Source: a virus. From it: a stretch of DNA of 64,000 nucleotides. Below, piece after piece: positions 1-64,000 of the stretch. The stretch lies in IMG/VR virus record IMGVR_UViG_3300028883_000004, positions 1 through 64,000 of that record; one strand, given 5' to 3'. Numbering within the stretch: the first letter of the stretch is position 1; each line of letters starts with the position of its first letter. Both the position numbers and the translations under genes were made by a program. A model generated the notes under the pieces. That model did no database searches. It saw only the letters and a program-made list of their open reading frames with translations, and was not told where the DNA came from.

Positions 1-122
1 GGGTTGGAAACTACTACGGACTCAAGAAGCAATCTTACGATATTTTCGTGCAGAGCATGAAGGCCTCCTCTGGAGGTATCGAAGATGCAGCCAAACTCGG
101 TTCTCACAAGTTAGGCAACTGA
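1..122 (+). CDS. 3' end of an upstream CDS (partial, product unknown)
   Basis: Frame 3 is open from the window edge to TGA 120-122 (...KLGSHKLGN*). Same strand as every other gene. Lies upstream of the head protease/scaffold/capsid genes. Confidence 0.3.
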   Translation, partial: VGNYYGLKKQSYDIFVQSMKASSGGIEDAAKLGSHKLGN

Positions 123-164
123 TGAACTTTTTTTCTTAAATGGCGAATCGAAATGAGGTAAGAA

Positions 165-365
165 ATGTACAGCAGTTACGAAGAAGCAAAGAAGGCAATC
201 GAGAACCTTCCGTCAGGGAAGGCTGGAAGCGAAACTGCGAATAAGATAGACGCCTGGCTTGCAGAGCAAAACGTAATGACCTTTGACCAAGCTGACGAAC
301 TTGCTGGCCTTCTTGAGAAGCTAAACGAAACGAAACAATGGTTTCCAGTTATCTCCTACGAATAA
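165..365 (+). CDS. small hypothetical protein (66 aa)
   Basis: ATG preceded by GAGGT about 5 nt upstream. Acidic, helical-looking sequence. No recognisable motif. Confidence 0.5.
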   Translation: MYSSYEEAKKAIENLPSGKAGSETANKIDAWLAEQNVMTFDQADELAGLLEKLNETKQWFPVISYE

Positions 366-508
366 TATAATCTCCGTGTTTTCCTGAGTTCCCATAACAA
401 GCATTCTCATGATGCACTCCTGAGCCTCATTTTTCTTCAATTTTTCCCTTTACACCTGCAGGCAGCAATTCTTACAGTCGCTATCTAAAGAGAAACGGAG
501 AAAGCGAC

Positions 509-1435
509 GTGGCAAGCAAAGCCTATTTAGAAGCTCTCATGAAGTTGGCAAAGAGACATCTTCCAGCGTGGTTGTACAAGGACCTCCACACGGAGGCCAT
601 GGCTGCAACTGGAGGGAAGGCCAGATGGGGTCTAACCGGCAAGATGGACGGGGTGGCGAAGATGGCCCTCCGCTCTCTGGTTACAGACGCTCTGAAAGAG
701 GAGGACGATGCCGTCATCAAGGATGTCTTCGTAAACCTCTCCACTTGGTTTGCATCCGCCTCTCGTAGAGGTGACGACCTTGCTCAGTTAACTGCAGCGG
801 CAAAGACACTTCTTTCGGAAATGGATCGACGTAAACTTCAATACAACTCATCTCTCTTGGTCGTAAAGGCTGCAAATGGAGAGAAGGTCGAGAAGGACAA
901 AGGAGACTCCGAAGCGGAGACCGCGACCGAAGATGAGTTACTTCAGATCAGCAGCAACGTAAGGATCATTAAGGCGTATCCAAATCGTCACGTTGTAATG
1001 GGTCCGGTTGCAGACCCTTATCAGGTTGACGCTCACGGCGATTGGATTCCGGCTTTCTCAGTTGAGACCTTCGCCCATAAGTTCATGGAACGTTCCAGAG
1101 TTATAAACCTTCAGCACATAGCTGGAGTAGATGCCGTCCCAGTCGAATCCTTCCTCCTACCCTACCCAACCCAGGCGGACTACGCCCTTGCCATGAAAAT
1201 GAAAGCCCACGACATCTTCCAGTTTGTATACGGAGACGGTAAGCTCGATCGAATGCACTCTGGTACATGGTTACTCGGGACTAAAATCAACGACGTCACA
1301 GCATGGGACCTCGTAGAGCAAGGAAAGCTCGGAGCCTACAGCATCGACGGATGGGGAAAACGAAGCAAGGACAAATTTGAACCGATGGCTTTCGTCAAGA
1401 AGGTTATCAAAATCGATATAAGGATGTTGCTATGA
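509..1435 (+). CDS. putative prohead (maturation) protease, XkdF-like
   Basis: GTG start with GGAG about 8 nt upstream. The C-terminal half (VMGPVADPYQVDAHGDWIPAFSVETFAHKFM...NLQHI...VESFL) resembles the XkdF-type phage serine peptidase domain. ATGA-coupled to the scaffold gene, two genes upstream of the major capsid gene. Confidence 0.55.
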   Translation: MASKAYLEALMKLAKRHLPAWLYKDLHTEAMAATGGKARWGLTGKMDGVAKMALRSLVTDALKEEDDAVIKDVFVNLSTWFASASRRGDDLAQLTAAAKTLLSEMDRRKLQYNSSLLVVKAANGEKVEKDKGDSEAETATEDELLQISSNVRIIKAYPNRHVVMGPVADPYQVDAHGDWIPAFSVETFAHKFMERSRVINLQHIAGVDAVPVESFLLPYPTQADYALAMKMKAHDIFQFVYGDGKLDRMHSGTWLLGTKINDVTAWDLVEQGKLGAYSIDGWGKRSKDKFEPMAFVKKVIKIDIRMLL

Positions 1436-2352
1436 GTAATGCACCGTCGGCAGGAGCAAGCTCCGGAAAAGCACTTCTCCTGGTGGAGGAGCGTGACCCG
1501 GCAGTTGCACTCGTAGGTGAGGGAGCGGTCGACAAACCGTACCTCATTCGAAAGGACAAGAACGGCAAAGGAGGAAACGGCATGGACCTGGAAAAGGTGG
1601 CCAAGCAACTCGCCGAAGCCGGTCTTGAGAACGAAGAGGACGTTCTGGCGATTCTGAAGGAGAAGGTCAAGGATGAGGAAGCTGCTCAGTCGCTTGAAGC
1701 CGCAATGCGACTGATTCACGTTTCCAAATCCAAGATTCCTGAGGAAGCTATGACGGCCGTCTTCGAACTCACCGGACTGAAGTTGCCGGCCGAACAACCC
1801 ATCGAGAAGGAGAAGGAACAAATGGCGGACAAGGAAAAGACCAACGAGGTCAAAGTCGACAAGGAGAAGGTTCTCGCTGAACTGACTCCCGAGGCGAAGG
1901 CCCTTTTCGACAACCAGCAGGCACAGCTCGCTTCGATTCAGAAATCGAACGAGAAACTTCAGGCTTCGCTGGATGAAGAAAAGGAAGCCAGAGTCACCAA
2001 GGAGTTCGAGGCGAAAGTCAACGATTTTCCCCACCTGGTCAGCGATGATTTGAAACCGCAGCTCGCGAAGGTTCTCAAGTCGGCGCACAGCGGCATGGAT
2101 TCGGATACCTACGGGCATCTCACCACGCTGCTGACCAACTGCAATACCTCCATTGGCGAACTCAAGAAAGCCAAAGAGGACCTGGACAAAGTCACCAAGG
2201 AAAAGGACGAACTCCAGGAGAAGATCGAGAAAGTCAAACCGGCGGCCTCCGCGGCAGAGGGCGACGGCGACCCCGACAAGGTCAAGAAGGAAAAGGGCGA
2301 AGGCGAAGAGGAGAAAGTCGACAAAGGTTTCTGGGGCGGCAAGTTCCTGTAA
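1432..2352 (+). CDS. putative scaffolding protein
   Basis: 306 aa, E/K-rich and coiled-coil-like (EKEKEQMADKEKTNEVKVDKEK...). Sits between the protease and the major capsid gene. Confidence 0.6.
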   Translation: MSNAPSAGASSGKALLLVEERDPAVALVGEGAVDKPYLIRKDKNGKGGNGMDLEKVAKQLAEAGLENEEDVLAILKEKVKDEEAAQSLEAAMRLIHVSKSKIPEEAMTAVFELTGLKLPAEQPIEKEKEQMADKEKTNEVKVDKEKVLAELTPEAKALFDNQQAQLASIQKSNEKLQASLDEEKEARVTKEFEAKVNDFPHLVSDDLKPQLAKVLKSAHSGMDSDTYGHLTTLLTNCNTSIGELKKAKEDLDKVTKEKDELQEKIEKVKPAASAAEGDGDPDKVKKEKGEGEEEKVDKGFWGGKFL

Positions 2353-2427
2353 ACCTCTACGGCAAACCCTCTCCCCTGGTAACGGGGGAAAAGAGATCAA
2401 CGAAACGTTCTAAGGAGGAACAATCAA

Positions 2428-3615
2428 ATGACCAACGAGGAAGTCATCCAGAAAGCGAAGATCACGGCGGACAATCTCGCCGCGGCCGGCAAGCTTTCCC
2501 CGAAGCAGGCCAATCGCTTCATCGATTACATTGTCGATTCCACCATCCTGGCGAAGAACGCGCGGGTGGCCAGGTTCCGTAACGAGGAACTGGAAATCAA
2601 CAAGATCGGCGTCGGCCGGCGCGTTGCCATGCCGAAGGCTTTGGCTACTGCACCGACGGCTCGTCGGACCATCACGACCGGCAAGCTTACCCTGAAACCC
2701 AAAGAGATCATCGTGCCCTTCGAGATCGGCGACAACTTCGTCGAGATCAATATCGAAGGCGACGACGTCGAAGATCACATCGTTCGCATGATGGCCGTTC
2801 AACTCGGAAACAATCTCGAAGAGCTTTACATCCTTGGCGACACCCTGGGTTACGCGGTGATCGAGAAAGACATTTACGAGGACGGCGACGCAGCGAAGTA
2901 CATCAAAGACGACTACCTGGCCCTTACCGACGGCTGGCTCAAACTGGCCCTGGGCTCCAACCTGTTCGATGCGGAAGGCGAGAACGTCTCCAGCGGTCTG
3001 TTCTCCAGGATGCTGATGAGCATGCCCGAGAAGTTCAAACGCAACAAGCGCAACCTCCGCTACTTCTGCTCCACCGAACACGAGCAGCTTTATCGTGAGA
3101 CCATGTCCACTCGCATCGGCGCCAGCGGTGAGAAGGCTCTGACGACCTTCTCCAATCTGACTCCCTTCGGCGTGGAGCTGGTTCCGGTTCCCCTGCTCCC
3201 GATGAATCCCATGTACGTTCAGCACGTCACCCTGACCGGGGAGGACGACATCAATCTGGCCTACGCGGACATCATCGATACCGTGGTCGCAGCCTCCGAC
3301 CTCGCCCAGACTCCTCAGGATGCTTACGTCGAAGACACCGACTACGAAGTGGATGAGGAAAACGGAACGATCGCCCGCATCGACGGCGGATCCATCGGAG
3401 ACGGCGTTACGGTGAAAGTAACCTACAAGACCCTCGGCAAAATGATCCTGACCACCTACGACAACTTCGTGGTCGGCATCGGCCGGGACATCCGCATCGA
3501 GAAGGATCGCGACATCTTCGCCGGCACCAATATGTACGCCATCACCTGCAAGGTCGATGTGCTCATCGAAGAGCCGGATGCTGCGGTTCTGGCACTCAAC
3601 GTCGGGAACGACTAA
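2428..3615 (+). CDS. major capsid protein (HK97-fold type)
   Basis: Strong SD (AAGGAGG) 8 nt upstream. The N-terminus (KLSPKQANRFIDYIVDSTILAKNARV...) and 395-aa size are typical of phage_capsid-family proteins. Position is after protease and scaffold. Confidence 0.75.
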   Translation: MTNEEVIQKAKITADNLAAAGKLSPKQANRFIDYIVDSTILAKNARVARFRNEELEINKIGVGRRVAMPKALATAPTARRTITTGKLTLKPKEIIVPFEIGDNFVEINIEGDDVEDHIVRMMAVQLGNNLEELYILGDTLGYAVIEKDIYEDGDAAKYIKDDYLALTDGWLKLALGSNLFDAEGENVSSGLFSRMLMSMPEKFKRNKRNLRYFCSTEHEQLYRETMSTRIGASGEKALTTFSNLTPFGVELVPVPLLPMNPMYVQHVTLTGEDDINLAYADIIDTVVAASDLAQTPQDAYVEDTDYEVDEENGTIARIDGGSIGDGVTVKVTYKTLGKMILTTYDNFVVGIGRDIRIEKDRDIFAGTNMYAITCKVDVLIEEPDAAVLALNVGND

Positions 3616-3652
3616 ACAACAACGGCCGTTAAGGTCATCACCTGCGAGTGAC

Positions 3653-3675
3653 AACCTTTCCCTGGAGGAAGGGTT
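3653..3675 (+). terminator. stem-loop downstream of the capsid gene (possible attenuator or mRNA stabiliser)
   Basis: AACCTTTCC-ctgga-GGAAGGGTT gives a 9-bp stem with one G.U pair. No T-tract follows. Confidence 0.3.
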
Positions 3676-3696
3676 CACCAAAGGAGGAAAAGGAAA

Positions 3697-3960
3697 ATGG
3701 CAAGACGTAAACGTTCGACCAAGGCTTCGGCAACTCGGTCCCAGGGCGCAATCGCTCAGGTCACTCTTCGTACCGCGAGAACCTATCGGGCGAAAAGCGA
3801 ACCGACTGTCTGCTTCCGGAAAGACATTCCGATGTACGTCCATGACAAAGACCTTCTGGACTCTCTCATGGCACAGGGGCAGATGTTCCACGTTCGTATG
3901 CTTCCCAAGGACGGCGGCAATAGCAAGACCACGGCGAAGAAACGCACAACCAAGAAGTAG
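3697..3960 (+). CDS. small basic protein (87 aa)
   Basis: SD AAAGGAGGAAAAGG upstream. Both termini are strongly basic (MARRKRSTKAS... ...KTTAKKRTTKK). Confidence 0.55.
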   Translation: MARRKRSTKASATRSQGAIAQVTLRTARTYRAKSEPTVCFRKDIPMYVHDKDLLDSLMAQGQMFHVRMLPKDGGNSKTTAKKRTTKK

Positions 3961-3992
3961 AAGCCTCAAAGGTCGGAAAGGGAGACAACAAC

Positions 3993-4283
3993 ATGTACGA
4001 GATCGTACCGGACACCATAGCAAACGTCGAGGTTCCCAATCAGGTTCCTGCGGCGGGCGTTGGCACCCGGTCTCCCATGCGTTCCCGAGAAGGTGCACTT
4101 CATCTGAAGCCTGGGACCCTCACCCGCGTAACCGACGACGAGTTCAAAGCTATCACGGACCAGGGCATTGCTCTGAGGTACGCGAAGCAGATTGAGAAGG
4201 ATATCGTCAAAGTCGCGGAGACCGGCAGCGTCAAACGGCGCAAGATCGGTTTCGGAGGGAAGCGCGGCAAGATGAAGTTCTAG
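3993..4283 (+). CDS. small protein with basic C-terminus (96 aa)
   Basis: SD AAAGGGAG upstream. C-terminus is VKRRKIGFGGKRGKMKF. Confidence 0.55.
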   Translation: MYEIVPDTIANVEVPNQVPAAGVGTRSPMRSREGALHLKPGTLTRVTDDEFKAITDQGIALRYAKQIEKDIVKVAETGSVKRRKIGFGGKRGKMKF

Positions 4284-4366
4284 CCAGATCGATGCGCAGA
4301 GACCGGAGGACACTCAACCGTACTTACTTGGCTGGCCTTTATGACATCACAAAAGGCGGTTGACAA

Positions 4367-4762
4367 GTGATATTCATTCATCGAAAAGACGGAACAACTC
4401 TCAAGTTCGACTTGAGTGGAGAAAAGGTCGATGGGGATGAGATTAGAGGGGATGCGGAATTGCAAGAACTTCTAGCAGACTCCAAGTGGACGGCGGACAT
4501 CAGTGGAATGGCCGTCAAATCCAATAAGGAGATGAAGGCCCTCACTCTCCCAAAAGGTTTCTTAAATGTTTCGTTCTCAGCGGAGTCACTACACGATTCG
4601 CGAAAATCCCCTCCTGCCTTCCTTGGTGAGAGGGTTCACATCCAGGCGGACGAGATCAGGATGACCCTGACGGCCTTCACCACTCGTCAACCAAGGATGA
4701 CGAGAATCGACATTCGGAAAACCGGCAAGCCGAGGTTCCTTCCGAAAGTGAGGAAAACATGA
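4367..4762 (+). CDS. hypothetical protein (131 aa)
   Basis: GTG start after AAGGCGG. ATGA-coupled to the next gene. No motif recognised. Confidence 0.45.
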   Translation: MIFIHRKDGTTLKFDLSGEKVDGDEIRGDAELQELLADSKWTADISGMAVKSNKEMKALTLPKGFLNVSFSAESLHDSRKSPPAFLGERVHIQADEIRMTLTAFTTRQPRMTRIDIRKTGKPRFLPKVRKT

Positions 4763-5172
4763 CATTACGAAGAACGCAAAGAGACCCTGGGAGAACTTCG
4801 AATGGGGAGCTTCTGCCTCATCCGTACTACCCGTTTTCTGGGAAGTTCGAAGGAGTGGCCGACGATGCAGTCGTTGAAATCTCCTTAACGAACACAAGGC
4901 AGATGATCGGCTTGACCGGTCTCATCCTTACCCTGAGTGCGGCGGTAGCAAACTTCAAGGCGACTCTTTTTGACCTGAACCCGACCGCAGACGGATTCGA
5001 CGAAGGAAAGAACATCGTGGCTCAGTTTACAGGAGCTGGTCAAACGGTCGTTCAGAACTTCCTGAACTCTCCCTCGGTATTCGAGAGCGAAAAACTCTGG
5101 ATGAAAATTGAGCAGGATACTGGAGGCGACATCGACGTAGCTTACAGAATCTCCTGTCTCGACCTTGGTTAA
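4759..5172 (+). CDS. hypothetical head/neck-module protein (137 aa)
   Basis: ATGA coupling with the upstream ORF. Beta-rich sequence. Call rests on position in the head module only. Confidence 0.5.
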   Translation: MTLRRTQRDPGRTSNGELLPHPYYPFSGKFEGVADDAVVEISLTNTRQMIGLTGLILTLSAAVANFKATLFDLNPTADGFDEGKNIVAQFTGAGQTVVQNFLNSPSVFESEKLWMKIEQDTGGDIDVAYRISCLDLG

Positions 5173-5184
5173 GGGAGATCCGCT

Positions 5185-5850
5185 ATGGGATACACGACTA
5201 TTGAGGCTCTACGGGCTGCAGGAATAACGGAGGCAATGCTTTCTGACGAAGATGCTCCCGAGAAGATCGACTATTGGAGTTCAGAAGTAGATAGGCTCAC
5301 AGGACAGTTTTTTGAGTCTCGTGAAGTGGATACTATGATCGATGGATCGGGAGGGGCGATGCTCCTCTTTCGAGTTCCCATCATCAGCATCTCTGCAATC
5401 TACAGGAACGACTCCACTGTAGCTGAGGACCCTGCAAACTACGTCGTGTACAATCGGAGACAACCAGACGACAGAAAGAATCCGAAGATCGTTCTGAAGA
5501 ACCTTCCTGGTGGTTCTTTCTGCGCCACTGGAGGAGCCCGTAGAATCTTCCAGGAGGGCGTCCAAAATCAGAGGGTAGTGGGTACATTCGGTTACACGGA
5601 AGAAGGCGGAGAAACGCCGCTCCCGATTGCGAGAGCAGTGATTCTGCTTATAGCCAATGACCTAGAGACCCTTGCGGACCCTGATCGGGAGCCGGCTGGC
5701 GTTTCTCAGCGGATCAAAAGGGAGGTTACAGACGGACATTCTATCACTTATGCAGGAGTGTCGGACGCCTACACCCCGACTGGCATCCCAGAGGTCGATA
5801 AGATCATCAGGAGGTTCAAAGCTCCAATTCACATGAGGATGATTAAATGA
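5185..5850 (+). CDS. putative head-tail connector/adaptor protein
   Basis: The N-terminus (TIEALRAAGITEAMLSDEDAPEKIDYWSSEVDRLTGQFF) resembles gp6-like head-tail connector proteins. Position fits. Confidence 0.45.
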   Translation: MGYTTIEALRAAGITEAMLSDEDAPEKIDYWSSEVDRLTGQFFESREVDTMIDGSGGAMLLFRVPIISISAIYRNDSTVAEDPANYVVYNRRQPDDRKNPKIVLKNLPGGSFCATGGARRIFQEGVQNQRVVGTFGYTEEGGETPLPIARAVILLIANDLETLADPDREPAGVSQRIKREVTDGHSITYAGVSDAYTPTGIPEVDKIIRRFKAPIHMRMIK

Positions 5851-6245
5851 GACAACCAAGGCTCATCCATCCTGTAGATGTGAAGGTCATCCCGAAGGGA
5901 ACGAACAAAGGAGTCTCCCAGCACTCGGGGGACGACGTTGTTGTAGGGAGAAAGAAGGGAACAGACCTCACTGTAAAGCTATCTGGGCAGCCAAGGTGGT
6001 ATACGAAGGATAAACTCAGGAGGGACGAACCGACTCCAACTGAAGGCAGTACCGGTTACATCCTGTTTAGAGTCATCGATTTGGAAAAGAATGGTTACAC
6101 CTTCAAGCATGGCGACAACTTCGTAGAGATAGGAGGCGTTGTCCAAAACCTTTTCGTTCTGGGTACACGTCCAATGGGACATTACAAAGGGAAGGCTAGA
6201 CTGCTTGCAGTCGACTTCAAAGATCGTCAACCAGTGGAGACATGA
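5847..6245 (+). CDS. putative head-closure/neck protein
   Basis: ATGA-coupled, 132 aa. Size and position are typical of head-tail joining proteins. No strong motif. Confidence 0.4.
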   Translation: MRQPRLIHPVDVKVIPKGTNKGVSQHSGDDVVVGRKKGTDLTVKLSGQPRWYTKDKLRRDEPTPTEGSTGYILFRVIDLEKNGYTFKHGDNFVEIGGVVQNLFVLGTRPMGHYKGKARLLAVDFKDRQPVET

Positions 6246-6248
6246 TGA

Positions 6249-6842
6249 ATGGCAGGCGACGGAATCAAACTGACTGGAGACTGGAAGTTGCTTTTGCAGC
6301 TTACAGACCCCACGAAGTTCCATCACCGATTAAACATAGGTGTAAAGCGCGCTATGACAAAGGCCTGCCTTTACGCTCGAAAAAAGGTCAAGCTGGACAT
6401 CAAGGCGAAGAAGTACGACAAGAATGCTCCAATGACAGAAGCCATCAAAGGATCGACCACCCCGCTGGTAGACAACAACGAGCTTGTTCGTTCTGTTACT
6501 CACAAACTCTTCAAGGGAGGTTACGAGGCTTTCGTAGGAGTTCTAAAGGGAACGAAGAGAGGAGACAAGGACGCCGTAGACCTTGCCTCCGTCCTACACG
6601 ATGGAGCTATCATCCCAGTAACTCCAAAGATGCGACGTTACTTCTTCATGATGTTTATGGAAGGAAACGACGGTTGGTATCCGATAGCGGACGACACAAC
6701 AGAAATCGTTATCCCACCAAGGAAGTTCTTGGAGGCTCCTCTTTCGGAGTCAGATGTTCAGCGGCGAATAATCTGGTACTGGATGGGAGCCATCGAGTAC
6801 GCAATGACAGGTAAGTCAGACAAGCTTACGGGAACACTATGA
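6249..6842 (+). CDS. putative neck/tail-completion protein (HK97 gp10-like, tentative)
   Basis: 197 aa. Position between head closure and tail genes. Only loose resemblance to the gp10 family. Preferred over the Arg-rich overlapping frame 6242-6814. Confidence 0.4.
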   Translation: MAGDGIKLTGDWKLLLQLTDPTKFHHRLNIGVKRAMTKACLYARKKVKLDIKAKKYDKNAPMTEAIKGSTTPLVDNNELVRSVTHKLFKGGYEAFVGVLKGTKRGDKDAVDLASVLHDGAIIPVTPKMRRYFFMMFMEGNDGWYPIADDTTEIVIPPRKFLEAPLSESDVQRRIIWYWMGAIEYAMTGKSDKLTGTL

Positions 6843-8125
6843 GACACGGAATAATAAAAGACTTCGACTTCAACATGAGGGACTTCGAGAAGTTTACCCT
6901 CGGAGATAAAGTTGCAATCGTCCCGAGGGCTGAGACGTCCTTCATGCTGGATGCCGAACTCTACGATACAGAGATAAGAGACCTGCTCGCATTAAGAAAG
7001 GACCCGAATGAACTTCATGGAAAGTTCTATGCCGAAGAGGAGGCTCAGACTTTTGTAACAGAGCCATTGGCGGCACGGGAGCTTATCGGATTTTCAATCG
7101 AGGGAGTTATTCCAGAAGGAACATCTGTAGAGTTCAGGATGTTTAACGGAAGCATTCCGATGATATGGGATGAAACGGATGAATGGAAGGAAGCGACAGA
7201 CGACTGGAACTCCGTAGAGGAGATTGCAGAAGGCCTCCCATTCTGGATAAAGCAAGTCGGAAAGAAGTTCGGATTCGTTCTCAAGCTTGCGTCTGATACC
7301 GATAAGAAGCTGACTCCTAGAATCTACGCGATAAAGGTTCTAATGGAAGTCGAGATGAGTTACGAAGAGGACATCCTTTATCGTAGCCTCAAATCCAGAC
7401 TTGCTTCGGTGATTACTCATAAGGAAGTGGAGCTTCAACTTCAGAACGACGACGAAACTGCAACTGTATCTGAAGTCGACCTTGCAGAGTACGACATTCT
7501 GGAGCAGATACCTGTAGAAGTTACAAACGTCCTTTCCGTTTACGAGAAGGACGACGAAGATAGGAGACACGATCTTCTGAGCACCTACGACCCTGAAACG
7601 AAGTTGATCGGTTTTAATGAGGAGATCGGCGGGAACTCCCGCATCGTCCTCATACTGGAGTGCAGACCAAGCGTGGTTGTGATAGGGCAGTCGGTTAACA
7701 TGTATCCAATGCCGACCAACCTTCCTGCCATAGCAGTCGAGGACTTCTCCGAGGACTCCGTAGAGGAAGGAGGGAGAGACTCAGTTGTGAACGTGCAACT
7801 AGAATGGGGCGCGATGGTAAACGCTCCACTCATAACAACGTACTCGGCGACGCTAATGTTCTACACCGGGAGCGGAAGGGAACTAAGGAAACTCGCAGAA
7901 GCCGTGAGAGCAGACTTCAGGGAAACGCCGTACCTTCATTCGATAGGACTTGACGAGGACTTCGACTTGTCTACGACTGGAGGATGGAGCACAACCACTC
8001 GGGTGAACCTGAGCAATAAGCACTCTGGCGAGGCGACTCTAATGATCCATAATGTTCCTAGAAGGTTCGGAATTGGCGAGGTCGACACGGCAATCGTAAA
8101 GAGCATTCAGCTCAACCTATCCTGA
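6839..8125 (+). CDS. structural protein of unknown role (428 aa), upstream of the sheath
   Basis: ATGA-coupled long ORF with ordinary composition. No motif recognised. Confidence 0.55.
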   Translation: MRHGIIKDFDFNMRDFEKFTLGDKVAIVPRAETSFMLDAELYDTEIRDLLALRKDPNELHGKFYAEEEAQTFVTEPLAARELIGFSIEGVIPEGTSVEFRMFNGSIPMIWDETDEWKEATDDWNSVEEIAEGLPFWIKQVGKKFGFVLKLASDTDKKLTPRIYAIKVLMEVEMSYEEDILYRSLKSRLASVITHKEVELQLQNDDETATVSEVDLAEYDILEQIPVEVTNVLSVYEKDDEDRRHDLLSTYDPETKLIGFNEEIGGNSRIVLILECRPSVVVIGQSVNMYPMPTNLPAIAVEDFSEDSVEEGGRDSVVNVQLEWGAMVNAPLITTYSATLMFYTGSGRELRKLAEAVRADFRETPYLHSIGLDEDFDLSTTGGWSTTTRVNLSNKHSGEATLMIHNVPRRFGIGEVDTAIVKSIQLNLS

Positions 8126-8141
8126 GAAGGAGGATTCAACA

Positions 8142-11111
8142 ATGCCGCAAAGACGATATGGACCCACTCAGGGAGCCGGAACGGCCATCATCGAGAGAGA
8201 GGGAGAGAAGGTCATTACTCCTGGTGCTCTCGGCGTTACGGTCTACACTGGCGTCCTGGAGAAGGGAAACGAGGGCGAGCTCATCTACTGCCCTGGGAAA
8301 CGAGACCTTGAGAAGAAAACAGGAGGGTACATCCCTGAGAGCTTCCTTCCCGACTGCGCCAGAGACATGCTGGATGCAGGAGAGGGAGCCGGCGAACTGT
8401 ATCTGATCAGGGTTCAGGACACAGAGCAGCGGAAGGGGTTCACCTTCCTGAAAAGCTCATTCGATCCGAACATGACTTCAGTCGAAGGTGTCGCTCAGGT
8501 GATGATGGACAGTGGAGGTATGTTCCCAAGCAAATCGACGATCGGAGAAATCGCCTATGTCGAAGCTGCAAATGCAGGAAAGTGGTCTGGGCGACGACTC
8601 ATCTTCGGATATTCGATCGACCCCGAAGAGGACAATGTCATTGATGGAAATCAGATCGACATCCTCGGTGGCAATATGGTTAACGGCATCGGTTTCGGAA
8701 ACGACGAACTGAAAGGGGCAACTCTCTACATCGAACCGGTGAAGGGAAAGTCTTACGAAGTCGTCTCGAACAACGGAAGCATCTGCACGCTCCCGATCGA
8801 TGTAAACCTTGAAGCTGACATCATTGCAGCCGGTGGCGTTCCGGAGTACAGGACAAAGCTCCAGGTTCTGGTCGTCCTCGATAACTCCAAAGCCGTTGGC
8901 ATTATGACAAAGACTGGAGCAATGGACGGATTCCACTGGGGAGCAGAAGTCTATTACAACGGAGGAAAGGTCAACGACTGGGCGAACCTGAACACAGACC
9001 TCGATGCAAAGTACGGTTACGTAAACCTGATCAACAACGACGGGAGCAATACCGACATCAAAGTCGAGAATCTGTGGAACGGATCCAAGACATCGCCGAA
9101 GGCCCTTCCCTCTATTCTCTCTGGTCGAGTTTTCGCTTCAGGGGAAATGATCGGAGCTGGCTCCAGTGTATTCATTCAGCTAAACGACATATTCATGAAA
9201 CATGACTTTAGTGATGACGACGCAAGCGATTCTTTTGAAGGAACCCCGATCGACCTTTGGGGACAGCATCCCGATGGTGATCCTTACAAGAATCAACCTG
9301 GACACTTCGAATTCATATGCTTCGAGAAGGAACCTGGAGACCTTCGCTGGAACGTCGTCTTTACTCCTGAGATGTACTACAGGGCGATGCAGAACAACAA
9401 AATCGGTGGCGACGATCCTCCGAATTTTTTCAGACCGTGGCAGTACCTCTGGGAAGCGGAAGCCAGGAGCGATGGAGATTCCGAGGAGATGGAAGATTGG
9501 AATGTCGACCCGCATCAGATCATACCGCCTTTCGTTATCGAACCTCCCGATGAAGGGACCTACACTGCAGGCGACACAATCGAACTTTTTATAGGTGGAC
9601 CGGCACCCGGTTCTCTTGCAGGATGGTTCCTGGTTCCGAATCCGCTTACCGCTCCCAACACAAAGGTTCGAATCGCCAATAACACCTTGGTTGCAATCGA
9701 GGTAAAATCGAGTGTCAATCTCAGTGAGTATTGGCCTGATATGAATCGTACGAATACATTCATGCAACCCGATCCAGACCTTGGTGGTCCGATGCCTTCT
9801 TATAACTGGAACAATTTTATGGAGACGAACTCTCTCGTTCCGAACCATGAGTTTCAGCAGGTATGGGGAAGGGTTGAGAGCGCCGGCGACAAAAACAACT
9901 TCCAGATGTCCTTCTACGACGATGCAGCCTACGGACCTGGGCAGCCTCCAGGAAATCGCCTCAACGTTTATACGGACCTCAAAGATTACTTTGAAGGAAA
10001 CCCACCCGCTGCTCAGCCGCTCAATCCGTTCTTAGGCGATGGTGAAATCTACATCGTTTTCGAAAACGGTGACATCATGTGCATCGAGTTCGACGCCGAC
10101 TACGTTCCTGCAGAACTTGCAAACTTCGCGGAGAACTGGGGATGGTGGTTCGAACTCGGAAACGGACCGTACTTCAAAGTCGAGGCTCCTCAGGAGATGT
10201 GCTATGCGAAAGACGGGCACACGAACCTGAATGACAACGACTACATTGAGGCGGCCTATGATGTCGACCTTACCCCACTCAAGAACCTTTTTGGAAAGAA
10301 GAAAGGACTTGTCAAACTGGCTACTCCTGGAGTAACTGCAACGGCAATTCAGAAAGCCGGCGTTGCTCTGGCGGATGCAATGAACTATCAATACCGCTAC
10401 GAGGTTCCCTCTAACATCGTAACCGAGGATGCGGCTGTCTCCTACATCGAAGACACGCTGGGTAAGAACGACTTCGCAGTCGTAGCTTTCCCCTCCTACG
10501 GGTACGTCAGCGATCCGGAGAAGGAAGGCCTCAAGCTCATCCCACTCACGGGAGCGATTCACGGGAGAGAGGCTGGAGTCGCCAGAGACTACAGCGGGTA
10601 TCATAAACCTGCGGCTGGCGTTTCGGTTACCCTTCCCAGGGTCCTCGCACTTCCGACCGGCGATCGAGTTCTCAACGAGGAGTTCCTCAACCCGAAGGGC
10701 GTCAACATCATCAAGAAGTACAGCGGGAACTTCATCATCTGGGGCAATCGTACACTGGCTCTTGATCCTACCTGGATGTGGAAACATCAGCGCGAGTTGA
10801 TGAGCCATTACGAGCACGACCTTCAGGAGTCCTTCGACTGGATCATCTTCATGCTGAACAACAAGGACACCTGGGCTCTCGCCAAGACGGCTCTCAAGTC
10901 GTACTTCCTTCCGGAGTACACAAAAGGAGCCCTCGATGGAGACTCCTTCGAGAAGGCGTGCAGCATCAAGATCGACAAAGACAACAACAGCAGGCTGGAA
11001 TCCGCTCTCGGAAACCTCAACGCCTCCATTACTCTGAGACTGGTCGACGCCGTGGAACGATTCGTCATCTCCATCGGCAAGGCTGGAATCTTCGAGGACA
11101 CCGCGTCCTAA
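8142..11111 (+). CDS. tail sheath protein (unusually long, 989 aa)
   Basis: SD GAAGGAGGA. The C-terminal region (KGVNIIKKYSGNFIIWGNRTLALDPTWMWKHQRELMSHYEHDLQESFDWIIFMLNNKDTWALAKTALKSYFLPEYTKGALDG) matches the conserved sheath C-terminal domain pattern (G.N.I..G...wGnRTL...). Confidence 0.85.
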   Translation: MPQRRYGPTQGAGTAIIEREGEKVITPGALGVTVYTGVLEKGNEGELIYCPGKRDLEKKTGGYIPESFLPDCARDMLDAGEGAGELYLIRVQDTEQRKGFTFLKSSFDPNMTSVEGVAQVMMDSGGMFPSKSTIGEIAYVEAANAGKWSGRRLIFGYSIDPEEDNVIDGNQIDILGGNMVNGIGFGNDELKGATLYIEPVKGKSYEVVSNNGSICTLPIDVNLEADIIAAGGVPEYRTKLQVLVVLDNSKAVGIMTKTGAMDGFHWGAEVYYNGGKVNDWANLNTDLDAKYGYVNLINNDGSNTDIKVENLWNGSKTSPKALPSILSGRVFASGEMIGAGSSVFIQLNDIFMKHDFSDDDASDSFEGTPIDLWGQHPDGDPYKNQPGHFEFICFEKEPGDLRWNVVFTPEMYYRAMQNNKIGGDDPPNFFRPWQYLWEAEARSDGDSEEMEDWNVDPHQIIPPFVIEPPDEGTYTAGDTIELFIGGPAPGSLAGWFLVPNPLTAPNTKVRIANNTLVAIEVKSSVNLSEYWPDMNRTNTFMQPDPDLGGPMPSYNWNNFMETNSLVPNHEFQQVWGRVESAGDKNNFQMSFYDDAAYGPGQPPGNRLNVYTDLKDYFEGNPPAAQPLNPFLGDGEIYIVFENGDIMCIEFDADYVPAELANFAENWGWWFELGNGPYFKVEAPQEMCYAKDGHTNLNDNDYIEAAYDVDLTPLKNLFGKKKGLVKLATPGVTATAIQKAGVALADAMNYQYRYEVPSNIVTEDAAVSYIEDTLGKNDFAVVAFPSYGYVSDPEKEGLKLIPLTGAIHGREAGVARDYSGYHKPAAGVSVTLPRVLALPTGDRVLNEEFLNPKGVNIIKKYSGNFIIWGNRTLALDPTWMWKHQRELMSHYEHDLQESFDWIIFMLNNKDTWALAKTALKSYFLPEYTKGALDGDSFEKACSIKIDKDNNSRLESALGNLNASITLRLVDAVERFVISIGKAGIFEDTAS

Positions 11112-11123
11112 GACAATCAATCC

Positions 11124-11153
11124 GACCTCCCCTCTGGAGATGGAGGGGAGGTC
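11124..11153 (+). terminator. GC-rich hairpin immediately after the sheath gene
   Basis: GACCTCCCCTC-tggagatg-GAGGGGAGGTC is a perfect 11-bp stem with an 8-nt loop. No T-tract. The 3' arm contains an SD-like GGAGG 6 nt before an in-frame ATG at 11160. Confidence 0.45.
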
Positions 11154-11189
11154 ATAAGAATGAAACGAAATCTGAAGGAGGATAAGAGA

Positions 11190-11510
11190 ATGGCAAAAGG
11201 TAACTTCTCAACATACCTGAAAGAGGGCGGCGGATCCGGCTTCTCGAAGGGTCATACGAAATTCGGGGATGGCAAAGCGGTTGTCGATACCCAGGGACAA
11301 ATCTGGATCAGCGACGTGCTTACGGGAACCGGTGCAGGCATGGAGATTCCGCACGACCTCAACGAAGAGCCCGACAATGTCCTGTTCTGCTCTCAGGGAA
11401 CGCAGGACTACGCCGGAGCCTTCACGATGGAAGGCGTCTCCAAGGACTCCGAGAAAGTCGTCGTGAATGTCACGGCCGGTCTCAAGTTCCAGTTGCTCCT
11501 CCAGCTGTAG
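11190..11510 (+). CDS. hypothetical protein (106 aa; alternative start 11160)
   Basis: ATG 11190 has a strong SD (GAAGGAGGA, 7-nt spacer). Gly-rich N-terminus (GGGSGFSKG). Function unknown. Confidence 0.5.
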   Translation: MAKGNFSTYLKEGGGSGFSKGHTKFGDGKAVVDTQGQIWISDVLTGTGAGMEIPHDLNEEPDNVLFCSQGTQDYAGAFTMEGVSKDSEKVVVNVTAGLKFQLLLQL

Positions 11511-11525
11511 AGGAGCTGTAGCGTA

Positions 11526-12404
11526 ATGGATAAACGACCCCAGGCGGCTTTGGTGGTGGAGATGATAGACCCTCCGTGGGCCTTTTATCGTATCGCCACT
11601 CGGGTCAAAAGGAGGTTCGACGAACTCGGGATCGACAGTCGGATCGTTCTTCAGAAAGAACTGAGGAAGCGAGACAACTTCGACCTGATAGTTGTATTCT
11701 GGTGGGCTTCTGGTGTAAGCATACGAAGCCGCCTGGGGTCGCGACCTTTTGTTGCTACATGCTTCTACGATCACTTCAGCTGGAAGGGAGTGGAGAAAGC
11801 AAGACAGATTGTATCAGAATCAAATCTTATTTTAGCCTGCAATGAAAAACTTCAGGGCGAATTAAGAACTTCATTCGGATGCGAAAGTCATCTTGTAGAA
11901 GATGGAGTCGACACAAAGACTTTCTCGCCTTCTCCTCTCCCTTCCGACTTTTCAGTTGGATGGGTAGGGTCCACTCGATATAACGCCAGAGTAAAATGCC
12001 AATACAATGCAGTGAAAGCCTGCGATGAATTGGGGTTAGACCTCTACGTTGCAGACCCTACAAAGAATCCAATCATATTTGAGGACATGCCAGAGTTCTA
12101 CAAAGGCATTAGTGTTCTTCTAGTCACGAGCAAGGTGGAGGGAACTCCCAACCCTCTGCTGGAAGCGATGGCGTCTGGCCGTCCTGTTATATCCACTAGG
12201 GTTGGTCTTGCAGAGAAGGTCATTAGAAGCGGCGAGAACGGCGTCCTAGTGGACTTTGGAAAGCAACCCCTTGTGAGAGCCCTCCAAGCAATTCAATCGT
12301 CCGATCTAGCTGTAATGGGGAGACTTGCAGCAGATACCACAAAGTCATACGACTGGGAAGGTAAGATTCGGCAATGGGACTACGTCGCAAAAAGCGTTCT
12401 GTAA
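11526..12404 (+). CDS. glycosyltransferase, GT-B fold (GT1/GT4-like)
   Basis: Classic C-terminal GT-B motif: VTSKVEGTPNPLLEAMASGRPVISTRVGLAEKVIRSGENGVLVD. Confidence 0.8.
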   Translation: MDKRPQAALVVEMIDPPWAFYRIATRVKRRFDELGIDSRIVLQKELRKRDNFDLIVVFWWASGVSIRSRLGSRPFVATCFYDHFSWKGVEKARQIVSESNLILACNEKLQGELRTSFGCESHLVEDGVDTKTFSPSPLPSDFSVGWVGSTRYNARVKCQYNAVKACDELGLDLYVADPTKNPIIFEDMPEFYKGISVLLVTSKVEGTPNPLLEAMASGRPVISTRVGLAEKVIRSGENGVLVDFGKQPLVRALQAIQSSDLAVMGRLAADTTKSYDWEGKIRQWDYVAKSVL

Positions 12405-13447
12405 AAAGACAGATTGAACTTCATGCCATTAAGAATAGAGATGCCATCGCTGAGATGCAGAAGATAAAAGCTGTAGGTGGCTTTCAGTCCTTTATGCCTT
12501 ACGACTGTATCAACTGGAAGTGGGAGACGGACAAGCCTCACATTCTCTACGCAATAGACAGGTACGGCTGGGCGTTCTGGAATATAGCCAGAAACGTAAT
12601 GCCAAACCTTCAGAGATACGAAAATTACGAAGTCCCGTTCCTTTCTGTTGCAGAGGGAGGGGATTGCGACGTCGCTATCTGTTTTTGGTGGCAGTCGATC
12701 CTTCGACTAAAGGACAAAATCAAAGCAGGCAAGTGGCTGATGGGTCTCTACGATCACTTTACCTGGAAAGAGAACAATGCAACCTGGAAACCAGCAAACT
12801 CAACTTTCCTTGAGGCTCTAAAAGTATGTGATGGAATATTCGTCTCAAATGAGATGCTGATGAAAGAGGTCTCGGAGTTAACAGACAAACCAATCTATCT
12901 ATGCGAGGATGGAGTCGATACAAAGTTATTCACTGTTCAGGATCGAAACCCAGATCGAATCTTCAAGGTAGGATGGACAGGCAACTCCCTCTCTGGAAAC
13001 GGAGCGATCAAGGGTCTTGATGTTATAAAAGCTGCATGCAATAAAGTAACCAAAGCAAAGATTGCTACAATGTTCCTAGACAGGAAGGGATTTGACACAA
13101 AAGATTTTATCCCTCATGATGAAATGCCGAATGCATTTTACAAAGCAATCGACGCCTACCTTTGCGCATCTGTAGCAGAGGGAACTCCCAACCCATTGCT
13201 TGAGTCCCTCGCCTGTGGCGTTCCAGTCATTACGACCAGAGTTGGTCTCGTAGATAAGTTTGCAAGATGCCCAGGAGTAATTGTTGCAAAGAGAACTCCA
13301 GAGGCGTTTGCCAGGGCGATAGAACGAATGGCAAAACGAGACAGGGTCGAGATAGCAAAGGCCTGCAGGAAAGCTGTGGAGCCCTTCGACTGGAAAATCA
13401 AATCAGAGAACTTCGCCAGGATGATAGAAGATCAACTGGCAAGGTAG
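12374..13447 (+). CDS. glycosyltransferase, GT-B fold (paralogue of 11526-12404)
   Basis: ASVAEGTPNPLLESLACGVPVITTRVGLVDKF. Also shares LYDHFTWK...CEDGVDTKLF...VGWTGN with the upstream gene (FYDHFSWK...VEDGVDTKTF...VGWVGS). Confidence 0.8.
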   Translation: MGLRRKKRSVKRQIELHAIKNRDAIAEMQKIKAVGGFQSFMPYDCINWKWETDKPHILYAIDRYGWAFWNIARNVMPNLQRYENYEVPFLSVAEGGDCDVAICFWWQSILRLKDKIKAGKWLMGLYDHFTWKENNATWKPANSTFLEALKVCDGIFVSNEMLMKEVSELTDKPIYLCEDGVDTKLFTVQDRNPDRIFKVGWTGNSLSGNGAIKGLDVIKAACNKVTKAKIATMFLDRKGFDTKDFIPHDEMPNAFYKAIDAYLCASVAEGTPNPLLESLACGVPVITTRVGLVDKFARCPGVIVAKRTPEAFARAIERMAKRDRVEIAKACRKAVEPFDWKIKSENFARMIEDQLAR

Positions 13448-13461
13448 GAGGAAAGTGGAAA

Positions 13462-14415
13462 ATGGGAAAGACAAACCTTCGAGACAAGATCACGGTTTTC
13501 GTCATTAGCGTAGACGACGGTTCGGAGAGTTATCAGGATTGCATTGCTCATCTGAATAAGCAGGACTCAACCTTTGTTCTCAAGACGATTAAAAACGTCG
13601 TTCCGATGAATAAGGCCTTCCAGCAGATGCTCGACCTCTGCGAGACTCCTTACTTCATCCAAGTCGATCATGATATGAACCTGAACCACGATTCCGTGAG
13701 GAAACTTCTCGACCATCTTACAACGCTAAAGGAGAACACAGCAATCGCCGCCGTCCCTCTCCTTGACCATCATCTATGGCTTCCGATTATAGGTCTCAAA
13801 ATTTACAGGACCGATATCGTAAAGCAGTTTCCTTTCCACGGAAGTCAAGCTTGCGAGATGGATCAGGTGGAGCGACTAAAGGCTGCAGGTTACGAAGTCA
13901 ACATTCTCTGGAGAGGATTTGAAGGGAGCTTTCCATTTTGCTACGGCTCTCACGGAAAGAACTACACGAACCTGCTAGCCTTCGAGGCATATCGAAATCG
14001 GATTGTAAAAACGAGAAAGCACACATGGATAAACTGGGTTCGCGAATTGCCTGCTTTCTTTCTCAGAAGGTACAATGACGACAAGACGATTCCTGCTCAA
14101 AGAAGGGAGCACATAGGAGTCGAAAATGAACTTGACCTCTGGGCATTTCTTGGATGCATGGCAGGAGCCTTTGCGGACTTAACCAAAGAGGAGTCCGAGA
14201 AGGATTACAGGACCTACAGCAAGCTCGGTTTCGAGGCACTCCTTCCCTTGGTGGAAGGGAACTCGGATTTGATCAAAGGACTTCTCCCTGGAGACGAGGA
14301 AAGGGTCAGACAGACGGCGGCAGCCATCTGGACTTCCCTGAACTCCAATGACAGGGTTATAGACCCCGATGAGGTAGAAATCGGGGTCAGATTGACTATG
14401 AAGGGTACAATCTAG
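13462..14415 (+). CDS. glycosyltransferase, GT-A fold (GT2-like)
   Basis: ATG 13462 follows AGGAGGAAAG. The N-terminus (ITVFVISVDDGSESYQDCIAHLNKQD...YFIQVDHDMNL) has the GT2 layout with a DxD-type motif (DHD). The track ORF start at 13267 would overlap the previous gene. Confidence 0.65.
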   Translation: MGKTNLRDKITVFVISVDDGSESYQDCIAHLNKQDSTFVLKTIKNVVPMNKAFQQMLDLCETPYFIQVDHDMNLNHDSVRKLLDHLTTLKENTAIAAVPLLDHHLWLPIIGLKIYRTDIVKQFPFHGSQACEMDQVERLKAAGYEVNILWRGFEGSFPFCYGSHGKNYTNLLAFEAYRNRIVKTRKHTWINWVRELPAFFLRRYNDDKTIPAQRREHIGVENELDLWAFLGCMAGAFADLTKEESEKDYRTYSKLGFEALLPLVEGNSDLIKGLLPGDEERVRQTAAAIWTSLNSNDRVIDPDEVEIGVRLTMKGTI

Positions 14416-14448
14416 GAGAGAATCGCCCAGAATCCCGCTATTCAGCGG

Positions 14449-14470
14449 CATAGAGCGGCGATAGAGCGGC
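14449..14470 (+). promoter_or_regulatory. tandem CATAGAGCGGCGA / GATAGAGCGGC motif in an intergenic region
   Basis: Two overlapping direct copies. The 13-mer recurs in inverted orientation at 61303-61315, in another intergenic region. Confidence 0.25.
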
Positions 14471-14542
14471 TTTCTAGGGCAGAGTAGGGGAAAGAGACCC
14501 CGGAACCATACAAACCGCTTAGAACGGCGGAGAGGAGGTCAA

Positions 14543-15661
14543 ATGAGACCAACTGGAAAGATCGAGGAAGTCAAAGGACCTCTCCTGCTGATCGGGGACG
14601 AGGACCCCTGGAGTAGGAAGGTGAGGAAGGAACTCGCAGACGACCCGCTCGGAAGGACGGCTGTGCAACTCGTAAAGGACCCGGACATGCCGGCTCCTGA
14701 GACCGAATTCTGGGAATGGGCTCACAAGGAATACGCCGACCTCGAAATGATCGCAGGGCGGTGGCCGAAGAACAAATGGATCCAAGACAGGATTGATTCT
14801 CTTCGTCCGATCGTCAAGAGCATCATGGAGAACGGATACCAGAAACATTATCATCCGAATTATGAAGTCTGGGAACACGACGACGGGACTCTGTACCCGG
14901 TGGGACCGATCACCATCTGGATAGGACCTCATGGCAACTTCCTTCTGGAGAAGGTTGACGGCTTCCGTCGGATGTGTGTATTGGTTGCTCTTGGTCTCCC
15001 TATCGTTGCAATGGTTGCCGGGCGCGACCAGAGATGGGAGAAACTCAGAGCAGACCTTCGTCTGGATAGACAGGGTCGTAAATATCTGTACTCGTACATC
15101 GCTCATCCGGACTTCGCCGATTGGGAGGTCGCCTATGCTGACACAGAGAAGTACGACTGCATCGTCGACGAGATCGCGAAGGTCGGTCCAGGTTCCCTTC
15201 TGGATGTAGGGACCCACTTCGGATACATGCCTTTCAGACTGGCTGAAGCAGGTCTGTTGAAGGGAGAGGTCCTCGCGGTTGAGAACTACGGCATCTGGGC
15301 GGCGGTAGCCGATTCGGTTCTGATGCAGTATGGATACAATGCAACGCTCTCTGACATCTACCCCACCATGCTTCGAGTGGAAGGGCAAAAATTCAATAAC
15401 GGAGTGATGCTGGCTATCGTCTATCATCTCCTTCGAGTGAAGGGAGATAAACTCGCGAAGGAAATCATTCAGCGAGTTGGAGCTGCATGCGATCGAATCT
15501 TCTTCGACGACTTCGTTGCAGGACGAGAGAACGTCGGCAGTTCACGGATCAGAAACATCGTGAAGGTTCTCCCGAAGTGGGCAGGTCATGGGAAGGCCAG
15601 AAGGATAGGGACTGACAACTTCGCAAATAGAGGCATCTGGGTCTGCGAAAAAAAGGACTAG
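14543..15661 (+). CDS. ParB/Srx-like domain fused to a class I SAM-dependent methyltransferase
   Basis: The central segment (IWIGPHGNFLLEKVDGFRRMCVLVALGLPIVAMV) resembles the ParB-like DGxHR core. Downstream, SLLDVGTHFGYMPFRLAEAG...VLAVEN is SAM-binding motif I plus the acidic post-I residue. Confidence 0.6.
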   Translation: MRPTGKIEEVKGPLLLIGDEDPWSRKVRKELADDPLGRTAVQLVKDPDMPAPETEFWEWAHKEYADLEMIAGRWPKNKWIQDRIDSLRPIVKSIMENGYQKHYHPNYEVWEHDDGTLYPVGPITIWIGPHGNFLLEKVDGFRRMCVLVALGLPIVAMVAGRDQRWEKLRADLRLDRQGRKYLYSYIAHPDFADWEVAYADTEKYDCIVDEIAKVGPGSLLDVGTHFGYMPFRLAEAGLLKGEVLAVENYGIWAAVADSVLMQYGYNATLSDIYPTMLRVEGQKFNNGVMLAIVYHLLRVKGDKLAKEIIQRVGAACDRIFFDDFVAGRENVGSSRIRNIVKVLPKWAGHGKARRIGTDNFANRGIWVCEKKD

Positions 15662-15832
15662 ACAGGTGCAGAGTGCAATCTGTAGTTTCGGAATAGTCAT
15701 GGCGAATGGAGCTTTCCCAAACCTTATCGCCCAAGAAGCGAAGGGATGGTCGAAGCGATCCTTTAGACACCTCGCCTTTTTAGTATCCGACCACAAGGGA
15801 AAGAAAGTTCAAACCGTAAAGGAGTTCTGAAG

Positions 15833-16273
15833 ATGAAACGCGGAGAGATCGAAAAGGATCAAGTGAACCTTAACAAGTTCACCCTGTTCGTCATCGGACT
15901 TCCGCCCATCAAGTTTACGGAGACCGGAGAACTGGAGCAGGAAATCAAAAAGATGGTCCTGCCCGACGGAACGGCCCGCTCGACGGGGATCACCGACCCC
16001 TTCGACTTCCCGGCAAGCATGATGATGCACCACGTTATCGAGCTCGCCGCGATGGAACTCTGGTGGGTGGAATGTCAGGACCCGGTTATGCCGACGGCCT
16101 ACAAGCCGGGGACGATGATTTACAAGTCGGCTTCGGAGGCCCTTCAGTTGACCCTCGTCCTGGAGAGTCTGTTCTTGACGAAACGGAAGTATCCGGGCGG
16201 CGACACCCGGAGCGAAGAAGCAGGCAAGGTCGAGTGGACCTTCTCCTGCGATAACATGCTCCCTCCGGTGTAA
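15833..16273 (+). CDS. putative tail tube protein
   Basis: SD AAGGAG 8 nt upstream. 146 aa and beta-rich. Ending (KVEWTFSCDNMLPPV) is typical of tube-family proteins. Lies directly upstream of the chaperone and tape measure genes. Confidence 0.45.
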   Translation: MKRGEIEKDQVNLNKFTLFVIGLPPIKFTETGELEQEIKKMVLPDGTARSTGITDPFDFPASMMMHHVIELAAMELWWVECQDPVMPTAYKPGTMIYKSASEALQLTLVLESLFLTKRKYPGGDTRSEEAGKVEWTFSCDNMLPPV

Positions 16274-16336
16274 GCGATGCACCCTAACGGAGCCAAACGC
16301 CTTCACAACCAAGAAGGACTTGGGAGGTAAGAAACC

Positions 16337-17356
16337 ATGTCAGATCGTAAACGGAAAACAGCGAGTAAGGCCGATCCTGGAAAGGACCTCGATCGTAGGA
16401 AAGAGAAACCTGCAGATGAGGAAGTTCCAGAAGCGGTTATCGGGAACACGGATGCCTACGAGGAGAAGAAAGTCAGACTGCTTCCCTGGGCGGTTATCCC
16501 TCACGTCATTGAGGCGAGTAAAGAGCGCCCGAAGGTTGAAACGGTTCTCTTACGAGACCTCGGGCCGAACCTCCCGATGGGAGTCCCCGATGCAGCCGGA
16601 AATCTCGTCAAACCATTCTCCATGAGATCATGGAAGATGCCTCAGGAAAAGAAGGTGGCAAAGATCAAACGAAAGAACCCGATGATGGGAGACTTCGTTC
16701 CGCTCCTTCTCTCTGTTTTCCTTGAGAACGTGGGAGGTCGTAAGCTCCCCGGATCCAATGATGAGCCTACAGACCCTCAGCGAATCCTTACCCTCCATCA
16801 GATGGCGATGCAAGATGTTCTTTACATGTATGTCTATCTTCGCTTTCAGGAGGTTGGTGAGATTCTGCCAATGGGTATCCAGTGTCCGAGTTGCAGATAC
16901 ATGCATCAGCGGTATCCAGCAGACCTCGGAACTCTGGAGGTTGTCGTCTATCCGGAGGGAACGAACGTATCACAGCTCGTAGGCTCCTACGCAATGCAGT
17001 CGCCTTTCAAGATCGGCGAGACCAACGTCGAGAATCTTCTGTACATTCCTACTCCGTGGAGCATGATGACGGAGGTTCCGGAGGACGAGGAGGAAAACGA
17101 GGCGGCCTTCAAGGAGCGGATCATTCAGACCTCTGTTCGTAGGGTTGCTGAGATGGAAGCTCCGATGTTCGTTCTGAATGAATCTCATATGGAGCACTTC
17201 GGAAAGAAGGACATCGAGGGACTTTCCGCGGACGTCATCATCGCAAACGGTGGGCTCGATATGATGCTGGAAGGGAAGTGCGAAAAATGCAAAGCACAGT
17301 TCTACCAGCTCATTAACTGGACGTACACAAATTTTTTCTCAACCTCTTCCAGGTAA
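16337..17356 (+). CDS. putative tail assembly chaperone (zero-frame product, 339 aa)
   Basis: Position immediately upstream of the tape measure gene. Carries a slippery heptamer near its 3' end. Contains CPSC...CEKC (possible Zn ribbon). Unusually long for this role. Confidence 0.45.
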   Translation: MSDRKRKTASKADPGKDLDRRKEKPADEEVPEAVIGNTDAYEEKKVRLLPWAVIPHVIEASKERPKVETVLLRDLGPNLPMGVPDAAGNLVKPFSMRSWKMPQEKKVAKIKRKNPMMGDFVPLLLSVFLENVGGRKLPGSNDEPTDPQRILTLHQMAMQDVLYMYVYLRFQEVGEILPMGIQCPSCRYMHQRYPADLGTLEVVVYPEGTNVSQLVGSYAMQSPFKIGETNVENLLYIPTPWSMMTEVPEDEEENEAAFKERIIQTSVRRVAEMEAPMFVLNESHMEHFGKKDIEGLSADVIIANGGLDMMLEGKCEKCKAQFYQLINWTYTNFFSTSSR

Positions 17357-17532
17357 GGGAGCCTGAGGAGTTATTCGATGAAACGTTCTTTCTCACGTAT
17401 CACATTCCTGGAATGTCCAGGGCTGACGTTCATGGCATGTCTATCCGAGAACGCGAGTTCCATATTCGGAGACTGCAAAAGCAATGGGAAAGAGAGCAAG
17501 AGGAAATCAATCGAATAATGAATCGAAAGTGA
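17332..17532 (+). other. programmed -1 frameshift site (T_TTT_TTC) and 64-codon -1 frame extension
   Basis: The heptamer at 17332-17338 is in the X_XXY_YYZ phase of the 16337 frame. The -1 frame is open from 17317 to TGA 17530-17532 with no in-frame ATG/GTG/TTG before 17413. A possible stem lies at 17346-17370, 7 nt downstream. Confidence 0.5.
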
Positions 17533-17561
17533 GGTTGAGGAGGGAGTGAGAAGGCTCAAGG

Positions 17562-20018
17562 ATGTCTAACAGGAACGTCGGCCTTGGCGCCTATCTAAAA
17601 TTCAGTAGCGGAAAAGCCGTCTCGGAAATGGGGCGAGTCAACCGCGCCCTGAAAGGTATGATGGCTGGAGTCTCCAGAGTCTCCTCTGGTGTCTCCAAGA
17701 TGTCGGCCGGCTTCAATAAACTCGCAATGGCTGGAACCGGGGTCGCGGTGGCCCTTGGTTTTGGTGTAAGGTCTGCAGTTAAGTTTGAGCAAGGGATGAG
17801 CGGTGTAAATGCCGTTCTGATGAAAAGCTCTGCAGAGACAGCTGCCCTTCGTACCGAGGCGTTGAGGTTAGGATCAACTACAACCTTCACTGCCACCGAA
17901 GCATCTAATGCAATGGAGAACTTAGCCAGAGCAGGCTTCAGTCAAAATGAGATTATCTCAGCGACTGGAGCTGTTCTGAATGCAGCTGCCGCTGATGCAA
18001 TGGGACTTGCAGAGGCTGCCGACATTGTGGCTAACGTTACCAGGGCAATGGGACTGGAAGCGAAGGATGCTTCGAGAGTCGCTGACGTCTTGGCTCTAAC
18101 GTCTGCGAAGACAAATACAAACATCACAATGTTAGGAGAGGGGTTCAAGTACGCGGCGACTCAGTCGAAGAACTTGGGCATCCCGCTGGAGGAGACTTCT
18201 GCCGTCCTGGGCTTGATGGCAAATGCAGGTCTCAAGGGAAGTATGGGAGGCACGAGCTTTACCAACATGCTGGTAAAGATGACAAAGCCTACCGCTACTG
18301 CGAAAAGGATGATGAGTGAACTCGGAGCCGAATTCGTAGTTGCCACGGACAAGTTCGGAAAGAAACGAGTCGACCTTATAGACACGGTGCATAGTATCGC
18401 GGCAGGATTCAAGGACATAAAGGACCCTGTGAAGAAAGCCGCAATGGTTACAGAGATATTCGGACTTCGTGGACAGAAGGCAGTTGGCTCCTTCCTTGGT
18501 CAACTCGAAAAGAATCCCAGAGTGCTTTCTGACCTTTATGCAAAACTCGAAGATGCTAACGGCGCCGCAGCAAAGATGGCCGAAATTAGACTTGATAATG
18601 TAGCAGGGCAAATGACCCTTCTGAAAAGCGCAGTAGAAGGCCTCACGATCAACTTCTTTTCCATGTTTAACTCTCAGGCAAAGGGAGGTCTAAAGTCTCT
18701 CGCTAAAGGGATTGGAAACATCTCAGTTGCACTTCAGTATCTTACGACCGATCCAAAACAGATTGGTGAGAAGTTCCAAAAGATGTACGATGAATTACCT
18801 CAGGGTGCAAAGGATACGGCAGCCGCTCTACAGTCTGCAGCGATCACTATTAGAAACGCATGGACATGGGTTGGGAACAACGTAATTAAACCTGCAAAGG
18901 AATGGTTCAACTCACTTACACCAGAGGCGAAGAAAACTCTCGTCACAGTTACACTAGGAGCAACGGCGCTTGTAGGAGTTATGGGCCCACTCTCTCTGGC
19001 AATAGCCACGGTTGGTTTCATAGCTTCCGGCGTTGCTTCCGTAGTCGCGGGAGCCTTCTCAGTAATGGCAGGAGCAATCTGGCCAGTTACTCTTGTAGTA
19101 GGAGCCCTCGCGGCAGCTTATTTCGCTTTGAGGAGAGACGGGGAGACTCCGTTGCAATTCATGGCGAGAGCATGGACAAATCTAAAGACGGCCGTAATGG
19201 ATTTCGCTCAGGGGTTCAAGAGTACATTCATGCCAATGTGGGAACCGCTGAAGGAGCTTTACGCCTCAGCGATTAAACCAATCTGGGACTCTCTGAAGGG
19301 AATGTTCGCAGACATCTTCGGAGGCGGGAATACAACGGCAGCTTCCTTCAAGCAAATAGGAGCGGTCGTTGGAACGGTGTTCGGATTCATAGCTACCGTA
19401 GTCGGAACGGTCATGCAGGTCGTAGGAGTCTACATCTCCAATGTGATTGACGGTTACATTAGACCAATGATTAGGGCCGTTCAAAACATAGCAGGTGGCT
19501 TTATCGACCTTGTTACTGGAGCGACCTCAATGAAGTCCGCTCTGGCTAGAATCTTTGGAGGTGTAGCAGACATCATCATCCTTCCTTTCAAGTATTCCAT
19601 CTCGAAGGTCCTTGCAATCATCGAGGGACTAGGGAAGGCCGTCGGCTTGAAGATGGAAGGAGTTGCAAAGGCAAGGAAGGTTGTAAACGACTTCTCAATT
19701 GCAGGCCTTCTCACTGGTGGGAAATCGGAGGGAGCAAAACCGACTGTAGCTCCACCGGTAAAGAATCCGATTGTTGCAGCTGGCCCGACTGCTCCTGTAG
19801 CTTCACCTGTAGCAATGAATACGGCTGCAGCAGCTCCGAAGGTAGATGTAAATGTAGAGGCTCCACCACCTCCGAATGTAAACCAGACAACAGTGGTGAA
19901 GCTCGACGGAAAAGAGATAGCAGCAAAGGTCGTAAAGAATCAGATCGATTACGACCAGAGAGCAGGGAACAAGTCTGGTTCAAGGGAGGCGGCAAAGAAC
20001 TATGGGGCAGGAGGTTAA
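17562..20018 (+). CDS. tail tape measure protein
   Basis: The core (MGLEAKDASRVADVLALTSAKTNTNITMLGEGFKYAATQSKNLGIPLEETSAVLGLMANAGLKGSMGGTSFTNMLVKM) matches the TP901-type tape measure core. Central hydrophobic segments. 818 aa. Confidence 0.85.
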   Translation: MSNRNVGLGAYLKFSSGKAVSEMGRVNRALKGMMAGVSRVSSGVSKMSAGFNKLAMAGTGVAVALGFGVRSAVKFEQGMSGVNAVLMKSSAETAALRTEALRLGSTTTFTATEASNAMENLARAGFSQNEIISATGAVLNAAAADAMGLAEAADIVANVTRAMGLEAKDASRVADVLALTSAKTNTNITMLGEGFKYAATQSKNLGIPLEETSAVLGLMANAGLKGSMGGTSFTNMLVKMTKPTATAKRMMSELGAEFVVATDKFGKKRVDLIDTVHSIAAGFKDIKDPVKKAAMVTEIFGLRGQKAVGSFLGQLEKNPRVLSDLYAKLEDANGAAAKMAEIRLDNVAGQMTLLKSAVEGLTINFFSMFNSQAKGGLKSLAKGIGNISVALQYLTTDPKQIGEKFQKMYDELPQGAKDTAAALQSAAITIRNAWTWVGNNVIKPAKEWFNSLTPEAKKTLVTVTLGATALVGVMGPLSLAIATVGFIASGVASVVAGAFSVMAGAIWPVTLVVGALAAAYFALRRDGETPLQFMARAWTNLKTAVMDFAQGFKSTFMPMWEPLKELYASAIKPIWDSLKGMFADIFGGGNTTAASFKQIGAVVGTVFGFIATVVGTVMQVVGVYISNVIDGYIRPMIRAVQNIAGGFIDLVTGATSMKSALARIFGGVADIIILPFKYSISKVLAIIEGLGKAVGLKMEGVAKARKVVNDFSIAGLLTGGKSEGAKPTVAPPVKNPIVAAGPTAPVASPVAMNTAAAAPKVDVNVEAPPPPNVNQTTVVKLDGKEIAAKVVKNQIDYDQRAGNKSGSREAAKNYGAGG

Positions 20019-20021
20019 CGG

Positions 20022-20765
20022 ATGTCACTACCGTTTTTAGAATACGCACTCTGGCAGCTTGTCTCTCTTGAGGGTGGTCCGTACTTCGAATCACAGTACC
20101 CTCTCCAGAAGTTCAAGGAAGCTGGACCTGGAAGCAACTTCGCAGAGGGTAAGTCTCTTGGGAACCCGTACACGGTCCTGCAGTTCCTAAACGGAAAGAC
20201 GGAACGATGCAGGCTCGACGCCTTCTTCTTCGCTCGTCATTGGGGAGAGCAAATCACCGATTACGTTGACACCCTAAAGGAACTTGCGAAGGTAGACGAG
20301 ACCCTCGGGAGACCTCACGTCTGCTACTTTGTCTGGGGATCATACTTCGCAATCGACTGCATAGTGGAGGATGTAGGAGACATAGAATGGGGAGGCCTTC
20401 GAATCGATCAGGTTCCGAGAGTCGCTTCCGTTCCCATTACTCTGGTGAAATGGACAGGCTCCCCACTTGTTGCAGGGGCTCCTCAAGGAAACAGAGAGAC
20501 CCTTCACATCTTCTCAAGACAAGGGACCTCTTACGAGATGTTAGCCTACGAGAAGTATCGGAACCCGATGCTCGGGGTCCTTTTGAGAAGGCACAACAGA
20601 TCCGTCAAGAGACCTTACACCGGAGCAGTGGTCAAGATACTTCGTAGAGATCATCCAAAGATGAAGCAGAGAATCGAGCCAACTTCTATCGCGATGCGGA
20701 AGGTGGTTCGCGAACCTCAGTTCCTTAACGCAAAGGCAAGAGAAAGGGCAGGGATCATAACATGA
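20022..20765 (+). CDS. putative tube-initiator / baseplate hub-associated protein (CIS-tube/LysM-family-like)
   Basis: Lies right after the tape measure gene. The motif (GRPHVCYFVWGSYFAIDCIVEDVGDIEWGGLRIDQVPRVASVPITL) resembles the rPp..f.WG...G.P.rA pattern of this family, recalled from memory. Confidence 0.45.
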   Translation: MSLPFLEYALWQLVSLEGGPYFESQYPLQKFKEAGPGSNFAEGKSLGNPYTVLQFLNGKTERCRLDAFFFARHWGEQITDYVDTLKELAKVDETLGRPHVCYFVWGSYFAIDCIVEDVGDIEWGGLRIDQVPRVASVPITLVKWTGSPLVAGAPQGNRETLHIFSRQGTSYEMLAYEKYRNPMLGVLLRRHNRSVKRPYTGAVVKILRRDHPKMKQRIEPTSIAMRKVVREPQFLNAKARERAGIIT

Positions 20766-21949
20766 GTCCGCTTCCTAAGATTCCGCAATACAGTGAACTT
20801 GCTCCTAACTTCACGATGAAGATAGGCGAGGCGGGATCGGTTCCTAGTGACGAGGTCCTTCCAGGACTTGATGACGCAAAGGAACTTATCGAGGAGGTGT
20901 CCTATGAATCCTCTACAGAGATTTGTGACAAGATGGTTATCACTTGCAACAATCCAGAAAATGTCATCCTCGAAAACAACCTATTTCCAGAGGGAGCGAT
21001 TGTAGACATCTTTATGGGATACGGTGGAGTTCACGAATTTATAGGTCGCGCAGAACTCCTCAGATGGCTTCCGAGCTTTGGTCGGAGTGAGATGCCTTCC
21101 TTCACGGTGGAAGGCCTCGCACTGGAAAATGTCTTTATGAGAAACGACGGACCCGACGAGAGTGCTGGAGAGACATGGACCTTCGGGAAGGATGCTCTCG
21201 CCTCCGACGTCATTACGGAAATACTTTCGAGGAAGGTCTACACGAAGTACAAGTTCAAGACGAACATTACTCCTACAAAAGTAAAACGGATGTGGAATCA
21301 GAAGAAGGGGCAGAATGACTGGCAGTTTATGAAACTACTTGCAGCCTTCCATGACTTTGACCTTTGGGTGGAAAGCGACGAGACCGGAGACACGGTCGTC
21401 TTTGCGCCAATGGATGACAGCGCAAGCTCAGAAGGAGAGTTGCTTTACAAGAGCGGGTACGAGTCACATCTTCTGGACTTCGATCCTGAGTGGGGATTTG
21501 AGGACATTCCTACAGCTGTAGAGGTTGTTACAGTAGACAAAAAGACAGGTGAGCTTTCGGTTCAGCGGGTCGAGACAGTCATTCCTGATAGTAAGGCGAA
21601 GAGGAAGTCGAAGCCAAAGCCTATCGTTTACGGTTCCTCTGTGTATCTTGGTGTTTACGGAGAAAGAGTAATGCGGGCAGAGGTTAAAAGTGGAAATGCC
21701 CAGGCAGCTGCTCAGGCGGCAGTCGCTCAGTTTAGAACTAAGCTGAAGAACTTCTTTGTCGGGACAGGACATCTCAGCGGACATCCGTATTTTAAGGCTC
21801 GACAAATCTGGACCCTGGGAGGTCTGGGAGATCGCCTCAACAACGATTACTACTTCCATCGCGTAAAGCACACCATGAATCCGGATAGCATTTACGAGGT
21901 GGACTTCGGGGCGCGCCTCATCCTTCCTCCGGAGGTGGCGTATGAATGA
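20762..21949 (+). CDS. baseplate hub protein, gpD / Mu gp44-like
   Basis: 395 aa, ATGA-coupled. The C-terminus (GTGHLSGHPYFKARQIWTLGGLGDRLNNDYYFHRVKHTMNPDSIYEVDF) fits the late-control-D family pattern. Synteny is TMP-X-D-V. Confidence 0.55.
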   Translation: MSPLPKIPQYSELAPNFTMKIGEAGSVPSDEVLPGLDDAKELIEEVSYESSTEICDKMVITCNNPENVILENNLFPEGAIVDIFMGYGGVHEFIGRAELLRWLPSFGRSEMPSFTVEGLALENVFMRNDGPDESAGETWTFGKDALASDVITEILSRKVYTKYKFKTNITPTKVKRMWNQKKGQNDWQFMKLLAAFHDFDLWVESDETGDTVVFAPMDDSASSEGELLYKSGYESHLLDFDPEWGFEDIPTAVEVVTVDKKTGELSVQRVETVIPDSKAKRKSKPKPIVYGSSVYLGVYGERVMRAEVKSGNAQAAAQAAVAQFRTKLKNFFVGTGHLSGHPYFKARQIWTLGGLGDRLNNDYYFHRVKHTMNPDSIYEVDFGARLILPPEVAYE

Positions 21950-22868
21950 GAGAAACCTGGAGACCTACGAAGCGAGAGTTGTAGACAACAACGATCCAGA
22001 GAAAGGTGGAAAGCTCCTGGTGATGTGCGAGGCTCTTACAGGAACGAAGGAGTCGTACCCAGAATGGATCCGCCCTTCGTTTTCCTATTCTGGAGGAGCG
22101 GAAGAAAAACCCTTTGGCGTTTTCTTCATTCCAGATGTAGATGCCCTTGTCGAGATAGAGGTTTCGACGGAAGGCTCAGTCATGGAAGTCAAATGGAGGG
22201 CTGGAGTCTACACTGACAAAAACCCAATCCCAGAGGAGCTTCTGGAGCACTATCCATTTCGCAAAGGAATCGTAACGCCAGGCGGACATATCCTTATCCT
22301 CGACGACATGGAGGGAGAGGAGGCGATGTCCTATCTCCACCCACTTGGTTCTGGGATAACCGTAGACAAGGACGGCTCGCTCGCTCTAATGGTGAAGAAC
22401 TTCATCACAGGTGGGACGATGGCCCTCTTTATCTCTGCAGTAGGCGACGGAATAACTCTGATCGACGACAACGGATCGTTTATCAGTTTCAGCATAATGG
22501 GAGACATTACATTGGTCTCCTCGACCGGGCAGGACATGGTTACAATTTCAGACGGACAGATTCAGCTGATGACGTCTGGGAATGTAGTTGTGAGTGGAAA
22601 CCTTCTCGCAAGGTCTCCTTCCATTACCTTGGGAGAGGGAGCAGTGTCTCACTTGATGAAATACGAGGAGTGGTTTTCATGGGCATCTGCCCATCAGCAT
22701 CTCCCATCAGTTGTAACAATACCAGCAGGAACTACAATTGCTCCTACATGCGCAGACGGGGCTCCGGTAGTTTCTGGACTTATAACATGCACGGTAACAC
22801 CAACGGGGATTCCTACAGTCGCTCCGAATCCGGCTCTAATATCCTCGGTTGGGAACACTACATTGTAG
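21942..22868 (+). CDS. baseplate central spike protein (gpV / gp5 OB-fold type)
   Basis: The N-terminus (YEARVVDNNDPEKGGKLLVMCEALTG...PFGVFFIPDVDALVEIEV) matches the baseplate assembly protein V pattern (V.dn.DP...gR.kV...G....P..G..V.v.F). Confidence 0.7.
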   Translation: MNERNLETYEARVVDNNDPEKGGKLLVMCEALTGTKESYPEWIRPSFSYSGGAEEKPFGVFFIPDVDALVEIEVSTEGSVMEVKWRAGVYTDKNPIPEELLEHYPFRKGIVTPGGHILILDDMEGEEAMSYLHPLGSGITVDKDGSLALMVKNFITGGTMALFISAVGDGITLIDDNGSFISFSIMGDITLVSSTGQDMVTISDGQIQLMTSGNVVVSGNLLARSPSITLGEGAVSHLMKYEEWFSWASAHQHLPSVVTIPAGTTIAPTCADGAPVVSGLITCTVTPTGIPTVAPNPALISSVGNTTL

Positions 22869-22880
22869 AGGGAAGGATGA

Positions 22881-23186
22881 ATGTCGAGATGCTCGTTCCT
22901 ATTGCCGATGATAGCTATCCCAGGCATCCCTTTGCCTTCGATACCTTTCCCGGCTCTGCCTGCTCTCCCGAGCATTCCGATTCCAGGGATAGCTTTGCCG
23001 ATGATAGCTATCCCTGGCATCCCGATTCCGAGCATCCCGTTCCCTGCATTGCCGGCCCTTCCGAGCATCCCGATTCCTGGGATCGCTCTACCAATGCTGG
23101 CGATTCCAGGCATCCCGATTCCGAGCATACCGTTTCCAGCACTTCCGAGCCTTCCTATGATTCCATGTCCACTGGATGCGATATGA
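22881..23186 (+). CDS. proline-rich triple-repeat protein (101 aa) in the spike-tip slot
   Basis: 8 N-terminal residues plus exactly three 31-codon repeats. Of 17 codons that differ between repeats 1 and 2, 16 are synonymous in this frame. SD GGAAGGA lies just upstream. Confidence 0.6.
   Translation: MSRCSFLLPMIAIPGIPLPSIPFPALPALPSIPIPGIALPMIAIPGIPIPSIPFPALPALPSIPIPGIALPMLAIPGIPIPSIPFPALPSLPMIPCPLDAI
22905..23183 (+). repeat. 3 x 93-bp tandem repeat (coding)
   Basis: Units at 22905-22997, 22998-23090 and 23091-23183. The DNA is open in three of six frames. Confidence 0.9.
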
Positions 23187-23199
23187 GAAGGGAAAGAGA

Positions 23200-23592
23200 A
23201 TGACACAAAGACATCAGACACCCCAGGGACTTGAGCAGCCTTTAGGAACCAGCAATGGGAAAGGTAAGCTCGTCAACGGGGATAACCAAATCGAGAAACT
23301 TATCATCAATTCGTTAAGGCCTTGCGGTTCGATGAATCCTTTTCAGCAGGAACTTGACTTCACGGCAACGGTTCCGTTTAAGTTAAACATCGCAAGAACA
23401 CAGGGAGCGGCACGAGCCCACGTTCAGCGAATCAGTAAATACTTTGAGAAAGAGGACAGAGCAAAGATTCCGAACAAGACTCTTACCTTCAAGAAAGAAG
23501 GCGGTGTGCTCTTTATGTCAGGGAAATGGATCAACTTAGAAACAGACAGAGCTTCGGACTTCGATGTGCCTATCGATAAGGGAGGAAAATGA
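23200..23592 (+). CDS. putative baseplate wedge protein, gpW / gp25-like
   Basis: ATG 23200 has GAAGGGA 6 nt upstream. About 130 aa. Lies between the spike and the J-like gene. IINSLRPCGSMNPFQQELDF loosely fits the gp25 motif. Confidence 0.5.
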   Translation: MTQRHQTPQGLEQPLGTSNGKGKLVNGDNQIEKLIINSLRPCGSMNPFQQELDFTATVPFKLNIARTQGAARAHVQRISKYFEKEDRAKIPNKTLTFKKEGGVLFMSGKWINLETDRASDFDVPIDKGGK

Positions 23593-25754
23593 TGGCTGAC
23601 GTCAGCATCCCCGAATTCAGATACGTTGGTTTCTATTACGCTGAGATTCTGACAAACCTGCTTGAAAGTCTGGAGCAGCATTGTGACGAATTGACAGACC
23701 GAAGCGACTACGAACCGTACGTGCAAATCATTAGAGCCTTCACCCTGGCTCATCATATTCTCTCTTGCGAGTTAGACATCTCAGCGGAGGAGGCCATCTT
23801 TGGAACGGCAAAGGAGAGGGAGTCGGTTCAAGAACACCTGAAGCTCATCTCAACTCGACTGAATTCGTATAGTCCTGCAATGGTTCGCCTAGTCGCTACA
23901 CTCACAAAGATATTCTACGAGAATATAGCAGACATGGTTCCCAAGGGCTCCATGTTCGCTGTGAAAGGAGAAGAAGGCTCCAGAGGATTTGTAGAATACG
24001 AAGTGCAAGATAATGTATTCGCCAGAGCTGGGAACGGGGTGGAGTACTGCTACAGGGTAGACCCGGACGGAACGACTACAGGGAACCTTGAAGGAGCATT
24101 CCCATTTGAGGTGTTCCCAGACATCGTACTGAATACCTGGATTTGCTTCGGACATCCTACAAACATGTTTGATTCGCTTTATCTTAAAATGTCTGATCTT
24201 AGTGATTCGATTTACGGATCATGGGAGTATTACGCAAAGAACTACGACAACTATCATCCGAACTCTGTCACGATCGACGGAGCAGGTTTGAAGTTTGTTC
24301 TCACCTCCCTTCTTGGAACAAAGCGATGTGACGGTTTAACTATACGGGTCAGGTGTAGACTCACTGGAGTCTATGAGGAAGTCGAAGTGCAATGGGATGG
24401 ATCAAACAACTACATAATCAGCGCGGCACGATTTGGTCAAGCCGGTGATCCTTCCGTCCTTCAGCGTGATTACTTCGTAGGCGGCGAATGGCTTCCTCTA
24501 TCTCTTGTAGCGGAAACAGACTGGGACCTCGATGATGATGAGAACACTTTGAGATGGGCACTCCCAGAGGACGAATTGAGAAGGTGGAACAAAACAAACA
24601 TAGGAGATAGTGACGAAGCCTTCTTTGTAAGATACAGAATAACCTATCTTGGAACGCCACCTCATTCTGGTACGGTCGATATGGACGAAATCGACAGCGG
24701 TGCTCAGTACATTGAATTCGAGGCTATTCAAGGAAGGTCGGTTGTGCAAGACCCTCTCTTCAGCGGCACGGGTCTCCCCTTCCAGACAGTCACTCTCGCA
24801 AGGACTCCTTACATCGAAGGATCGCTGAGGCTCTACATAGACGAAGGGACAGGAGTCCATCTCTGGTCGGAGGTAGATAACTTCGTCTCCAGCACTTCTA
24901 TCTCTCGACACTTTACTGTTCGGATCAACGACGATGATCAGGCAGTTATTATGTGCGGCGACGGAGAGAACGGACGGACCTTCCCGATAGGAACGGAAAA
25001 CGGATCCGCGGCATATCGTATAGGAGCCGCGATGAATGGAAACGTCTCTGAGGATACTGTTACAGAGAACAAAAATGCAGTCCCGTTTATCAAGAACATT
25101 TACAACCCTCAGCCAGCGGAAGGTTGGAAAGACAAAGAAGGAGGGAACGAGACCGCCCTTGAGGCGGCCAAGATCAACGTTCCTGCAGCAAAACTCCGTG
25201 GGACCCAGGCTGGAGCCTCCCCAGATACTCTGGACCGCCTCCTCGTCGATTTAGAGTACGAGGGAACAAAACCGATCGTAAGGGTTAGAGTGGTCGAGGA
25301 GATATATGGACCAAAGACAATCGGGGCAATCTTAGTCGGGCCTGGAGGCTATGCCGTACCAGACGAACTCCTCTCCTGGTTGGAGGATAACCTGAATGGT
25401 CAGTTGGATTCTGAAAACGGAAAGAAGGTTATTGCGAATCATCAGCTCGCAGCAGAGCATTTCGACCCCGAGGTGATAAACGTAGAGATCGAAGTCGACG
25501 GTGGAAGCGTAGGAGAGATTACGGACCTCATTACAAGCCTTCTCAATCCTACGAAGAAGAACGACGAAGGCGATCAGTACGTATGGCAATGGGGAGGTCT
25601 TGTAGATCGAAACAGAATAGCAGCAGAGGCATGGAAGGCTAAGACAGGGCGACAGATCACAAAGGTGAATCTTATCCAGCCTGCGGCAGACGTCTCTTTA
25701 GGAGTTCGATCGCTCCCAGTTCCTGGAACAATTACTGTTACGATAGTGGAGTAA
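23589..25754 (+). CDS. baseplate J-like protein (gpJ / gp6 family)
   Basis: 721 aa, ATGA-coupled. The C-terminal region (NRIAAEAWKAKTGRQITKVNLIQPAADVSLGVRSLPVPGTITVTIVE) is typical of Baseplate_J. Synteny is W-J-I. Confidence 0.7.
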   Translation: MMADVSIPEFRYVGFYYAEILTNLLESLEQHCDELTDRSDYEPYVQIIRAFTLAHHILSCELDISAEEAIFGTAKERESVQEHLKLISTRLNSYSPAMVRLVATLTKIFYENIADMVPKGSMFAVKGEEGSRGFVEYEVQDNVFARAGNGVEYCYRVDPDGTTTGNLEGAFPFEVFPDIVLNTWICFGHPTNMFDSLYLKMSDLSDSIYGSWEYYAKNYDNYHPNSVTIDGAGLKFVLTSLLGTKRCDGLTIRVRCRLTGVYEEVEVQWDGSNNYIISAARFGQAGDPSVLQRDYFVGGEWLPLSLVAETDWDLDDDENTLRWALPEDELRRWNKTNIGDSDEAFFVRYRITYLGTPPHSGTVDMDEIDSGAQYIEFEAIQGRSVVQDPLFSGTGLPFQTVTLARTPYIEGSLRLYIDEGTGVHLWSEVDNFVSSTSISRHFTVRINDDDQAVIMCGDGENGRTFPIGTENGSAAYRIGAAMNGNVSEDTVTENKNAVPFIKNIYNPQPAEGWKDKEGGNETALEAAKINVPAAKLRGTQAGASPDTLDRLLVDLEYEGTKPIVRVRVVEEIYGPKTIGAILVGPGGYAVPDELLSWLEDNLNGQLDSENGKKVIANHQLAAEHFDPEVINVEIEVDGGSVGEITDLITSLLNPTKKNDEGDQYVWQWGGLVDRNRIAAEAWKAKTGRQITKVNLIQPAADVSLGVRSLPVPGTITVTIVE

Positions 25755-25758
25755 GCGA

Positions 25759-27282
25759 ATGGCGAGCTTTTCACAAATAGTACCAAGCGAGGTAACGGAA
25801 CTCACTCCAACGTGGGTAAAGGTATACGGAAACGACCTTCCGGCTACAGGGTCTTGGATCATAGGCGAAGATCGTTACCCAATGCAAGTTATTGTAGAAG
25901 GCGATGACCGCGTCTCCCTTCTCATTCCTCCACTCCCGTTTGGTGAGTACACTCTTTCTGTAGAGGCTTCTGGCGAATCGTTCTCCCTGGCAGACGCCTT
26001 CAGAGTGGTTACAAATACCAACACTGAACTCTATGACTACATCATCGATGCTGTAAGAGAGGATGACAGAATCGATGGAGACTCCTTCCTGCAAAGATAC
26101 CTAAGAGGTGCACAATCTCTAGTTGATGTTATGAAGGAGAAAATAGACGAACTTCCATTTTCCATTGGTCCAGGGACAGTATCTGAAAGAGAGGCCAAAA
26201 AGATACTCCCTCAAATCGGAAAGCTCGTAGCGTTAGGGACTCCAGACCTTGCTCCTGTAATGGAGGCATTGGATATTCCGCGAATGAGGAAGTTAGTTGC
26301 AGCGGCCTCGACGATTTGGTCTCAGATGCTTACAGAGGTAGGATACAAAAACGCCTGCAGGATAATCACCGGAGACGAAGTCGTCATCTACAACTGGTTT
26401 CTCAATAGAGTCGTTCTAGGAGAGACCCCGATCAGTTTTAATCATGGACATGCAGGTGGAGAGTTCAAACTTCATCCTGGTTTATATGATACGGGAGAGG
26501 GAGACGAAGCAAACGGTCCGTATCAGAGCGACCTTTACATGTGGACTCCTGAAATCGAAGATGCAGATGTGGAGATTCTACGGCTCATCCTAAGATTGAT
26601 GAGACCTATGAGCGAGAGGCTCAATCTGTACTTCTGTGAAGTCTTTGATGAGTTCCTTCTTGGGCAACGACAATGGCTTGAGATAGGTGGAGACCTCGTG
26701 GAGTTTTATCCAGGCGAAGGTATGGTTCAAATCGGTGGATCGCTTCTACAAGCTGGTGGAATTGCAGTTGGTGGTTATGACTACCTCAAGCGGATGTTCG
26801 AAAGCAACTTTTATTTTCATTCCGATATTCTGATTCCGAAGTCTACATCGACTGCAATAGCTTTCGGAACCGGCGATGGAACGATAACGCATACTTACCA
26901 GTTGAGAGTAGGGTTTGACCTTGGAAGCAGAACTGGGAAAAGAAGGATCGATTTGATGAGGCACTATAATGAGGAAGGCGGTCCATCTTCGACTACCTTC
27001 CTGGAACATGTCGATGTTCCTGTTTCTGAAGAGTGCACGAATAACTTAGCCATCGAACAAAGGATAGTTGCTACAGGTGGTGGTTACAATAGAGAGTTGC
27101 GATGCTTTCTAAATGGGGAGCATCTTATGACGGGAGTAGAAAGCGCATCGCAGTTAGACTTCGACGCTGCTCCCTCGATAATAGTTCCTTGTGTAACGAC
27201 AGGATTTGAACAGGTTGAACTCTACAGGACAGAGGCGCATTACGTACCACGCCGTAAGGCCCTGGTAGACATAAACGAATAG
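25759..27282 (+). CDS. putative baseplate/tail protein (gpI position) with N-terminal Ig-like (IPT/TIG-like) domain
   Basis: Synteny after J. The N-terminal ~85 aa (VTELTPTWVKVYGNDLPATG...GEYTLSVEASGESFSLADAFRVV) look like an IPT/TIG beta-sandwich. Confidence 0.45.
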   Translation: MASFSQIVPSEVTELTPTWVKVYGNDLPATGSWIIGEDRYPMQVIVEGDDRVSLLIPPLPFGEYTLSVEASGESFSLADAFRVVTNTNTELYDYIIDAVREDDRIDGDSFLQRYLRGAQSLVDVMKEKIDELPFSIGPGTVSEREAKKILPQIGKLVALGTPDLAPVMEALDIPRMRKLVAAASTIWSQMLTEVGYKNACRIITGDEVVIYNWFLNRVVLGETPISFNHGHAGGEFKLHPGLYDTGEGDEANGPYQSDLYMWTPEIEDADVEILRLILRLMRPMSERLNLYFCEVFDEFLLGQRQWLEIGGDLVEFYPGEGMVQIGGSLLQAGGIAVGGYDYLKRMFESNFYFHSDILIPKSTSTAIAFGTGDGTITHTYQLRVGFDLGSRTGKRRIDLMRHYNEEGGPSSTTFLEHVDVPVSEECTNNLAIEQRIVATGGGYNRELRCFLNGEHLMTGVESASQLDFDAAPSIIVPCVTTGFEQVELYRTEAHYVPRRKALVDINE

Positions 27283-27292
27283 GAGAACTGGA

Positions 27293-30200
27293 ATGCTATT
27301 ACGGAAGAAGATCAACGCGTACACCAAGAAGGTGTTGGGAAAGGGCGACCTCAAAGACCGCTTCCTCGATTACCTCGCTGATGTCGTCTACAGCTTCACG
27401 TCTCGCTTCTACCAGGGACAAGGGATTCGCGATGGAGCTATCGTAGGAGATACCTCACAAAGCGATGCCTTTGGTTTCCTGGATTCTACCGGGCCTGATA
27501 CTCCTGGAGAGATCAACGGAGTCGACGGGAACGGGAAGGAAATGGAACTCACCGATGGCGATCACAGCCTAGATGCTTTTGGTTCTTGGAAGGTTCCTTT
27601 CGCGAATGCAAATGGAATCTGGTATTGGGTAGGGTTGAAGGCTAACGAGATGCCGTACTACGACCCGCCCGTAGACCCAGGAGCCCTTCAGCCTCTGGAG
27701 ACGAACCCAGTCACAGGTCAGCCTGCTTACACCTCTCTGATCGATATCACAGGAGAGGTAGGGCATCCCGACGATGTTGAATGGGATTCTGGAACAGGTC
27801 AACTGATTCTCGAAGTCACCGATTTGACAGAGGCTGGAGAGAGTCATGCTATGAGGCAGGCGATCGTCTATCTTGACTCACCCGTTTCTACGAATCATGC
27901 TATCGCATTCAAGGAAGTTCTCGTGGACTGGAATGCAGATGGCGACAATAAGAACAAGGTGCGCTTCGTAGGAGACCTTGGACAGCAAGCGGCAGGTCTG
28001 AGCGTTTCTACAGACCCAGACGATTATTGGGTTGTCATTCCAGGACCGACTTGCAGACGAAACACAGACCTCTCGCTCGACGGCGATTATTGCATTCTCG
28101 GAAAGGTAGAAGGTGGAGGGGCTGGCAATCCTCCTTCCTCCTACGATCTTTCTGCTCAGCGTCGCCTCGACCTTTCCTTTGGAGACAACGCCGCAAACAT
28201 CGAGACGCTTGGAAAGGACATTTACAAAGACCCTGTGAGTATGCTCGATGGCGATGGTCTTATGAACTTCAATCAACCCATCGAATACTGGTGGGAGCAA
28301 GAGCATCGTCAAGACGGATACGGAACACCTGGGGAGAGGTACACTCACTCCGACATCACTCCCGATTCGGTAAAGGCAAAGCAGAAGGCAGGCTGGAGTA
28401 AGATCATTGCGCGAGCCACTTCCTCTGGAGATGCCGTACTTGGAAAAATCGGAGTTCATGACTATTCGACTAACGCATGGATCGGTGGCATTCATGGAGA
28501 CGGAAAGTTCATCACTCCAAATGAAGGACAGTTCGGAGCAGGTGTCTTTCCTGGTTCATCTCTAAAGGCTCATTTGATCGAGGAGGCTGGAGCTTCTTCA
28601 AAGCAAGTAATGGCTTTCAAGGATGAGAACATCACAACCGCAGTCCGTCTTTCTCACGCTGGCAAACTGACGAACTTCTCGGAAATGCCAGAAGAAGGAA
28701 TCGTCCCGGCTATTGCTTGGAATTATCGCAGAAGGAAAGTCATCACAGTAGGAAACGGCTCAACGAACTTTGGAGACTACAACGGAGCCTCAGAAATCAA
28801 AACGGCTATTGAGTCCCAGAAGGGAAATGAGCAACCTGTTTCAATCTACATTAAAGCAGGTTCATATACAATAAACAACGGACCGATCGTCATTCCTTCA
28901 AACGTAATGATTTACGGCGACGGGATAGGAACAAAACTCTTAAACGGATCCGCTTCAGAATACATCTTTGACATCCCTCAGGTTACAACTGGAGCTGATG
29001 GTCAATGTTATGTTGGCGATCAGTACACTTTCCAATCGTCTGGATCGACTTTCCAAACGGATGGAGTTGAAGCGGGCGATTATCTAGTTCCAATGGGAAT
29101 TGATATATTTGGAACGCCTTACGTCAATACTGACTGCATGGATCCGTATCGCATCGGTGAGGTTCTTAGTGAAACGCAGCTCAAGGTCCAGGGGAGAACA
29201 TTCGGAGGCTCTCATACAGATGTTTATTTCGCTATCCTAAAGCACGGAGTCGAAATCCACAACCTTCAAACTTACGCCGCTACTGGGAAGCACGGTCATA
29301 TTAGAGCTAATGTAGTCGGTGGGAAGTTTACGAACCTCTTTATGAGGAGGAACGGAAGTGCCTACGGACTTTATCTCGTAGGTGGAATTGATTGCACTAT
29401 TGAAAATATCCACGGTGAACAGGTTGACCATTTAGTTAGTCTAGGATCAAATAGTCAAAATTGCGTAGTGAATAACGTAGTCGGATTGGATTGCAATCAG
29501 GTTGTAGTTGTAAGCGGTGGAACAGAATTTTTTGGAGGTGGTCATTCAGTTTCAAATGTAAGCGGACAGCGATGCGAGAACATCATCTACGGAACAGGAT
29601 CAGGCTTCACGGTTAATAATATCTCGTCAAGATGGGGAAGGGATGATGCAGTCTATCTTCATTCTGCTGCAGGATTCTCCGTCTCTGGAGTTGCTTCGTA
29701 TTACGATTACGGAAGCGCAGTTCATGTAGACTCATGTTACGCATGTACTCTATCAAATATAACTTCTTATTACAATAGAAGCGGAGCCGGACTTAATATC
29801 AGTGCAGGCGATAACGGCATATCGGTTTCTAATGTAGTTATAAATCAATCTGTAGGACAGGGTGTCAACATCAGTTCCCTAACCAGTACAAATGGAAAGC
29901 CTGCATCATTCTCAAACGTCATTGTTTACAATGCAGGAAATGGAGCTGGATCATATAGCGGTTTTTATCTTACTCAAATCGATAATGTTTCATTTGACGG
30001 TTGCGGAGCTTTCGGATGCACAAACCAAGGATGGAACATAAATCTAAGCGACAAAGTGAAGTTTGCAAACTGCTTCGGATTCAAGAACGACGGAGCAGGT
30101 TTCTCCTGGGATGAAGGCTCGATGTCCTTTTCCAATTGCGAAGCATCAGAGAATGTAGGTCGCGGGTTTCAAGATACTGGAACATCGTCGGATTGCACCT

Positions 30201-30670
30201 TTACATCATGCATTGCAGAGAATAACGGCAGCGGTGGATTCTATCTAAATGGTTATATGACGACAACATCAGCTTGCCTCGCTAGAGGTAACGATGGAAA
30301 CGGCTTTGCAAACTACGGAGGCGGTAGTCATAGTTATGTAGGATGCATTGCAATCGGAAACGATGCAGATGGATTCCACCTTGTAGAGAAATCGGCATGC
30401 TCAAATTGCCTCGCCCAATCGAACGGTGAAGAGGGATTCTTTATTGACGGTCAATACAGTAAAATCACCGACTGTGAAGCATGGTACAACGACGATGTAG
30501 GATTTGGAGTCCACGTTGGCGATGTAGCATTATACGATAACATCGGATGGGCAAATTCAAACTACGACTTCAAACTCAACGGTTACGTTGGAATTGGATT
30601 CAAGAAGTTTGGAGACATCAACACAAACGTTACAGACAACAACGAATTTCAAACCTTCACTGGATCATAA
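27293..30670 (+). CDS. tail fibre/tailspike with right-handed parallel beta-helix (putative glycan depolymerase)
   Basis: 1125 aa. The C-terminal ~500 aa carry many ~22-aa repeats with N..G.GF (NDGAGFSW, NVGRGFQD, NNGSGGFYL, GNDGNGFAN, GNDADGFHL, SNGEEGFFI, YNDDVGFGV), typical of PbH1 repeats. Confidence 0.7.
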   Translation: MLLRKKINAYTKKVLGKGDLKDRFLDYLADVVYSFTSRFYQGQGIRDGAIVGDTSQSDAFGFLDSTGPDTPGEINGVDGNGKEMELTDGDHSLDAFGSWKVPFANANGIWYWVGLKANEMPYYDPPVDPGALQPLETNPVTGQPAYTSLIDITGEVGHPDDVEWDSGTGQLILEVTDLTEAGESHAMRQAIVYLDSPVSTNHAIAFKEVLVDWNADGDNKNKVRFVGDLGQQAAGLSVSTDPDDYWVVIPGPTCRRNTDLSLDGDYCILGKVEGGGAGNPPSSYDLSAQRRLDLSFGDNAANIETLGKDIYKDPVSMLDGDGLMNFNQPIEYWWEQEHRQDGYGTPGERYTHSDITPDSVKAKQKAGWSKIIARATSSGDAVLGKIGVHDYSTNAWIGGIHGDGKFITPNEGQFGAGVFPGSSLKAHLIEEAGASSKQVMAFKDENITTAVRLSHAGKLTNFSEMPEEGIVPAIAWNYRRRKVITVGNGSTNFGDYNGASEIKTAIESQKGNEQPVSIYIKAGSYTINNGPIVIPSNVMIYGDGIGTKLLNGSASEYIFDIPQVTTGADGQCYVGDQYTFQSSGSTFQTDGVEAGDYLVPMGIDIFGTPYVNTDCMDPYRIGEVLSETQLKVQGRTFGGSHTDVYFAILKHGVEIHNLQTYAATGKHGHIRANVVGGKFTNLFMRRNGSAYGLYLVGGIDCTIENIHGEQVDHLVSLGSNSQNCVVNNVVGLDCNQVVVVSGGTEFFGGGHSVSNVSGQRCENIIYGTGSGFTVNNISSRWGRDDAVYLHSAAGFSVSGVASYYDYGSAVHVDSCYACTLSNITSYYNRSGAGLNISAGDNGISVSNVVINQSVGQGVNISSLTSTNGKPASFSNVIVYNAGNGAGSYSGFYLTQIDNVSFDGCGAFGCTNQGWNINLSDKVKFANCFGFKNDGAGFSWDEGSMSFSNCEASENVGRGFQDTGTSSDCTFTSCIAENNGSGGFYLNGYMTTTSACLARGNDGNGFANYGGGSHSYVGCIAIGNDADGFHLVEKSACSNCLAQSNGEEGFFIDGQYSKITDCEAWYNDDVGFGVHVGDVALYDNIGWANSNYDFKLNGYVGIGFKKFGDINTNVTDNNEFQTFTGS

Positions 30671-30681
30671 GGGAGATTATC

Positions 30682-30912
30682 ATGGCAGTAACGGTTTCGT
30701 TAAAAGCGGATGAAGATACCTATACCCTAGCGAACTTTAACGGTGAGAGCACGGTACAGGTAAAGTACAGTGCTCTCGGTGGAGCGATTAGCAGCCTTCA
30801 GGCTCAACGTGCAGTTATCGTAGGAAAGCAGTCATCTGAGCTCGATGTTATCGATGCAAAGATTGCAGCTTACACCTCTGCGAAAAATGCGATCGACGCC
30901 TATAACGGCTAA
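30682..30912 (+). CDS. small hypothetical protein (76 aa) downstream of the fibre
   Basis: ATG after GGGAG. No motif. Could be a fibre accessory protein, by position only. Confidence 0.4.
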   Translation: MAVTVSLKADEDTYTLANFNGESTVQVKYSALGGAISSLQAQRAVIVGKQSSELDVIDAKIAAYTSAKNAIDAYNG

Positions 30913-30947
30913 AAGAAAACAACCAGTAAAGGAAGGTAGGAAAAGAA

Positions 30948-31454
30948 TTGGGCCCAACATTTACAACGTGCATATTGATAGCGCAAACGGCTCAGCATAC
31001 TACGGTCACAACGTTCCTAACTGAAGCCGCTCCATGGTTAGGAGCCATCGGAGCAGCGTTGGCGGTAGTGGTCGCATCAATTACAATTGCAAAACACTTT
31101 CGAGGAAGGGTCCAGGATGAGATTAAACTTGTCCTGGCTAACCATTGTCCGGTGCAGGAGGAGAAAGTCAAGGCAAGCGTTAAAGGCGAGCTTGCGGAGA
31201 TAACCGATCGCCTAGACGATGTCACTCTTGTTATGATGAAGGGGATGCAGATCAACGGTGGGGTTGCAAAGCTCAATAGGAACCTTCGCGTTATGGCATC
31301 TCAAATAGATCCGTCTGGAAAGCTATCGTCCGCGATGGAGGATATCGTAAGAACCACAGAGGACGAAGAATTGGATATTGCGCTCGACAATCTTCTCGTT
31401 CAGGCAAAGGAAAGAAGGAGAAGGCGAGCCACATCAAAGGAGGAAGCGAAATGA
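30948..31454 (+). CDS. membrane protein (one predicted TM segment), lysis-cassette candidate
   Basis: TTG start after AAAGGAAGGTAGG. Hydrophobic segment WLGAIGAALAVVVASITIA. ATGA-coupled to the amidase. Confidence 0.4.
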   Translation: MGPTFTTCILIAQTAQHTTVTTFLTEAAPWLGAIGAALAVVVASITIAKHFRGRVQDEIKLVLANHCPVQEEKVKASVKGELAEITDRLDDVTLVMMKGMQINGGVAKLNRNLRVMASQIDPSGKLSSAMEDIVRTTEDEELDIALDNLLVQAKERRRRRATSKEEAK

Positions 31455-32065
31455 TCGTATGCGTAGACGTCCAGCACATTGGCAAACGCAACAGGCCTAA
31501 CGACAGAGGAGCCTTCGCCTTCGGGAGAACGGAGGTGTCATTCACCGAAGCCTACGGAACGGCAATCAAGGACATCCTGGAAGGAATGGGGCACAAGGTT
31601 TATCTCTCCATCGAGTCTCTCACGGATGGAATACTCGACGGGAACTACGGAGAGCGTCACGACTTCGCCAACAGGGTAGGAGCCGACCTCTATCTGGCGT
31701 GTCATGTTAACGCAGGAGCCCAGGCCGATTACTCCCTTACCGAGATTCAGTACAATGCCTTCGAGAGAACCTTCTGGCTGGCGAAGACAATTGCTCAGAA
31801 CTTCCGCGACAGGATTCCGACCTCGAAGGCTTACGTTAAGAGACTGAAACCGGCAAACCGCGGATGGTCCTGCATCGACGGAATCAAGGGCGGCTCGGCA
31901 ATTCTCTTGGAGCCCTTCTTCATCGACAACCAGGAGGATCACGAATTCGCTTCCACCGAGGAGGGGATTCAGACAATCGCCATGTGCGTAACGGATGCAG
32001 TCCAGGAATGGATGGAATTGTATCCCGAGCTCAACGCTGAGGAGTTCTCAGTCACGGAGTTCTAA
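31451..32065 (+). CDS. N-acetylmuramoyl-L-alanine amidase (Amidase_3-type endolysin)
   Basis: DLYLACHVNAG...SAILLEPFFIDNQEDHEF matches the H.N ... lvE.gF.dN..d pattern of the MurNAc-LAA family. Confidence 0.7.
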   Translation: MIVCVDVQHIGKRNRPNDRGAFAFGRTEVSFTEAYGTAIKDILEGMGHKVYLSIESLTDGILDGNYGERHDFANRVGADLYLACHVNAGAQADYSLTEIQYNAFERTFWLAKTIAQNFRDRIPTSKAYVKRLKPANRGWSCIDGIKGGSAILLEPFFIDNQEDHEFASTEEGIQTIAMCVTDAVQEWMELYPELNAEEFSVTEF

Positions 32066-32542
32066 ATGGATCGTAAGACACGATCGTTCAAGGTACAGAC
32101 TATCAGGAAGCGTCGCTATGGATGGAGGCGCTTCCTGTTCTTCTTCATCTCTGGCGCAGATGAGGCTCGCCTTCTTTACGACGGTCTCTACGAAATGCCT
32201 GAGGAGATTCAGAAGAAGTTTGCCTACGAGATAGAACTGGCAAAGAAGGACCTCCTCATCAAGAGGATGTTCGATCGAGCCTCCGCTGCTTACTGGTTGC
32301 AGTGGATCCAACTTGCCTTGACGATCGTAGGGACAATCATGGCTGCGCATTTCAAACCAGACATATTGCTCCATGTAGCCTTCGGAGGAGCAGGAAGCAC
32401 TCTCGCGACTAACATCGTAAGAAAGATCAGTCGACAGAGAGTAATGAGACAACTCAACGGTCACGCCAAAGTTGAAACGGAAGTCTTGGAGAAAGCGACA
32501 GAGACTCCAATCGACGAGGACCCAGACGCGGAGGAAGTCTAA
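32066..32542 (+). CDS. membrane protein (two predicted TM segments, charged C-terminus), holin candidate
   Basis: AYWLQWIQLALTIVGTIMAAHF and LLHVAFGGAGSTLATNIV are hydrophobic. The tail is acidic. Confidence 0.45.
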   Translation: MDRKTRSFKVQTIRKRRYGWRRFLFFFISGADEARLLYDGLYEMPEEIQKKFAYEIELAKKDLLIKRMFDRASAAYWLQWIQLALTIVGTIMAAHFKPDILLHVAFGGAGSTLATNIVRKISRQRVMRQLNGHAKVETEVLEKATETPIDEDPDAEEV

Positions 32543-33465
32543 TGACAGTCAAATGGCAGATAGGAATTGTGATCGCCCTTATTGCGGCGGTTGCGCTTTG
32601 CATTTACCTCGGAGTGTCGAGGGCGGAAGTTACGGCAGAGGCAGAGTCTCTTCGCCGTACCCTGGAGGAAACAGACGAACTGAGGGCGACCCTTCTCACT
32701 CAGAACGAAAAGATCGGAACCCTGCAGGCGAGCCTTACATCCTCGAAGGAGATGGAGAGGAAGTTCAAGGAGGCTCTAAAATCGAAGAAAGGGCTCCAGA
32801 AGTTCGTAAAAGAGTACGGATTGACCGCAGATTGGATGGGAGAGGTCTCGTTTTCCTATAATTCGCCTCGTAGGAGCCCGGAGAACGCCGTAGAAACGCC
32901 GATCGTTGGCCCAGAGACCCTTTCCCTCTCCCTAGACGACGGACGCCTTAAAATGGCGATAGAGAACGTTTTGGCCTTCCCAGGCCTCCTTCCCTACTCT
33001 TTGGCAGATCGTGGAAGCTCAGATGGAAGAGGGAGCCCTGGCGTCTCTTACACTCTAACCCAGCACTTCAAGGTCGAGGCAGGAGTCCTACGAGTGGAAG
33101 GTCAGGACACAATAAAACCGTCCTATATGTTCCTGACTGAGGTAGACTCGGAAGGAAACGAAATCGGATCCGCAGTTGTGGAGAACTCCAATGTCGATTA
33201 TATCGAGACGACCCTTCCGAGAGAGGGGAAATGGTACGACCCAATTCATCTTGGTTTCCAGGGAAGGGCTGGCGTCAATCCCTACGCAGAAGCTGGAATG
33301 TATTTTGAATGGAGACCTCAGCACGGATCCAGGGACAAGTATCGGATTTGGATTGACGGTGGAGTCCTCATAGACGATAGCGAGGTCGGCTCCTTCCTGG
33401 AGATAGGCAAGGGAACGAATATTGGTTGGGGCGCTCATCTAGGGGCGGCAGTTCCCATTCGCTGA
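32542..33465 (+). CDS. N-terminally membrane-anchored protein with coiled coil (spanin-like candidate)
   Basis: TM segment WQIGIVIALIAAVALCIYLGV, then a heptad-like region. TAATG-coupled. Last gene before a strong hairpin. Confidence 0.4.
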   Translation: MTVKWQIGIVIALIAAVALCIYLGVSRAEVTAEAESLRRTLEETDELRATLLTQNEKIGTLQASLTSSKEMERKFKEALKSKKGLQKFVKEYGLTADWMGEVSFSYNSPRRSPENAVETPIVGPETLSLSLDDGRLKMAIENVLAFPGLLPYSLADRGSSDGRGSPGVSYTLTQHFKVEAGVLRVEGQDTIKPSYMFLTEVDSEGNEIGSAVVENSNVDYIETTLPREGKWYDPIHLGFQGRAGVNPYAEAGMYFEWRPQHGSRDKYRIWIDGGVLIDDSEVGSFLEIGKGTNIGWGAHLGAAVPIR

Positions 33466-33486
33466 ACTCCTGAACTTTTAGTCTGT

Positions 33487-33514
33487 AACCAGGTGGAGCA
33501 TTCTCCATCTGGTT
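33487..33514 (+). terminator. stem-loop at the end of the structural/lysis block
   Basis: AACCAGGTGGAG-catt-CTCCATCTGGTT gives a 12-bp stem with one G.U pair, followed by GCTGCTTATT. Confidence 0.5.
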
Positions 33515-33539
33515 GCTGCTTATTACGAATAGAGGACAC

Positions 33540-35063
33540 ATGAATTTACGAGTATCCAATAGAATCTATCTGCCGCGTACGGAGGTAGACAGGGACTTGC
33601 TTGATGACCTAAAGGCCATCTTCGTTAAAGGCAATCCAGCCTTCTTCAAAAAGCAGTCAATGGGGTTCTCGACTCATGGTGTTCCGCGTACGGTCTCTAC
33701 GATAAAGATAGGGCGCGGAGAGGTAAGCGTTCCGAGAGGAGCCTTCGACGTTCTCTTCGAGACTCTACAGGCACATGGGATATCGTGGAAGATCAAGGAC
33801 GAACGATTCGTAAGCAGCAGGAAGGTTCCATTCAAGTTTATCCCAACCCACGTGCTTTATCCCTTCCAATCCTCTGGTGTTCGAAACGGGATAAGAAACA
33901 CGCAGGGGTACATCAATGCCGTCTGCGCTTCGGGCAAGACGACCATCCTCCTCAAACTTGCAGCCTATCTGCAGCAACCGACTCTATTCATCGTTCACAA
34001 TTCTCTGCTCATGGAGCAGACGGTTGCCGAAGCCAGCCGTCTGCTTCAACTTCCTCTGGAGAAGATCGGAACAATCGGAGGAACTTCTAAAAGCAAGATG
34101 ATCAAATCGACTGCCAGAGGGAAGTACACAGACTTCACTGTTGGCATGGTCCGTTCTCTTATACGAGACCTCGAAATGATAAAGTCCGGAAGGTTCGGAT
34201 GCATAGAACTAGATGAGGGACATCACTCCCCGGCATCTACCTTCTTCGATTTAATAGATGCCTTTGATGCTAAGTATCGATTCACTGCTACTGCAACTCC
34301 TACTCGAAAAGACGGTCTCTCCTTCCTCATCTGGCAACTATTTGGAAGGGAACTCATTCACATTACAGATGACGATTTGCAGGAGGTAGGAAGGGCAATG
34401 CCTGTTACGGTCCAGCTCCTTCCAACTGAATACTTCTTCGACTACTTTGACGACGTCTACTTTGAGACCCTTTACGACCAGGGAGATATAGACGAGATTG
34501 ACTACGACGTTTTGGCAACTTCCCTCAAGGAGCGAAGAGACTTCCTAGACGATCAGAATAAGAAGCCAAAAGGATACAATGAACTCATAGACGATATGGA
34601 TCAGGACGAGGAGAGGAACCAACTAATCGCCGACAAAATCCTAGAGGAAGCGAACAAAGGCGAGACCATCCTTGCTCTGGCATTAAGGAGAGAGACAGTC
34701 GTCAAATGGAGAAACAGGCTAAGATCACTCGGACTCGATCCTATGATTATGATGGGAGGTGGAGACTCGGAGACTAGAGAGGCAAAGAAGGCCCTCAAAG
34801 AAGGTCGTTTGAAGTCTGCTGTAGCGACTCTTCAGTTTTTAATCGAAGGCATAGACATCCCTCCGCTCTCCTGTGGTTTTCTTCTAAACCCGGTTGCAGC
34901 AGACAACTACGGAATGTTAACACAAGCCATCGGGAGGTTCAAGCGTCCCGATGAAGGGAAGGCAAATGCCAAGTTCATCATCCCATGGGACAGGCGAATA
35001 CGTCGGTTTCAAGACGTCAAGCAAGTCCTTGCTCGTAGATTCAACGTGGAGGTATTAGATTGA
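33540..35063 (+). CDS. SF2 DNA helicase (DExH box)
   Basis: Walker A AVCASGKTTILL, motif II ELDEGHH, motif III TATATPTRKDG. ATG 33540 is preferred over TTG 33513, which lies inside the hairpin. Confidence 0.75.
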   Translation: MNLRVSNRIYLPRTEVDRDLLDDLKAIFVKGNPAFFKKQSMGFSTHGVPRTVSTIKIGRGEVSVPRGAFDVLFETLQAHGISWKIKDERFVSSRKVPFKFIPTHVLYPFQSSGVRNGIRNTQGYINAVCASGKTTILLKLAAYLQQPTLFIVHNSLLMEQTVAEASRLLQLPLEKIGTIGGTSKSKMIKSTARGKYTDFTVGMVRSLIRDLEMIKSGRFGCIELDEGHHSPASTFFDLIDAFDAKYRFTATATPTRKDGLSFLIWQLFGRELIHITDDDLQEVGRAMPVTVQLLPTEYFFDYFDDVYFETLYDQGDIDEIDYDVLATSLKERRDFLDDQNKKPKGYNELIDDMDQDEERNQLIADKILEEANKGETILALALRRETVVKWRNRLRSLGLDPMIMMGGGDSETREAKKALKEGRLKSAVATLQFLIEGIDIPPLSCGFLLNPVAADNYGMLTQAIGRFKRPDEGKANAKFIIPWDRRIRRFQDVKQVLARRFNVEVLD

Positions 35064-35941
35064 ACGAGGACCTTCTACATAGAATCGTATCAGCTATAAG
35101 GACGCACAGGGGGAAAGCTCCTGCCCGCCTCTACGAGTTTTTGGTTAGATCAACAAAGGGAGACGAAGCAGCAATTCATCAGAAGATAATGGCTGCAAAA
35201 TGCGATATCGACCTTCGTACTCTCCCTTCGATCATGAAAGAGTTAGAACGCTACGACCTTGTCAACTTCCACGAGGAGGGACAAGGTCGTTTTGTAGTTC
35301 ATTTTGCTTCGTATCGCTCGCGGCTATATATGAAGACTATGATAAATCATAGTCTTCAGGTTAAGTCTCTCAAGAACAACTCTAGCTCTTCAAGCTCAAA
35401 ACCAGGACGAAGTAAAACGAGAAAAGGAAACGAACCAAAGACAGTCGACATACTAGGCGACGAAGAGTTTGACGGGAAGGACAGTGCAATCGGGATTCCT
35501 TCGAAGGTTTTGATAGCTAACCCGAGCAAGCGTCCAGAGCTTTCGTCCTGGAAGCGTCGCGGACTAGGCAAGTGGACAGCATCGAACTTTCTTGGATTCT
35601 ACGCAAGTGGATATGTCGAGGCGTTTGGTTACGAGGACGCAAGCCTTCAGGTGAACAAGAGAAGGCTCAACACTTTGGCGGCGAGAGTTAAGCAGTTTGC
35701 CGAGAGTAGACTTCCTGCCTCTGGTGTAGATTCGTTCGACCGCGAAGGATTGAAGGCCTTCATCGAATGGGCGATCAAATGGGGCTCCTCGGAAAAGTCG
35801 AGTTGGATGCAGGGTGATATGAACGCCTGGTTGGTTTTTGATACAAAGAAAGCATACGTCTTTGGATGTTACAGACGAGAGAAGTCTGGGAAGGTCGGAA
35901 GGCGAAGCGATAAAGACGGACAGGAGAGAGGCGCATGGTAG
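35060..35941 (+). CDS. putative replisome organiser / origin-binding protein (wHTH)
   Basis: TTG start after GTGGAGG. The N-terminus looks like a winged helix. Lies directly upstream of the DnaC-like loader and DnaB. Confidence 0.4.
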   Translation: MNEDLLHRIVSAIRTHRGKAPARLYEFLVRSTKGDEAAIHQKIMAAKCDIDLRTLPSIMKELERYDLVNFHEEGQGRFVVHFASYRSRLYMKTMINHSLQVKSLKNNSSSSSSKPGRSKTRKGNEPKTVDILGDEEFDGKDSAIGIPSKVLIANPSKRPELSSWKRRGLGKWTASNFLGFYASGYVEAFGYEDASLQVNKRRLNTLAARVKQFAESRLPASGVDSFDREGLKAFIEWAIKWGSSEKSSWMQGDMNAWLVFDTKKAYVFGCYRREKSGKVGRRSDKDGQERGAW

Positions 35942-36570
35942 ACGTTAAGGAAAAGGTGCTGAGGCGAGTCTATCGCTCCTGCGGTTTCCCTCTCCGCTTT
36001 CTGGACTTCAATCCGGTTACCGACTTCGAGGTGGATAGGGACGACACAAAAGAGAATGCTCTTCGAATGAAGGCCCTCGAATGGTTCCTCACAATTGAGG
36101 AGGACATTGTCTCCTGGTTGGATGCTGGCAGTTCTGCTTTCCTGCGAGGTCCGATAGGGACTGGCAAGACGTCTCTCGCCTGCGCAGTTGGTAGATTAGT
36201 TGTTGGAGAATGGATAGCCAGAAGCGGACCTCAGAGAGAGGAGCCGTTATTTGTTCAGGGTGGAGTGATAGAGAGACTGGCAAGGCCTGGGAGGGACGAG
36301 CTTCTGAATGAAGGGCGACGACTTGCTATGTCGACTCGCTTCATGATGATAGACGATGTCGGGAAGGTTCTTGGAGATGAGGTTGGGATGAGGTTTCTCG
36401 ATAACCTTATCCGACGGAGGTGGAGTGATAAACTCTCGACCATTGTAACTGGAAACATTAGAGAGGAGGACGAGAAGGAATCGTTTGGTGCTGCTCTGTC
36501 CGACCTCTTTTCTGACTACGAATCAATCATAATACCAGGACAGAGCAGGCGAGGTATCGATGAGCAGTAA
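35935..36570 (+). CDS. DnaC/IstB-like AAA+ helicase loader
   Basis: Walker A LRGPIGTGKTSLA, Walker B FMMIDDVG. Position before the DnaB-like gene. Confidence 0.65.
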   Translation: MVDVKEKVLRRVYRSCGFPLRFLDFNPVTDFEVDRDDTKENALRMKALEWFLTIEEDIVSWLDAGSSAFLRGPIGTGKTSLACAVGRLVVGEWIARSGPQREEPLFVQGGVIERLARPGRDELLNEGRRLAMSTRFMMIDDVGKVLGDEVGMRFLDNLIRRRWSDKLSTIVTGNIREEDEKESFGAALSDLFSDYESIIIPGQSRRGIDEQ

Positions 36571-37903
36571 AACGGTTTTGAAATTTAACGTAGAGAACGA
36601 ACAGATCGTTCTTGCGGCTGCTATGTCCTCTCCGGAGATGATGAAGGCAGTCTGCGAGCAATGCGGACCTTCGGACTTTACGGCAGATAGACACAAGGTC
36701 ATCATCTCGGTTCTCAAGAAGATAGCAGCAGAGGGAGGTCGCTTCGAATACGAGACCTTCATCATGCTCGCCGGAAAGAGAGACTTTGGAGGCGAGAAGT
36801 ACATCAGCTCCCTTGAGGACTTCTATGAGGACGGAGAGACAACAAAGAACATCGACCTTCATTTGACTAGGCTTCGTGATGACTCTCTTCGTTACAGACT
36901 GGCTACAGGTGACATAAAGAACCTCCAGGAAGCGGCGCTGGATCCAAACGTGGACAGGGCGGAGCTTTACACAATAGCCTCCGATGTTCTAATGAAACTT
37001 GCGAAAGGAGAGGGAGGCAAAGGAGTCCTGACTGGAGAGCAGGCCCTCGAAAGTTACAAGAAGGAACTGAGGGAGAGATGCAAGCCAGGAGGGACCTTCG
37101 TCCCTTACGGATTAAAAGAACTCGACGACAAACTCACAGAGGGACAGGGGAGAGGAACAATCACAACGATAACCTCTCGTCCTTCGGTTGGAAAGTCAAC
37201 CCTCTCTGGTCGCTTCATCATGGAGAACAGAATGAGGGAGATTCCAACTCTCGTCTGTCCTCAGGAACCTGGAACGATTAAATGTTTTGACACCTGTCTT
37301 GCAGGGGCGACTGGAATACCGATCGAACTTATCATCAAGAGAACGGCGGAGATGACGAAGCAGCAGAAGCAACTCCTTATGAGACACGCTCAGGCTTTGC
37401 TTCTGAATTCGTCGATTAAATTCGTCGACGATTCTTACATGAATCTGTCCGCCCTTGATCGTTACCTTTCCCAAGGGGAGTACAGGTCCGTTTACATAGA
37501 CCTCTTCGAGATGATCCTTGGGGAGATATCGCCGCAGGAGGTAACCAAAGCGCTCGACAGACTTTTAGCTATGGCGAAGCATCACGGCGTTTGTATGAAC
37601 ATCCTACATCAGATAGGAAGGTCGGCGGCAAAGAGGAAGGATCAGCGACCATCGTTGATAGACCTGAAGAACGCAGGAGCCTATGAGGAGAGATCAGACC
37701 TCATCCTCGGTCTCCATCGAGATGCTTACTACGATCCGGATGTTGAGTTAGACATCCTTGAAGTTTGGATTTTGAAACAGAGGATCGGAGCACGGAACGA
37801 CTACGTTGCATACGACTTTGATGCTCCTTACCTTCGCATCGGCGATTATGCCTCAGACTACTTCCCGAATAGACCCGGGATGGGGGAGCAGTTAAACGGA
37901 TGA
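36560..37903 (+). CDS. dnaB: replicative DNA helicase, DnaB family
   Basis: N-terminal domain (NVENEQIVLAAAMSSPEMM), Walker A TSRPSVGKSTLSG, Walker B-like VYIDLFEMI, 447 aa. Confidence 0.85.
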   Translation: MSSKTVLKFNVENEQIVLAAAMSSPEMMKAVCEQCGPSDFTADRHKVIISVLKKIAAEGGRFEYETFIMLAGKRDFGGEKYISSLEDFYEDGETTKNIDLHLTRLRDDSLRYRLATGDIKNLQEAALDPNVDRAELYTIASDVLMKLAKGEGGKGVLTGEQALESYKKELRERCKPGGTFVPYGLKELDDKLTEGQGRGTITTITSRPSVGKSTLSGRFIMENRMREIPTLVCPQEPGTIKCFDTCLAGATGIPIELIIKRTAEMTKQQKQLLMRHAQALLLNSSIKFVDDSYMNLSALDRYLSQGEYRSVYIDLFEMILGEISPQEVTKALDRLLAMAKHHGVCMNILHQIGRSAAKRKDQRPSLIDLKNAGAYEERSDLILGLHRDAYYDPDVELDILEVWILKQRIGARNDYVAYDFDAPYLRIGDYASDYFPNRPGMGEQLNG

Positions 37904-39018
37904 GCGAGTACGATTGGGAGTATGTTCGAGACAACATAGATGTAGAGGAGCTTCTTGACGCTCTTGGAATCGATTACGAGATAAGAGACGACGAACTCTT
38001 TGCCTTCTGTCCTCATCCAGATCATGACGAAGATAAACCTTCGTGGTCAATAAACAACAATCCAGACAATCCATTTTACGGTATTCATAATTGCCTTGGT
38101 TGTCCGTACAAGGGAAATGCAATCGGACTATGGGCAGATGTGAAGGGGATAGGATACGAGGAAGCAGAAGCGGAGATCGTAGCTCTATTCGAGATAGAGA
38201 ACCCAGACCCTGACATCATTGCAGAAGTGAAGATCGCCGCAAGGTTCAAGAGGAGAAAGAAGAAGGCAGCTGAAAAGAAGATCATCGAGACTGGGGAGGT
38301 TGGAGACCTCCTCAAGCCGCTTGTTAAGATTCGAGAAGGAGACCCCTTCTGGAGATACATCGTAGAGAGGCGGAGAGTTACCCAGGAGCAGCTTGAAAGG
38401 TTCGGAGCTATGGGAGCAAGGCCTGGGACATTTTCGGAGAAGGACAAGCAGGCTCGCGTCGTCTTTCCGATAACCTTAGACGAAAGAGTCATGGCATATT
38501 ACGGAAGGGCGATCATTCGCTGTCCTCCAGAATATAGGGTGAGAATCTCGAAGGGAAAGGGACTCTCAGACAAGACTCTTTTTGGATGGGATCAGAGGAG
38601 AGGTCTTGACCGTTGCTTTATTGCGGAGGGTATTCCAGACGCCTTGGCGATAGAGTCTGTTACGAGAGGGACGAGCATAGAGGGAGACTCATTTGCAGTT
38701 CAGACAAATCAGCTCTTCGATGCTCAGCGAAAGTTGATTCGATCCTACCCTGTTGTGATTCTGGTACCAGATGGGGACGGTGGAGGAGATCGCTTTGTCG
38801 AGGAGGTAAAGACGAAGATTGGAAGGGAGTCTGTTTTGCTTGTCGCTAGACTCCCAGAGGGTAAGGACCCTTCAAAGTTATTAGAAGATGACGAAGGCGA
38901 TGTTCTCTTAGAATGCATCAAAAACGCCAAAAGGCCTTCTATTATTAGCGTTAAGGTGCATTACAACTTTCAGACTCCTATTTTGAGGCGTAAGGCAAAA
39001 AGGCGAAAAAAGGCATGA
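37900..39018 (+). CDS. dnaG: DNA primase, DnaG type (CHC2 zinc finger + Toprim)
   Basis: FCPHPDHDEDKPSWSI...HNCLGCPYKGN (zinc finger). Toprim residues FIAEGIPDALAIES and ILVPDGDGGGDRF. Confidence 0.8.
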   Translation: MSEYDWEYVRDNIDVEELLDALGIDYEIRDDELFAFCPHPDHDEDKPSWSINNNPDNPFYGIHNCLGCPYKGNAIGLWADVKGIGYEEAEAEIVALFEIENPDPDIIAEVKIAARFKRRKKKAAEKKIIETGEVGDLLKPLVKIREGDPFWRYIVERRRVTQEQLERFGAMGARPGTFSEKDKQARVVFPITLDERVMAYYGRAIIRCPPEYRVRISKGKGLSDKTLFGWDQRRGLDRCFIAEGIPDALAIESVTRGTSIEGDSFAVQTNQLFDAQRKLIRSYPVVILVPDGDGGGDRFVEEVKTKIGRESVLLVARLPEGKDPSKLLEDDEGDVLLECIKNAKRPSIISVKVHYNFQTPILRRKAKRRKKA

Positions 39019-39049
39019 TATTTCAAATAGTTATTGACAGAAAAAAAGA

Positions 39050-39079
39050 TGGACAGGGGCTCCTAACTTCCTTTAGAAT
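39050..39079 (+). promoter_or_regulatory. candidate sigma-70-like promoter upstream of the UvrD-like gene
   Basis: TGGACA-N18-TAGAAT in the 103-bp gap. A perfect TTGACA at 39034 has no matching -10. Confidence 0.3.
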
Positions 39080-39121
39080 AGCCAATGGCGAGCATACATG
39101 AATCTCTAAAGGAGGAGCCAA

Positions 39122-41389
39122 ATGGAAACGAAATGGAATCTGAAGGAAATCGAAACGGGAGAGAAGAACGGCCGCATCAAGGTTACTCTCCACTTCAATG
39201 TCCCTTATAAGGGCGACGAACTTACCTTGTACTTCACAACGTACGAGGACTTCCTGCCAAACGTATTCGAGAACGAACCAGAGAAAGGACAAACCTTTGT
39301 TCCTTCTCATCCCGATCGTTTTACCCCAAAGGAAAGTCGGGCCGGAAACCACTACCTCATTTACGGTAAAAACGGATGGTGCTTCGATCGTGACTTCAAA
39401 CTTACCCTGGAGGGAGAGAAACCGAAAGAGGAGAAGAAAGGAGACCTCGACTCTATTCTGGAGGGACTCAACGAAGGACAGCGGAAAGTCATCGAGCACA
39501 AGGAAGGTCCGCTGGTGGTGGTTGCAGGGGCAGGCGCCGGCAAGACTCATACGGTGATCGCTAAGGTTGCTCACCAGGCTGAGAGGGAGGGAATCGACCC
39601 GAGGCGAATTCTCCTTACTACCTTCACGAAGAAGGCGGGTGACGAACTCGTAGAGAGGTTGGGACGATTCATCCCAAGAGGTATGGTCGGTCAGATGTCA
39701 GTTGGGACCTTCCACAGCATTCTCCTCAGGCAGCTGAGAAACTGGTTCGGTGAGAAAAGCAAATGGCACAATCTAGCCACCGGCGATAATGGTTTCCCTG
39801 CTCCTATTAAGATCGTAGCTGAGGTGATGGGAAAATGGAATCAACTGATCGACTCAGAAGGAGTAGACGTCGAGGACGCCGAACCCAAGTACATGATCGG
39901 AGCCATCTCCTATCTGAAGAACTCCCTCGTCTATCCTGGAGACGAGAAGGAGATCGCCGAGCACTTTGATCATCCACAACTTCCGGAAGTCTACAGGATG
40001 TACGAGGAGACGAAGGAGCAGCTTGGGGTTGTAGACCTCGACGACATCCTCTCCGAGTTCTATTGGCTCTTGGCGAATAACAGCGAGTTCCGCAAAAGCA
40101 TGACGGCCCTTTATGACTGGGTATTCGTAGACGAGGCCCAGGACAACAACAAGGCTCAAATCAACATCGCAACCATCCTATCGGAGAAAACTCGAAACCT
40201 CATTCTGGTCGGAGACGACTGGCAGAGTATCTACCGATTCAGAGGAGCCGTTCCGGAATACATGATCGACTACGAGAAACACTACCCGGGAGCACGGCGG
40301 GCGGATATGCTTACGAACTACAGAAGCGTCCCCGAAGTTGTAGACCTCGGGAACGTCCTCATCAAGCACAACAAGAGGCAGCTGGAAAAGACATGCAATG
40401 CCTTTAGGAAGTCTGAAGGGAACGCCCCGATCGTTATCACCGCAATGGATCCGATGGAGGAGGCGGAGAGGATCGGGGACATCATCTTAGACGAGAAGCT
40501 CGATCATGGAAGCACGGCAGTCATCTACAGGACAAATGCTCATGCAGCTGGACTGGAGACCGCTCTCATCCGGAGGCGCATTCCTTATACGGTTGCTGGA
40601 GGCATTCGCTTCTTTAAGAGGTTTGAGGTCAGGGCGGTGGTCGCCTATGTCGGCCTTGCAGCTGGAGACGAGAATGACGAATATGCAAAGTATGTCTACA
40701 ACCTTCCGCGAAGAGGTCTTGGAAGGGCCTTTGCAAAGCAGGCAGAGAGGAAGGCCAGAAGCCAAGGCATCTCCTTCCTGGAGGTTATCCGACAGAGTGT
40801 AAACGATAGCCGATACGGGAGAGGTTGTAGAGACTTCTTGGCTACAATCGATAGAGTGAAGGAGTTCAGCTTAAACAGCACGGAGAATCACAGCGTCGAT
40901 AGACTCATCCAGGGAGCCTGCGGAGTTATCCTGAATCATCTGGAGAGTGGAAAGAAATACAAGGACGACGAGATCGATAACTCGAAGGCTGAAAACGTTA
41001 TGGCCCTCGAAGGAGTCTCTCAAGCATTTGCCTCCTTCGCCCCTGAGGAGTTCCTACGGTATGCGACGGAAGCGGCGAGCTCGAACGTATTCAACCAATC
41101 AAAGGGAGTCGTCCTTATGACGGCCCATCGCTCTAAGGGCCTGGAGTTCCCGAATGTCTTCGTAGCCGGATGCAACATGGGTCTGTTCCCTCACTTCAGG
41201 GCACTCCAGGAGGAAAATGGAATCGAGGAGGAGCGGCGACTAATGTACGTAGCCTTAACACGAGCAAAGAACCGTCTTTGGTTCCTTACAACCAGAGAGG
41301 ATTCGAAGGGTCGACCGGCTTCTCCATCTGACTTCCTCTACGAGATGGGCATCTACGGTAGGAGCGATGGAGAGGAGGTCGGAGAATGA
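39122..41389 (+). CDS. uvrD: UvrD/Rep/PcrA-family SF1 helicase with ~110-aa N-terminal extension
   Basis: VVVAGAGAGKTHT (motif I), VFVDEAQDNN (II), VGDDWQSIYRFRGA (III), MTAHRSKGLEFPNVFV (V), LMYVALTRAKNRL (VI). Confidence 0.85.
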   Translation: METKWNLKEIETGEKNGRIKVTLHFNVPYKGDELTLYFTTYEDFLPNVFENEPEKGQTFVPSHPDRFTPKESRAGNHYLIYGKNGWCFDRDFKLTLEGEKPKEEKKGDLDSILEGLNEGQRKVIEHKEGPLVVVAGAGAGKTHTVIAKVAHQAEREGIDPRRILLTTFTKKAGDELVERLGRFIPRGMVGQMSVGTFHSILLRQLRNWFGEKSKWHNLATGDNGFPAPIKIVAEVMGKWNQLIDSEGVDVEDAEPKYMIGAISYLKNSLVYPGDEKEIAEHFDHPQLPEVYRMYEETKEQLGVVDLDDILSEFYWLLANNSEFRKSMTALYDWVFVDEAQDNNKAQINIATILSEKTRNLILVGDDWQSIYRFRGAVPEYMIDYEKHYPGARRADMLTNYRSVPEVVDLGNVLIKHNKRQLEKTCNAFRKSEGNAPIVITAMDPMEEAERIGDIILDEKLDHGSTAVIYRTNAHAAGLETALIRRRIPYTVAGGIRFFKRFEVRAVVAYVGLAAGDENDEYAKYVYNLPRRGLGRAFAKQAERKARSQGISFLEVIRQSVNDSRYGRGCRDFLATIDRVKEFSLNSTENHSVDRLIQGACGVILNHLESGKKYKDDEIDNSKAENVMALEGVSQAFASFAPEEFLRYATEAASSNVFNQSKGVVLMTAHRSKGLEFPNVFVAGCNMGLFPHFRALQEENGIEEERRLMYVALTRAKNRLWFLTTREDSKGRPASPSDFLYEMGIYGRSDGEEVGE

Positions 41390-42144
41390 AACAAGTGCGG
41401 CAAAGGAAAACAAGGAGAGGGGATAGAGACGAGAGACTTCAGCGACTTCTTATGAAGTCTCAACTCTCCTACTGGACGACAGGTAAAATGTGGGGGAACG
41501 AGGAACTATTTACAAGGCTCAATGCCTACTCTACAAAACTTGCAAAGCGATACGAAACGAGGATACCTCTTGAGGACCTCGTTGCAGAGGGTATTTACGG
41601 AGCCTTCCTTGCAGTCGAAAAGTATCGCTGGGTATGTCAATGCGGAAAGCGACATAGACTCCCTCAGGACTTTATTGCTCATTCACTAAAGTGCAAGGAG
41701 AGCAAGGGAGTCCCAAAGATGAAAATCATCTCAGTTGTAAAGCACTACATCAGAGGATACATGAGGCATCACGTTAACAAGTGGGATAGACTCTTGCTTG
41801 CTGGTTCTGAACCAGAGTTCGATGTAGGAGAGTTTGGAGACCCGATTTATATGAGAGCTATAGGGATGAGGATTGATGATGCCTATGACCCTGCAGAGGA
41901 AGCGAGAAGGGTGGCAGAGAAGGAGGCCACCTTTAACGAATTGATGCAGCACTTTAGAAGGGACAACGAGAGGGCGTCTATGTTCCTTCTAACTCATCTT
42001 TACATAGGAGCTACGAAAGCAGAGATGACAAAGGGGCTCTCGCAGTTCTGTAACATCTCTCTGAAGAACGCAAGAGAAACTGTCAGGATATTTATGGAGC
42101 GATTGCAGGATGGTCTTGAGGAGGAGCCCTCAATCGTTTCATGA
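41386..42144 (+). CDS. sigma-70 family RNA polymerase sigma factor (phage-encoded)
   Basis: Region 2: KLAKRYETRIPLEDLVAEGIYGAFLAVEKYRW ... VVKHYIRGYMRHHV. Region 4 HTH: GATKAEMTKGLSQFCNISLKNARETVRIFMERL. A Cys/His insertion sits within region 2. Confidence 0.6.
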   Translation: MKQVRQRKTRRGDRDERLQRLLMKSQLSYWTTGKMWGNEELFTRLNAYSTKLAKRYETRIPLEDLVAEGIYGAFLAVEKYRWVCQCGKRHRLPQDFIAHSLKCKESKGVPKMKIISVVKHYIRGYMRHHVNKWDRLLLAGSEPEFDVGEFGDPIYMRAIGMRIDDAYDPAEEARRVAEKEATFNELMQHFRRDNERASMFLLTHLYIGATKAEMTKGLSQFCNISLKNARETVRIFMERLQDGLEEEPSIVS

Positions 42145-43145
42145 GCTTTTATTCTGACAGGAACACCAAACGACTGTCGGGGAGTAACCCTGAGTCAGAA
42201 AACGGAGGAAAAGGAACGATGAAGAAGTTAGGACAAAAGGACCTGGAAAAGGCGGCAGCAAAACTCGGTATCAAGGGGAGTGGACTTCCCGTTCCGGTTC
42301 TCAGAGACGAGATCGAAAAAAAGGTCCGTGAGAAAATGGCCAAAGGCGAAGAGGACGTCGTTTGTAACGATTGCGGAAATCTCGCACCGGAAGCATTCGA
42401 TTACTGCCCTTGGTGCTTATCGAGCTTTGCGGCAGACGACGAGGAGCCTGAGGAGAAGGAAAAGGGCGACGACCTGGACAAGACTCTCGACGATATCGAC
42501 AAAGACCTCTCCGACCTGGAAGGGAAGGGGAAAGGCAAAACGAAAACCGCGGCAAAGAAAGCCGCCCCGAAACAGGAAAGCGAGGAGAAGGTGACCAGCA
42601 AGAAAACGGCGAAGAAGGCAGCCCCGAAGAAAACCACCAAGAAGGCTCCGGCGAAGAAGGCCACCGCCAAGAAAGAGCCGGCGAAGAAGGCTCCCGCCAA
42701 GAAGGCCTCCAAGACGGCCAAGAAGGCGGCAAAGAGCGGCAAACCCGCAGAGCCCAAGGGGAAGGCTCCCGCGAAGAAGAAAGCCGCTCAGACGGGCGGA
42801 GACTGGACCAAGCGCGAGAAGATCGTTCCGATCATGGAAGCCGTCGAAGGAGCCCTGGTCGAGAAGTACGGCGAGAAGGAAGTCGACGGGCGTCCGACGA
42901 AAGCGTTCGTCTCCTACTGGGTTGACAACCAGCGCGTCTGCTCCCTCTTCGCTTCCGGTCGAGTCGGCTTCATGGCTCTGCCCAAGGAAGCTCGGCTGCT
43001 CAAGAAGTTCGACAAACACGTGGACTACTACGATGAGGATCAGCGGAAGGCCATGCACATCGGTACCATCGGGATCATGACCAAGCGGAATACTCCGGCT
43101 GACGTCACCGGTGAGATCGTGGCTGCTTACCTCAGCAAACTTTAA
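42141..43145 (+). CDS. multidomain DNA-binding protein: HeH/SAP-like motif, Zn ribbon, acidic stretch, histone-H1-like AKKA repeats, C-terminal domain
   Basis: LEKAAAKLGIKGSGLPVPVLRDEIEKKV; CNDCGNLAPEAFDYCPWC; KKAAPKKTTKKAPAKKATAKKEPAKKAPAKKAS. ATGA-coupled start at 42141. An alternative ATG at 42219 has GGAGGA upstream. Confidence 0.6.
   Translation: MSFYSDRNTKRLSGSNPESENGGKGTMKKLGQKDLEKAAAKLGIKGSGLPVPVLRDEIEKKVREKMAKGEEDVVCNDCGNLAPEAFDYCPWCLSSFAADDEEPEEKEKGDDLDKTLDDIDKDLSDLEGKGKGKTKTAAKKAAPKQESEEKVTSKKTAKKAAPKKTTKKAPAKKATAKKEPAKKAPAKKASKTAKKAAKSGKPAEPKGKAPAKKKAAQTGGDWTKREKIVPIMEAVEGALVEKYGEKEVDGRPTKAFVSYWVDNQRVCSLFASGRVGFMALPKEARLLKKFDKHVDYYDEDQRKAMHIGTIGIMTKRNTPADVTGEIVAAYLSKL
42522..42791 (+). 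repeat. low-complexity K/A/P-rich coding repeat
   Basis: Residues ~128-217 of the 42141 protein. Generates spurious ORFs in other frames and on the minus strand. Confidence 0.8.
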
Positions 43146-43161
43146 GTCGACGAAGGTTCTC

Positions 43162-44460
43162 ATGAGCGGTAAACGATACATAATAGGCGGTGGACTCTCG
43201 GGGTTGATTTTTGCCTACTACAACCCCGAGTACACCGTCATCACCAGCAGCGCAGGTGGGGTCTTTGGAGACAGCAACTTCTCTGGGGTCATCGTCCTTC
43301 ACGATACTCCAGAAAATAGGAACCTGCTTGAGGACCTCTCCCTGCCTATTGTGCAGCGGCCTGTTCTGATCCTTTCCCTGGTAGGCGGCGACATCCTTCA
43401 CTCCAGTCAGGTGAGAAGGGAGGAACGGAACAAGATCAGGCTCAAGAAAATGATTACCCACGATCGATACCCAAAGACGGACTTCACAAAGGACCTTGAG
43501 ACGGGATCGCTTGAACTCTCTACAGACAGAGACATTCTCCCTACTCTGGAAGTGGAACCTGGAGAACTCGTCACGGAACTCGTGAAGAGGGTAACCATCA
43601 AGAACGGCTGCACAGTCACTCAAATCAAAGATACCTCATTGACCTACACCAGGAAGGGAGCAGGGACCGAAGAGGTGGAGTTCGATCATCTCGTCTCCAC
43701 CCTTCCTGCACCCATCTTCTGGAGTATCTACGAAGGAGCCCAGGAAGCGGCGAAGAACATGAAAAGAAGTAGCCTCAAGATGGAGGCTGCTACGGTCGTT
43801 AAGAGCGGGAGACCTCCCCTTGAGAACGAACCAGACGAGGACTTCTTTTTGTACATTCCCGATCCTTCTGTTCCTTACGTAAGATGCAAGAAGCGTCAAG
43901 GAGTCTACTTCTACGAGTTCACTGGGGAGCTTCCAGTCGGAATGGCAGGAAACCTCTTCGACGGAGACGTGAGAGGGGTCACGACGATCCCGTACGCTAG
44001 AATCTCTGACGACCTCTCGAACTTCCCTCCTTCTCCTTTCATCTCCTTCCTTGGTCGATTCTCTACGTGGAGACATCGGGACCTTATTCACGACGTGGTT
44101 AGGTTCTCCAGGGCGAAGTTTGACTTCGGGGCGATGGTCATGAGACAGGCGGCCTTCAATGCCCATTTCTTTGACTACAATAATATGTCGTTAGAGGAGC
44201 GGCAGAGATGGACCAAGGAGCTTGTACTGTGCGGGATCGACGAGTTCACGGAACTCTTGAGGGAGACCAACTGGAAGCATCATCGAGGAGGTGGAAAGGA
44301 AGTAAGTCGAGAGAGGATTCTTGAGGAGCTAATCGACTGCTTGAAGTTCACCCTCGGGATAGCTAACGTTTGGGGGATGACTCCATACGAACTGATCACG
44401 GCATTCCACCAGAAATCTGACAAGGTGGATACTCGCTACAAAAACGAACATAACGAATAG
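43162..44460 (+). CDS. fusion: FAD/NAD(P)-binding (GxGxxG) oxidoreductase-like domain + all-alpha NTP pyrophosphatase (dimeric dUTPase/MazG-like) domain
   Basis: N-terminus KRYIIGGGLSGLIFAY. FLGRFSTWRHRDLIHDV resembles the GR..Y.Y..MD end of amine-oxidase/UGM-like flavoproteins. C-terminus DEFTELLRETNWKHHRGGG...ILEELIDCLKFTLGIANVWG matches E..E....WK.W...E..D.l.F. Confidence 0.55.
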   Translation: MSGKRYIIGGGLSGLIFAYYNPEYTVITSSAGGVFGDSNFSGVIVLHDTPENRNLLEDLSLPIVQRPVLILSLVGGDILHSSQVRREERNKIRLKKMITHDRYPKTDFTKDLETGSLELSTDRDILPTLEVEPGELVTELVKRVTIKNGCTVTQIKDTSLTYTRKGAGTEEVEFDHLVSTLPAPIFWSIYEGAQEAAKNMKRSSLKMEAATVVKSGRPPLENEPDEDFFLYIPDPSVPYVRCKKRQGVYFYEFTGELPVGMAGNLFDGDVRGVTTIPYARISDDLSNFPPSPFISFLGRFSTWRHRDLIHDVVRFSRAKFDFGAMVMRQAAFNAHFFDYNNMSLEERQRWTKELVLCGIDEFTELLRETNWKHHRGGGKEVSRERILEELIDCLKFTLGIANVWGMTPYELITAFHQKSDKVDTRYKNEHNE

Positions 44461-44474
44461 GAGGCTAGAGCTTT

Positions 44475-45506
44475 ATGCCGAAACTGAACATCAATCATCA
44501 GGGCGAAGAACCAAGAGGAAAGGTCCTTGACAAAGGGAAGGCCTGGGCGGTCGAACTCTTTGACTATCGAAACGATCCTTACAAAGCGATGTATCGATTC
44601 ATCGTTGGGACATGGGGCCTTGACCCAGACGACCCGATTCCGTGGGACCCCGACCTGCAGTTCTGTCAGGACGCAATCATCGAGGCGGTCAACGGTCGTG
44701 CCCTTCCTCTCGCTCTGGAGATTCCCGCTTACACCTTTACGATGAAGGGCATCTCCAGAATCGACACTCATCAGACCGTAAGGCAGCGGGTGGGAGTAAC
44801 CTTCTCGCAGCAGTGCACCGGGGACAATGACATCCGTCATTACGACATGCTCCTTCCTCTTACGGAGTTCGATCGAATGATCGCCTTCCACCAGGGGAGA
44901 GAAGATCACGACAAAGCTCGCGCCCTGGAGCAGATCAAGCAACTGGTTGCGGCGAACGTTTCGAACGCCATGGAACTCTACGGCAGAGCACTCGACCTCG
45001 GGATGAGCCCGAACGATTGCAGGCTGTGGACTCCCGAATGCAAATCCACATACCTTCACATGAACATCTCCCTCCTCGCCCTTTCCTCCTTCCTGGGGAG
45101 GCGGCAGTGCGAGAATCAACCGCTATGCGGAATGGGACTGGAGATGGCAAAGATGGTCGAGAAGGTTCACCCTGTCTTTGCTCCTCTCCTTCGTCCCAAT
45201 TGCGACCGTCGAGGAGTATGCGGAGAGCGTGCACTGAATCATCAGTTCGGTGCAGCGATCCACTATCCCTGCGGACGACATCCGAGACCTGGAAAGGACG
45301 CGAGCGAAACGACCGTTTTCGACGACGACTACTGCACCAGAGGCACGGCAGCTTTCTACCGCGGTGAGGCGATCCTTCCCGGGGCGAAGCTCATGGTCTC
45401 TGCGGAGACGAGAACTCCCGAGGAGTTGGAGGAAGTCGCAAAGGCTTACGACACCTCCATCAAGCGACCGGATCGCACCAACGCTCTCTTCGGATTCGAG
45501 GGTTAG
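44475..45506 (+). CDS. ThyX-fold protein with a non-canonical active-site signature and a Cys-rich C-terminal extension
   Basis: VLDKGKAWAVELFDY..., ...PAYTFTMKGISRIDTHQTVRQRVGVTFSQQ and ...CRLWTPECKSTYLHMNISLLALSSFLGRR track the ThyX fold pattern, but RHRxxS appears as RQRVGV. Confidence 0.55.
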   Translation: MPKLNINHQGEEPRGKVLDKGKAWAVELFDYRNDPYKAMYRFIVGTWGLDPDDPIPWDPDLQFCQDAIIEAVNGRALPLALEIPAYTFTMKGISRIDTHQTVRQRVGVTFSQQCTGDNDIRHYDMLLPLTEFDRMIAFHQGREDHDKARALEQIKQLVAANVSNAMELYGRALDLGMSPNDCRLWTPECKSTYLHMNISLLALSSFLGRRQCENQPLCGMGLEMAKMVEKVHPVFAPLLRPNCDRRGVCGERALNHQFGAAIHYPCGRHPRPGKDASETTVFDDDYCTRGTAAFYRGEAILPGAKLMVSAETRTPEELEEVAKAYDTSIKRPDRTNALFGFEG

Positions 45507-45509
45507 AAC

Positions 45510-46103
45510 ATGCATCCTAACGGGGAAGGGATCGACGGACTGAGAGGGAGGCTAATCGAGGTTGCTCGCCAATGCTCCTCCTGCCATCTCTCTGCAAGGC
45601 GTCGGTCCCTTCCTGGTTGGATTCGAAACAGAGAGGCTAGAGGGCGACCAACGGTCATTGGTCAAAACCCAGGACAGGTTGTCCTGAAAGGCTCCTCGGA
45701 CATCCGAGGAGCTTTTCTGATTCCTTACTATGCGGCAATTGCTGAGCCAGGTGGCTCCTCTCGTATTATGTGGCGAGTGTTCAATGAGCTTGGATTGACC
45801 AGTCGTCATATCTACTCTACGAATTTGGTGAAGTGTCCGACAAAAGGGAATGCATTTCCAACTGAAGCGGCAGTCACTAATTGCAGCAAGATACTACTAA
45901 TGGAGTTTAGAATTGAGCAACCTTCTGGGCTTTTAGTCTTTGGAAAGAGGACGGCGGAGGAACTGGAGAGAGTTCTTCAAGGAACTGAGTTTGAGAACAT
46001 CAAGAGAGTGTCCCTCCCTCATCCGTACACAGTGGCTAGAAAGTTCACGAGGTGGGACGACTACCTCAGACAATTCGAATCCGCCCTGGAGGAAGTTGGA
46101 TGA
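45510..46103 (+). CDS. uracil-DNA glycosylase superfamily protein (non-family-4 motif GQNPG)
   Basis: Motif 1-like VIGQNPG. STNLVKCPT. Motif 2-like VSLPHPYTV. 197 aa. Confidence 0.5.
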   Translation: MHPNGEGIDGLRGRLIEVARQCSSCHLSARRRSLPGWIRNREARGRPTVIGQNPGQVVLKGSSDIRGAFLIPYYAAIAEPGGSSRIMWRVFNELGLTSRHIYSTNLVKCPTKGNAFPTEAAVTNCSKILLMEFRIEQPSGLLVFGKRTAEELERVLQGTEFENIKRVSLPHPYTVARKFTRWDDYLRQFESALEEVG

Positions 46104-46651
46104 TTCATGTAATAGAAGGTCCAGACAAGTCTGGTAAGAGTTCATTTGCGAAAGCCTGGAGTCAGATGAAAGGGCTCCCTCTTATCCCTCATGAGGGGAT
46201 GGAGGACATCAAAGACGGTTTAACCGATGGAGAGGTCTACTACACGACGAAGCGTAGAGACCTCGACATGTTTAGAATGGCAGAGGCTGGATTTGACTTC
46301 GTTGTAGATAGAGGGTTCGTTACAGTAATAACTTACGGCTGGGCGTTCCATCGTTCTCGTTACAATCTTGCCTATGCAAACGAACTCCTAAAAGAGCTTC
46401 ACAAGAGAGGGCTCCTGGCCCTCTATCGGATGAATACACCTCTTGAAACCGTTCTCCGCCGTTTTAAGCGCGAGGAGGAGCATTGGGAGGGTAAGGAGAC
46501 CTGTAAGCGGATATATGCCGCCTACGAGCTATTCTGGAAGGAATACGGGGCGAATCTGGACCCTTTCCTGGTTACAGGGGAGATAATCGGCGAAAAGAAG
46601 GCATGGAAGGTGGAGAGACGTGGTCAAACGGAGAGTTGTCAAGAAGTCTGA
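46100..46651 (+). CDS. tmk: thymidylate kinase-like dNMP kinase
   Basis: MIHVIEGPDKSGKSS matches the IEG.D.sGKsT P-loop of Tmk. ATGA-coupled start with GGAGGAAG upstream. Confidence 0.6.
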   Translation: MIHVIEGPDKSGKSSFAKAWSQMKGLPLIPHEGMEDIKDGLTDGEVYYTTKRRDLDMFRMAEAGFDFVVDRGFVTVITYGWAFHRSRYNLAYANELLKELHKRGLLALYRMNTPLETVLRRFKREEEHWEGKETCKRIYAAYELFWKEYGANLDPFLVTGEIIGEKKAWKVERRGQTESCQEV

Positions 46652-49589
46652 AGAGACCAAGAAGAAAGTCAGACGAGTCGTAAAGAAGGCTAATGGGGAG
46701 ACTCCAGTCAGAGATGATGCTGCGCATCTCCACAGGGTAGGTGGTGCTGCCTTCGATATGACGATGGGTACGGACGTAGGAGATAAGAGGAACATCGTTC
46801 ATGATGTAGATAGAGAGTTTGTCTCCTTTGATCCTACCGGGGTCACGAAGCCTTGGAACCCGGACAGAAGATACCTAGACGCCTGGTCGGTTAACAATAA
46901 AATATTTCTGCTGTACCGGAACCCAGAGACCGGAAGGAAGGAAGTCGAAGAGGTCCCGTACAGATACTACATTTTCGTATTGACAAAGGATGTTGAAAAG
47001 AGAGAGTTCAAACGAGTAATGGCCAAATGGAGAGGGCGTCGAATCGTAACATCAATCGAGCCCGATCCTAACTTCCCAGAGAAGTGGCATCGCATTTACA
47101 TAGACCTTTCCAAAGAGCGAGTCCCTTATTGCGACTTAACGGCTGCAAACCATCATCGTCAGAATCGAATGAAGTACACTCGCAACTCCCCTGCTCTGGA
47201 GATAGAGCGGGAACTCAGGAGACAGGCGAACGTAACTCTCTACGAGGCTGACCTTGAACCTCCAAAGCGATTCGTAAGCGAATGGGATATGGAGTTCGAA
47301 GAAGATTTGTGGTTGTTCTACTTCGACATTGAAACGGACGATCGTTTCTCAGACCTTTTTACGAACCCAGGGAAACATAGGATCGTGTCCTTCGCATGGA
47401 AGGCTTGGAACGGAAAGAAGGCCATCTGGGAGGACGGGTTTGAGATTCTCGACATCCCGAGACTTCCTCCTGCTGATACAAAACGATGGAGAGATAGAAC
47501 AGCAGAGGAGAAAGAGGAGTGCAAGGCGGCTGATCAGGCGGAGATAAAACTGCTGAAGCGTCTGAAGTTCCTAATGGAGAAGTATGACCAAACCGTAACT
47601 TGGAATGGATACAACTTCGACCTTCCTCAGGTTCTGGAGAGGATGAAGCGATTTGGAATCTCCATCAGATGGACGCATTTTTCACAAGCGGATCTGCTCA
47701 ACGTTTTTAAGCGCTATCACATGAGAGCAGGTTCTCAGGCTACATCCTACGCCTTGCAGAGTATCGGCGAGAAGGTTCTGAACAAAGGGAAGGTCCCACT
47801 CGACGGTCGTAAGATTCACGAGCTATTCGAGCACGATAGGGAGACGTTAAGGGTCTACAACATTCGAGACGTCGACTTGATTTACGAACTTGAGGAGTTT
47901 ACGGCTTACCTCTCCCTGGATAATACCTTCAAGAGAATCGGAAACTGCTGGCCCAGAGACTTCCACATCTCGACGAAGATCGACGGCCTGCTTCTGAAAA
48001 AAGGATTCAGGGAAGGCGTTCACTTCAAGACTCGAAACAGATGGGCCGATAAAGACGAGTCGGAGAAGATCACAGGAGCCTTCGTCCTTGATCCTACAAC
48101 CGGAATGCATGAGGACGTATGCAACTTCGACTTCAAGTCGCTTTATCCTTCCATGATGATTACCTTTAACATCTCGCCAGAAACTCTTGTGGCTAGGAAC
48201 AAGGGAGAGATGGAGCGACTTGTAGAGGCTGGAACTGTATCATGGGACGACGTCATCTTAGTACCAGGTAAGGGTACATATTATTGGAAGCCTGAAATTC
48301 GAAAGGGATACATCCCGCAGATGTTTGAGTACACTCTTTTGAGACGCAAGAAGTACACAAACCTTCAGGCTGAGGAGAAGGTTGGTTCGGATAAGTTCCT
48401 TTTGTACTATCGCCTTGCCTACGGTTACAAACGACTTGGTCTCTCCTTCTACGGTGAACTTGCAAACCCGCAGTCTCGCTTTTATGATCCTGATGTTGGA
48501 GAGAGCGTCACCCGCTCTGGACAATACTTCACAAAGATGACAATGGCAATAGCCAGAGAGAAGTTCGGCTACGAACCTGTATACGGAGACACGGACTCTC
48601 TTTTCATTAAGATTCCACTTGATAAGATTCCTGAATTTATGGACCATGTCCATGATGTATACAGAGAGGATGTTGCAAACTGTAATGCCGATCCTGAGAA
48701 GATGACAATCGAGCTCGAATACGAGGATTACTTTTCGAGACTCCTCATGGTTCGTAAGAAGCGCTACGCAGGTATTATGTCAATCCATAAAGGACAAGCG
48801 TCTGACTTTATCGAAATCAAAGGACTGGAAATCATGCGATCTGATGTTATCCAGCCTGCTAGAGACCTTCAGCGAGAGGTGTGCACCAAATGCCTTCGCG
48901 ATAAGGATGCAACAGCCGAGGACCTTCTTGAGATTGTTCTTGCAATGAAGAGAAAGGTTTACAATCTAGGGTTAGACGAGGACTCTGTCATTCAGTCAAA
49001 GGGACTTCAGAAGGACATAAAAGACTACGCGGCGAAGTCTCCCCATGTTAAGGTCGCCCAGTGGATTCTGGATAACGGTTATGAATACTTCGTAGGCATG
49101 AAGGTCCCGTTCGTAATGATTAAACCAGAGAAGGCTCCAAAGAGCTTCTGGGAGGAGAAGGAGGATGTTGAGACTGGCGAGATGATTCTTGCTCCTCCAG
49201 AGGTTAAAGGACAGTTTGCCATCTACGCCGGAATATGGAAACCCGAGATGGAATACGACCAAGACTTCTACTGGGATCATCTCGTTTATCCGGCGACGCT
49301 AAGAGTTCTTGAGAAGGCATTTCCAGAACACGACTGGATTCAGTACAAAGCTGATGAGCAGGCCCGTAGACAGCGAAAGGTTGACATCCTTCTTCGTAAA
49401 CTGGGTAGACTCAAAAAGAGAGAACGTGCAAAGGCAGCTATTGATAAGTTTGTGGAGAGCATCGCCTCATTAAAAAAGAACCCATGGAGCCTTAACGAAC
49501 AGCAAAAGACAACCATCCGCAGAGCCTACGCCCTGGTGGCAAAGCGCGAGGATGCAGGACCTAAGAAGTTGAAGAAGAAAGTCAGATGA
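46620..49589 (+). CDS. polB: family B DNA polymerase
   Basis: Exo I FYFDIETDD, Exo II WNGYNFDLPQV, Exo III YNIRDVDLIYEL, motif A DFKSLYPSMMITFNISPET, motif B KRLGLSFYGELA, motif C VYGDTDSLFI. GTG start after GGAG. N-terminal MVKRRVVKK...VRRVVKK. Confidence 0.9.
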   Translation: MVKRRVVKKSEETKKKVRRVVKKANGETPVRDDAAHLHRVGGAAFDMTMGTDVGDKRNIVHDVDREFVSFDPTGVTKPWNPDRRYLDAWSVNNKIFLLYRNPETGRKEVEEVPYRYYIFVLTKDVEKREFKRVMAKWRGRRIVTSIEPDPNFPEKWHRIYIDLSKERVPYCDLTAANHHRQNRMKYTRNSPALEIERELRRQANVTLYEADLEPPKRFVSEWDMEFEEDLWLFYFDIETDDRFSDLFTNPGKHRIVSFAWKAWNGKKAIWEDGFEILDIPRLPPADTKRWRDRTAEEKEECKAADQAEIKLLKRLKFLMEKYDQTVTWNGYNFDLPQVLERMKRFGISIRWTHFSQADLLNVFKRYHMRAGSQATSYALQSIGEKVLNKGKVPLDGRKIHELFEHDRETLRVYNIRDVDLIYELEEFTAYLSLDNTFKRIGNCWPRDFHISTKIDGLLLKKGFREGVHFKTRNRWADKDESEKITGAFVLDPTTGMHEDVCNFDFKSLYPSMMITFNISPETLVARNKGEMERLVEAGTVSWDDVILVPGKGTYYWKPEIRKGYIPQMFEYTLLRRKKYTNLQAEEKVGSDKFLLYYRLAYGYKRLGLSFYGELANPQSRFYDPDVGESVTRSGQYFTKMTMAIAREKFGYEPVYGDTDSLFIKIPLDKIPEFMDHVHDVYREDVANCNADPEKMTIELEYEDYFSRLLMVRKKRYAGIMSIHKGQASDFIEIKGLEIMRSDVIQPARDLQREVCTKCLRDKDATAEDLLEIVLAMKRKVYNLGLDEDSVIQSKGLQKDIKDYAAKSPHVKVAQWILDNGYEYFVGMKVPFVMIKPEKAPKSFWEEKEDVETGEMILAPPEVKGQFAIYAGIWKPEMEYDQDFYWDHLVYPATLRVLEKAFPEHDWIQYKADEQARRQRKVDILLRKLGRLKKRERAKAAIDKFVESIASLKKNPWSLNEQQKTTIRRAYALVAKREDAGPKKLKKKVR

Positions 49590-49626
49590 GCTTTTATTCC
49601 TAAAGGAACAAAGAGAGGAGAGAACG

Positions 49627-50214
49627 ATGGCGGAGAAACGGAGGGTCGTAAAGAAGAAAACGACCACTGCAGGAAAGAGGAAAGTCACCAATAGAAAGGC
49701 GGACTCCGGAAGGGCACCTACGGGAGCTTCACAAGAGTTCCCTGTGTTCGAGATCATCGACCAGGAGATGGCCTACGTTGGCGACAACTTTGCAAACATG
49801 TACGACAAACTGAAGGAGGCGTTACAACTCGACGAAAAGAGAGCAAACCTTGACGAAATCCAATCCGCTCTGGATACAGTCGAGGGATACGGTCTTGAGG
49901 CCGGTTATCTGTGGGCGGTAGCCAATAGGGAGTACGAGTCGTTCAAGCTTCATTATGACGCTACGATGCTTGACCTTTCTCTGGAGGCACAAGAGGCACT
50001 CGGTGAGATGAAGAAGGCAGGACAAATCTCCGGTCAGGTTACGATCGCGATGCAAGAGGCCTGGCTTTCGAAGAACTCCGAGACGTACCAGGAACTCAGA
50101 ACACAGAAGATCAACCTTCGCAATCAGCGAGAGGTCCTTGCAATCTTCAAGAACCAGTGGCAGTCTCGACAGGCAACCCTTCGCGCCATGAAGGATATAC
50201 TTCGGGACCGATAA
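49627..50214 (+). CDS. hypothetical protein with N-terminal KRRVVKK tag (195 aa)
   Basis: SD GAGAGGAGAG. MAEKRRVVKKK... then a helical domain. Lies between the polymerase and SSB genes, so a recombination mediator role is possible by position only. Confidence 0.55.
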   Translation: MAEKRRVVKKKTTTAGKRKVTNRKADSGRAPTGASQEFPVFEIIDQEMAYVGDNFANMYDKLKEALQLDEKRANLDEIQSALDTVEGYGLEAGYLWAVANREYESFKLHYDATMLDLSLEAQEALGEMKKAGQISGQVTIAMQEAWLSKNSETYQELRTQKINLRNQREVLAIFKNQWQSRQATLRAMKDILRDR

Positions 50215-50227
50215 GGAGGAACCACAA

Positions 50228-51361
50228 ATGGCACGTAACGAACTTACTCTTGACGAGTTCTTTGATGACGTCGAATCTCGGGGTCGCGGGGACATCGTCG
50301 ACTGGCGGGAGGAAGGAAAGACAACGGGAGCCTTCCACCCCGAATTGCGCATCTTCTACAAGCGCAAGAAACACTTTGTACCGGTCGTTGGAGACGACGG
50401 CAAGATTGCGGTCAAGGTGTTCAACTGCCCGAATGTCGAGAAGGACGATGACCTCTGTCCGATTTGCAGAGCGCGACAGGCCCTTCGAGACGACGACACC
50501 ATCGATAATGACGAGATCGTTTTCATCGCCGGCGACGGCCGCTACAAGGATGAGCGGTGCAAGGGCGAGGTGATCAACGTAAAGGGTTATGACTGGCAGA
50601 AGAACCTCGGATGGAAAACCGAGTATCTGGTCGCCTGGGTCGAACCCGGTCAGGAAAACGACACGGCTGGAATCTGCCCCATGCCTCTGGACTGTGCCAA
50701 GAAGCTCAAGAAGGAAATCAAAGGGCGGATCGAGGAACTCGGGGACAAGGGAAACCCCTTCGACTATCCCTGCTGCTTCCGCCTGGAATACGACAAGAAG
50801 GCCGCTCCTTCGCAGAAGTACAGTGCCTCCGTCTCCTCGGTCGAGGTCGATGAAGAGATGCTTGCAATCATGGAGAATGATCCTCCGAACATCGAGGGTC
50901 TGGTCGCTCCCTCTGATCCGTACGAAGTCTACGAGGCGGTGATTGACTCCTTCGTGGTTGACTTCGGAGACCTCTTCGCCGATTTTGAGGACGGAAGCGT
51001 CGCTCCGAAATCGGAGGAGAAAGAGGAGAAGGCGGAACCGGAGAAGAAGGAGAAGCGGAAAGTCGGAGGCAAGAAGGAAACGAAGAAGGCTCCGGCAAAG
51101 AAGGCTGCTCCCAAGACTCGTAAGACTCGTACGACGAAGAAGAAAGAGGAGCCCGAACCTGAACCTGAGAAGAAGGCCCCGAAGCGTCGAGTTGCGAAGA
51201 AGAAAGAGGAGCCCAAACCGGAACCCGAACCCACCGAAGAGGAGGCTGGTGAGAGCCCGTGCCCGGAATGCGGTGAGATGGCTCCCGACGACGCTACCAA
51301 CTGTCCGCACTGCGGAGCGGAGTTCGAGTACATCGAGGACGAGGACCCCTTCGCCGAGTAG
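50228..51361 (+). CDS. gp32-type single-stranded DNA-binding protein with basic linker, C-terminal Zn ribbon and acidic tip
   Basis: C67-x9-C77-x2-C80 (FNCPNVEKDDDLCPIC) has the same Cys spacing as the T4 gp32 zinc site. C-terminus CPECGEMAPDDATNCPHCGAEFEYIEDEDPFAE. SD AAGGAGGAAC. Confidence 0.65.
   Translation: MARNELTLDEFFDDVESRGRGDIVDWREEGKTTGAFHPELRIFYKRKKHFVPVVGDDGKIAVKVFNCPNVEKDDDLCPICRARQALRDDDTIDNDEIVFIAGDGRYKDERCKGEVINVKGYDWQKNLGWKTEYLVAWVEPGQENDTAGICPMPLDCAKKLKKEIKGRIEELGDKGNPFDYPCCFRLEYDKKAAPSQKYSASVSSVEVDEEMLAIMENDPPNIEGLVAPSDPYEVYEAVIDSFVVDFGDLFADFEDGSVAPKSEEKEEKAEPEKKEKRKVGGKKETKKAPAKKAAPKTRKTRTTKKKEEPEPEPEKKAPKRRVAKKKEEPKPEPEPTEEEAGESPCPECGEMAPDDATNCPHCGAEFEYIEDEDPFAE
51005..51232 (+). 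repeat. low-complexity K/E/P-rich coding region of the SSB linker
   Basis: KSEEKEEKAEPEKKEKRKVGGKKETKKAPAKKAAPKTRKTRTTKKKEEPEPEPEKKAPKRRVAKKKEEPKPEPEP. Causes several shadow ORFs. Confidence 0.8.
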
Positions 51362-51396
51362 AATAAGCGCAAAGAAGATCACGAAAGGTATCTAGC

Positions 51397-51786
51397 ATGA
51401 AAACTCGTAAAGAGCAGGTGAAAGCGACCATCGGAAAGCTCAAGATGAAAGTCAGTCAAGGTGTTGTTGAGATGGTCATCGCTCGTTACCTGGAGTCGGT
51501 TTTCGATGCGCTTGCAGATGGTTACTCCGTGAATCTGTACCGGATCGGCAGGCTTGAGGTGATAGTCAAGCCTGCCGGTCAATTCTATTCTGGACTTTGC
51601 AAAAGATACATGCACAGCAATCCTCGAATCAGAATCAGGTTCATACCGGCAAGAGGCCTCAACGAAATCCTAGATAAGAAGATGAATGAGGGACAATTCC
51701 ATGGCAGACTCGACAAAAGCGGGAACCTCAAAAAAGAAAAGAAGGGTCGTAAAAAAGGAAGCCGAAAAAAAGGCTCCGCCCGTTAA
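51397..51786 (+). CDS. HU/IHF-family DNA-binding protein with basic C-terminal tail
   Basis: VVEMVIARYLESVFDALADGYSVNLYRIGRLEVIVKPAG...NPRIRIRFIPARGLNEIL fits the HU fold pattern (G.f.v..r.ar...NP.t...i.f.p...l). Confidence 0.7.
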   Translation: MKTRKEQVKATIGKLKMKVSQGVVEMVIARYLESVFDALADGYSVNLYRIGRLEVIVKPAGQFYSGLCKRYMHSNPRIRIRFIPARGLNEILDKKMNEGQFHGRLDKSGNLKKEKKGRKKGSRKKGSAR

Positions 51787-52885
51787 ACCTTATCGACCCA
51801 CTGCTCCTGGTTCTGGAAAGCTCATAGACGAGATGAAGGCGGTCACTCAAGACCTTGTGCGGGTTACTCCGCTGAACAAGGTTCCGCCGACTGTGGTTGT
51901 GCCTACCTTCTTTGCTGGATTCAATAGAGCGACGAGAGTAGGCGGAGCCCCGAGTCGGCGGATTATGATTATTCATGGACCGTCTGGAGAGGGGAAGTCT
52001 GTCTTTGCAGCCGGCCTTCTTACCTCTGCGGCAATCTACGGGCACATCCCGCTTTATGTAGACGCTGAGCATGCCACCGACCCAGATTGGTGGATGAAGC
52101 TAAACGTTCCAAACTGGCTTCCGTTCTACAGACCGGAGACATACGAGGAGGCTTACGCGAATATAAACAAGGCCATCATGAACTTCAAGAAAGGGAAGGC
52201 GGCTGGAACGATAGACAAGAACAGACACCTCGTTATTGTCATCGATACCATCAACAAACTCGCTCCGAAAGAGGAGATAGAGAAGTTCGGGAAAGAAACG
52301 ATCAAGCGCGGCTATCCACTGAGGGCGATGTACAACAACAGATGGTTAGACGTACTGACTCCAATCTGCGGAGTCAACGACATCCTCTTCGTGGTTATAG
52401 CCCAGGAGAGAAGGGATGCCACCGTCGAGGACGGACAATACGTTAAAGAGTACACGAAATGGAAAACCAAGGGAGGAACAGGATTGAAGTACGACTCCTC
52501 TCTGGTGGTTAGGATAACGGAGTCGACTGCTCTCAAGGAGGATATAGGCGGACAGAAGATAGAAGTTGGCTCTGGGCATAAAGGGTTCGTCATTAAGAAC
52601 AAAGTCGGATTCTGTCATGAAGGCTTCACCTTCTACACTATCTCTGTAGACGGGGGAGAGAACCCAGTCGGATTTGACTACGCAAGGGAACTTGCAGACG
52701 AATGCAAGCACATGGGTCTGATAGTTAAAGAAGGCCAGAACTTCAGACTCGACGACGATGGAGAGCTGAGAGCGGAGAAGGGACTGAAGGCCATACGAAT
52801 GGCCCTTAGAAACGATGAAAGCTTGGCGAAGCGAATGCTGGAGAGACTTCGCCAAATGACCCTGGAAGGAAAGTTGCCAGAATGA
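51701..52885 (+). CDS. recA: RecA/UvsX-family recombinase
   Basis: Walker A IIHGPSGEGKSVF. LYVDAEHATDPDWWMKLNV (compare RecA fIDAEHAlDp.ya.klGV). VIVIDTINKLAPKEEIE (compare vVDSVaaL.PkaEieG). N-terminal ...KKKRRVVKK. Alternative start at 51686. Confidence 0.8.
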   Translation: MADSTKAGTSKKKRRVVKKEAEKKAPPVKPYRPTAPGSGKLIDEMKAVTQDLVRVTPLNKVPPTVVVPTFFAGFNRATRVGGAPSRRIMIIHGPSGEGKSVFAAGLLTSAAIYGHIPLYVDAEHATDPDWWMKLNVPNWLPFYRPETYEEAYANINKAIMNFKKGKAAGTIDKNRHLVIVIDTINKLAPKEEIEKFGKETIKRGYPLRAMYNNRWLDVLTPICGVNDILFVVIAQERRDATVEDGQYVKEYTKWKTKGGTGLKYDSSLVVRITESTALKEDIGGQKIEVGSGHKGFVIKNKVGFCHEGFTFYTISVDGGENPVGFDYARELADECKHMGLIVKEGQNFRLDDDGELRAEKGLKAIRMALRNDESLAKRMLERLRQMTLEGKLPE

Positions 52886-53133
52886 ACGAGAGTCAAATCC
52901 ACGGGATGAATAAAGTCATCCTGCACGCCAGCTTAGATAAGGCGACGGCAAAGAAGGTGGAGAGCATTGTCAAAACTCTCGTGGACGACAACCTGAAGGG
53001 GAAGGCGTCTCAGGTTCAGGCCGGCTCTATCACCCTACGAGTTATTGCATTGGTGGAAAAGACAACAGACCTTCTTACAAAGCCTCTCTCTTCATGGGAG
53101 GAGAAAATGATCGCAAAGGTCTTGGAGGTCTAA
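52882..53133 (+). CDS. hypothetical protein (83 aa)
   Basis: ATGA-coupled to recA-like and TAATG-coupled to sbcD-like. No motif. Confidence 0.5.
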   Translation: MNESQIHGMNKVILHASLDKATAKKVESIVKTLVDDNLKGKASQVQAGSITLRVIALVEKTTDLLTKPLSSWEEKMIAKVLEV

Positions 53134-53939
53134 TGAGATTTGCAGTAAAGGGAGATAGTCACCTCGGGAAGTCTATGGGGATGTTCTCCAGGACAGAGGA
53201 GATTCGTCGAGTATATAACGCAATCATCGATCGCTGCATCAAAGAGGAGGTCTCCGCTCTTGTAGACCTTGGCGACATCTTCGATGGAAACAGACCAAGC
53301 TCAGACCTCATCTCCATGTTTCTAAGATGGGTCACGAGGTTGACGGAAGCAGGGATCGATTACATAGTCACGGAAGGGAATCACGAGAAGGTTCATCAAC
53401 CAGGAAGGCGGTCGGCACTTGAGGTCCTGGAGGCTGCAAACTTTGATCCTGAGAAAGTCCACGTCTCGTCCTGGCCTGAAGTCTTTTCTATCAGACAGAG
53501 TGCACTCTGCATTCTTGTTCCGTGGGTTACACGAATAGAAGTCAAGACGAGAGAGGGAGCCTTCGAACATAAGAGTATGAGCGATTGGCTCGACGGAGTT
53601 CTAAACGAAAAGCAAATGCTTGGAAGTCTCCGCGGCTGCGACCTTCAGGAGAGGTTTCAACCAATCTACCTTTTTGGTCATGTCAACCTAAAGGGCGCGA
53701 CAGTTGGAAAGAACATCCCGTACGAGCCAGACGATTACGTTCTACCCGATTGGGTTCTAGGCGATGAGTCGCCTCTCGACGGAATCATAGTCGGTCATAT
53801 ACACAAGACTCAAATCATCCAGAGGGAGCCGGTGCCTACAATGGTTCTAGGGACTCCTCACTTCAACGACTTCGGAGAGATAGGGCACGACAAAGGATTC
53901 GTCATTATAGACACCTCCAGGGCAAGGAGGAAATCGTAA
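53133..53939 (+). CDS. sbcD: Mre11/SbcD-family nuclease (phosphoesterase core only, 268 aa)
   Basis: Motifs VKGDSHLG, DLGDIFDG, TEGNHE, GHVN, VGHIH. Start 53133 has GGAGG upstream. Confidence 0.75.
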   Translation: MRFAVKGDSHLGKSMGMFSRTEEIRRVYNAIIDRCIKEEVSALVDLGDIFDGNRPSSDLISMFLRWVTRLTEAGIDYIVTEGNHEKVHQPGRRSALEVLEAANFDPEKVHVSSWPEVFSIRQSALCILVPWVTRIEVKTREGAFEHKSMSDWLDGVLNEKQMLGSLRGCDLQERFQPIYLFGHVNLKGATVGKNIPYEPDDYVLPDWVLGDESPLDGIIVGHIHKTQIIQREPVPTMVLGTPHFNDFGEIGHDKGFVIIDTSRARRKS

Positions 53940-54385
53940 TGGTGAAGCGTCGTGTAGTGAAGAAGGGAACAGGGAAACCAAAGTCACTCTTTCCTGGTTT
54001 TCAGTTTATTCCTACGAATCCGACTCCTCTGATAAAACTGCAGGGAGACCTTCGCGAAGAGAGTCTTGAAAAGATGATAGCTAGATTCGCGAAGGAGACT
54101 CCGAGAGGAGCTATCGTCAGCATTGAGGTGAAGGTAGACGAAGAGACTCTGCCGGACCTCAAAGCCCAGGAGATAATGGAGGCCCTTCCGCAAGCGAGTT
54201 TCGTTAGACAGGTGAAGCCTGTTATTGTGAAGGGGAAAGCTCTTCGCATAGAAGGGCAGGACCCAGCACTCGGGGAAAAGGAAGCAGTCAAGAACTTCGT
54301 AAAGGAGACAAAGCCTCCTAGAGCAAAGACGGTTCTCAAGATAGCTTACGACCTTCTGGAGAGAGGAGGTCGTGATGCAGGTTGA
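53939..54385 (+). CDS. hypothetical protein with N-terminal KRRVVKK tag (148 aa), between sbcD-like and sbcC-like
   Basis: TAATG coupling, SD AAGGAGGAA. MVKRRVVKKGTGKPKSLFPGFQF... Could be a detached SbcD C-terminal/capping region. Confidence 0.55.
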   Translation: MVKRRVVKKGTGKPKSLFPGFQFIPTNPTPLIKLQGDLREESLEKMIARFAKETPRGAIVSIEVKVDEETLPDLKAQEIMEALPQASFVRQVKPVIVKGKALRIEGQDPALGEKEAVKNFVKETKPPRAKTVLKIAYDLLERGGRDAG

Positions 54386-56420
54386 TGCAATAGTTGTTTG
54401 TAACTTCGGACCCTTCAGAGGAGAGCATCGAGTTGACTTTCGAGGAAGGAAAACAATCGGAGTTGCAGGGCGACACGTTCTAAACAAAGAGAAGTCGAAT
54501 CGCGTAGGCAAATCCTTCCTTCTGGAATCTATCCGCTACGCTCTGTACGGTAAGCATCGAATGAGGACAGAGACAGAGCTGATCACCAATGGTGAAAAAC
54601 ATATGTGGGTTCGGTACGAGGGAACACTCTCGAACGGAAAGGATTTTACGGTCGAGAGAGGAAGGAACGCCGATGGAAAGGGTTATCTTGAAGTCAGTGA
54701 CTTTGAAGGGGCAGGACAGAAGAAGGGGCAAGAGGCTCTTGACATCCTTCTTGCGATAGACGATAAGGACTTCGATTCGATTTTCTTCTGCAGGCCTGAT
54801 GAACTTCATTCCTTCATGGAAGCCGGACCGACAGAGCAGTCTCGCAAGATGAGGTCGTGGGCAGGGATAGACAGATGGAAAGTTTATGAGGATGCAGCGG
54901 CGGAGCTTTTAGCCGTAGCCGAAAAGGAACTGCTTGAGACCTACGATGATATAGACGGACTCGAAGAACAGCTGGAGGACGCGGACCAACTCCAGGAAGC
55001 TCTCACAGGCGCGAAGGCTCAACTGGAGACTGCATCCGCCAGACAGAAGAAGGCGAGCGTGCAACTGGAGAAGGTCCGCAACCTCCTCTCGAAGTTAGAC
55101 GATCGCTCCTCTCTGGAATCTAACCTGGAGACCATTACAGACGCTTTGGAAACTCTCCTGGAGAAGGAGAACACCTACACCTCTGCGAAGGCTCAAAAGA
55201 AGAAAGACGAGGCGCGACTGAAGAAGGTCAAGGCAGGTCTCGTCGACTTGGAGACTTTTGAGAAGGAGAAGGAGGAAGCACAGCAGGAAGTCTGGAGACT
55301 GGAGACCTCCCTGCAGACCTGGGCGGAAGCCGGGGAGAGGGGCGGGGTTTGCCCGATTTTAAGCGAAAAATGCGATAGGATAGGCAAGGAGACCGTAGAG
55401 GAGCAGAAAAAGGAGGCTAGAGACGCCCTAAAAGCCGCTAGAACGGCGTTAGAGGCGGTGAAAAGGAAGGCAGAGGGGTTATCAGGCCTGAAGCGAGAAA
55501 AGACGCTCCTGGAGGCTAGAATCGCCCAGAATGGTAGGGTGAAGGCTCCTGACCTCTCTAAGCGAGAAGGGCTCCTTGCCAGGCAGAAGAAGATCGAAGC
55601 TGACCTGGAGGCGATAGACGAGAGCAAGCGGACTAAGTACGAGGACCTCGAAAGCAAATGTCAGAAGGCTCTTGATGCTGCAGACAAAGAGGTAAGCGAG
55701 ACCCAGGAGAGCATAGGGGCGCTCAAGGAAAGGAAAAGGAAAACAGAGGAGGCGTCTCGCAAGATAACCAAACTTGAGAAGGCGGCGGAAGGGCAGGAGA
55801 CGAAAGTCAAGGACCTCCGCTTTGTAAGATACATGTTCGGGAAAGACGGCATCCCGTCTCACGAGTTGGAATCTATGTTCGGGGAGATTGAGGAGAGGGT
55901 CAGCAGAAATCTCTCTCGCCTTGGATCCGAACTTACAGTTCACCTTTCCCCGGTTAAGGTTCTGAAGAAGATGGAACCTGTATGTCCTGCATGCGGGTAC
56001 GAGTGGGAGTCTCCTTCAAAGTCTGGGAAATGCCCGGATTGTAAAAGGGAGAGAAAGAACGCAACGAAGGACGAACTCCAATTCGAGTTCACAGAGGGAG
56101 AGAAGGTCACAAAGTTCTACGGAGACTCTGGAGGCGGCAAGGTCATCATCTCCCTGGCGGTTAGGATTGCAATTGCAGACTTGAGGGCTCGACGCTCTGG
56201 GACGACGGCGAAGTTCTTTATCCTAGATGAGCCATTCATTCATCTTGATGAAGTAAGCAGAGCGACAGTCACTTCGACCCTTCTCGGAAAGTTCAGAAGG
56301 GACATTGGAGTTGATAGGCTCTTTGTCATTTCGCATGTTCCAGAGATCAGGGATGCAGTCGAGGACATCCTTTATGTTGTAATGGATGAGAACGGAGATT
56401 CGAGGCCAGAATGGGCATAA
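54372..56420 (+). CDS. sbcC: Rad50/SbcC-family ATPase
   Basis: N-terminal Walker A region (NRVGKSFLLESIRYALYG), ~350-aa coiled coil, signature GDSGGGKVIISLAV, Walker B FFILDEPFIHLDE, and an inserted CPACGYEWESPSKSGKCPDC ribbon. Confidence 0.8.
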   Translation: MMQVDAIVVCNFGPFRGEHRVDFRGRKTIGVAGRHVLNKEKSNRVGKSFLLESIRYALYGKHRMRTETELITNGEKHMWVRYEGTLSNGKDFTVERGRNADGKGYLEVSDFEGAGQKKGQEALDILLAIDDKDFDSIFFCRPDELHSFMEAGPTEQSRKMRSWAGIDRWKVYEDAAAELLAVAEKELLETYDDIDGLEEQLEDADQLQEALTGAKAQLETASARQKKASVQLEKVRNLLSKLDDRSSLESNLETITDALETLLEKENTYTSAKAQKKKDEARLKKVKAGLVDLETFEKEKEEAQQEVWRLETSLQTWAEAGERGGVCPILSEKCDRIGKETVEEQKKEARDALKAARTALEAVKRKAEGLSGLKREKTLLEARIAQNGRVKAPDLSKREGLLARQKKIEADLEAIDESKRTKYEDLESKCQKALDAADKEVSETQESIGALKERKRKTEEASRKITKLEKAAEGQETKVKDLRFVRYMFGKDGIPSHELESMFGEIEERVSRNLSRLGSELTVHLSPVKVLKKMEPVCPACGYEWESPSKSGKCPDCKRERKNATKDELQFEFTEGEKVTKFYGDSGGGKVIISLAVRIAIADLRARRSGTTAKFFILDEPFIHLDEVSRATVTSTLLGKFRRDIGVDRLFVISHVPEIRDAVEDILYVVMDENGDSRPEWA

Positions 56421-57118
56421 GCAGGAGAGTTAAAAAGCGGAAAGGGAAAGAGCGGAGAGTGCTTGGAATCGATCAGTCGCTTGATCACTCTGCACTCGTC
56501 CTTCTAGGAAGTGGAGGAGGGAAGTCGAGAACGCTTCCAGGACATCTTCTCGACTTTAGATATTTCGTCGACACAAAGACAGACCTGAAGGCGTACAAGG
56601 AAGCTCTGATGGTTCCTGCTCCAGATGGGAAGGTCAACGACACTTATAAGCTCGAACGCCTTCTCTATCTTCGAAAGACATTCAAGCAACTTATTCTCGA
56701 ATGGCAACCTGATATTGCGGCAATGGAGGGATACGCTTACAACGCGAAGGGCTCCTCTGCAATGCAGACAGGTGAACTCGTCGGAATGCTGAGAATGCTA
56801 TTGCGAGACCTCCATGTCCCGTTCTTCATCTTTGATCCTGGTTCGATAAAACTTTACGGCGCTGGGAAGGCAGGAGCTAATAAGGTCGCTATGGTGATGT
56901 CCTGCTCTAAGCGATGGGAGAGGATAAACTTTGCGGAGTACGGAAACAACTGCGACAACATAGCAGATGCCTATATTATTGCGCAACTGTTATGGGAACT
57001 GGACTGTGTTAGAGAAGGAGACCTGACGGTCAACGATTTAAGAGTCCAGACGAAGAGGGTCTTGCAGAGAACTACAAAGCCGTACCCGGAATCACTCATA
57101 ACAGTGGAGCCGCTATGA
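56411..57118 (+). CDS. ruvC: RuvC-like Holliday junction resolvase
   Basis: RRVLGIDQSLDHSALVLL (catalytic Asp), AAMEGYAY (Glu), NIADAYIIAQL (Asp). Basic N-terminus MGISRRVKKRKGK. Confidence 0.6.
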   Translation: MGISRRVKKRKGKERRVLGIDQSLDHSALVLLGSGGGKSRTLPGHLLDFRYFVDTKTDLKAYKEALMVPAPDGKVNDTYKLERLLYLRKTFKQLILEWQPDIAAMEGYAYNAKGSSAMQTGELVGMLRMLLRDLHVPFFIFDPGSIKLYGAGKAGANKVAMVMSCSKRWERINFAEYGNNCDNIADAYIIAQLLWELDCVREGDLTVNDLRVQTKRVLQRTTKPYPESLITVEPL

Positions 57119-57417
57119 CAAGAAAGCGAAAAACAAAGAAGGAGGAAGTCAAGTCGAATCCTATGTTGAAGGTTATGTTAGGACTCGACGAAGTCGTTAT
57201 CTCAAAACGACAGGTCATTATTCTAAAGGCCCTTCGGGACCTGAAGAGTTCAACGGCTGATCCGGTTGTAAGCATGACGAAAATAGACAAGAACATTGTC
57301 CAGAATGCCTTTCGCGCTCTTGCGAAGAGAGGGTACGCGAAGAAAACGATTCAGCATGGTGTTTACGGAATAACCAAACTTGGCGAACAGCTCTGCGATG
57401 CAGTGGATGGAAAGTGA
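57115..57417 (+). CDS. small winged-helix DNA-binding protein
   Basis: ISKRQVIILKALRDL...IVQNAFRALAKRGYAKK...YGITKLGEQL has a MarR/wHTH-like layout. Confidence 0.45.
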   Translation: MTRKRKTKKEEVKSNPMLKVMLGLDEVVISKRQVIILKALRDLKSSTADPVVSMTKIDKNIVQNAFRALAKRGYAKKTIQHGVYGITKLGEQLCDAVDGK

Positions 57418-57420
57418 TTT

Positions 57421-58329
57421 ATGTCTGAAGTCGAAACCATATTGTTGGATGGTTCTTTCGTGGCTCGCTACGGTTACGAAGTACATAAGGAACTCTCCTG
57501 GGAATCGGAAAGAGGGAGAGTTGAGACAGGATGCCTTTACGGTTTCCTAGACACGGCGATATCATGGCGAAGAAGATTCGGAGGAAGGATCATCGTTTGC
57601 TGGGATAGAGGCTACGGAATAAGAACAGCAATCGATCCTACCTACAAGCAGAACAGAAGGGACAATCCATGGGAGGAACGAGATCGTTATGAGGCTCAAA
57701 AGAGACTCTTGATGAAGGTCCTTCCGTACACCGGGTTCACTCAAGCCTACGCACCTGAGCACGAGGGAGACGACGTAATGGTTACCCTCAGCAAGAGACT
57801 TCCAAAACCGATAATGGTTGTCTCTTCAGACTGGGACCTCCATCAGGTTATTGCTCCAGGTGTAAAGCTCCTTCGTAAGTTCTCTTCGGGAAGGGTTAGA
57901 GAATCGATCCTCGGAATAGAGGAGCACAAAGCAAAGTGGGGATTTGGTCCAGAGCACTTTCCCTGGTTTCAATCCCTCGTTGGATGTGTAGGAGATAATG
58001 TCTCTGGTGTAAAGGGAATGGGAAAGAAACGAGCTGCAGACCTCATAGAGAATCATTCAGACGTATACGAGCAGTTTGTTCTAAACGGAAACGAAGAAGT
58101 GCTTGAGGGAAGTGGTCTCCAGAAGGTTGTAGTAAACGCTTTACGAAACGGAAGGGACGATGCGCTTCGTAGCCTCAAGCTTGTTACTATGCGAGATGAC
58201 GCACCAGTGGTCTACATTAGAAGCAGATTCAGGCCTGCTGAACTTTTAGACCTTCTTGAGTACTACGGATGTTACGATCTTACAAAAGATACGAAATTCA
58301 AATGGTTCGGGGAGAATGCAATTGACTAA
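57421..58329 (+). CDS. 5'-3' exonuclease / flap endonuclease (Pol I N-terminal / T4 RNase H family)
   Basis: ILLDGSFVARYG, IIVCWDRGYGIRTAIDPTYKQNRR, PEHEGDDVMVTL, VVSSDWDLHQV, and H3TH motif LVGCVGDNVSGVKGMGKKRAADLI. Confidence 0.8.
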   Translation: MSEVETILLDGSFVARYGYEVHKELSWESERGRVETGCLYGFLDTAISWRRRFGGRIIVCWDRGYGIRTAIDPTYKQNRRDNPWEERDRYEAQKRLLMKVLPYTGFTQAYAPEHEGDDVMVTLSKRLPKPIMVVSSDWDLHQVIAPGVKLLRKFSSGRVRESILGIEEHKAKWGFGPEHFPWFQSLVGCVGDNVSGVKGMGKKRAADLIENHSDVYEQFVLNGNEEVLEGSGLQKVVVNALRNGRDDALRSLKLVTMRDDAPVVYIRSRFRPAELLDLLEYYGCYDLTKDTKFKWFGENAID

Positions 58330-59290
58330 ACGGCGAGCAGTAAAGGCTAGAACGCGAGGACGACTAAGAGATCACGAAGTGCTCTCTACAATTCGAGACG
58401 TCCTCTCGAATACTTATCTGAAAGAGGGAAAAGACTATTTTGTTGGGGAGAACATTCCAGGGGAGAGTAGGCGCGGAGACATCTTCTTTCCGGTTCCTAG
58501 AATCGTATGCATCTTTGATCAGTTTGCAGTGGAGAGAGGATGGGACATGGAATCGAGAGGATGGAAGGTCATCACTCTCGTAGACTCTTCGGAGCGGTAC
58601 ATCAAGTCTGTCGTTTACAGAATCATCAGGAAGTTTCACAAAGACTTTAGGACCTGGAACCCGAAAGACAGATGGCAGGAGATTGTAGACGAATGGGGAG
58701 AATGCTCAGAATGCGGTCTGTGTAAGGATAGACAGAACCTCGTCCTTGGAGAGTTCTCTGAGAAGTTCGACTCGTGCGAAGTTATGATTGTAGGAGAGGG
58801 ACCCGGACCAGACGAGGATGAGCAAGGAAGGCCTTTTGTTGGGAAGTCTGGAATGGCGCTTCGCAGATGGATGAAGAAGGCAGGCATTGAGGATAACTAC
58901 TTCATCACAAATGCAGTCTGCTGCTTTCCAGGGAGAGACGAAAACCGACGAATCAAACCTCCAAGTGTAAAGCACATAAAGGCATGCCGCAATAGGCTCC
59001 TTCAAACGATAGAAGTTATGAACCCATCGGTGGTGGTCAATGTAGGCGAGATTGCTCTAAAGGCCGTTATGGGAAAGGGCATGATCAAGGAGGCGCGGGG
59101 CCTTCGACAAAAGCGGATCATCAAGCGACAGAAGAAGGGATCAAGACTGCTGTACTTCAAATCGCTTACGGTTTATCATCCTTCATACATAATCAGGCAG
59201 AGAGGGAAACGCGGAAACGACCTCATGAAGATTGCAGTCGAGGACCTTCGCAGAGCCCTTCAATATGCCAGAGGGATAGCAGACGAATGA
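58316..59290 (+). CDS. family 4 uracil-DNA glycosylase with ~120-aa N-terminal extension
   Basis: CSECGLC (Fe-S Cys), VMIVGEGPGPDEDEQGRPFVGKSGMAL, FITNAVCCFP, VYHPSYI. The N-terminus (RRGDIFFPVPRIVCIFDQ...ESRGWKVITL) is faintly Vsr/DUF559-like. ATG 58316 follows GGGGAG. Confidence 0.8.
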   Translation: MQLTKRRAVKARTRGRLRDHEVLSTIRDVLSNTYLKEGKDYFVGENIPGESRRGDIFFPVPRIVCIFDQFAVERGWDMESRGWKVITLVDSSERYIKSVVYRIIRKFHKDFRTWNPKDRWQEIVDEWGECSECGLCKDRQNLVLGEFSEKFDSCEVMIVGEGPGPDEDEQGRPFVGKSGMALRRWMKKAGIEDNYFITNAVCCFPGRDENRRIKPPSVKHIKACRNRLLQTIEVMNPSVVVNVGEIALKAVMGKGMIKEARGLRQKRIIKRQKKGSRLLYFKSLTVYHPSYIIRQRGKRGNDLMKIAVEDLRRALQYARGIADE

Positions 59291-59664
59291 AACGAGGATT
59301 CGTAGGAGGTGTAGTCTATCTTGCCCAGTGCTTTTGGGAAGGATTCTCGCAGGCGAATAAGACTACAAAGAAAGTCATGGGAAGGTTCCCAGACGGTTTC
59401 TTCTATCTCCAGCGCGGTTATGAGAAACCTCACAGGGAGGAAGGAGGCGCCTTGATTTTCCTAGACGAACAAGTTGCTCTTGCCTTCCTTGAATCTGCGC
59501 TTAGAACAGACATCGATAAGTACAAAGGCCTGAGGATAAAGAAGGCGAAGCGATACTTAGACGTCGGCGGCTTTCTCACCAGGAGTGTGAAAGACGGTGA
59601 ACTAATAGTCTCGACCCTTCTTCTGGAGTTAACGACAGGAAAGCGGGAGGTCATAAAGATATGA
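59287..59664 (+). CDS. hypothetical protein (125 aa)
   Basis: ATGA-coupled ORF. No motif. Confidence 0.5.
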   Translation: MKRGFVGGVVYLAQCFWEGFSQANKTTKKVMGRFPDGFFYLQRGYEKPHREEGGALIFLDEQVALAFLESALRTDIDKYKGLRIKKAKRYLDVGGFLTRSVKDGELIVSTLLLELTTGKREVIKI

Positions 59665-59858
59665 GCGCGCAGAGTGACTTGGATCAACTCATCCTTGTCG
59701 TGGACAAGGCCCTTGAGGAAAACAGAATATGGCCAGACAAGACTCTGCGAAGAGGAAGTTTGGCTCGAAGCATTGCGTTAAAGGTTGTAGCCGAAGGATT
59801 CAGCAAAACGCCGAAGCCTCAGGCTCGTAGAACTCGAAAGGTGAGGAAGGATGACTGA
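59661..59858 (+). CDS. hypothetical protein (65 aa)
   Basis: ATGA-coupled. Basic C-terminus. Confidence 0.45.
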   Translation: MSAQSDLDQLILVVDKALEENRIWPDKTLRRGSLARSIALKVVAEGFSKTPKPQARRTRKVRKDD

Positions 59859-60408
59859 GAAGAAGGGCGATGGAAAAGAGAATCGCGGAAAGGTCGTAGA
59901 CATCCGCCAGATGATCGGAAAGAAGTTCAACGACGAGAAGAAGGTCAAGGAAGCTCTTGATGATCCTTCGAAGGCCTTCATTATAGACAGCGAGGATGCG
60001 CTCATCACTGCCTTCTGGTCGTCCGAATGGATCAAGATTTGCAACATCGATGACGACCAGAAACGAGAGAGGATGGCAGGGAAGTTCCTGGAGAAGATGG
60101 CAAGGAACAAAGACCTGTACGGAGTGAGACTCTTCGTGCAGCATCTCCTTCAGCGCATCGAGAACCTTGAGAACCTCAACTCGCATCTCGTAGGCGAAAT
60201 GAAGATCACAAAGGACTTCGTCAATAAGCACGAGGACCTTATTACAATTCTGCAACTTCCCTTCTGGAAGCGCTGGGCGTACCTCAGGCGCTATCGCAAG
60301 GGACTCTTAACGGCGGGCAAAGGAAAGAACGTCAAGAAGAAGGAGGCAAAAGATGCCGGACAAAAGCGGGAGAACAAATCTCCTAAAGACGGCCCTGCAA
60401 AGGACTGA
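59851..60408 (+). CDS. hypothetical protein (185 aa) with Lys-rich tail
   Basis: Overlapping start. Helical. No motif. Confidence 0.5.
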   Translation: MTEKKGDGKENRGKVVDIRQMIGKKFNDEKKVKEALDDPSKAFIIDSEDALITAFWSSEWIKICNIDDDQKRERMAGKFLEKMARNKDLYGVRLFVQHLLQRIENLENLNSHLVGEMKITKDFVNKHEDLITILQLPFWKRWAYLRRYRKGLLTAGKGKNVKKKEAKDAGQKRENKSPKDGPAKD

Positions 60409-60952
60409 GAAGGCTACAGAGCATGCAGCCCTAATCAATCTGATTATCGGGCATGCTCATGCAAGTGGGATCGAGGTCGTCCTTACAGCTCCGAAAAAAG
60501 GGCTCGACTCTTACGAGAAGGACAACATTCAGAACTCGACGATCATAGAGAGTACGGATGACCCTCTCGCGATTGTCGCAAAGAACGTTGTGAACCATTT
60601 CGTGGAGGTGAAGAAAAGAGCAGACCTCCCTCCTGGGAGATTCGAGCTTGTGGCTATCACCTTTGCGACTCAGGCTTCCGGAATCTCAACGGTCGTCTAT
60701 GAGTTCGTTCCGGACTTCTACGGAATGGCAAAAGGGCTCCTTGCAAAGCATAGAGAGCACTCCGCCTCACTTCAGGATTCGATGGAGATAATCAAGAGGA
60801 AACTCCAGGAGGCTGGAGGCGACGGAGCAAAGGTCACATTTGAAGACATTTCGCATGCTCTTGATGCTATCGATGAAGTCGCGGCAGCTGGCGAGGCTTT
60901 GGTGGAAGGGGCAAGTTGGATCGACGAAGAGGAGGAAGGCAATGGCGACTAG
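60353..60952 (+). CDS. hypothetical protein (199 aa) with acidic C-terminus
   Basis: Strong SD (GAAGGAGG, 6-nt spacer). 56-nt overlap with the upstream ORF. Confidence 0.55.
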   Translation: MPDKSGRTNLLKTALQRTEKATEHAALINLIIGHAHASGIEVVLTAPKKGLDSYEKDNIQNSTIIESTDDPLAIVAKNVVNHFVEVKKRADLPPGRFELVAITFATQASGISTVVYEFVPDFYGMAKGLLAKHREHSASLQDSMEIIKRKLQEAGGDGAKVTFEDISHALDAIDEVAAAGEALVEGASWIDEEEEGNGD

Positions 60953-61283
60953 AAGGGTCGTAAAGAACAATCGCAAGCCTATCATCTCAAATCACGTCGG
61001 AATAGACTCCATGCGGTTCTCAGGATCATCGGTTGCAGACCTCAAGACTTTCCTTTCCGCTCTTCCAGGAGGAAAGGGAAACATCTATGTAGGACCTCCT
61101 CTGGTAAGAGAGGGAGTCGGTTACAATGGTGTCTTCTCGCTGAAGAGTAAAGACGACGTAGAACGTCTCAAAGCAGCCTTCTCGGAACTGGTGAAGGCAG
61201 GGAGAGTCCCGATGGTTATGGTGGCAGTCTGGGATACGGTCAGGAAGGCCGCTAAAAGGAGTCGGAGAGTTAAAAGGGGTTAG
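60942..61283 (+). CDS. hypothetical protein (113 aa) with N-terminal RRVVK tag and basic C-terminus
   Basis: MATRRVVKNNRKP... ...RKAAKRSRRVKRG. SD GAGGAGGAAGG upstream. Confidence 0.55.
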   Translation: MATRRVVKNNRKPIISNHVGIDSMRFSGSSVADLKTFLSALPGGKGNIYVGPPLVREGVGYNGVFSLKSKDDVERLKAAFSELVKAGRVPMVMVAVWDTVRKAAKRSRRVKRG

Positions 61284-61302
61284 ACCCTATCCAATAGACA
61301 GA

Positions 61303-61344
61303 TCGCCGCTCTATGGGCGATATAGGAGCCCAGAACGGGCGATA
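61303..61344 (+). promoter_or_regulatory. intergenic motif cluster: inverted copy of the 14449 motif plus two GGGCGATA direct repeats
   Basis: TCGCCGCTCTATG at 61303-61315 is the reverse complement of CATAGAGCGGCGA. GGGCGATA occurs at 61315-61322 and 61337-61344, 22 bp apart. Confidence 0.25.
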
Positions 61345-61358
61345 CGGAGGAAAGAAGG

Positions 61359-61871
61359 ATGCTAAAGGCAATACAGACCCTTGGGAAGCTAATCGACTGG
61401 CTCGAGAAGCTTGAACTCGAAGGGCCCGATAAGATCAACCAGAAGGCTCTTGCAGATGGCCTTGCAGAACTTGTGAAAGGAGTCGAGGCACATCAAGGGA
61501 TGGACCCTGAGGAACTTCGGAAGGCTCTTGCGACGACGTTCTCCTCGACTCTCGTCGGAATTGTTCACGGATGGCTTGACGGACCTTCCTACACTCCCGA
61601 TATGACCAAATGGGAACTCTGGCAGGGAAAGACGAAAGAGGAGCTTGCAGAGCTGGAGGTCGTAAAGGTTGCAGGCGAGATGCTGGAATGCGTTTTTGGA
61701 TCGATGGCCCATCATCGCCTCCTTCCTCTCGGGATGAGCCTTCCGTGGAAGGGGAGAGAGGAGCCGTACGAATGGCTCGCTCAGATCGCCTCTGACCTGA
61801 TCAAAGGTAAGGCCGACGAGGAGGCGAAGAAGGAGGACGAAAAGAAAATCGAGAAGGGAGAGGACAGTTGA
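61359..61871 (+). CDS. hypothetical protein (170 aa)
   Basis: SD GGAGGAAAGAAGG. Helical. No motif. Confidence 0.55.
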   Translation: MLKAIQTLGKLIDWLEKLELEGPDKINQKALADGLAELVKGVEAHQGMDPEELRKALATTFSSTLVGIVHGWLDGPSYTPDMTKWELWQGKTKEELAELEVVKVAGEMLECVFGSMAHHRLLPLGMSLPWKGREEPYEWLAQIASDLIKGKADEEAKKEDEKKIEKGEDS

Positions 61872-62413
61872 CCTCGGATAGACAACACAGCAAACCAACT
61901 AACTGGTACGAGGTGTACTTCCAGAACTTCGAGCTTGCTCGCAGGCCTCATGTTCCAGAGGAGTCAAAGGGAATATGCCCGAATCCTGTTCCCTTCCTTC
62001 TGGAGTTCTTTACGCAAGGGAGAGATGAAGTTGATAAGGTGAGAGGGAAGGCTGGACCTCCTACGGCTGACGAGCCTATTCCAGACATTCGTCTCTCTCC
62101 TACCTTCCTTGTCTGTGTGGCTCTTGATCAGATACGAGACGACAAGGAGGTCCCTGCATTCCTAAGAGTCATCGCAAGAGGCTCCAGGATGGAAATGGAG
62201 ACGATGCCTTCTGCCGCTCCTCAGTTCAACAAGAACATCATTGCAAGAAAGAAGAAACTTGCGGAGAAGCGACAGCAGCAGTACGAATACGAATGGATGA
62301 TTCGTTACCAGACGGCGTTGATATTTGGAGCCCTTCCGATGGAGGCGGTCGTCTACGCAAACTCGTTCGACTCTCACGAGGAGTTCAAGAAGAACAACCC
62401 TCTGGACATGTGA
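61868..62413 (+). CDS. hypothetical protein (181 aa)
   Basis: TTG start overlapping the upstream TGA (TTGA). Last gene before the large intergenic region. Confidence 0.5.
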   Translation: MTSDRQHSKPTNWYEVYFQNFELARRPHVPEESKGICPNPVPFLLEFFTQGRDEVDKVRGKAGPPTADEPIPDIRLSPTFLVCVALDQIRDDKEVPAFLRVIARGSRMEMETMPSAAPQFNKNIIARKKKLAEKRQQQYEYEWMIRYQTALIFGALPMEAVVYANSFDSHEEFKKNNPLDM

Positions 62414-62514
62414 AGAGTCCTTTGCTTACGATTTACTCGCTCGTGGTTCGATAGGGTTGAGAGGTTGCTCCTCTCCTCTGGCTCGCCGCAACCCTGTTGG
62501 CCATAAAGCTCTAC

Positions 62515-62556
62515 GACCTCCCGGGGAGGTACGGCCTGAAAACTCCCCGGGAGGTC
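62515..62556 (+). terminator. 13-bp inverted repeat (GACCTCCCGGGGA ... TCCCCGGGAGGTC) in a structured 3' region
   Basis: Perfect 13-bp arms at 62515-62527 and 62544-62556 with a 16-nt spacer. An upstream hairpin GAGAGG-ttgct-CCTCTC lies at 62459-62475. No clear T-tract. Confidence 0.4.
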
Positions 62557-62789
62557 CCTCCGCATTTAGACCTCCACAACTTTCTAGTTTTCATGTTATC
62601 TGAAGAGAAACGGATTTTGCCCATTTTTTGAGCAAGGTAAAATAACATGCAAAAAATGGCGTCTGAAAAACAAGTTATTTAGACAGTTGCAAATTTTTTT
62701 GGTTATCTGTTTTTAGGATTATGCTGTAACTATCTGAAATCGTATCGCTTTTAGTGACGAATTTTTTTTGAGAAACATGAAGATTTTGG

Positions 62790-62818
62790 TGTACAGGGGC
62801 GACTCTATTCCTTATAAT
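62790..62818 (+). promoter_or_regulatory. candidate sigma-70-like promoter for the 62883 operon
   Basis: TGTACA-N17-TATAAT with a perfect -10 hexamer at 62813-62818, about 65 nt upstream of ATG 62883, in an AT-rich region. Confidence 0.35.
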
Positions 62819-62882
62819 GTCCAAAGTTCATTGAGAGACCAAGGAAAACGGAACAACAAAACGGAACGAAAGGAGCTACGAG

Positions 62883-63206
62883 ATGAAGGAACTGAGAGCA
62901 CGCAAGACGGACAAGGTAATGAGCTGGAAGGCAACCAAGGCAATCGCCCTTCTACTTCGTCACGAGATCGTAAAGCCGGAGGAACTTCACGAACTGAAGA
63001 TGAGGGACATCATCAACCAGGACAGAATGAACTACGCAGACCACTGGGAAATCGAAGAGTGCGTACCGCAAACCGACGAAGGAACCATCGACGGTTTCCC
63101 TTACAGCGTCCATAGCGAGTGGTATGCGAACAATAAGATCGTAACGGCGACCGTTACCTTCTGTGATAGAGTCGGAAACGAGAACTGCATTCTGGTTAAC
63201 TTCTAA
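62883..63206 (+). CDS. hypothetical protein (107 aa)
   Basis: SD AAGGAG with a 7-nt spacer. First gene after the control region. Confidence 0.6.
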   Translation: MKELRARKTDKVMSWKATKAIALLLRHEIVKPEELHELKMRDIINQDRMNYADHWEIEECVPQTDEGTIDGFPYSVHSEWYANNKIVTATVTFCDRVGNENCILVNF

Positions 63207-63229
63207 ACATTCAAGAGAGGAGCAAGACA

Positions 63230-63667
63230 ATGGCTAAGAGCACCAAGAAAGAAACAGCGGCGAAGGGAACAGAGAAGAAAGTCGTTATGGATCCGAAGAA
63301 GGTCCTCGACTCACACGACTGCTTTGCAATCTTTACTGGAACCATTTACGAGAAGGCGAAAGCTCATCCAGTTTACAACTTCATGATGCAAGAGCTTTAC
63401 GAAATCACTTCTGCCTACAAGACCACTCACGAGTCGGTCGAGACTCGAATGAAACGACAGAGTGAGAACGCAGCAGACGCAATGAAGAAACTGGAAAGCG
63501 GAATGGGAGCAGATCAGCTCTGGTACAGCAACACTCCAGACGAGGCGATAGAGATAAAAGCCGGAATCGAAAAGTGCCAGGAACTCCAGAAGCGTTACGA
63601 GAGAATCTATCCCGCCATCCAGGCTATGCTCGAAGAACTTTCCAACCAGGAAGGAGAAAGCAAATGA
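63230..63667 (+). CDS. hypothetical protein (145 aa)
   Basis: SD GAGAGGAG. Helical. No motif. Confidence 0.55.
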   Translation: MAKSTKKETAAKGTEKKVVMDPKKVLDSHDCFAIFTGTIYEKAKAHPVYNFMMQELYEITSAYKTTHESVETRMKRQSENAADAMKKLESGMGADQLWYSNTPDEAIEIKAGIEKCQELQKRYERIYPAIQAMLEELSNQEGESK

Positions 63668-64000
63668 GAATCATCAAACGAACCATCAGGGCTAAGAGAG
63701 ACGACGGCAGGACCTTCTCCAGGACTCTGGACTTCATCCGACTTATCCCGAACGTAGAGGGAGAAGTTCGAAGAGGAGAGGACGACAGAGGAAACCAAGA
63801 CGGATCCATCCTGGTTACCTTCTTCGAGAAGCGCGGGAACCTCCGGACTGTAGCAGAGGTTATGAGCTTCGACCCTGAAAGTTGGGAACTCTCCACGACC
63901 GAATTGGAGAGGATGGCTAAGAAGCTCGTGGAGATCGTGGAGAAGGAAAGCGTCGGGATCGAAGGGAGCGATTGGGAATGGAACGACGAGACAGCGAAGG
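63664..64000 (+). CDS. hypothetical protein, 5' partial (runs off the window)
   Basis: ATGA-coupled ATG at 63664. The frame stays open to the window end (MRIIKRTIRAKRDDGRTF...). Confidence 0.5.
   Translation, partial: MRIIKRTIRAKRDDGRTFSRTLDFIRLIPNVEGEVRRGEDDRGNQDGSILVTFFEKRGNLRTVAEVMSFDPESWELSTTELERMAKKLVEIVEKESVGIEGSDWEWNDETAK

Follow-up and report, generated by a model that had tools for sequence, protein, structure and literature searches.

A basic heptapeptide shared by phage DNA replication and recombination proteins, a possible docking peptide for a gp32-type SSB

Tagged genes and tag copies

The window analyzed here is a 64,000-nucleotide stretch of the ~96-kb genome of an uncultivated tailed phage; the independent assembly L174, from another sequencing run, shows complete identity to it across a 10.8-kb overlap. 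Proteins of DNA replication and recombination, together with unannotated neighbors, share the basic heptapeptide KRRVVKK (hereafter, the tag) on their flexible ends, in at least six proteins. Near-variants are found on three more proteins, among them the phage's own gp32-type protein for binding single-stranded DNA (SSB). All genes and copies described below are on the plus strand, and the copies were located by six-frame scan unless noted.

The family-B DNA polymerase gene (PolB; 46620–49589, 989 aa; Pfam DNA_pol_B, 2.4e-53) contains two copies, KRRVVKK at residues 3–9 (46626–46646), which falls in a 32-nt overlap with the upstream gene, and VRRVVKK at residues 17–23 (46668–46688). Both are located inside an N-terminal extension of ~75 residues, and PolB homologs align from about residue 80 onward only. 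The putative "after-pol" protein p49627 (49627–50214, 195 aa), which is helical, carries KRRVVKK at residues 4–10 (49636–49656); BLASTP identified its orthologs in the relatives L002 (2e-23) and L006 (7e-16), syntenic orthologs are present in every relative examined, and searches of PDB, Pfam, and PHROG gave no match. In the RecA-like recombinase (51701–52885, 394 aa; Pfam RecA, 8.3e-16), KRRVVKK occupies residues 13–19 (51737–51757) within an N-terminal extension of ~60 residues. Between SbcD and SbcC lies the ORF p53939 (53939–54385, 148 aa), with KRRVVKK at residues 3–9 (53945–53965); its family search returned no match, and relatives have no detectable homolog at the same position. The ORF p60942 (60942–61283, 113 aa) is tagged at both ends, with TRRVVKN at residues 3–9 (60948–60968) and, as read from the translation, the variant SRRVKRG at its extreme C terminus (61260–61280), a copy that is an addition to those listed in an earlier note on this DNA.

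The remaining variants in the window are as that note had given them. SRRVKKR is located at residues 4–10 (56420–56440) of a RuvC-like resolvase (56411–57118, 235 aa; Pfam RuvC, 3.9e-5), an ortholog of L171:9393 with which its basic N terminus aligns. KRRAVKA is found at residues 5–11 (58328–58348) of a family-4-type uracil-DNA glycosylase (UDG4; 58316–59290; Pfam UDG, 2.2e-30, residues 154–312) that has an N-terminal extension of ~140 residues, and KRRVAKK lies in the SSB linker (51182–51202). Just outside the window, a 160-aa protein harbors three tandem copies at its C terminus. With these three copies and the C-terminal variant of p60942, the motif is not confined to N termini; all tag segments sit in nonglobular parts, whether flexible N-terminal, C-terminal, or linker regions. 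KRRVVKK resembles a shared "address tag", which would gather enzymes on one platform.

Overrepresentation, start sites, and codon usage

The six-frame scan of the 64-kb window revealed six exact copies of RRVVK, at 46629 and 46671 (PolB residues 4–8 and 18–22), 49639 (p49627), 51740 (RecA-like), 53948 (p53939), and 60951 (p60942), and none elsewhere on either strand. All six lie in plus frames within 20 residues of the start of the ORF and are confined to 46.6–61 kb. Composition predicts 0.024 copies, and 0 of 1,000 shuffles contained more than one, which bears out the claim that these five proteins share a basic N-terminal peptide. When k-mers were counted de novo in 82 proteins (74 kb), RRVVKK was the top 6-mer, present in five proteins compared with two for the runner-up.

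The assigned start sites also hold up. Each tagged ORF is preceded by a GGAGG-like RBS 6–10 nt upstream of its start, the gene calls of the metagenome pipeline agree, and orthologs retain basic N-terminal extensions. In the translations of PolB, p49627, and p53939, the next in-frame Met lies 47–56 codons further down.

Selection on the tag acts at the peptide level, as first proposed, because Arg is encoded by CGN in some copies and by AGR in others, the Val codons differ as well, and RNA or DNA similarity ends with the codons of the motif and does not reach the RBS or 5′ UTR. Pairwise codon identity between copies was 29/75 overall, compared with 23.1 expected (P = 0.13), though Val-Val is encoded by GTC GTA in four of six copies (P about 0.008, post hoc).

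A gp32-type SSB carries its own copy

The protein encoded at 50228–51361 is, by predicted fold, a remote gp32-type SSB. Its AF2 model (pLDDT 81.8; core >90) matched the T4 and RB69 gp32 cores in Foldseek with probability 1.00 (1gpc, E = 2.9e-4; 2a1k, E = 5.5e-4), and its BFVD matches include annotated phage SSBs. The chain comprises a core (about residues 21–250), a disordered K/E/P linker (260–340), a zinc ribbon, and an acidic tip. The KRRVAKK copy, residues 319–325, is located in linker sequence predicted to be disordered (pLDDT below 55) and is flanked by a 34-nt direct repeat. The translated C-terminal tip, EYIEDEDPFAE (51326–51358), is acidic-aromatic and a candidate docking site; such a tip is present in 55 of 115 SSB family members, many of them reading exactly D-D-D-I/V-P-F, and the bacterial SSB signature DDDIPF or DDDVPF ends many members of this phage family. 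The N terminus is acidic too and contains the conserved peptide LDEFFDD. The earlier assignment of this neighbor as an SSB is therefore upheld by its gp32 fold and acidic tip.

Distribution over the genome and in relatives

Tags are confined to that half of the genome which encodes DNA metabolism. There, 15 of 50 proteins have terminal basic clusters, compared with 1 of 28 in the half with the structural and lysis genes (Fisher P = 0.004), in agreement with the earlier observation that the structural and lysis genes lack the motif. DnaB, the helicase loader, UvrD, SbcC, SbcD, and FEN are untagged, though they act on DNA, and the HU-like protein, the primase, and an HTH regulator have basic tails unlike the motif.

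Relatives are 31–37% (PolB) and 30–43% (RecA-like) identical to the window. RecA-like orthologs all start with basic peptides; their basic N termini are conserved clade-wide (P = 3e-4), and so are those of the after-pol orthologs (P = 0.0025). Of the expectation that the tag is conserved in orthologs, then, the basic N terminus stood and the strict heptad did not: the heptad is specific to the window genome, relatives keep only the basic N terminus, and the nearest of them retain an R-V/I-basic core within it. Within-genome similarity among N termini was significant in the window genome only (relatives pooled, 13 pairs compared with 14.5 expected), and co-evolution with a partner is thus not demonstrated.

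Across 10 clade genomes, the N-terminal tag regions were closer to the post-core region of the SSB from the same genome than to those of other genomes (permutation P = 5e-5; without the window, P = 0.0013). This resemblance persisted with a composition-preserving shuffle (P = 0.003; without the window, 0.0065) and, in a reduced alphabet, for 6- and 7-mers (P ≤ 0.0013), while reduced-alphabet 5-mers were not significant (P = 0.08–0.13). Part of this resemblance is due to linker-style low complexity and not to the motif core. In L007 the SSB linker reads APRVKK and the tags PRVKR, PRVKG, and KRVKR; in L172 they are GRRRKKK and RRKKK or GRVRK, respectively.

The tag as a possible SSB docking peptide

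The explanation that we favor, tentatively and at somewhat below an even chance, is that by analogy with the gp32 LAST motif KRRVVKK acts as a short linear peptide that docks on the phage SSB or on the SSB–ssDNA filament. We infer both the existence of a specific reader and its identity with the SSB. The first point rests on the strictness of the heptad: because it is kept despite codon divergence, whereas generic electrostatic DNA binding tolerates variation (PMC4797294), each residue, including V-V, and their order appear to be selected, which argues for a specific reader. For the second, the SSB's own copy in a disordered linker and its predicted gp32 fold are suggestive, as are the acidic-aromatic tip kept in its family, the same-genome resemblance between tags and SSB linkers in 10 genomes, the restriction of tags to the DNA-metabolism half, and the clade-wide basic N termini of RecA-like and after-pol proteins. 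Moreover, the tagged set (polymerase, recombinase, nuclease-associated protein, resolvase, UDG) resembles the sets of proteins known to interact with T4 gp32 and with E. coli SSB.

In such a mechanism, the tag would recruit its bearers to one common reader, most likely the gp32-type SSB filament, its basic/aliphatic residues binding an acidic-hydrophobic SSB element: the tip EDEDPF, the N-terminal LDEFFDD, or an acidic core surface. The polymerase, the RecA-like and after-pol proteins, the SbcCD-associated protein, the RuvC-like protein, UDG, and small accessory proteins could thereby join or displace SSB on ssDNA, tandem tags (two in PolB, three in the 160-aa protein) would add avidity, and the linker copy KRRVAKK would give SSB–SSB contacts. 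The parallel would be T4 gp32. Its LAST peptide (KRKST), at the N terminus, docks on a neighboring gp32, and its acidic C-domain makes contact with basic residues as well as with partner proteins (PMC12424627; PMC5892887).

Alternative readings of the tag

The main rival, on balance unlikely though a serious contender, is a generic DNA (polyanion) tether, by which the tag would bind dsDNA or ssDNA nonspecifically and concentrate enzymes on replicating DNA or the nucleoid. Acting as NLS-like peptides, the N-domain of the phi29 terminal protein, and molecular sleds do, it would add processivity in a phage with no sliding clamp found among the proteins scanned (74 kb). Peptides with at least four basic residues bind dsDNA at ~200–350 nM and slide, regardless of sequence or spacing (PMC4797294), and in phi29 the terminal protein has a basic N-domain by which the replication machinery is targeted to the nucleoid (PMC4974454). 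Tandem copies suit DNA-binding repeat tails, and relatives conserve the charge of the tag and not its sequence, an electrostatic signature. The differing basic tails on the HU-like protein, primase, and HTH regulator, DNA-binding proteins of the window, are likewise what a generic DNA-affinity trend predicts and count against SSB docking. So does the match of the motif to XBBBXXBX, the generic polyanion-binding (Cardin–Weintraub) pattern; V-V may then merely space charges. Known SSB-tip partners, in addition, use a folded pocket and not a 7-residue peptide. However, if any basic string suffices, one would not expect all seven residues to be held strictly across at least six proteins whose synonymous divergence is saturated. 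The tether also does not account for the untagged DNA-acting proteins, and the SSB, which has a DNA-binding core anyway, bears a copy in its linker.

A strict heptad would equally imply a specific reader other than the SSB, whether a phage protein, a host hub, or a condensate or compartment scaffold, a reading we regard as improbable. Many small neighbors have no known function, two to three copies per protein (multivalency) would fit condensate scaffolding, and candidates include the acidic-tailed product of 60353–60952 (ending WIDEEEEGNGD) and a host sliding clamp, chaperone, or protease adaptor. RRVVK matches four of five positions of the PCNA/clamp-binding APIM, [KR]-[FYW]-[LIVA]-[LIVA]-[KR], but the essential aromatic position of APIM is Arg in RRVVK, and no clamp gene was found. 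This reading also leaves the SSB's own copy unexplained. The replication compartment raised in the earlier note has no support here; the genome is ~96 kb, and no compartment-shell protein was recognized in searches that were not specific for chimallin. Taken as a whole, the interpretation given in that note is partly supported.

That the codons form a DNA site or an mRNA operator for a translational repressor (in the style of gp32 autoregulation or T4 RegA), with the peptide a by-product, is very improbable and already mostly refuted. Most copies do fall in the first 20 codons, where translational operators work, three of them belong to one family of 26-nt DNA repeats (73–85% identity), and there is the recurrent GTC GTA noted above; but codon identity does not exceed expectation, Arg codons switch, similarity stops at the motif codons, copies also occur C-terminally and, 950 nt into one gene, in a linker, and Rfam gave no match. 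An export or import signal, whether of the twin-arginine (Tat) type or a eukaryote-type NLS for import into a nucleus, is far-fetched: the N-terminal [S/T/K]-R-R-x-hydrophobic pattern resembles the Tat consensus S/T-R-R-x-F-L-K, and KRRV and KKVVRRRVVKK fit NLS patterns, but the cargo proteins are cytoplasmic DNA enzymes, C-terminal copies exist, and the virus, a phage with a contractile tail, encodes an endolysin, so that its host is bacterial. A Tat signal is ruled out by sequence, with no hydrophobic h-region after any copy (flanks SEETKKK, KTTTAGKRK, EAEKKAPP, GTGKPKS).

Comparison with known systems

No described equivalent of the shared tag was found in the literature, as had been stated before. 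The closest comparison for the docking peptide that we favor is the LAST motif (Lys-Arg-Lys-Ser-Thr) in the N-terminal B-domain of T4 gp32, which docks on neighboring gp32, while the acidic C-domain recruits replication and recombination proteins (PMC12424627; PMC5892887). KRRVVKK is likewise a short basic peptide on a flexible terminus of phage DNA-metabolism proteins, and the SSB here has a gp32 fold, a disordered tail, and an acidic tip. Unlike LAST, however, KRRVVKK lacks Ser/Thr, has a Val-Val core, and is also present on at least eight other proteins; unlike T4 gp32, the SSB has an acidic N terminus and its basic motif in the C-terminal linker. We know of no report of LAST on a set of other proteins.

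Molecular sleds are short basic peptides (adenovirus pVIc, KRRR core) that bind DNA nonspecifically and slide (PMC4797294), and the phi29 terminal-protein N-domain functions in nucleoid targeting (PMC4974454). Sleds work largely regardless of their sequence, whereas the tag is a single exact heptad kept across many proteins, and sleds and the phi29 N-domain each involve one protein, not a tagged set. Clamp motifs (PIP box, beta-clamp QL[SD]LF, APIM, and the T4 gp45-binding C-terminal peptides of gp43, gp33, and gp55) bring linked DNA enzymes to a hub through a terminal peptide. The tag is similarly one short terminal peptide common to functionally linked enzymes, but it is basic/aliphatic where clamp motifs are hydrophobic/aromatic, Arg replaces the APIM aromatic residue, and no clamp gene turned up in the 74 kb examined. 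The RPA32C-binding motif of UNG2, XPA, SMARCAL1, and TIPIN is short and partly basic and docks on the eukaryotic SSB. It too is shared by several repair proteins, a UDG included, but it is helical, longer, eukaryotic, and without sequence similarity to KRRVVKK.

Finally, in the SSB-tip interactomes of E. coli SSB (SSB-Ct, DDDIPF) and T7 gp2.5 (acidic tail), as would be the case here, the SSB is a hub on which a short terminal peptide brings together polymerases, recombination mediators, nucleases, and UDG, and the SSB family described here often ends exactly in DDDIPF or DDDVPF. In the E. coli and T7 systems, it is the hub that bears the short motif, and the clients each use a folded pocket of their own. 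Here, in contrast, the clients bear a common short motif, and the polarity of the arrangement is thus reversed.

A basic heptad is shared by DNA-metabolism proteins of the phage

A six-frame scan for RRVVK, the core of the basic heptad KRRVVKK, yields six exact copies in the window: two in PolB and one each in the RecA-like protein and in three unannotated proteins named by their start coordinates, p49627 (the "after-pol" protein), p53939, and p60942. All six are located within 46.6-61 kb, no more than 20 residues into their ORFs, and the scan revealed none elsewhere in the window on either strand. The number of copies expected from composition is 0.024, and in 1,000 within-protein shuffles the count never exceeded one. 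A de novo count over 82 proteins also ranks RRVVKK as the most widely shared 6-mer, present in five proteins compared with two for the runner-up. These data bear out the proposal of an earlier note that DNA-metabolism proteins share this peptide, and the variants it listed, KRRVAKK in the SSB linker (51182-51202), SRRVKKR in the RuvC-like protein, and KRRAVKA in the family-4 UDG, are indeed present. Beyond that list, p60942 additionally ends in SRRVKRG. A 160-aa protein of unknown function, encoded about 4 kb beyond the window end between a dCMP deaminase and an epimerase gene (L174:14466-14948, about 67.7-68.2 kb in window numbering, L174 being an independent assembly that overlaps the window), ends ...RKRRVAKKQGEPKKVVRRRVVKKTEDQPKKVVRRRVVKK* and harbors three tandem C-terminal tags, KRRVAKK, RRRVVKK, and RRRVVKK, at a spacing of 15-16 residues. 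The adjoining dCMP deaminase begins MTERRRKIVRPK. Tags are thus found at N termini, at C termini, and in one linker, either singly or in tandem.

Several observations support start sites that lie upstream of the motif. A GGAGG-like ribosome-binding site is located 6-10 nt 5' of every tagged ORF, the starts agree with the gene calls of the metagenome pipeline, basic peptides recur in the N-terminal extensions of orthologues (the P0003 PolB, for instance, starts MVKRVRKK), and, as read from the translations of PolB, p49627, and p53939, initiation at the next in-frame Met would remove 47-56 codons. PolB starts at a GTG, and its first 32 nt (46620-46651) are shared with the 3' end of the Tmk-like gene that precedes it; the first PolB tag copy is thus encoded in a dual-coding stretch.

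The conservation is at the level of the peptide and not of the nucleic acid, as had been suggested. The Arg codons of the tags alternate between CGN and AGR, and pairwise codon identity among tags (29/75) shows no significant excess over the 23.1 expected from window codon usage (P=0.13). The sole DNA repeat family over the tags stays within the motif codons and an Rfam search gave no match, so that an RNA or DNA element is effectively excluded. Val-Val is encoded by GTC GTA in four of the six exact copies (46677, 49645, 51746, and 60957; P about 0.008, post hoc), a bias that could be a remnant of common ancestry or the result of a slight preference at the nucleotide level. The tag is genuine, holds up statistically, and is under selection as a peptide.

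The tags fall outside the regions that align with orthologues, and the SSB copy resides in a linker predicted with pLDDT below 55. Terminal basic clusters (5 or more K/R among 7 residues, no more than 24 residues from an end) are present in 15 of 50 DNA-metabolism proteins but in only 1 of 28 proteins from the structural/lysis half (Fisher P=0.004), which, with the confinement of RRVVK to 46.6-61 kb, agrees with the reported absence of the motif from structural and lysis genes. A small ORF of the capsid module (3993-4283) ends in the basic tail ...SVKRRKIGFGGKRGKMKF; no other tag-like string occurs among the structural genes, and this one differs from the motif. In its disordered sites, its independence of position, and its restriction to functionally linked DNA-metabolism proteins, the tag resembles hub-binding short linear motifs in general.

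The phage and its DNA-metabolism module

The window belongs to a metagenomic contig of 95.9 kb (ENA ERZ27252208 k141_2096555), of which a 10.8 kb overlap is identical in an independent assembly from another sequencing run. Its genes lie on the + strand throughout. Because a tail sheath, tape measure, baseplate wedge protein, and endolysin are encoded, together with capsid-module ORFs at 0.5-4.3 kb, the virus is a contractile-tailed phage and its host a bacterium. The DNA-metabolism module, from 33 kb onward, includes a ResIII helicase, an IstB-like loader, DnaB, a DnaG-type primase, and UvrD. It also includes a dUTPase_2 fusion, ThyX, a UDG, and a Tmk-like protein, as well as PolB, the 195-aa after-pol protein, SSB, an HU-like protein, the RecA-like protein, SbcD, a 148-aa protein, SbcC, the RuvC-like protein, an HTH protein, FEN, and the family-4 UDG. 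Among about 50 proteins scanned, none matched a sliding-clamp family.

The dU/dT metabolism of the phage is unusually rich (window 43111-46103 and 58316-59290; L174:~14000-14473 and 17576-18292), including the dUTPase_2 fusion, two ThyX-type genes, the dCMP deaminase, the Tmk-like protein, and two UDG-superfamily genes, one of which has a 140-aa N-terminal extension. This gene set may indicate a modified pyrimidine or strict uracil exclusion.

Relatives conserve basic N termini on the RecA-like and after-pol proteins

No close deposited relative is present in INPHARED, where PolB identity is at most 26%, single-protein queries of IMG/VR found no close relative, and a word-indexed search with p49627 recovered only p49627 itself. 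The clade was reached via PolB profiles (31-37% identity) and RecA-like profiles (30-43%), and even the nearest relatives found do not exceed 37% and 43% identity, respectively. The synteny is kept, in the order polymerase, after-pol protein, SSB, RecA-like protein, small ORF, SbcD, inserts, SbcC, and resolvase, and it persists even in a genome in which PolIII-alpha substitutes for PolB. In that genome, a DnaE-type PolIII alpha with PHP and DNA_pol3_alpha domains (L167:4034-7837) occupies the syntenic polymerase slot, with the after-pol protein, SSB, RecA-like protein, and SbcCD still in place, which makes this a polymerase swap inside a conserved module. Inteins or homing-endonuclease domains split PolB and DnaB in several relatives (L006:1250-3574 and 10001-14008; P0006, P0007, and P0010).

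The exact heptad is found in no relative. Across the clade, only its basic character is conserved: with the window excluded, basic N termini are enriched on the RecA-like protein (P=3e-4) and on the after-pol protein (P=0.0025). In the three nearest genomes, the orthologous positions show a core of the form R-[VI]-basic (KARVRKL and MARIRKL in L002; MVKRVRKK in L006; PRVKR, PRVKG, and KRVKR in L007). Clade orthologues of SbcC, SbcD, and SSB show no such enrichment of basic N termini. At about 160 distant PolB loci, R[VI][KRV][KR] occurs at N termini at a background rate of about 1%, and the feature is therefore not general to PolB phages.

Comparison of N termini within and between genomes reveals 21 similar pairs in the window genome versus 4.9 expected (P=5e-8), and the window genome is the only one in which within-genome similarity is significant. 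Inspection of the termini by eye had suggested a separate shared tag in each relative, but the unbiased test gave this no support, the pooled relatives yielding 13 pairs versus 14.5 expected. The tag regions resemble the post-core region of the SSB from their own genome more than those of other genomes (permutation P=5e-5; 0.0013 without the window), also with composition-preserving shuffles (P=0.003; 0.0065 without the window). With a reduced alphabet this likeness is not significant for 5-mers but is for 6- and 7-mers (P<=0.0013), and part of the matches is linker-style low complexity rather than motif core. In our interpretation, the ancestral state in this clade is a basic peptide at the N terminus of the recombinase and of the after-pol protein. 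In the window genome, this peptide became one exact heptad and spread to at least nine proteins.

By predicted fold, the SSB is a remote member of the gp32 type

By sequence, the 50228-51361 product has no Pfam, PHROG, or PDB match save for its zinc ribbon, tblastn against phages was likewise without result, and hhalign against gp32 gave a probability of 5-13%. A single-sequence AlphaFold2 (AF2) model was unusable (pLDDT 36.6). An exhaustive search yielded 115 family representatives, and only a 71-sequence alignment produced a usable model, with core residues about 21-250 at pLDDT >90, a disordered linker at 260-340, and a zinc ribbon. The two top PDB matches of this model in Foldseek are 1gpc and 2a1k, the gp32 cores of T4 and RB69, both at probability 1.00 (target-normalized TM 0.53 and 0.44), and its BFVD matches include annotated phage SSBs. 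By these matches the model has the gp32 core fold (an OB fold with a zinc-binding subdomain), and the sequence contains a C-x9-C-P-I-C spacing that matches that of gp32. Because of the confident core and these structural matches, the protein is, by predicted fold, a remote gp32-type SSB, with a relationship that is structural only. The label "SSB" in the earlier note is thus supported by the fold and by the acidic tip EYIEDEDPFAE, which follows the disordered linker (pLDDT below 55).

An acidic-aromatic tip is found in 55 of the 115 family members, often as exactly DDDIPF or DDDVPF, while a minority has basic C termini instead (for example, PKRRRVRRSK). The family N terminus contains a conserved acidic-hydrophobic peptide, (L/M)(D/E)(D/E)F(L/M)xD, and the window SSB has the acidic N terminus MARNELTLDEFFDDVE. 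This gp32-fold family (the window SSB plus P0063-P0177) is newly defined and was previously unannotated; it comprises at least 115 clusters at 50% identity, with a C-terminal zinc ribbon and, in many, bacterial-type DDDIPF tips. In the linker of the window SSB, a 34-nt direct repeat (51135-51168 and 51195-51228; 91% identity, 60 nt apart) encodes KKKEEP(E/K)PEPE units that flank KRRVAKK on both sides; the linker thus lengthened through internal duplication. In one relative, the SSB (L168:7208-8575) stops directly after the zinc ribbon and lacks the tip; the downstream 80-aa ORF (L168:8725-8967) has a basic start, MKKIIRQVKP, and a zinc ribbon, and ends in ...GPDELPF. This ORF could represent a split SSB tail or a frameshift.

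Candidate readers of the tag

The heptad is well motivated as a common recruitment tag. The principal rival reading, which we regard as less likely than not, makes it a tether that holds proteins non-specifically on DNA or the nucleoid, as sled peptides and the phi29 terminal protein do. That basic peptides bind DNA generically, and that such binding withstands changes of sequence, is well documented (PMC4797294), and this would account for the relatives; moreover, sleds are short peptides with >=4 basic residues (PMC4797294), and 5 of the 7 tag residues are Lys or Arg. However, generic binding does not explain why the heptad is conserved residue by residue despite saturated synonymous change, and for this reason we favor the existence of a specific reader, for which the gp32-type SSB is the first candidate.

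The SSB is placed first because it bears its own copy of the motif, because acidic-hydrophobic peptides are present at both its ends, because the set of tagged proteins resembles known SSB interactomes, and because T4 gp32 provides a precedent. The N-terminal LAST peptide of T4 gp32 docks on an adjacent gp32, and its acidic C-domain touches basic residues and recruits both replication and recombination proteins (PMC12424627, PMC5892887). The assignment of the SSB as the tag reader is tentative, at somewhat below an even chance.

A different reader, such as another phage protein, a host clamp, or a condensate scaffold, is a less probable alternative. The 60353-60952 product, a protein of unknown function, ends in the acidic tail WIDEEEEGNGD and is a conceivable alternative partner of the tag; its gene is immediately upstream of, and overlaps, the p60942 gene. 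The clamp-binding APIM pattern, [KR]-[FYW]-[LIVA]-[LIVA]-[KR], calls for an aromatic residue at position 2, which is Arg in every tag copy. A Tat signal is effectively excluded by the charged/polar flanks (such as SEETKKK and KTTTAGKRK) that follow all copies where a Tat signal peptide has a hydrophobic h-region and an AxA cleavage site, and a nuclear localization signal by the flanking sequence and phage type.

Returning to the SSB as reader, a bolder extension, which we consider less likely than not, is that the phage made the self-association peptide of its SSB a portable address tag, copied onto clients that join the SSB-ssDNA filament. The phage would have transferred copies of the heptad that links gp32-type SSB molecules to the polymerase, recombinase, resolvase, UDG, and nuclease-associated and small accessory proteins, and the tagged proteins would insert into or cap the filament. 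Should this be the case, the entire replication-recombination factory of the phage would be organized by a client-borne basic hub motif. Recruitment of this kind is not known to have been described for any phage, and the address peptide could be used as a transferable tag.

Implications and comparison with known systems

The tag also nominates proteins by association. p53939, p60942, and the 160-aa tail-tagged protein have no family match, and a PDB profile search with p49627 gave only spurious helical matches; by "guilt by tag," all four would become candidate replication or recombination factors. The tag could tether enzymes to ssDNA-SSB or to DNA in a portable manner.

Phage replisomes and recombination machines are textbook systems, and the co-location of their enzymes on DNA is known mainly for T4, T7, and Escherichia coli, in which hydrophobic or acidic motifs are either part of the hub (clamp or SSB tail) or recognized by it. 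Recruitment through a basic heptad on at least nine proteins, near-variants counted and the SSB included, would follow another code, and a very simple one. Full-text literature searches gave neither a paper with this peptide nor an equivalent concept. The tag differs from the gp32 LAST motif, (Lys/Arg)3(Ser/Thr)2, in that KRRVVKK has no Ser/Thr pair, and whereas LAST sits in the SSB's own basic N-terminal domain, the tag occupies the C-terminal linker of the SSB and also occurs on other proteins. PIP boxes, beta-clamp motifs, T4 gp45-binding tails, and SSB tips follow the same logic, in which one short motif directs many enzymes to one hub. The tag differs from these in its basic/aliphatic chemistry, in its polarity, with clients as well as the SSB bearing the motif, and in its breadth within a single phage genome.
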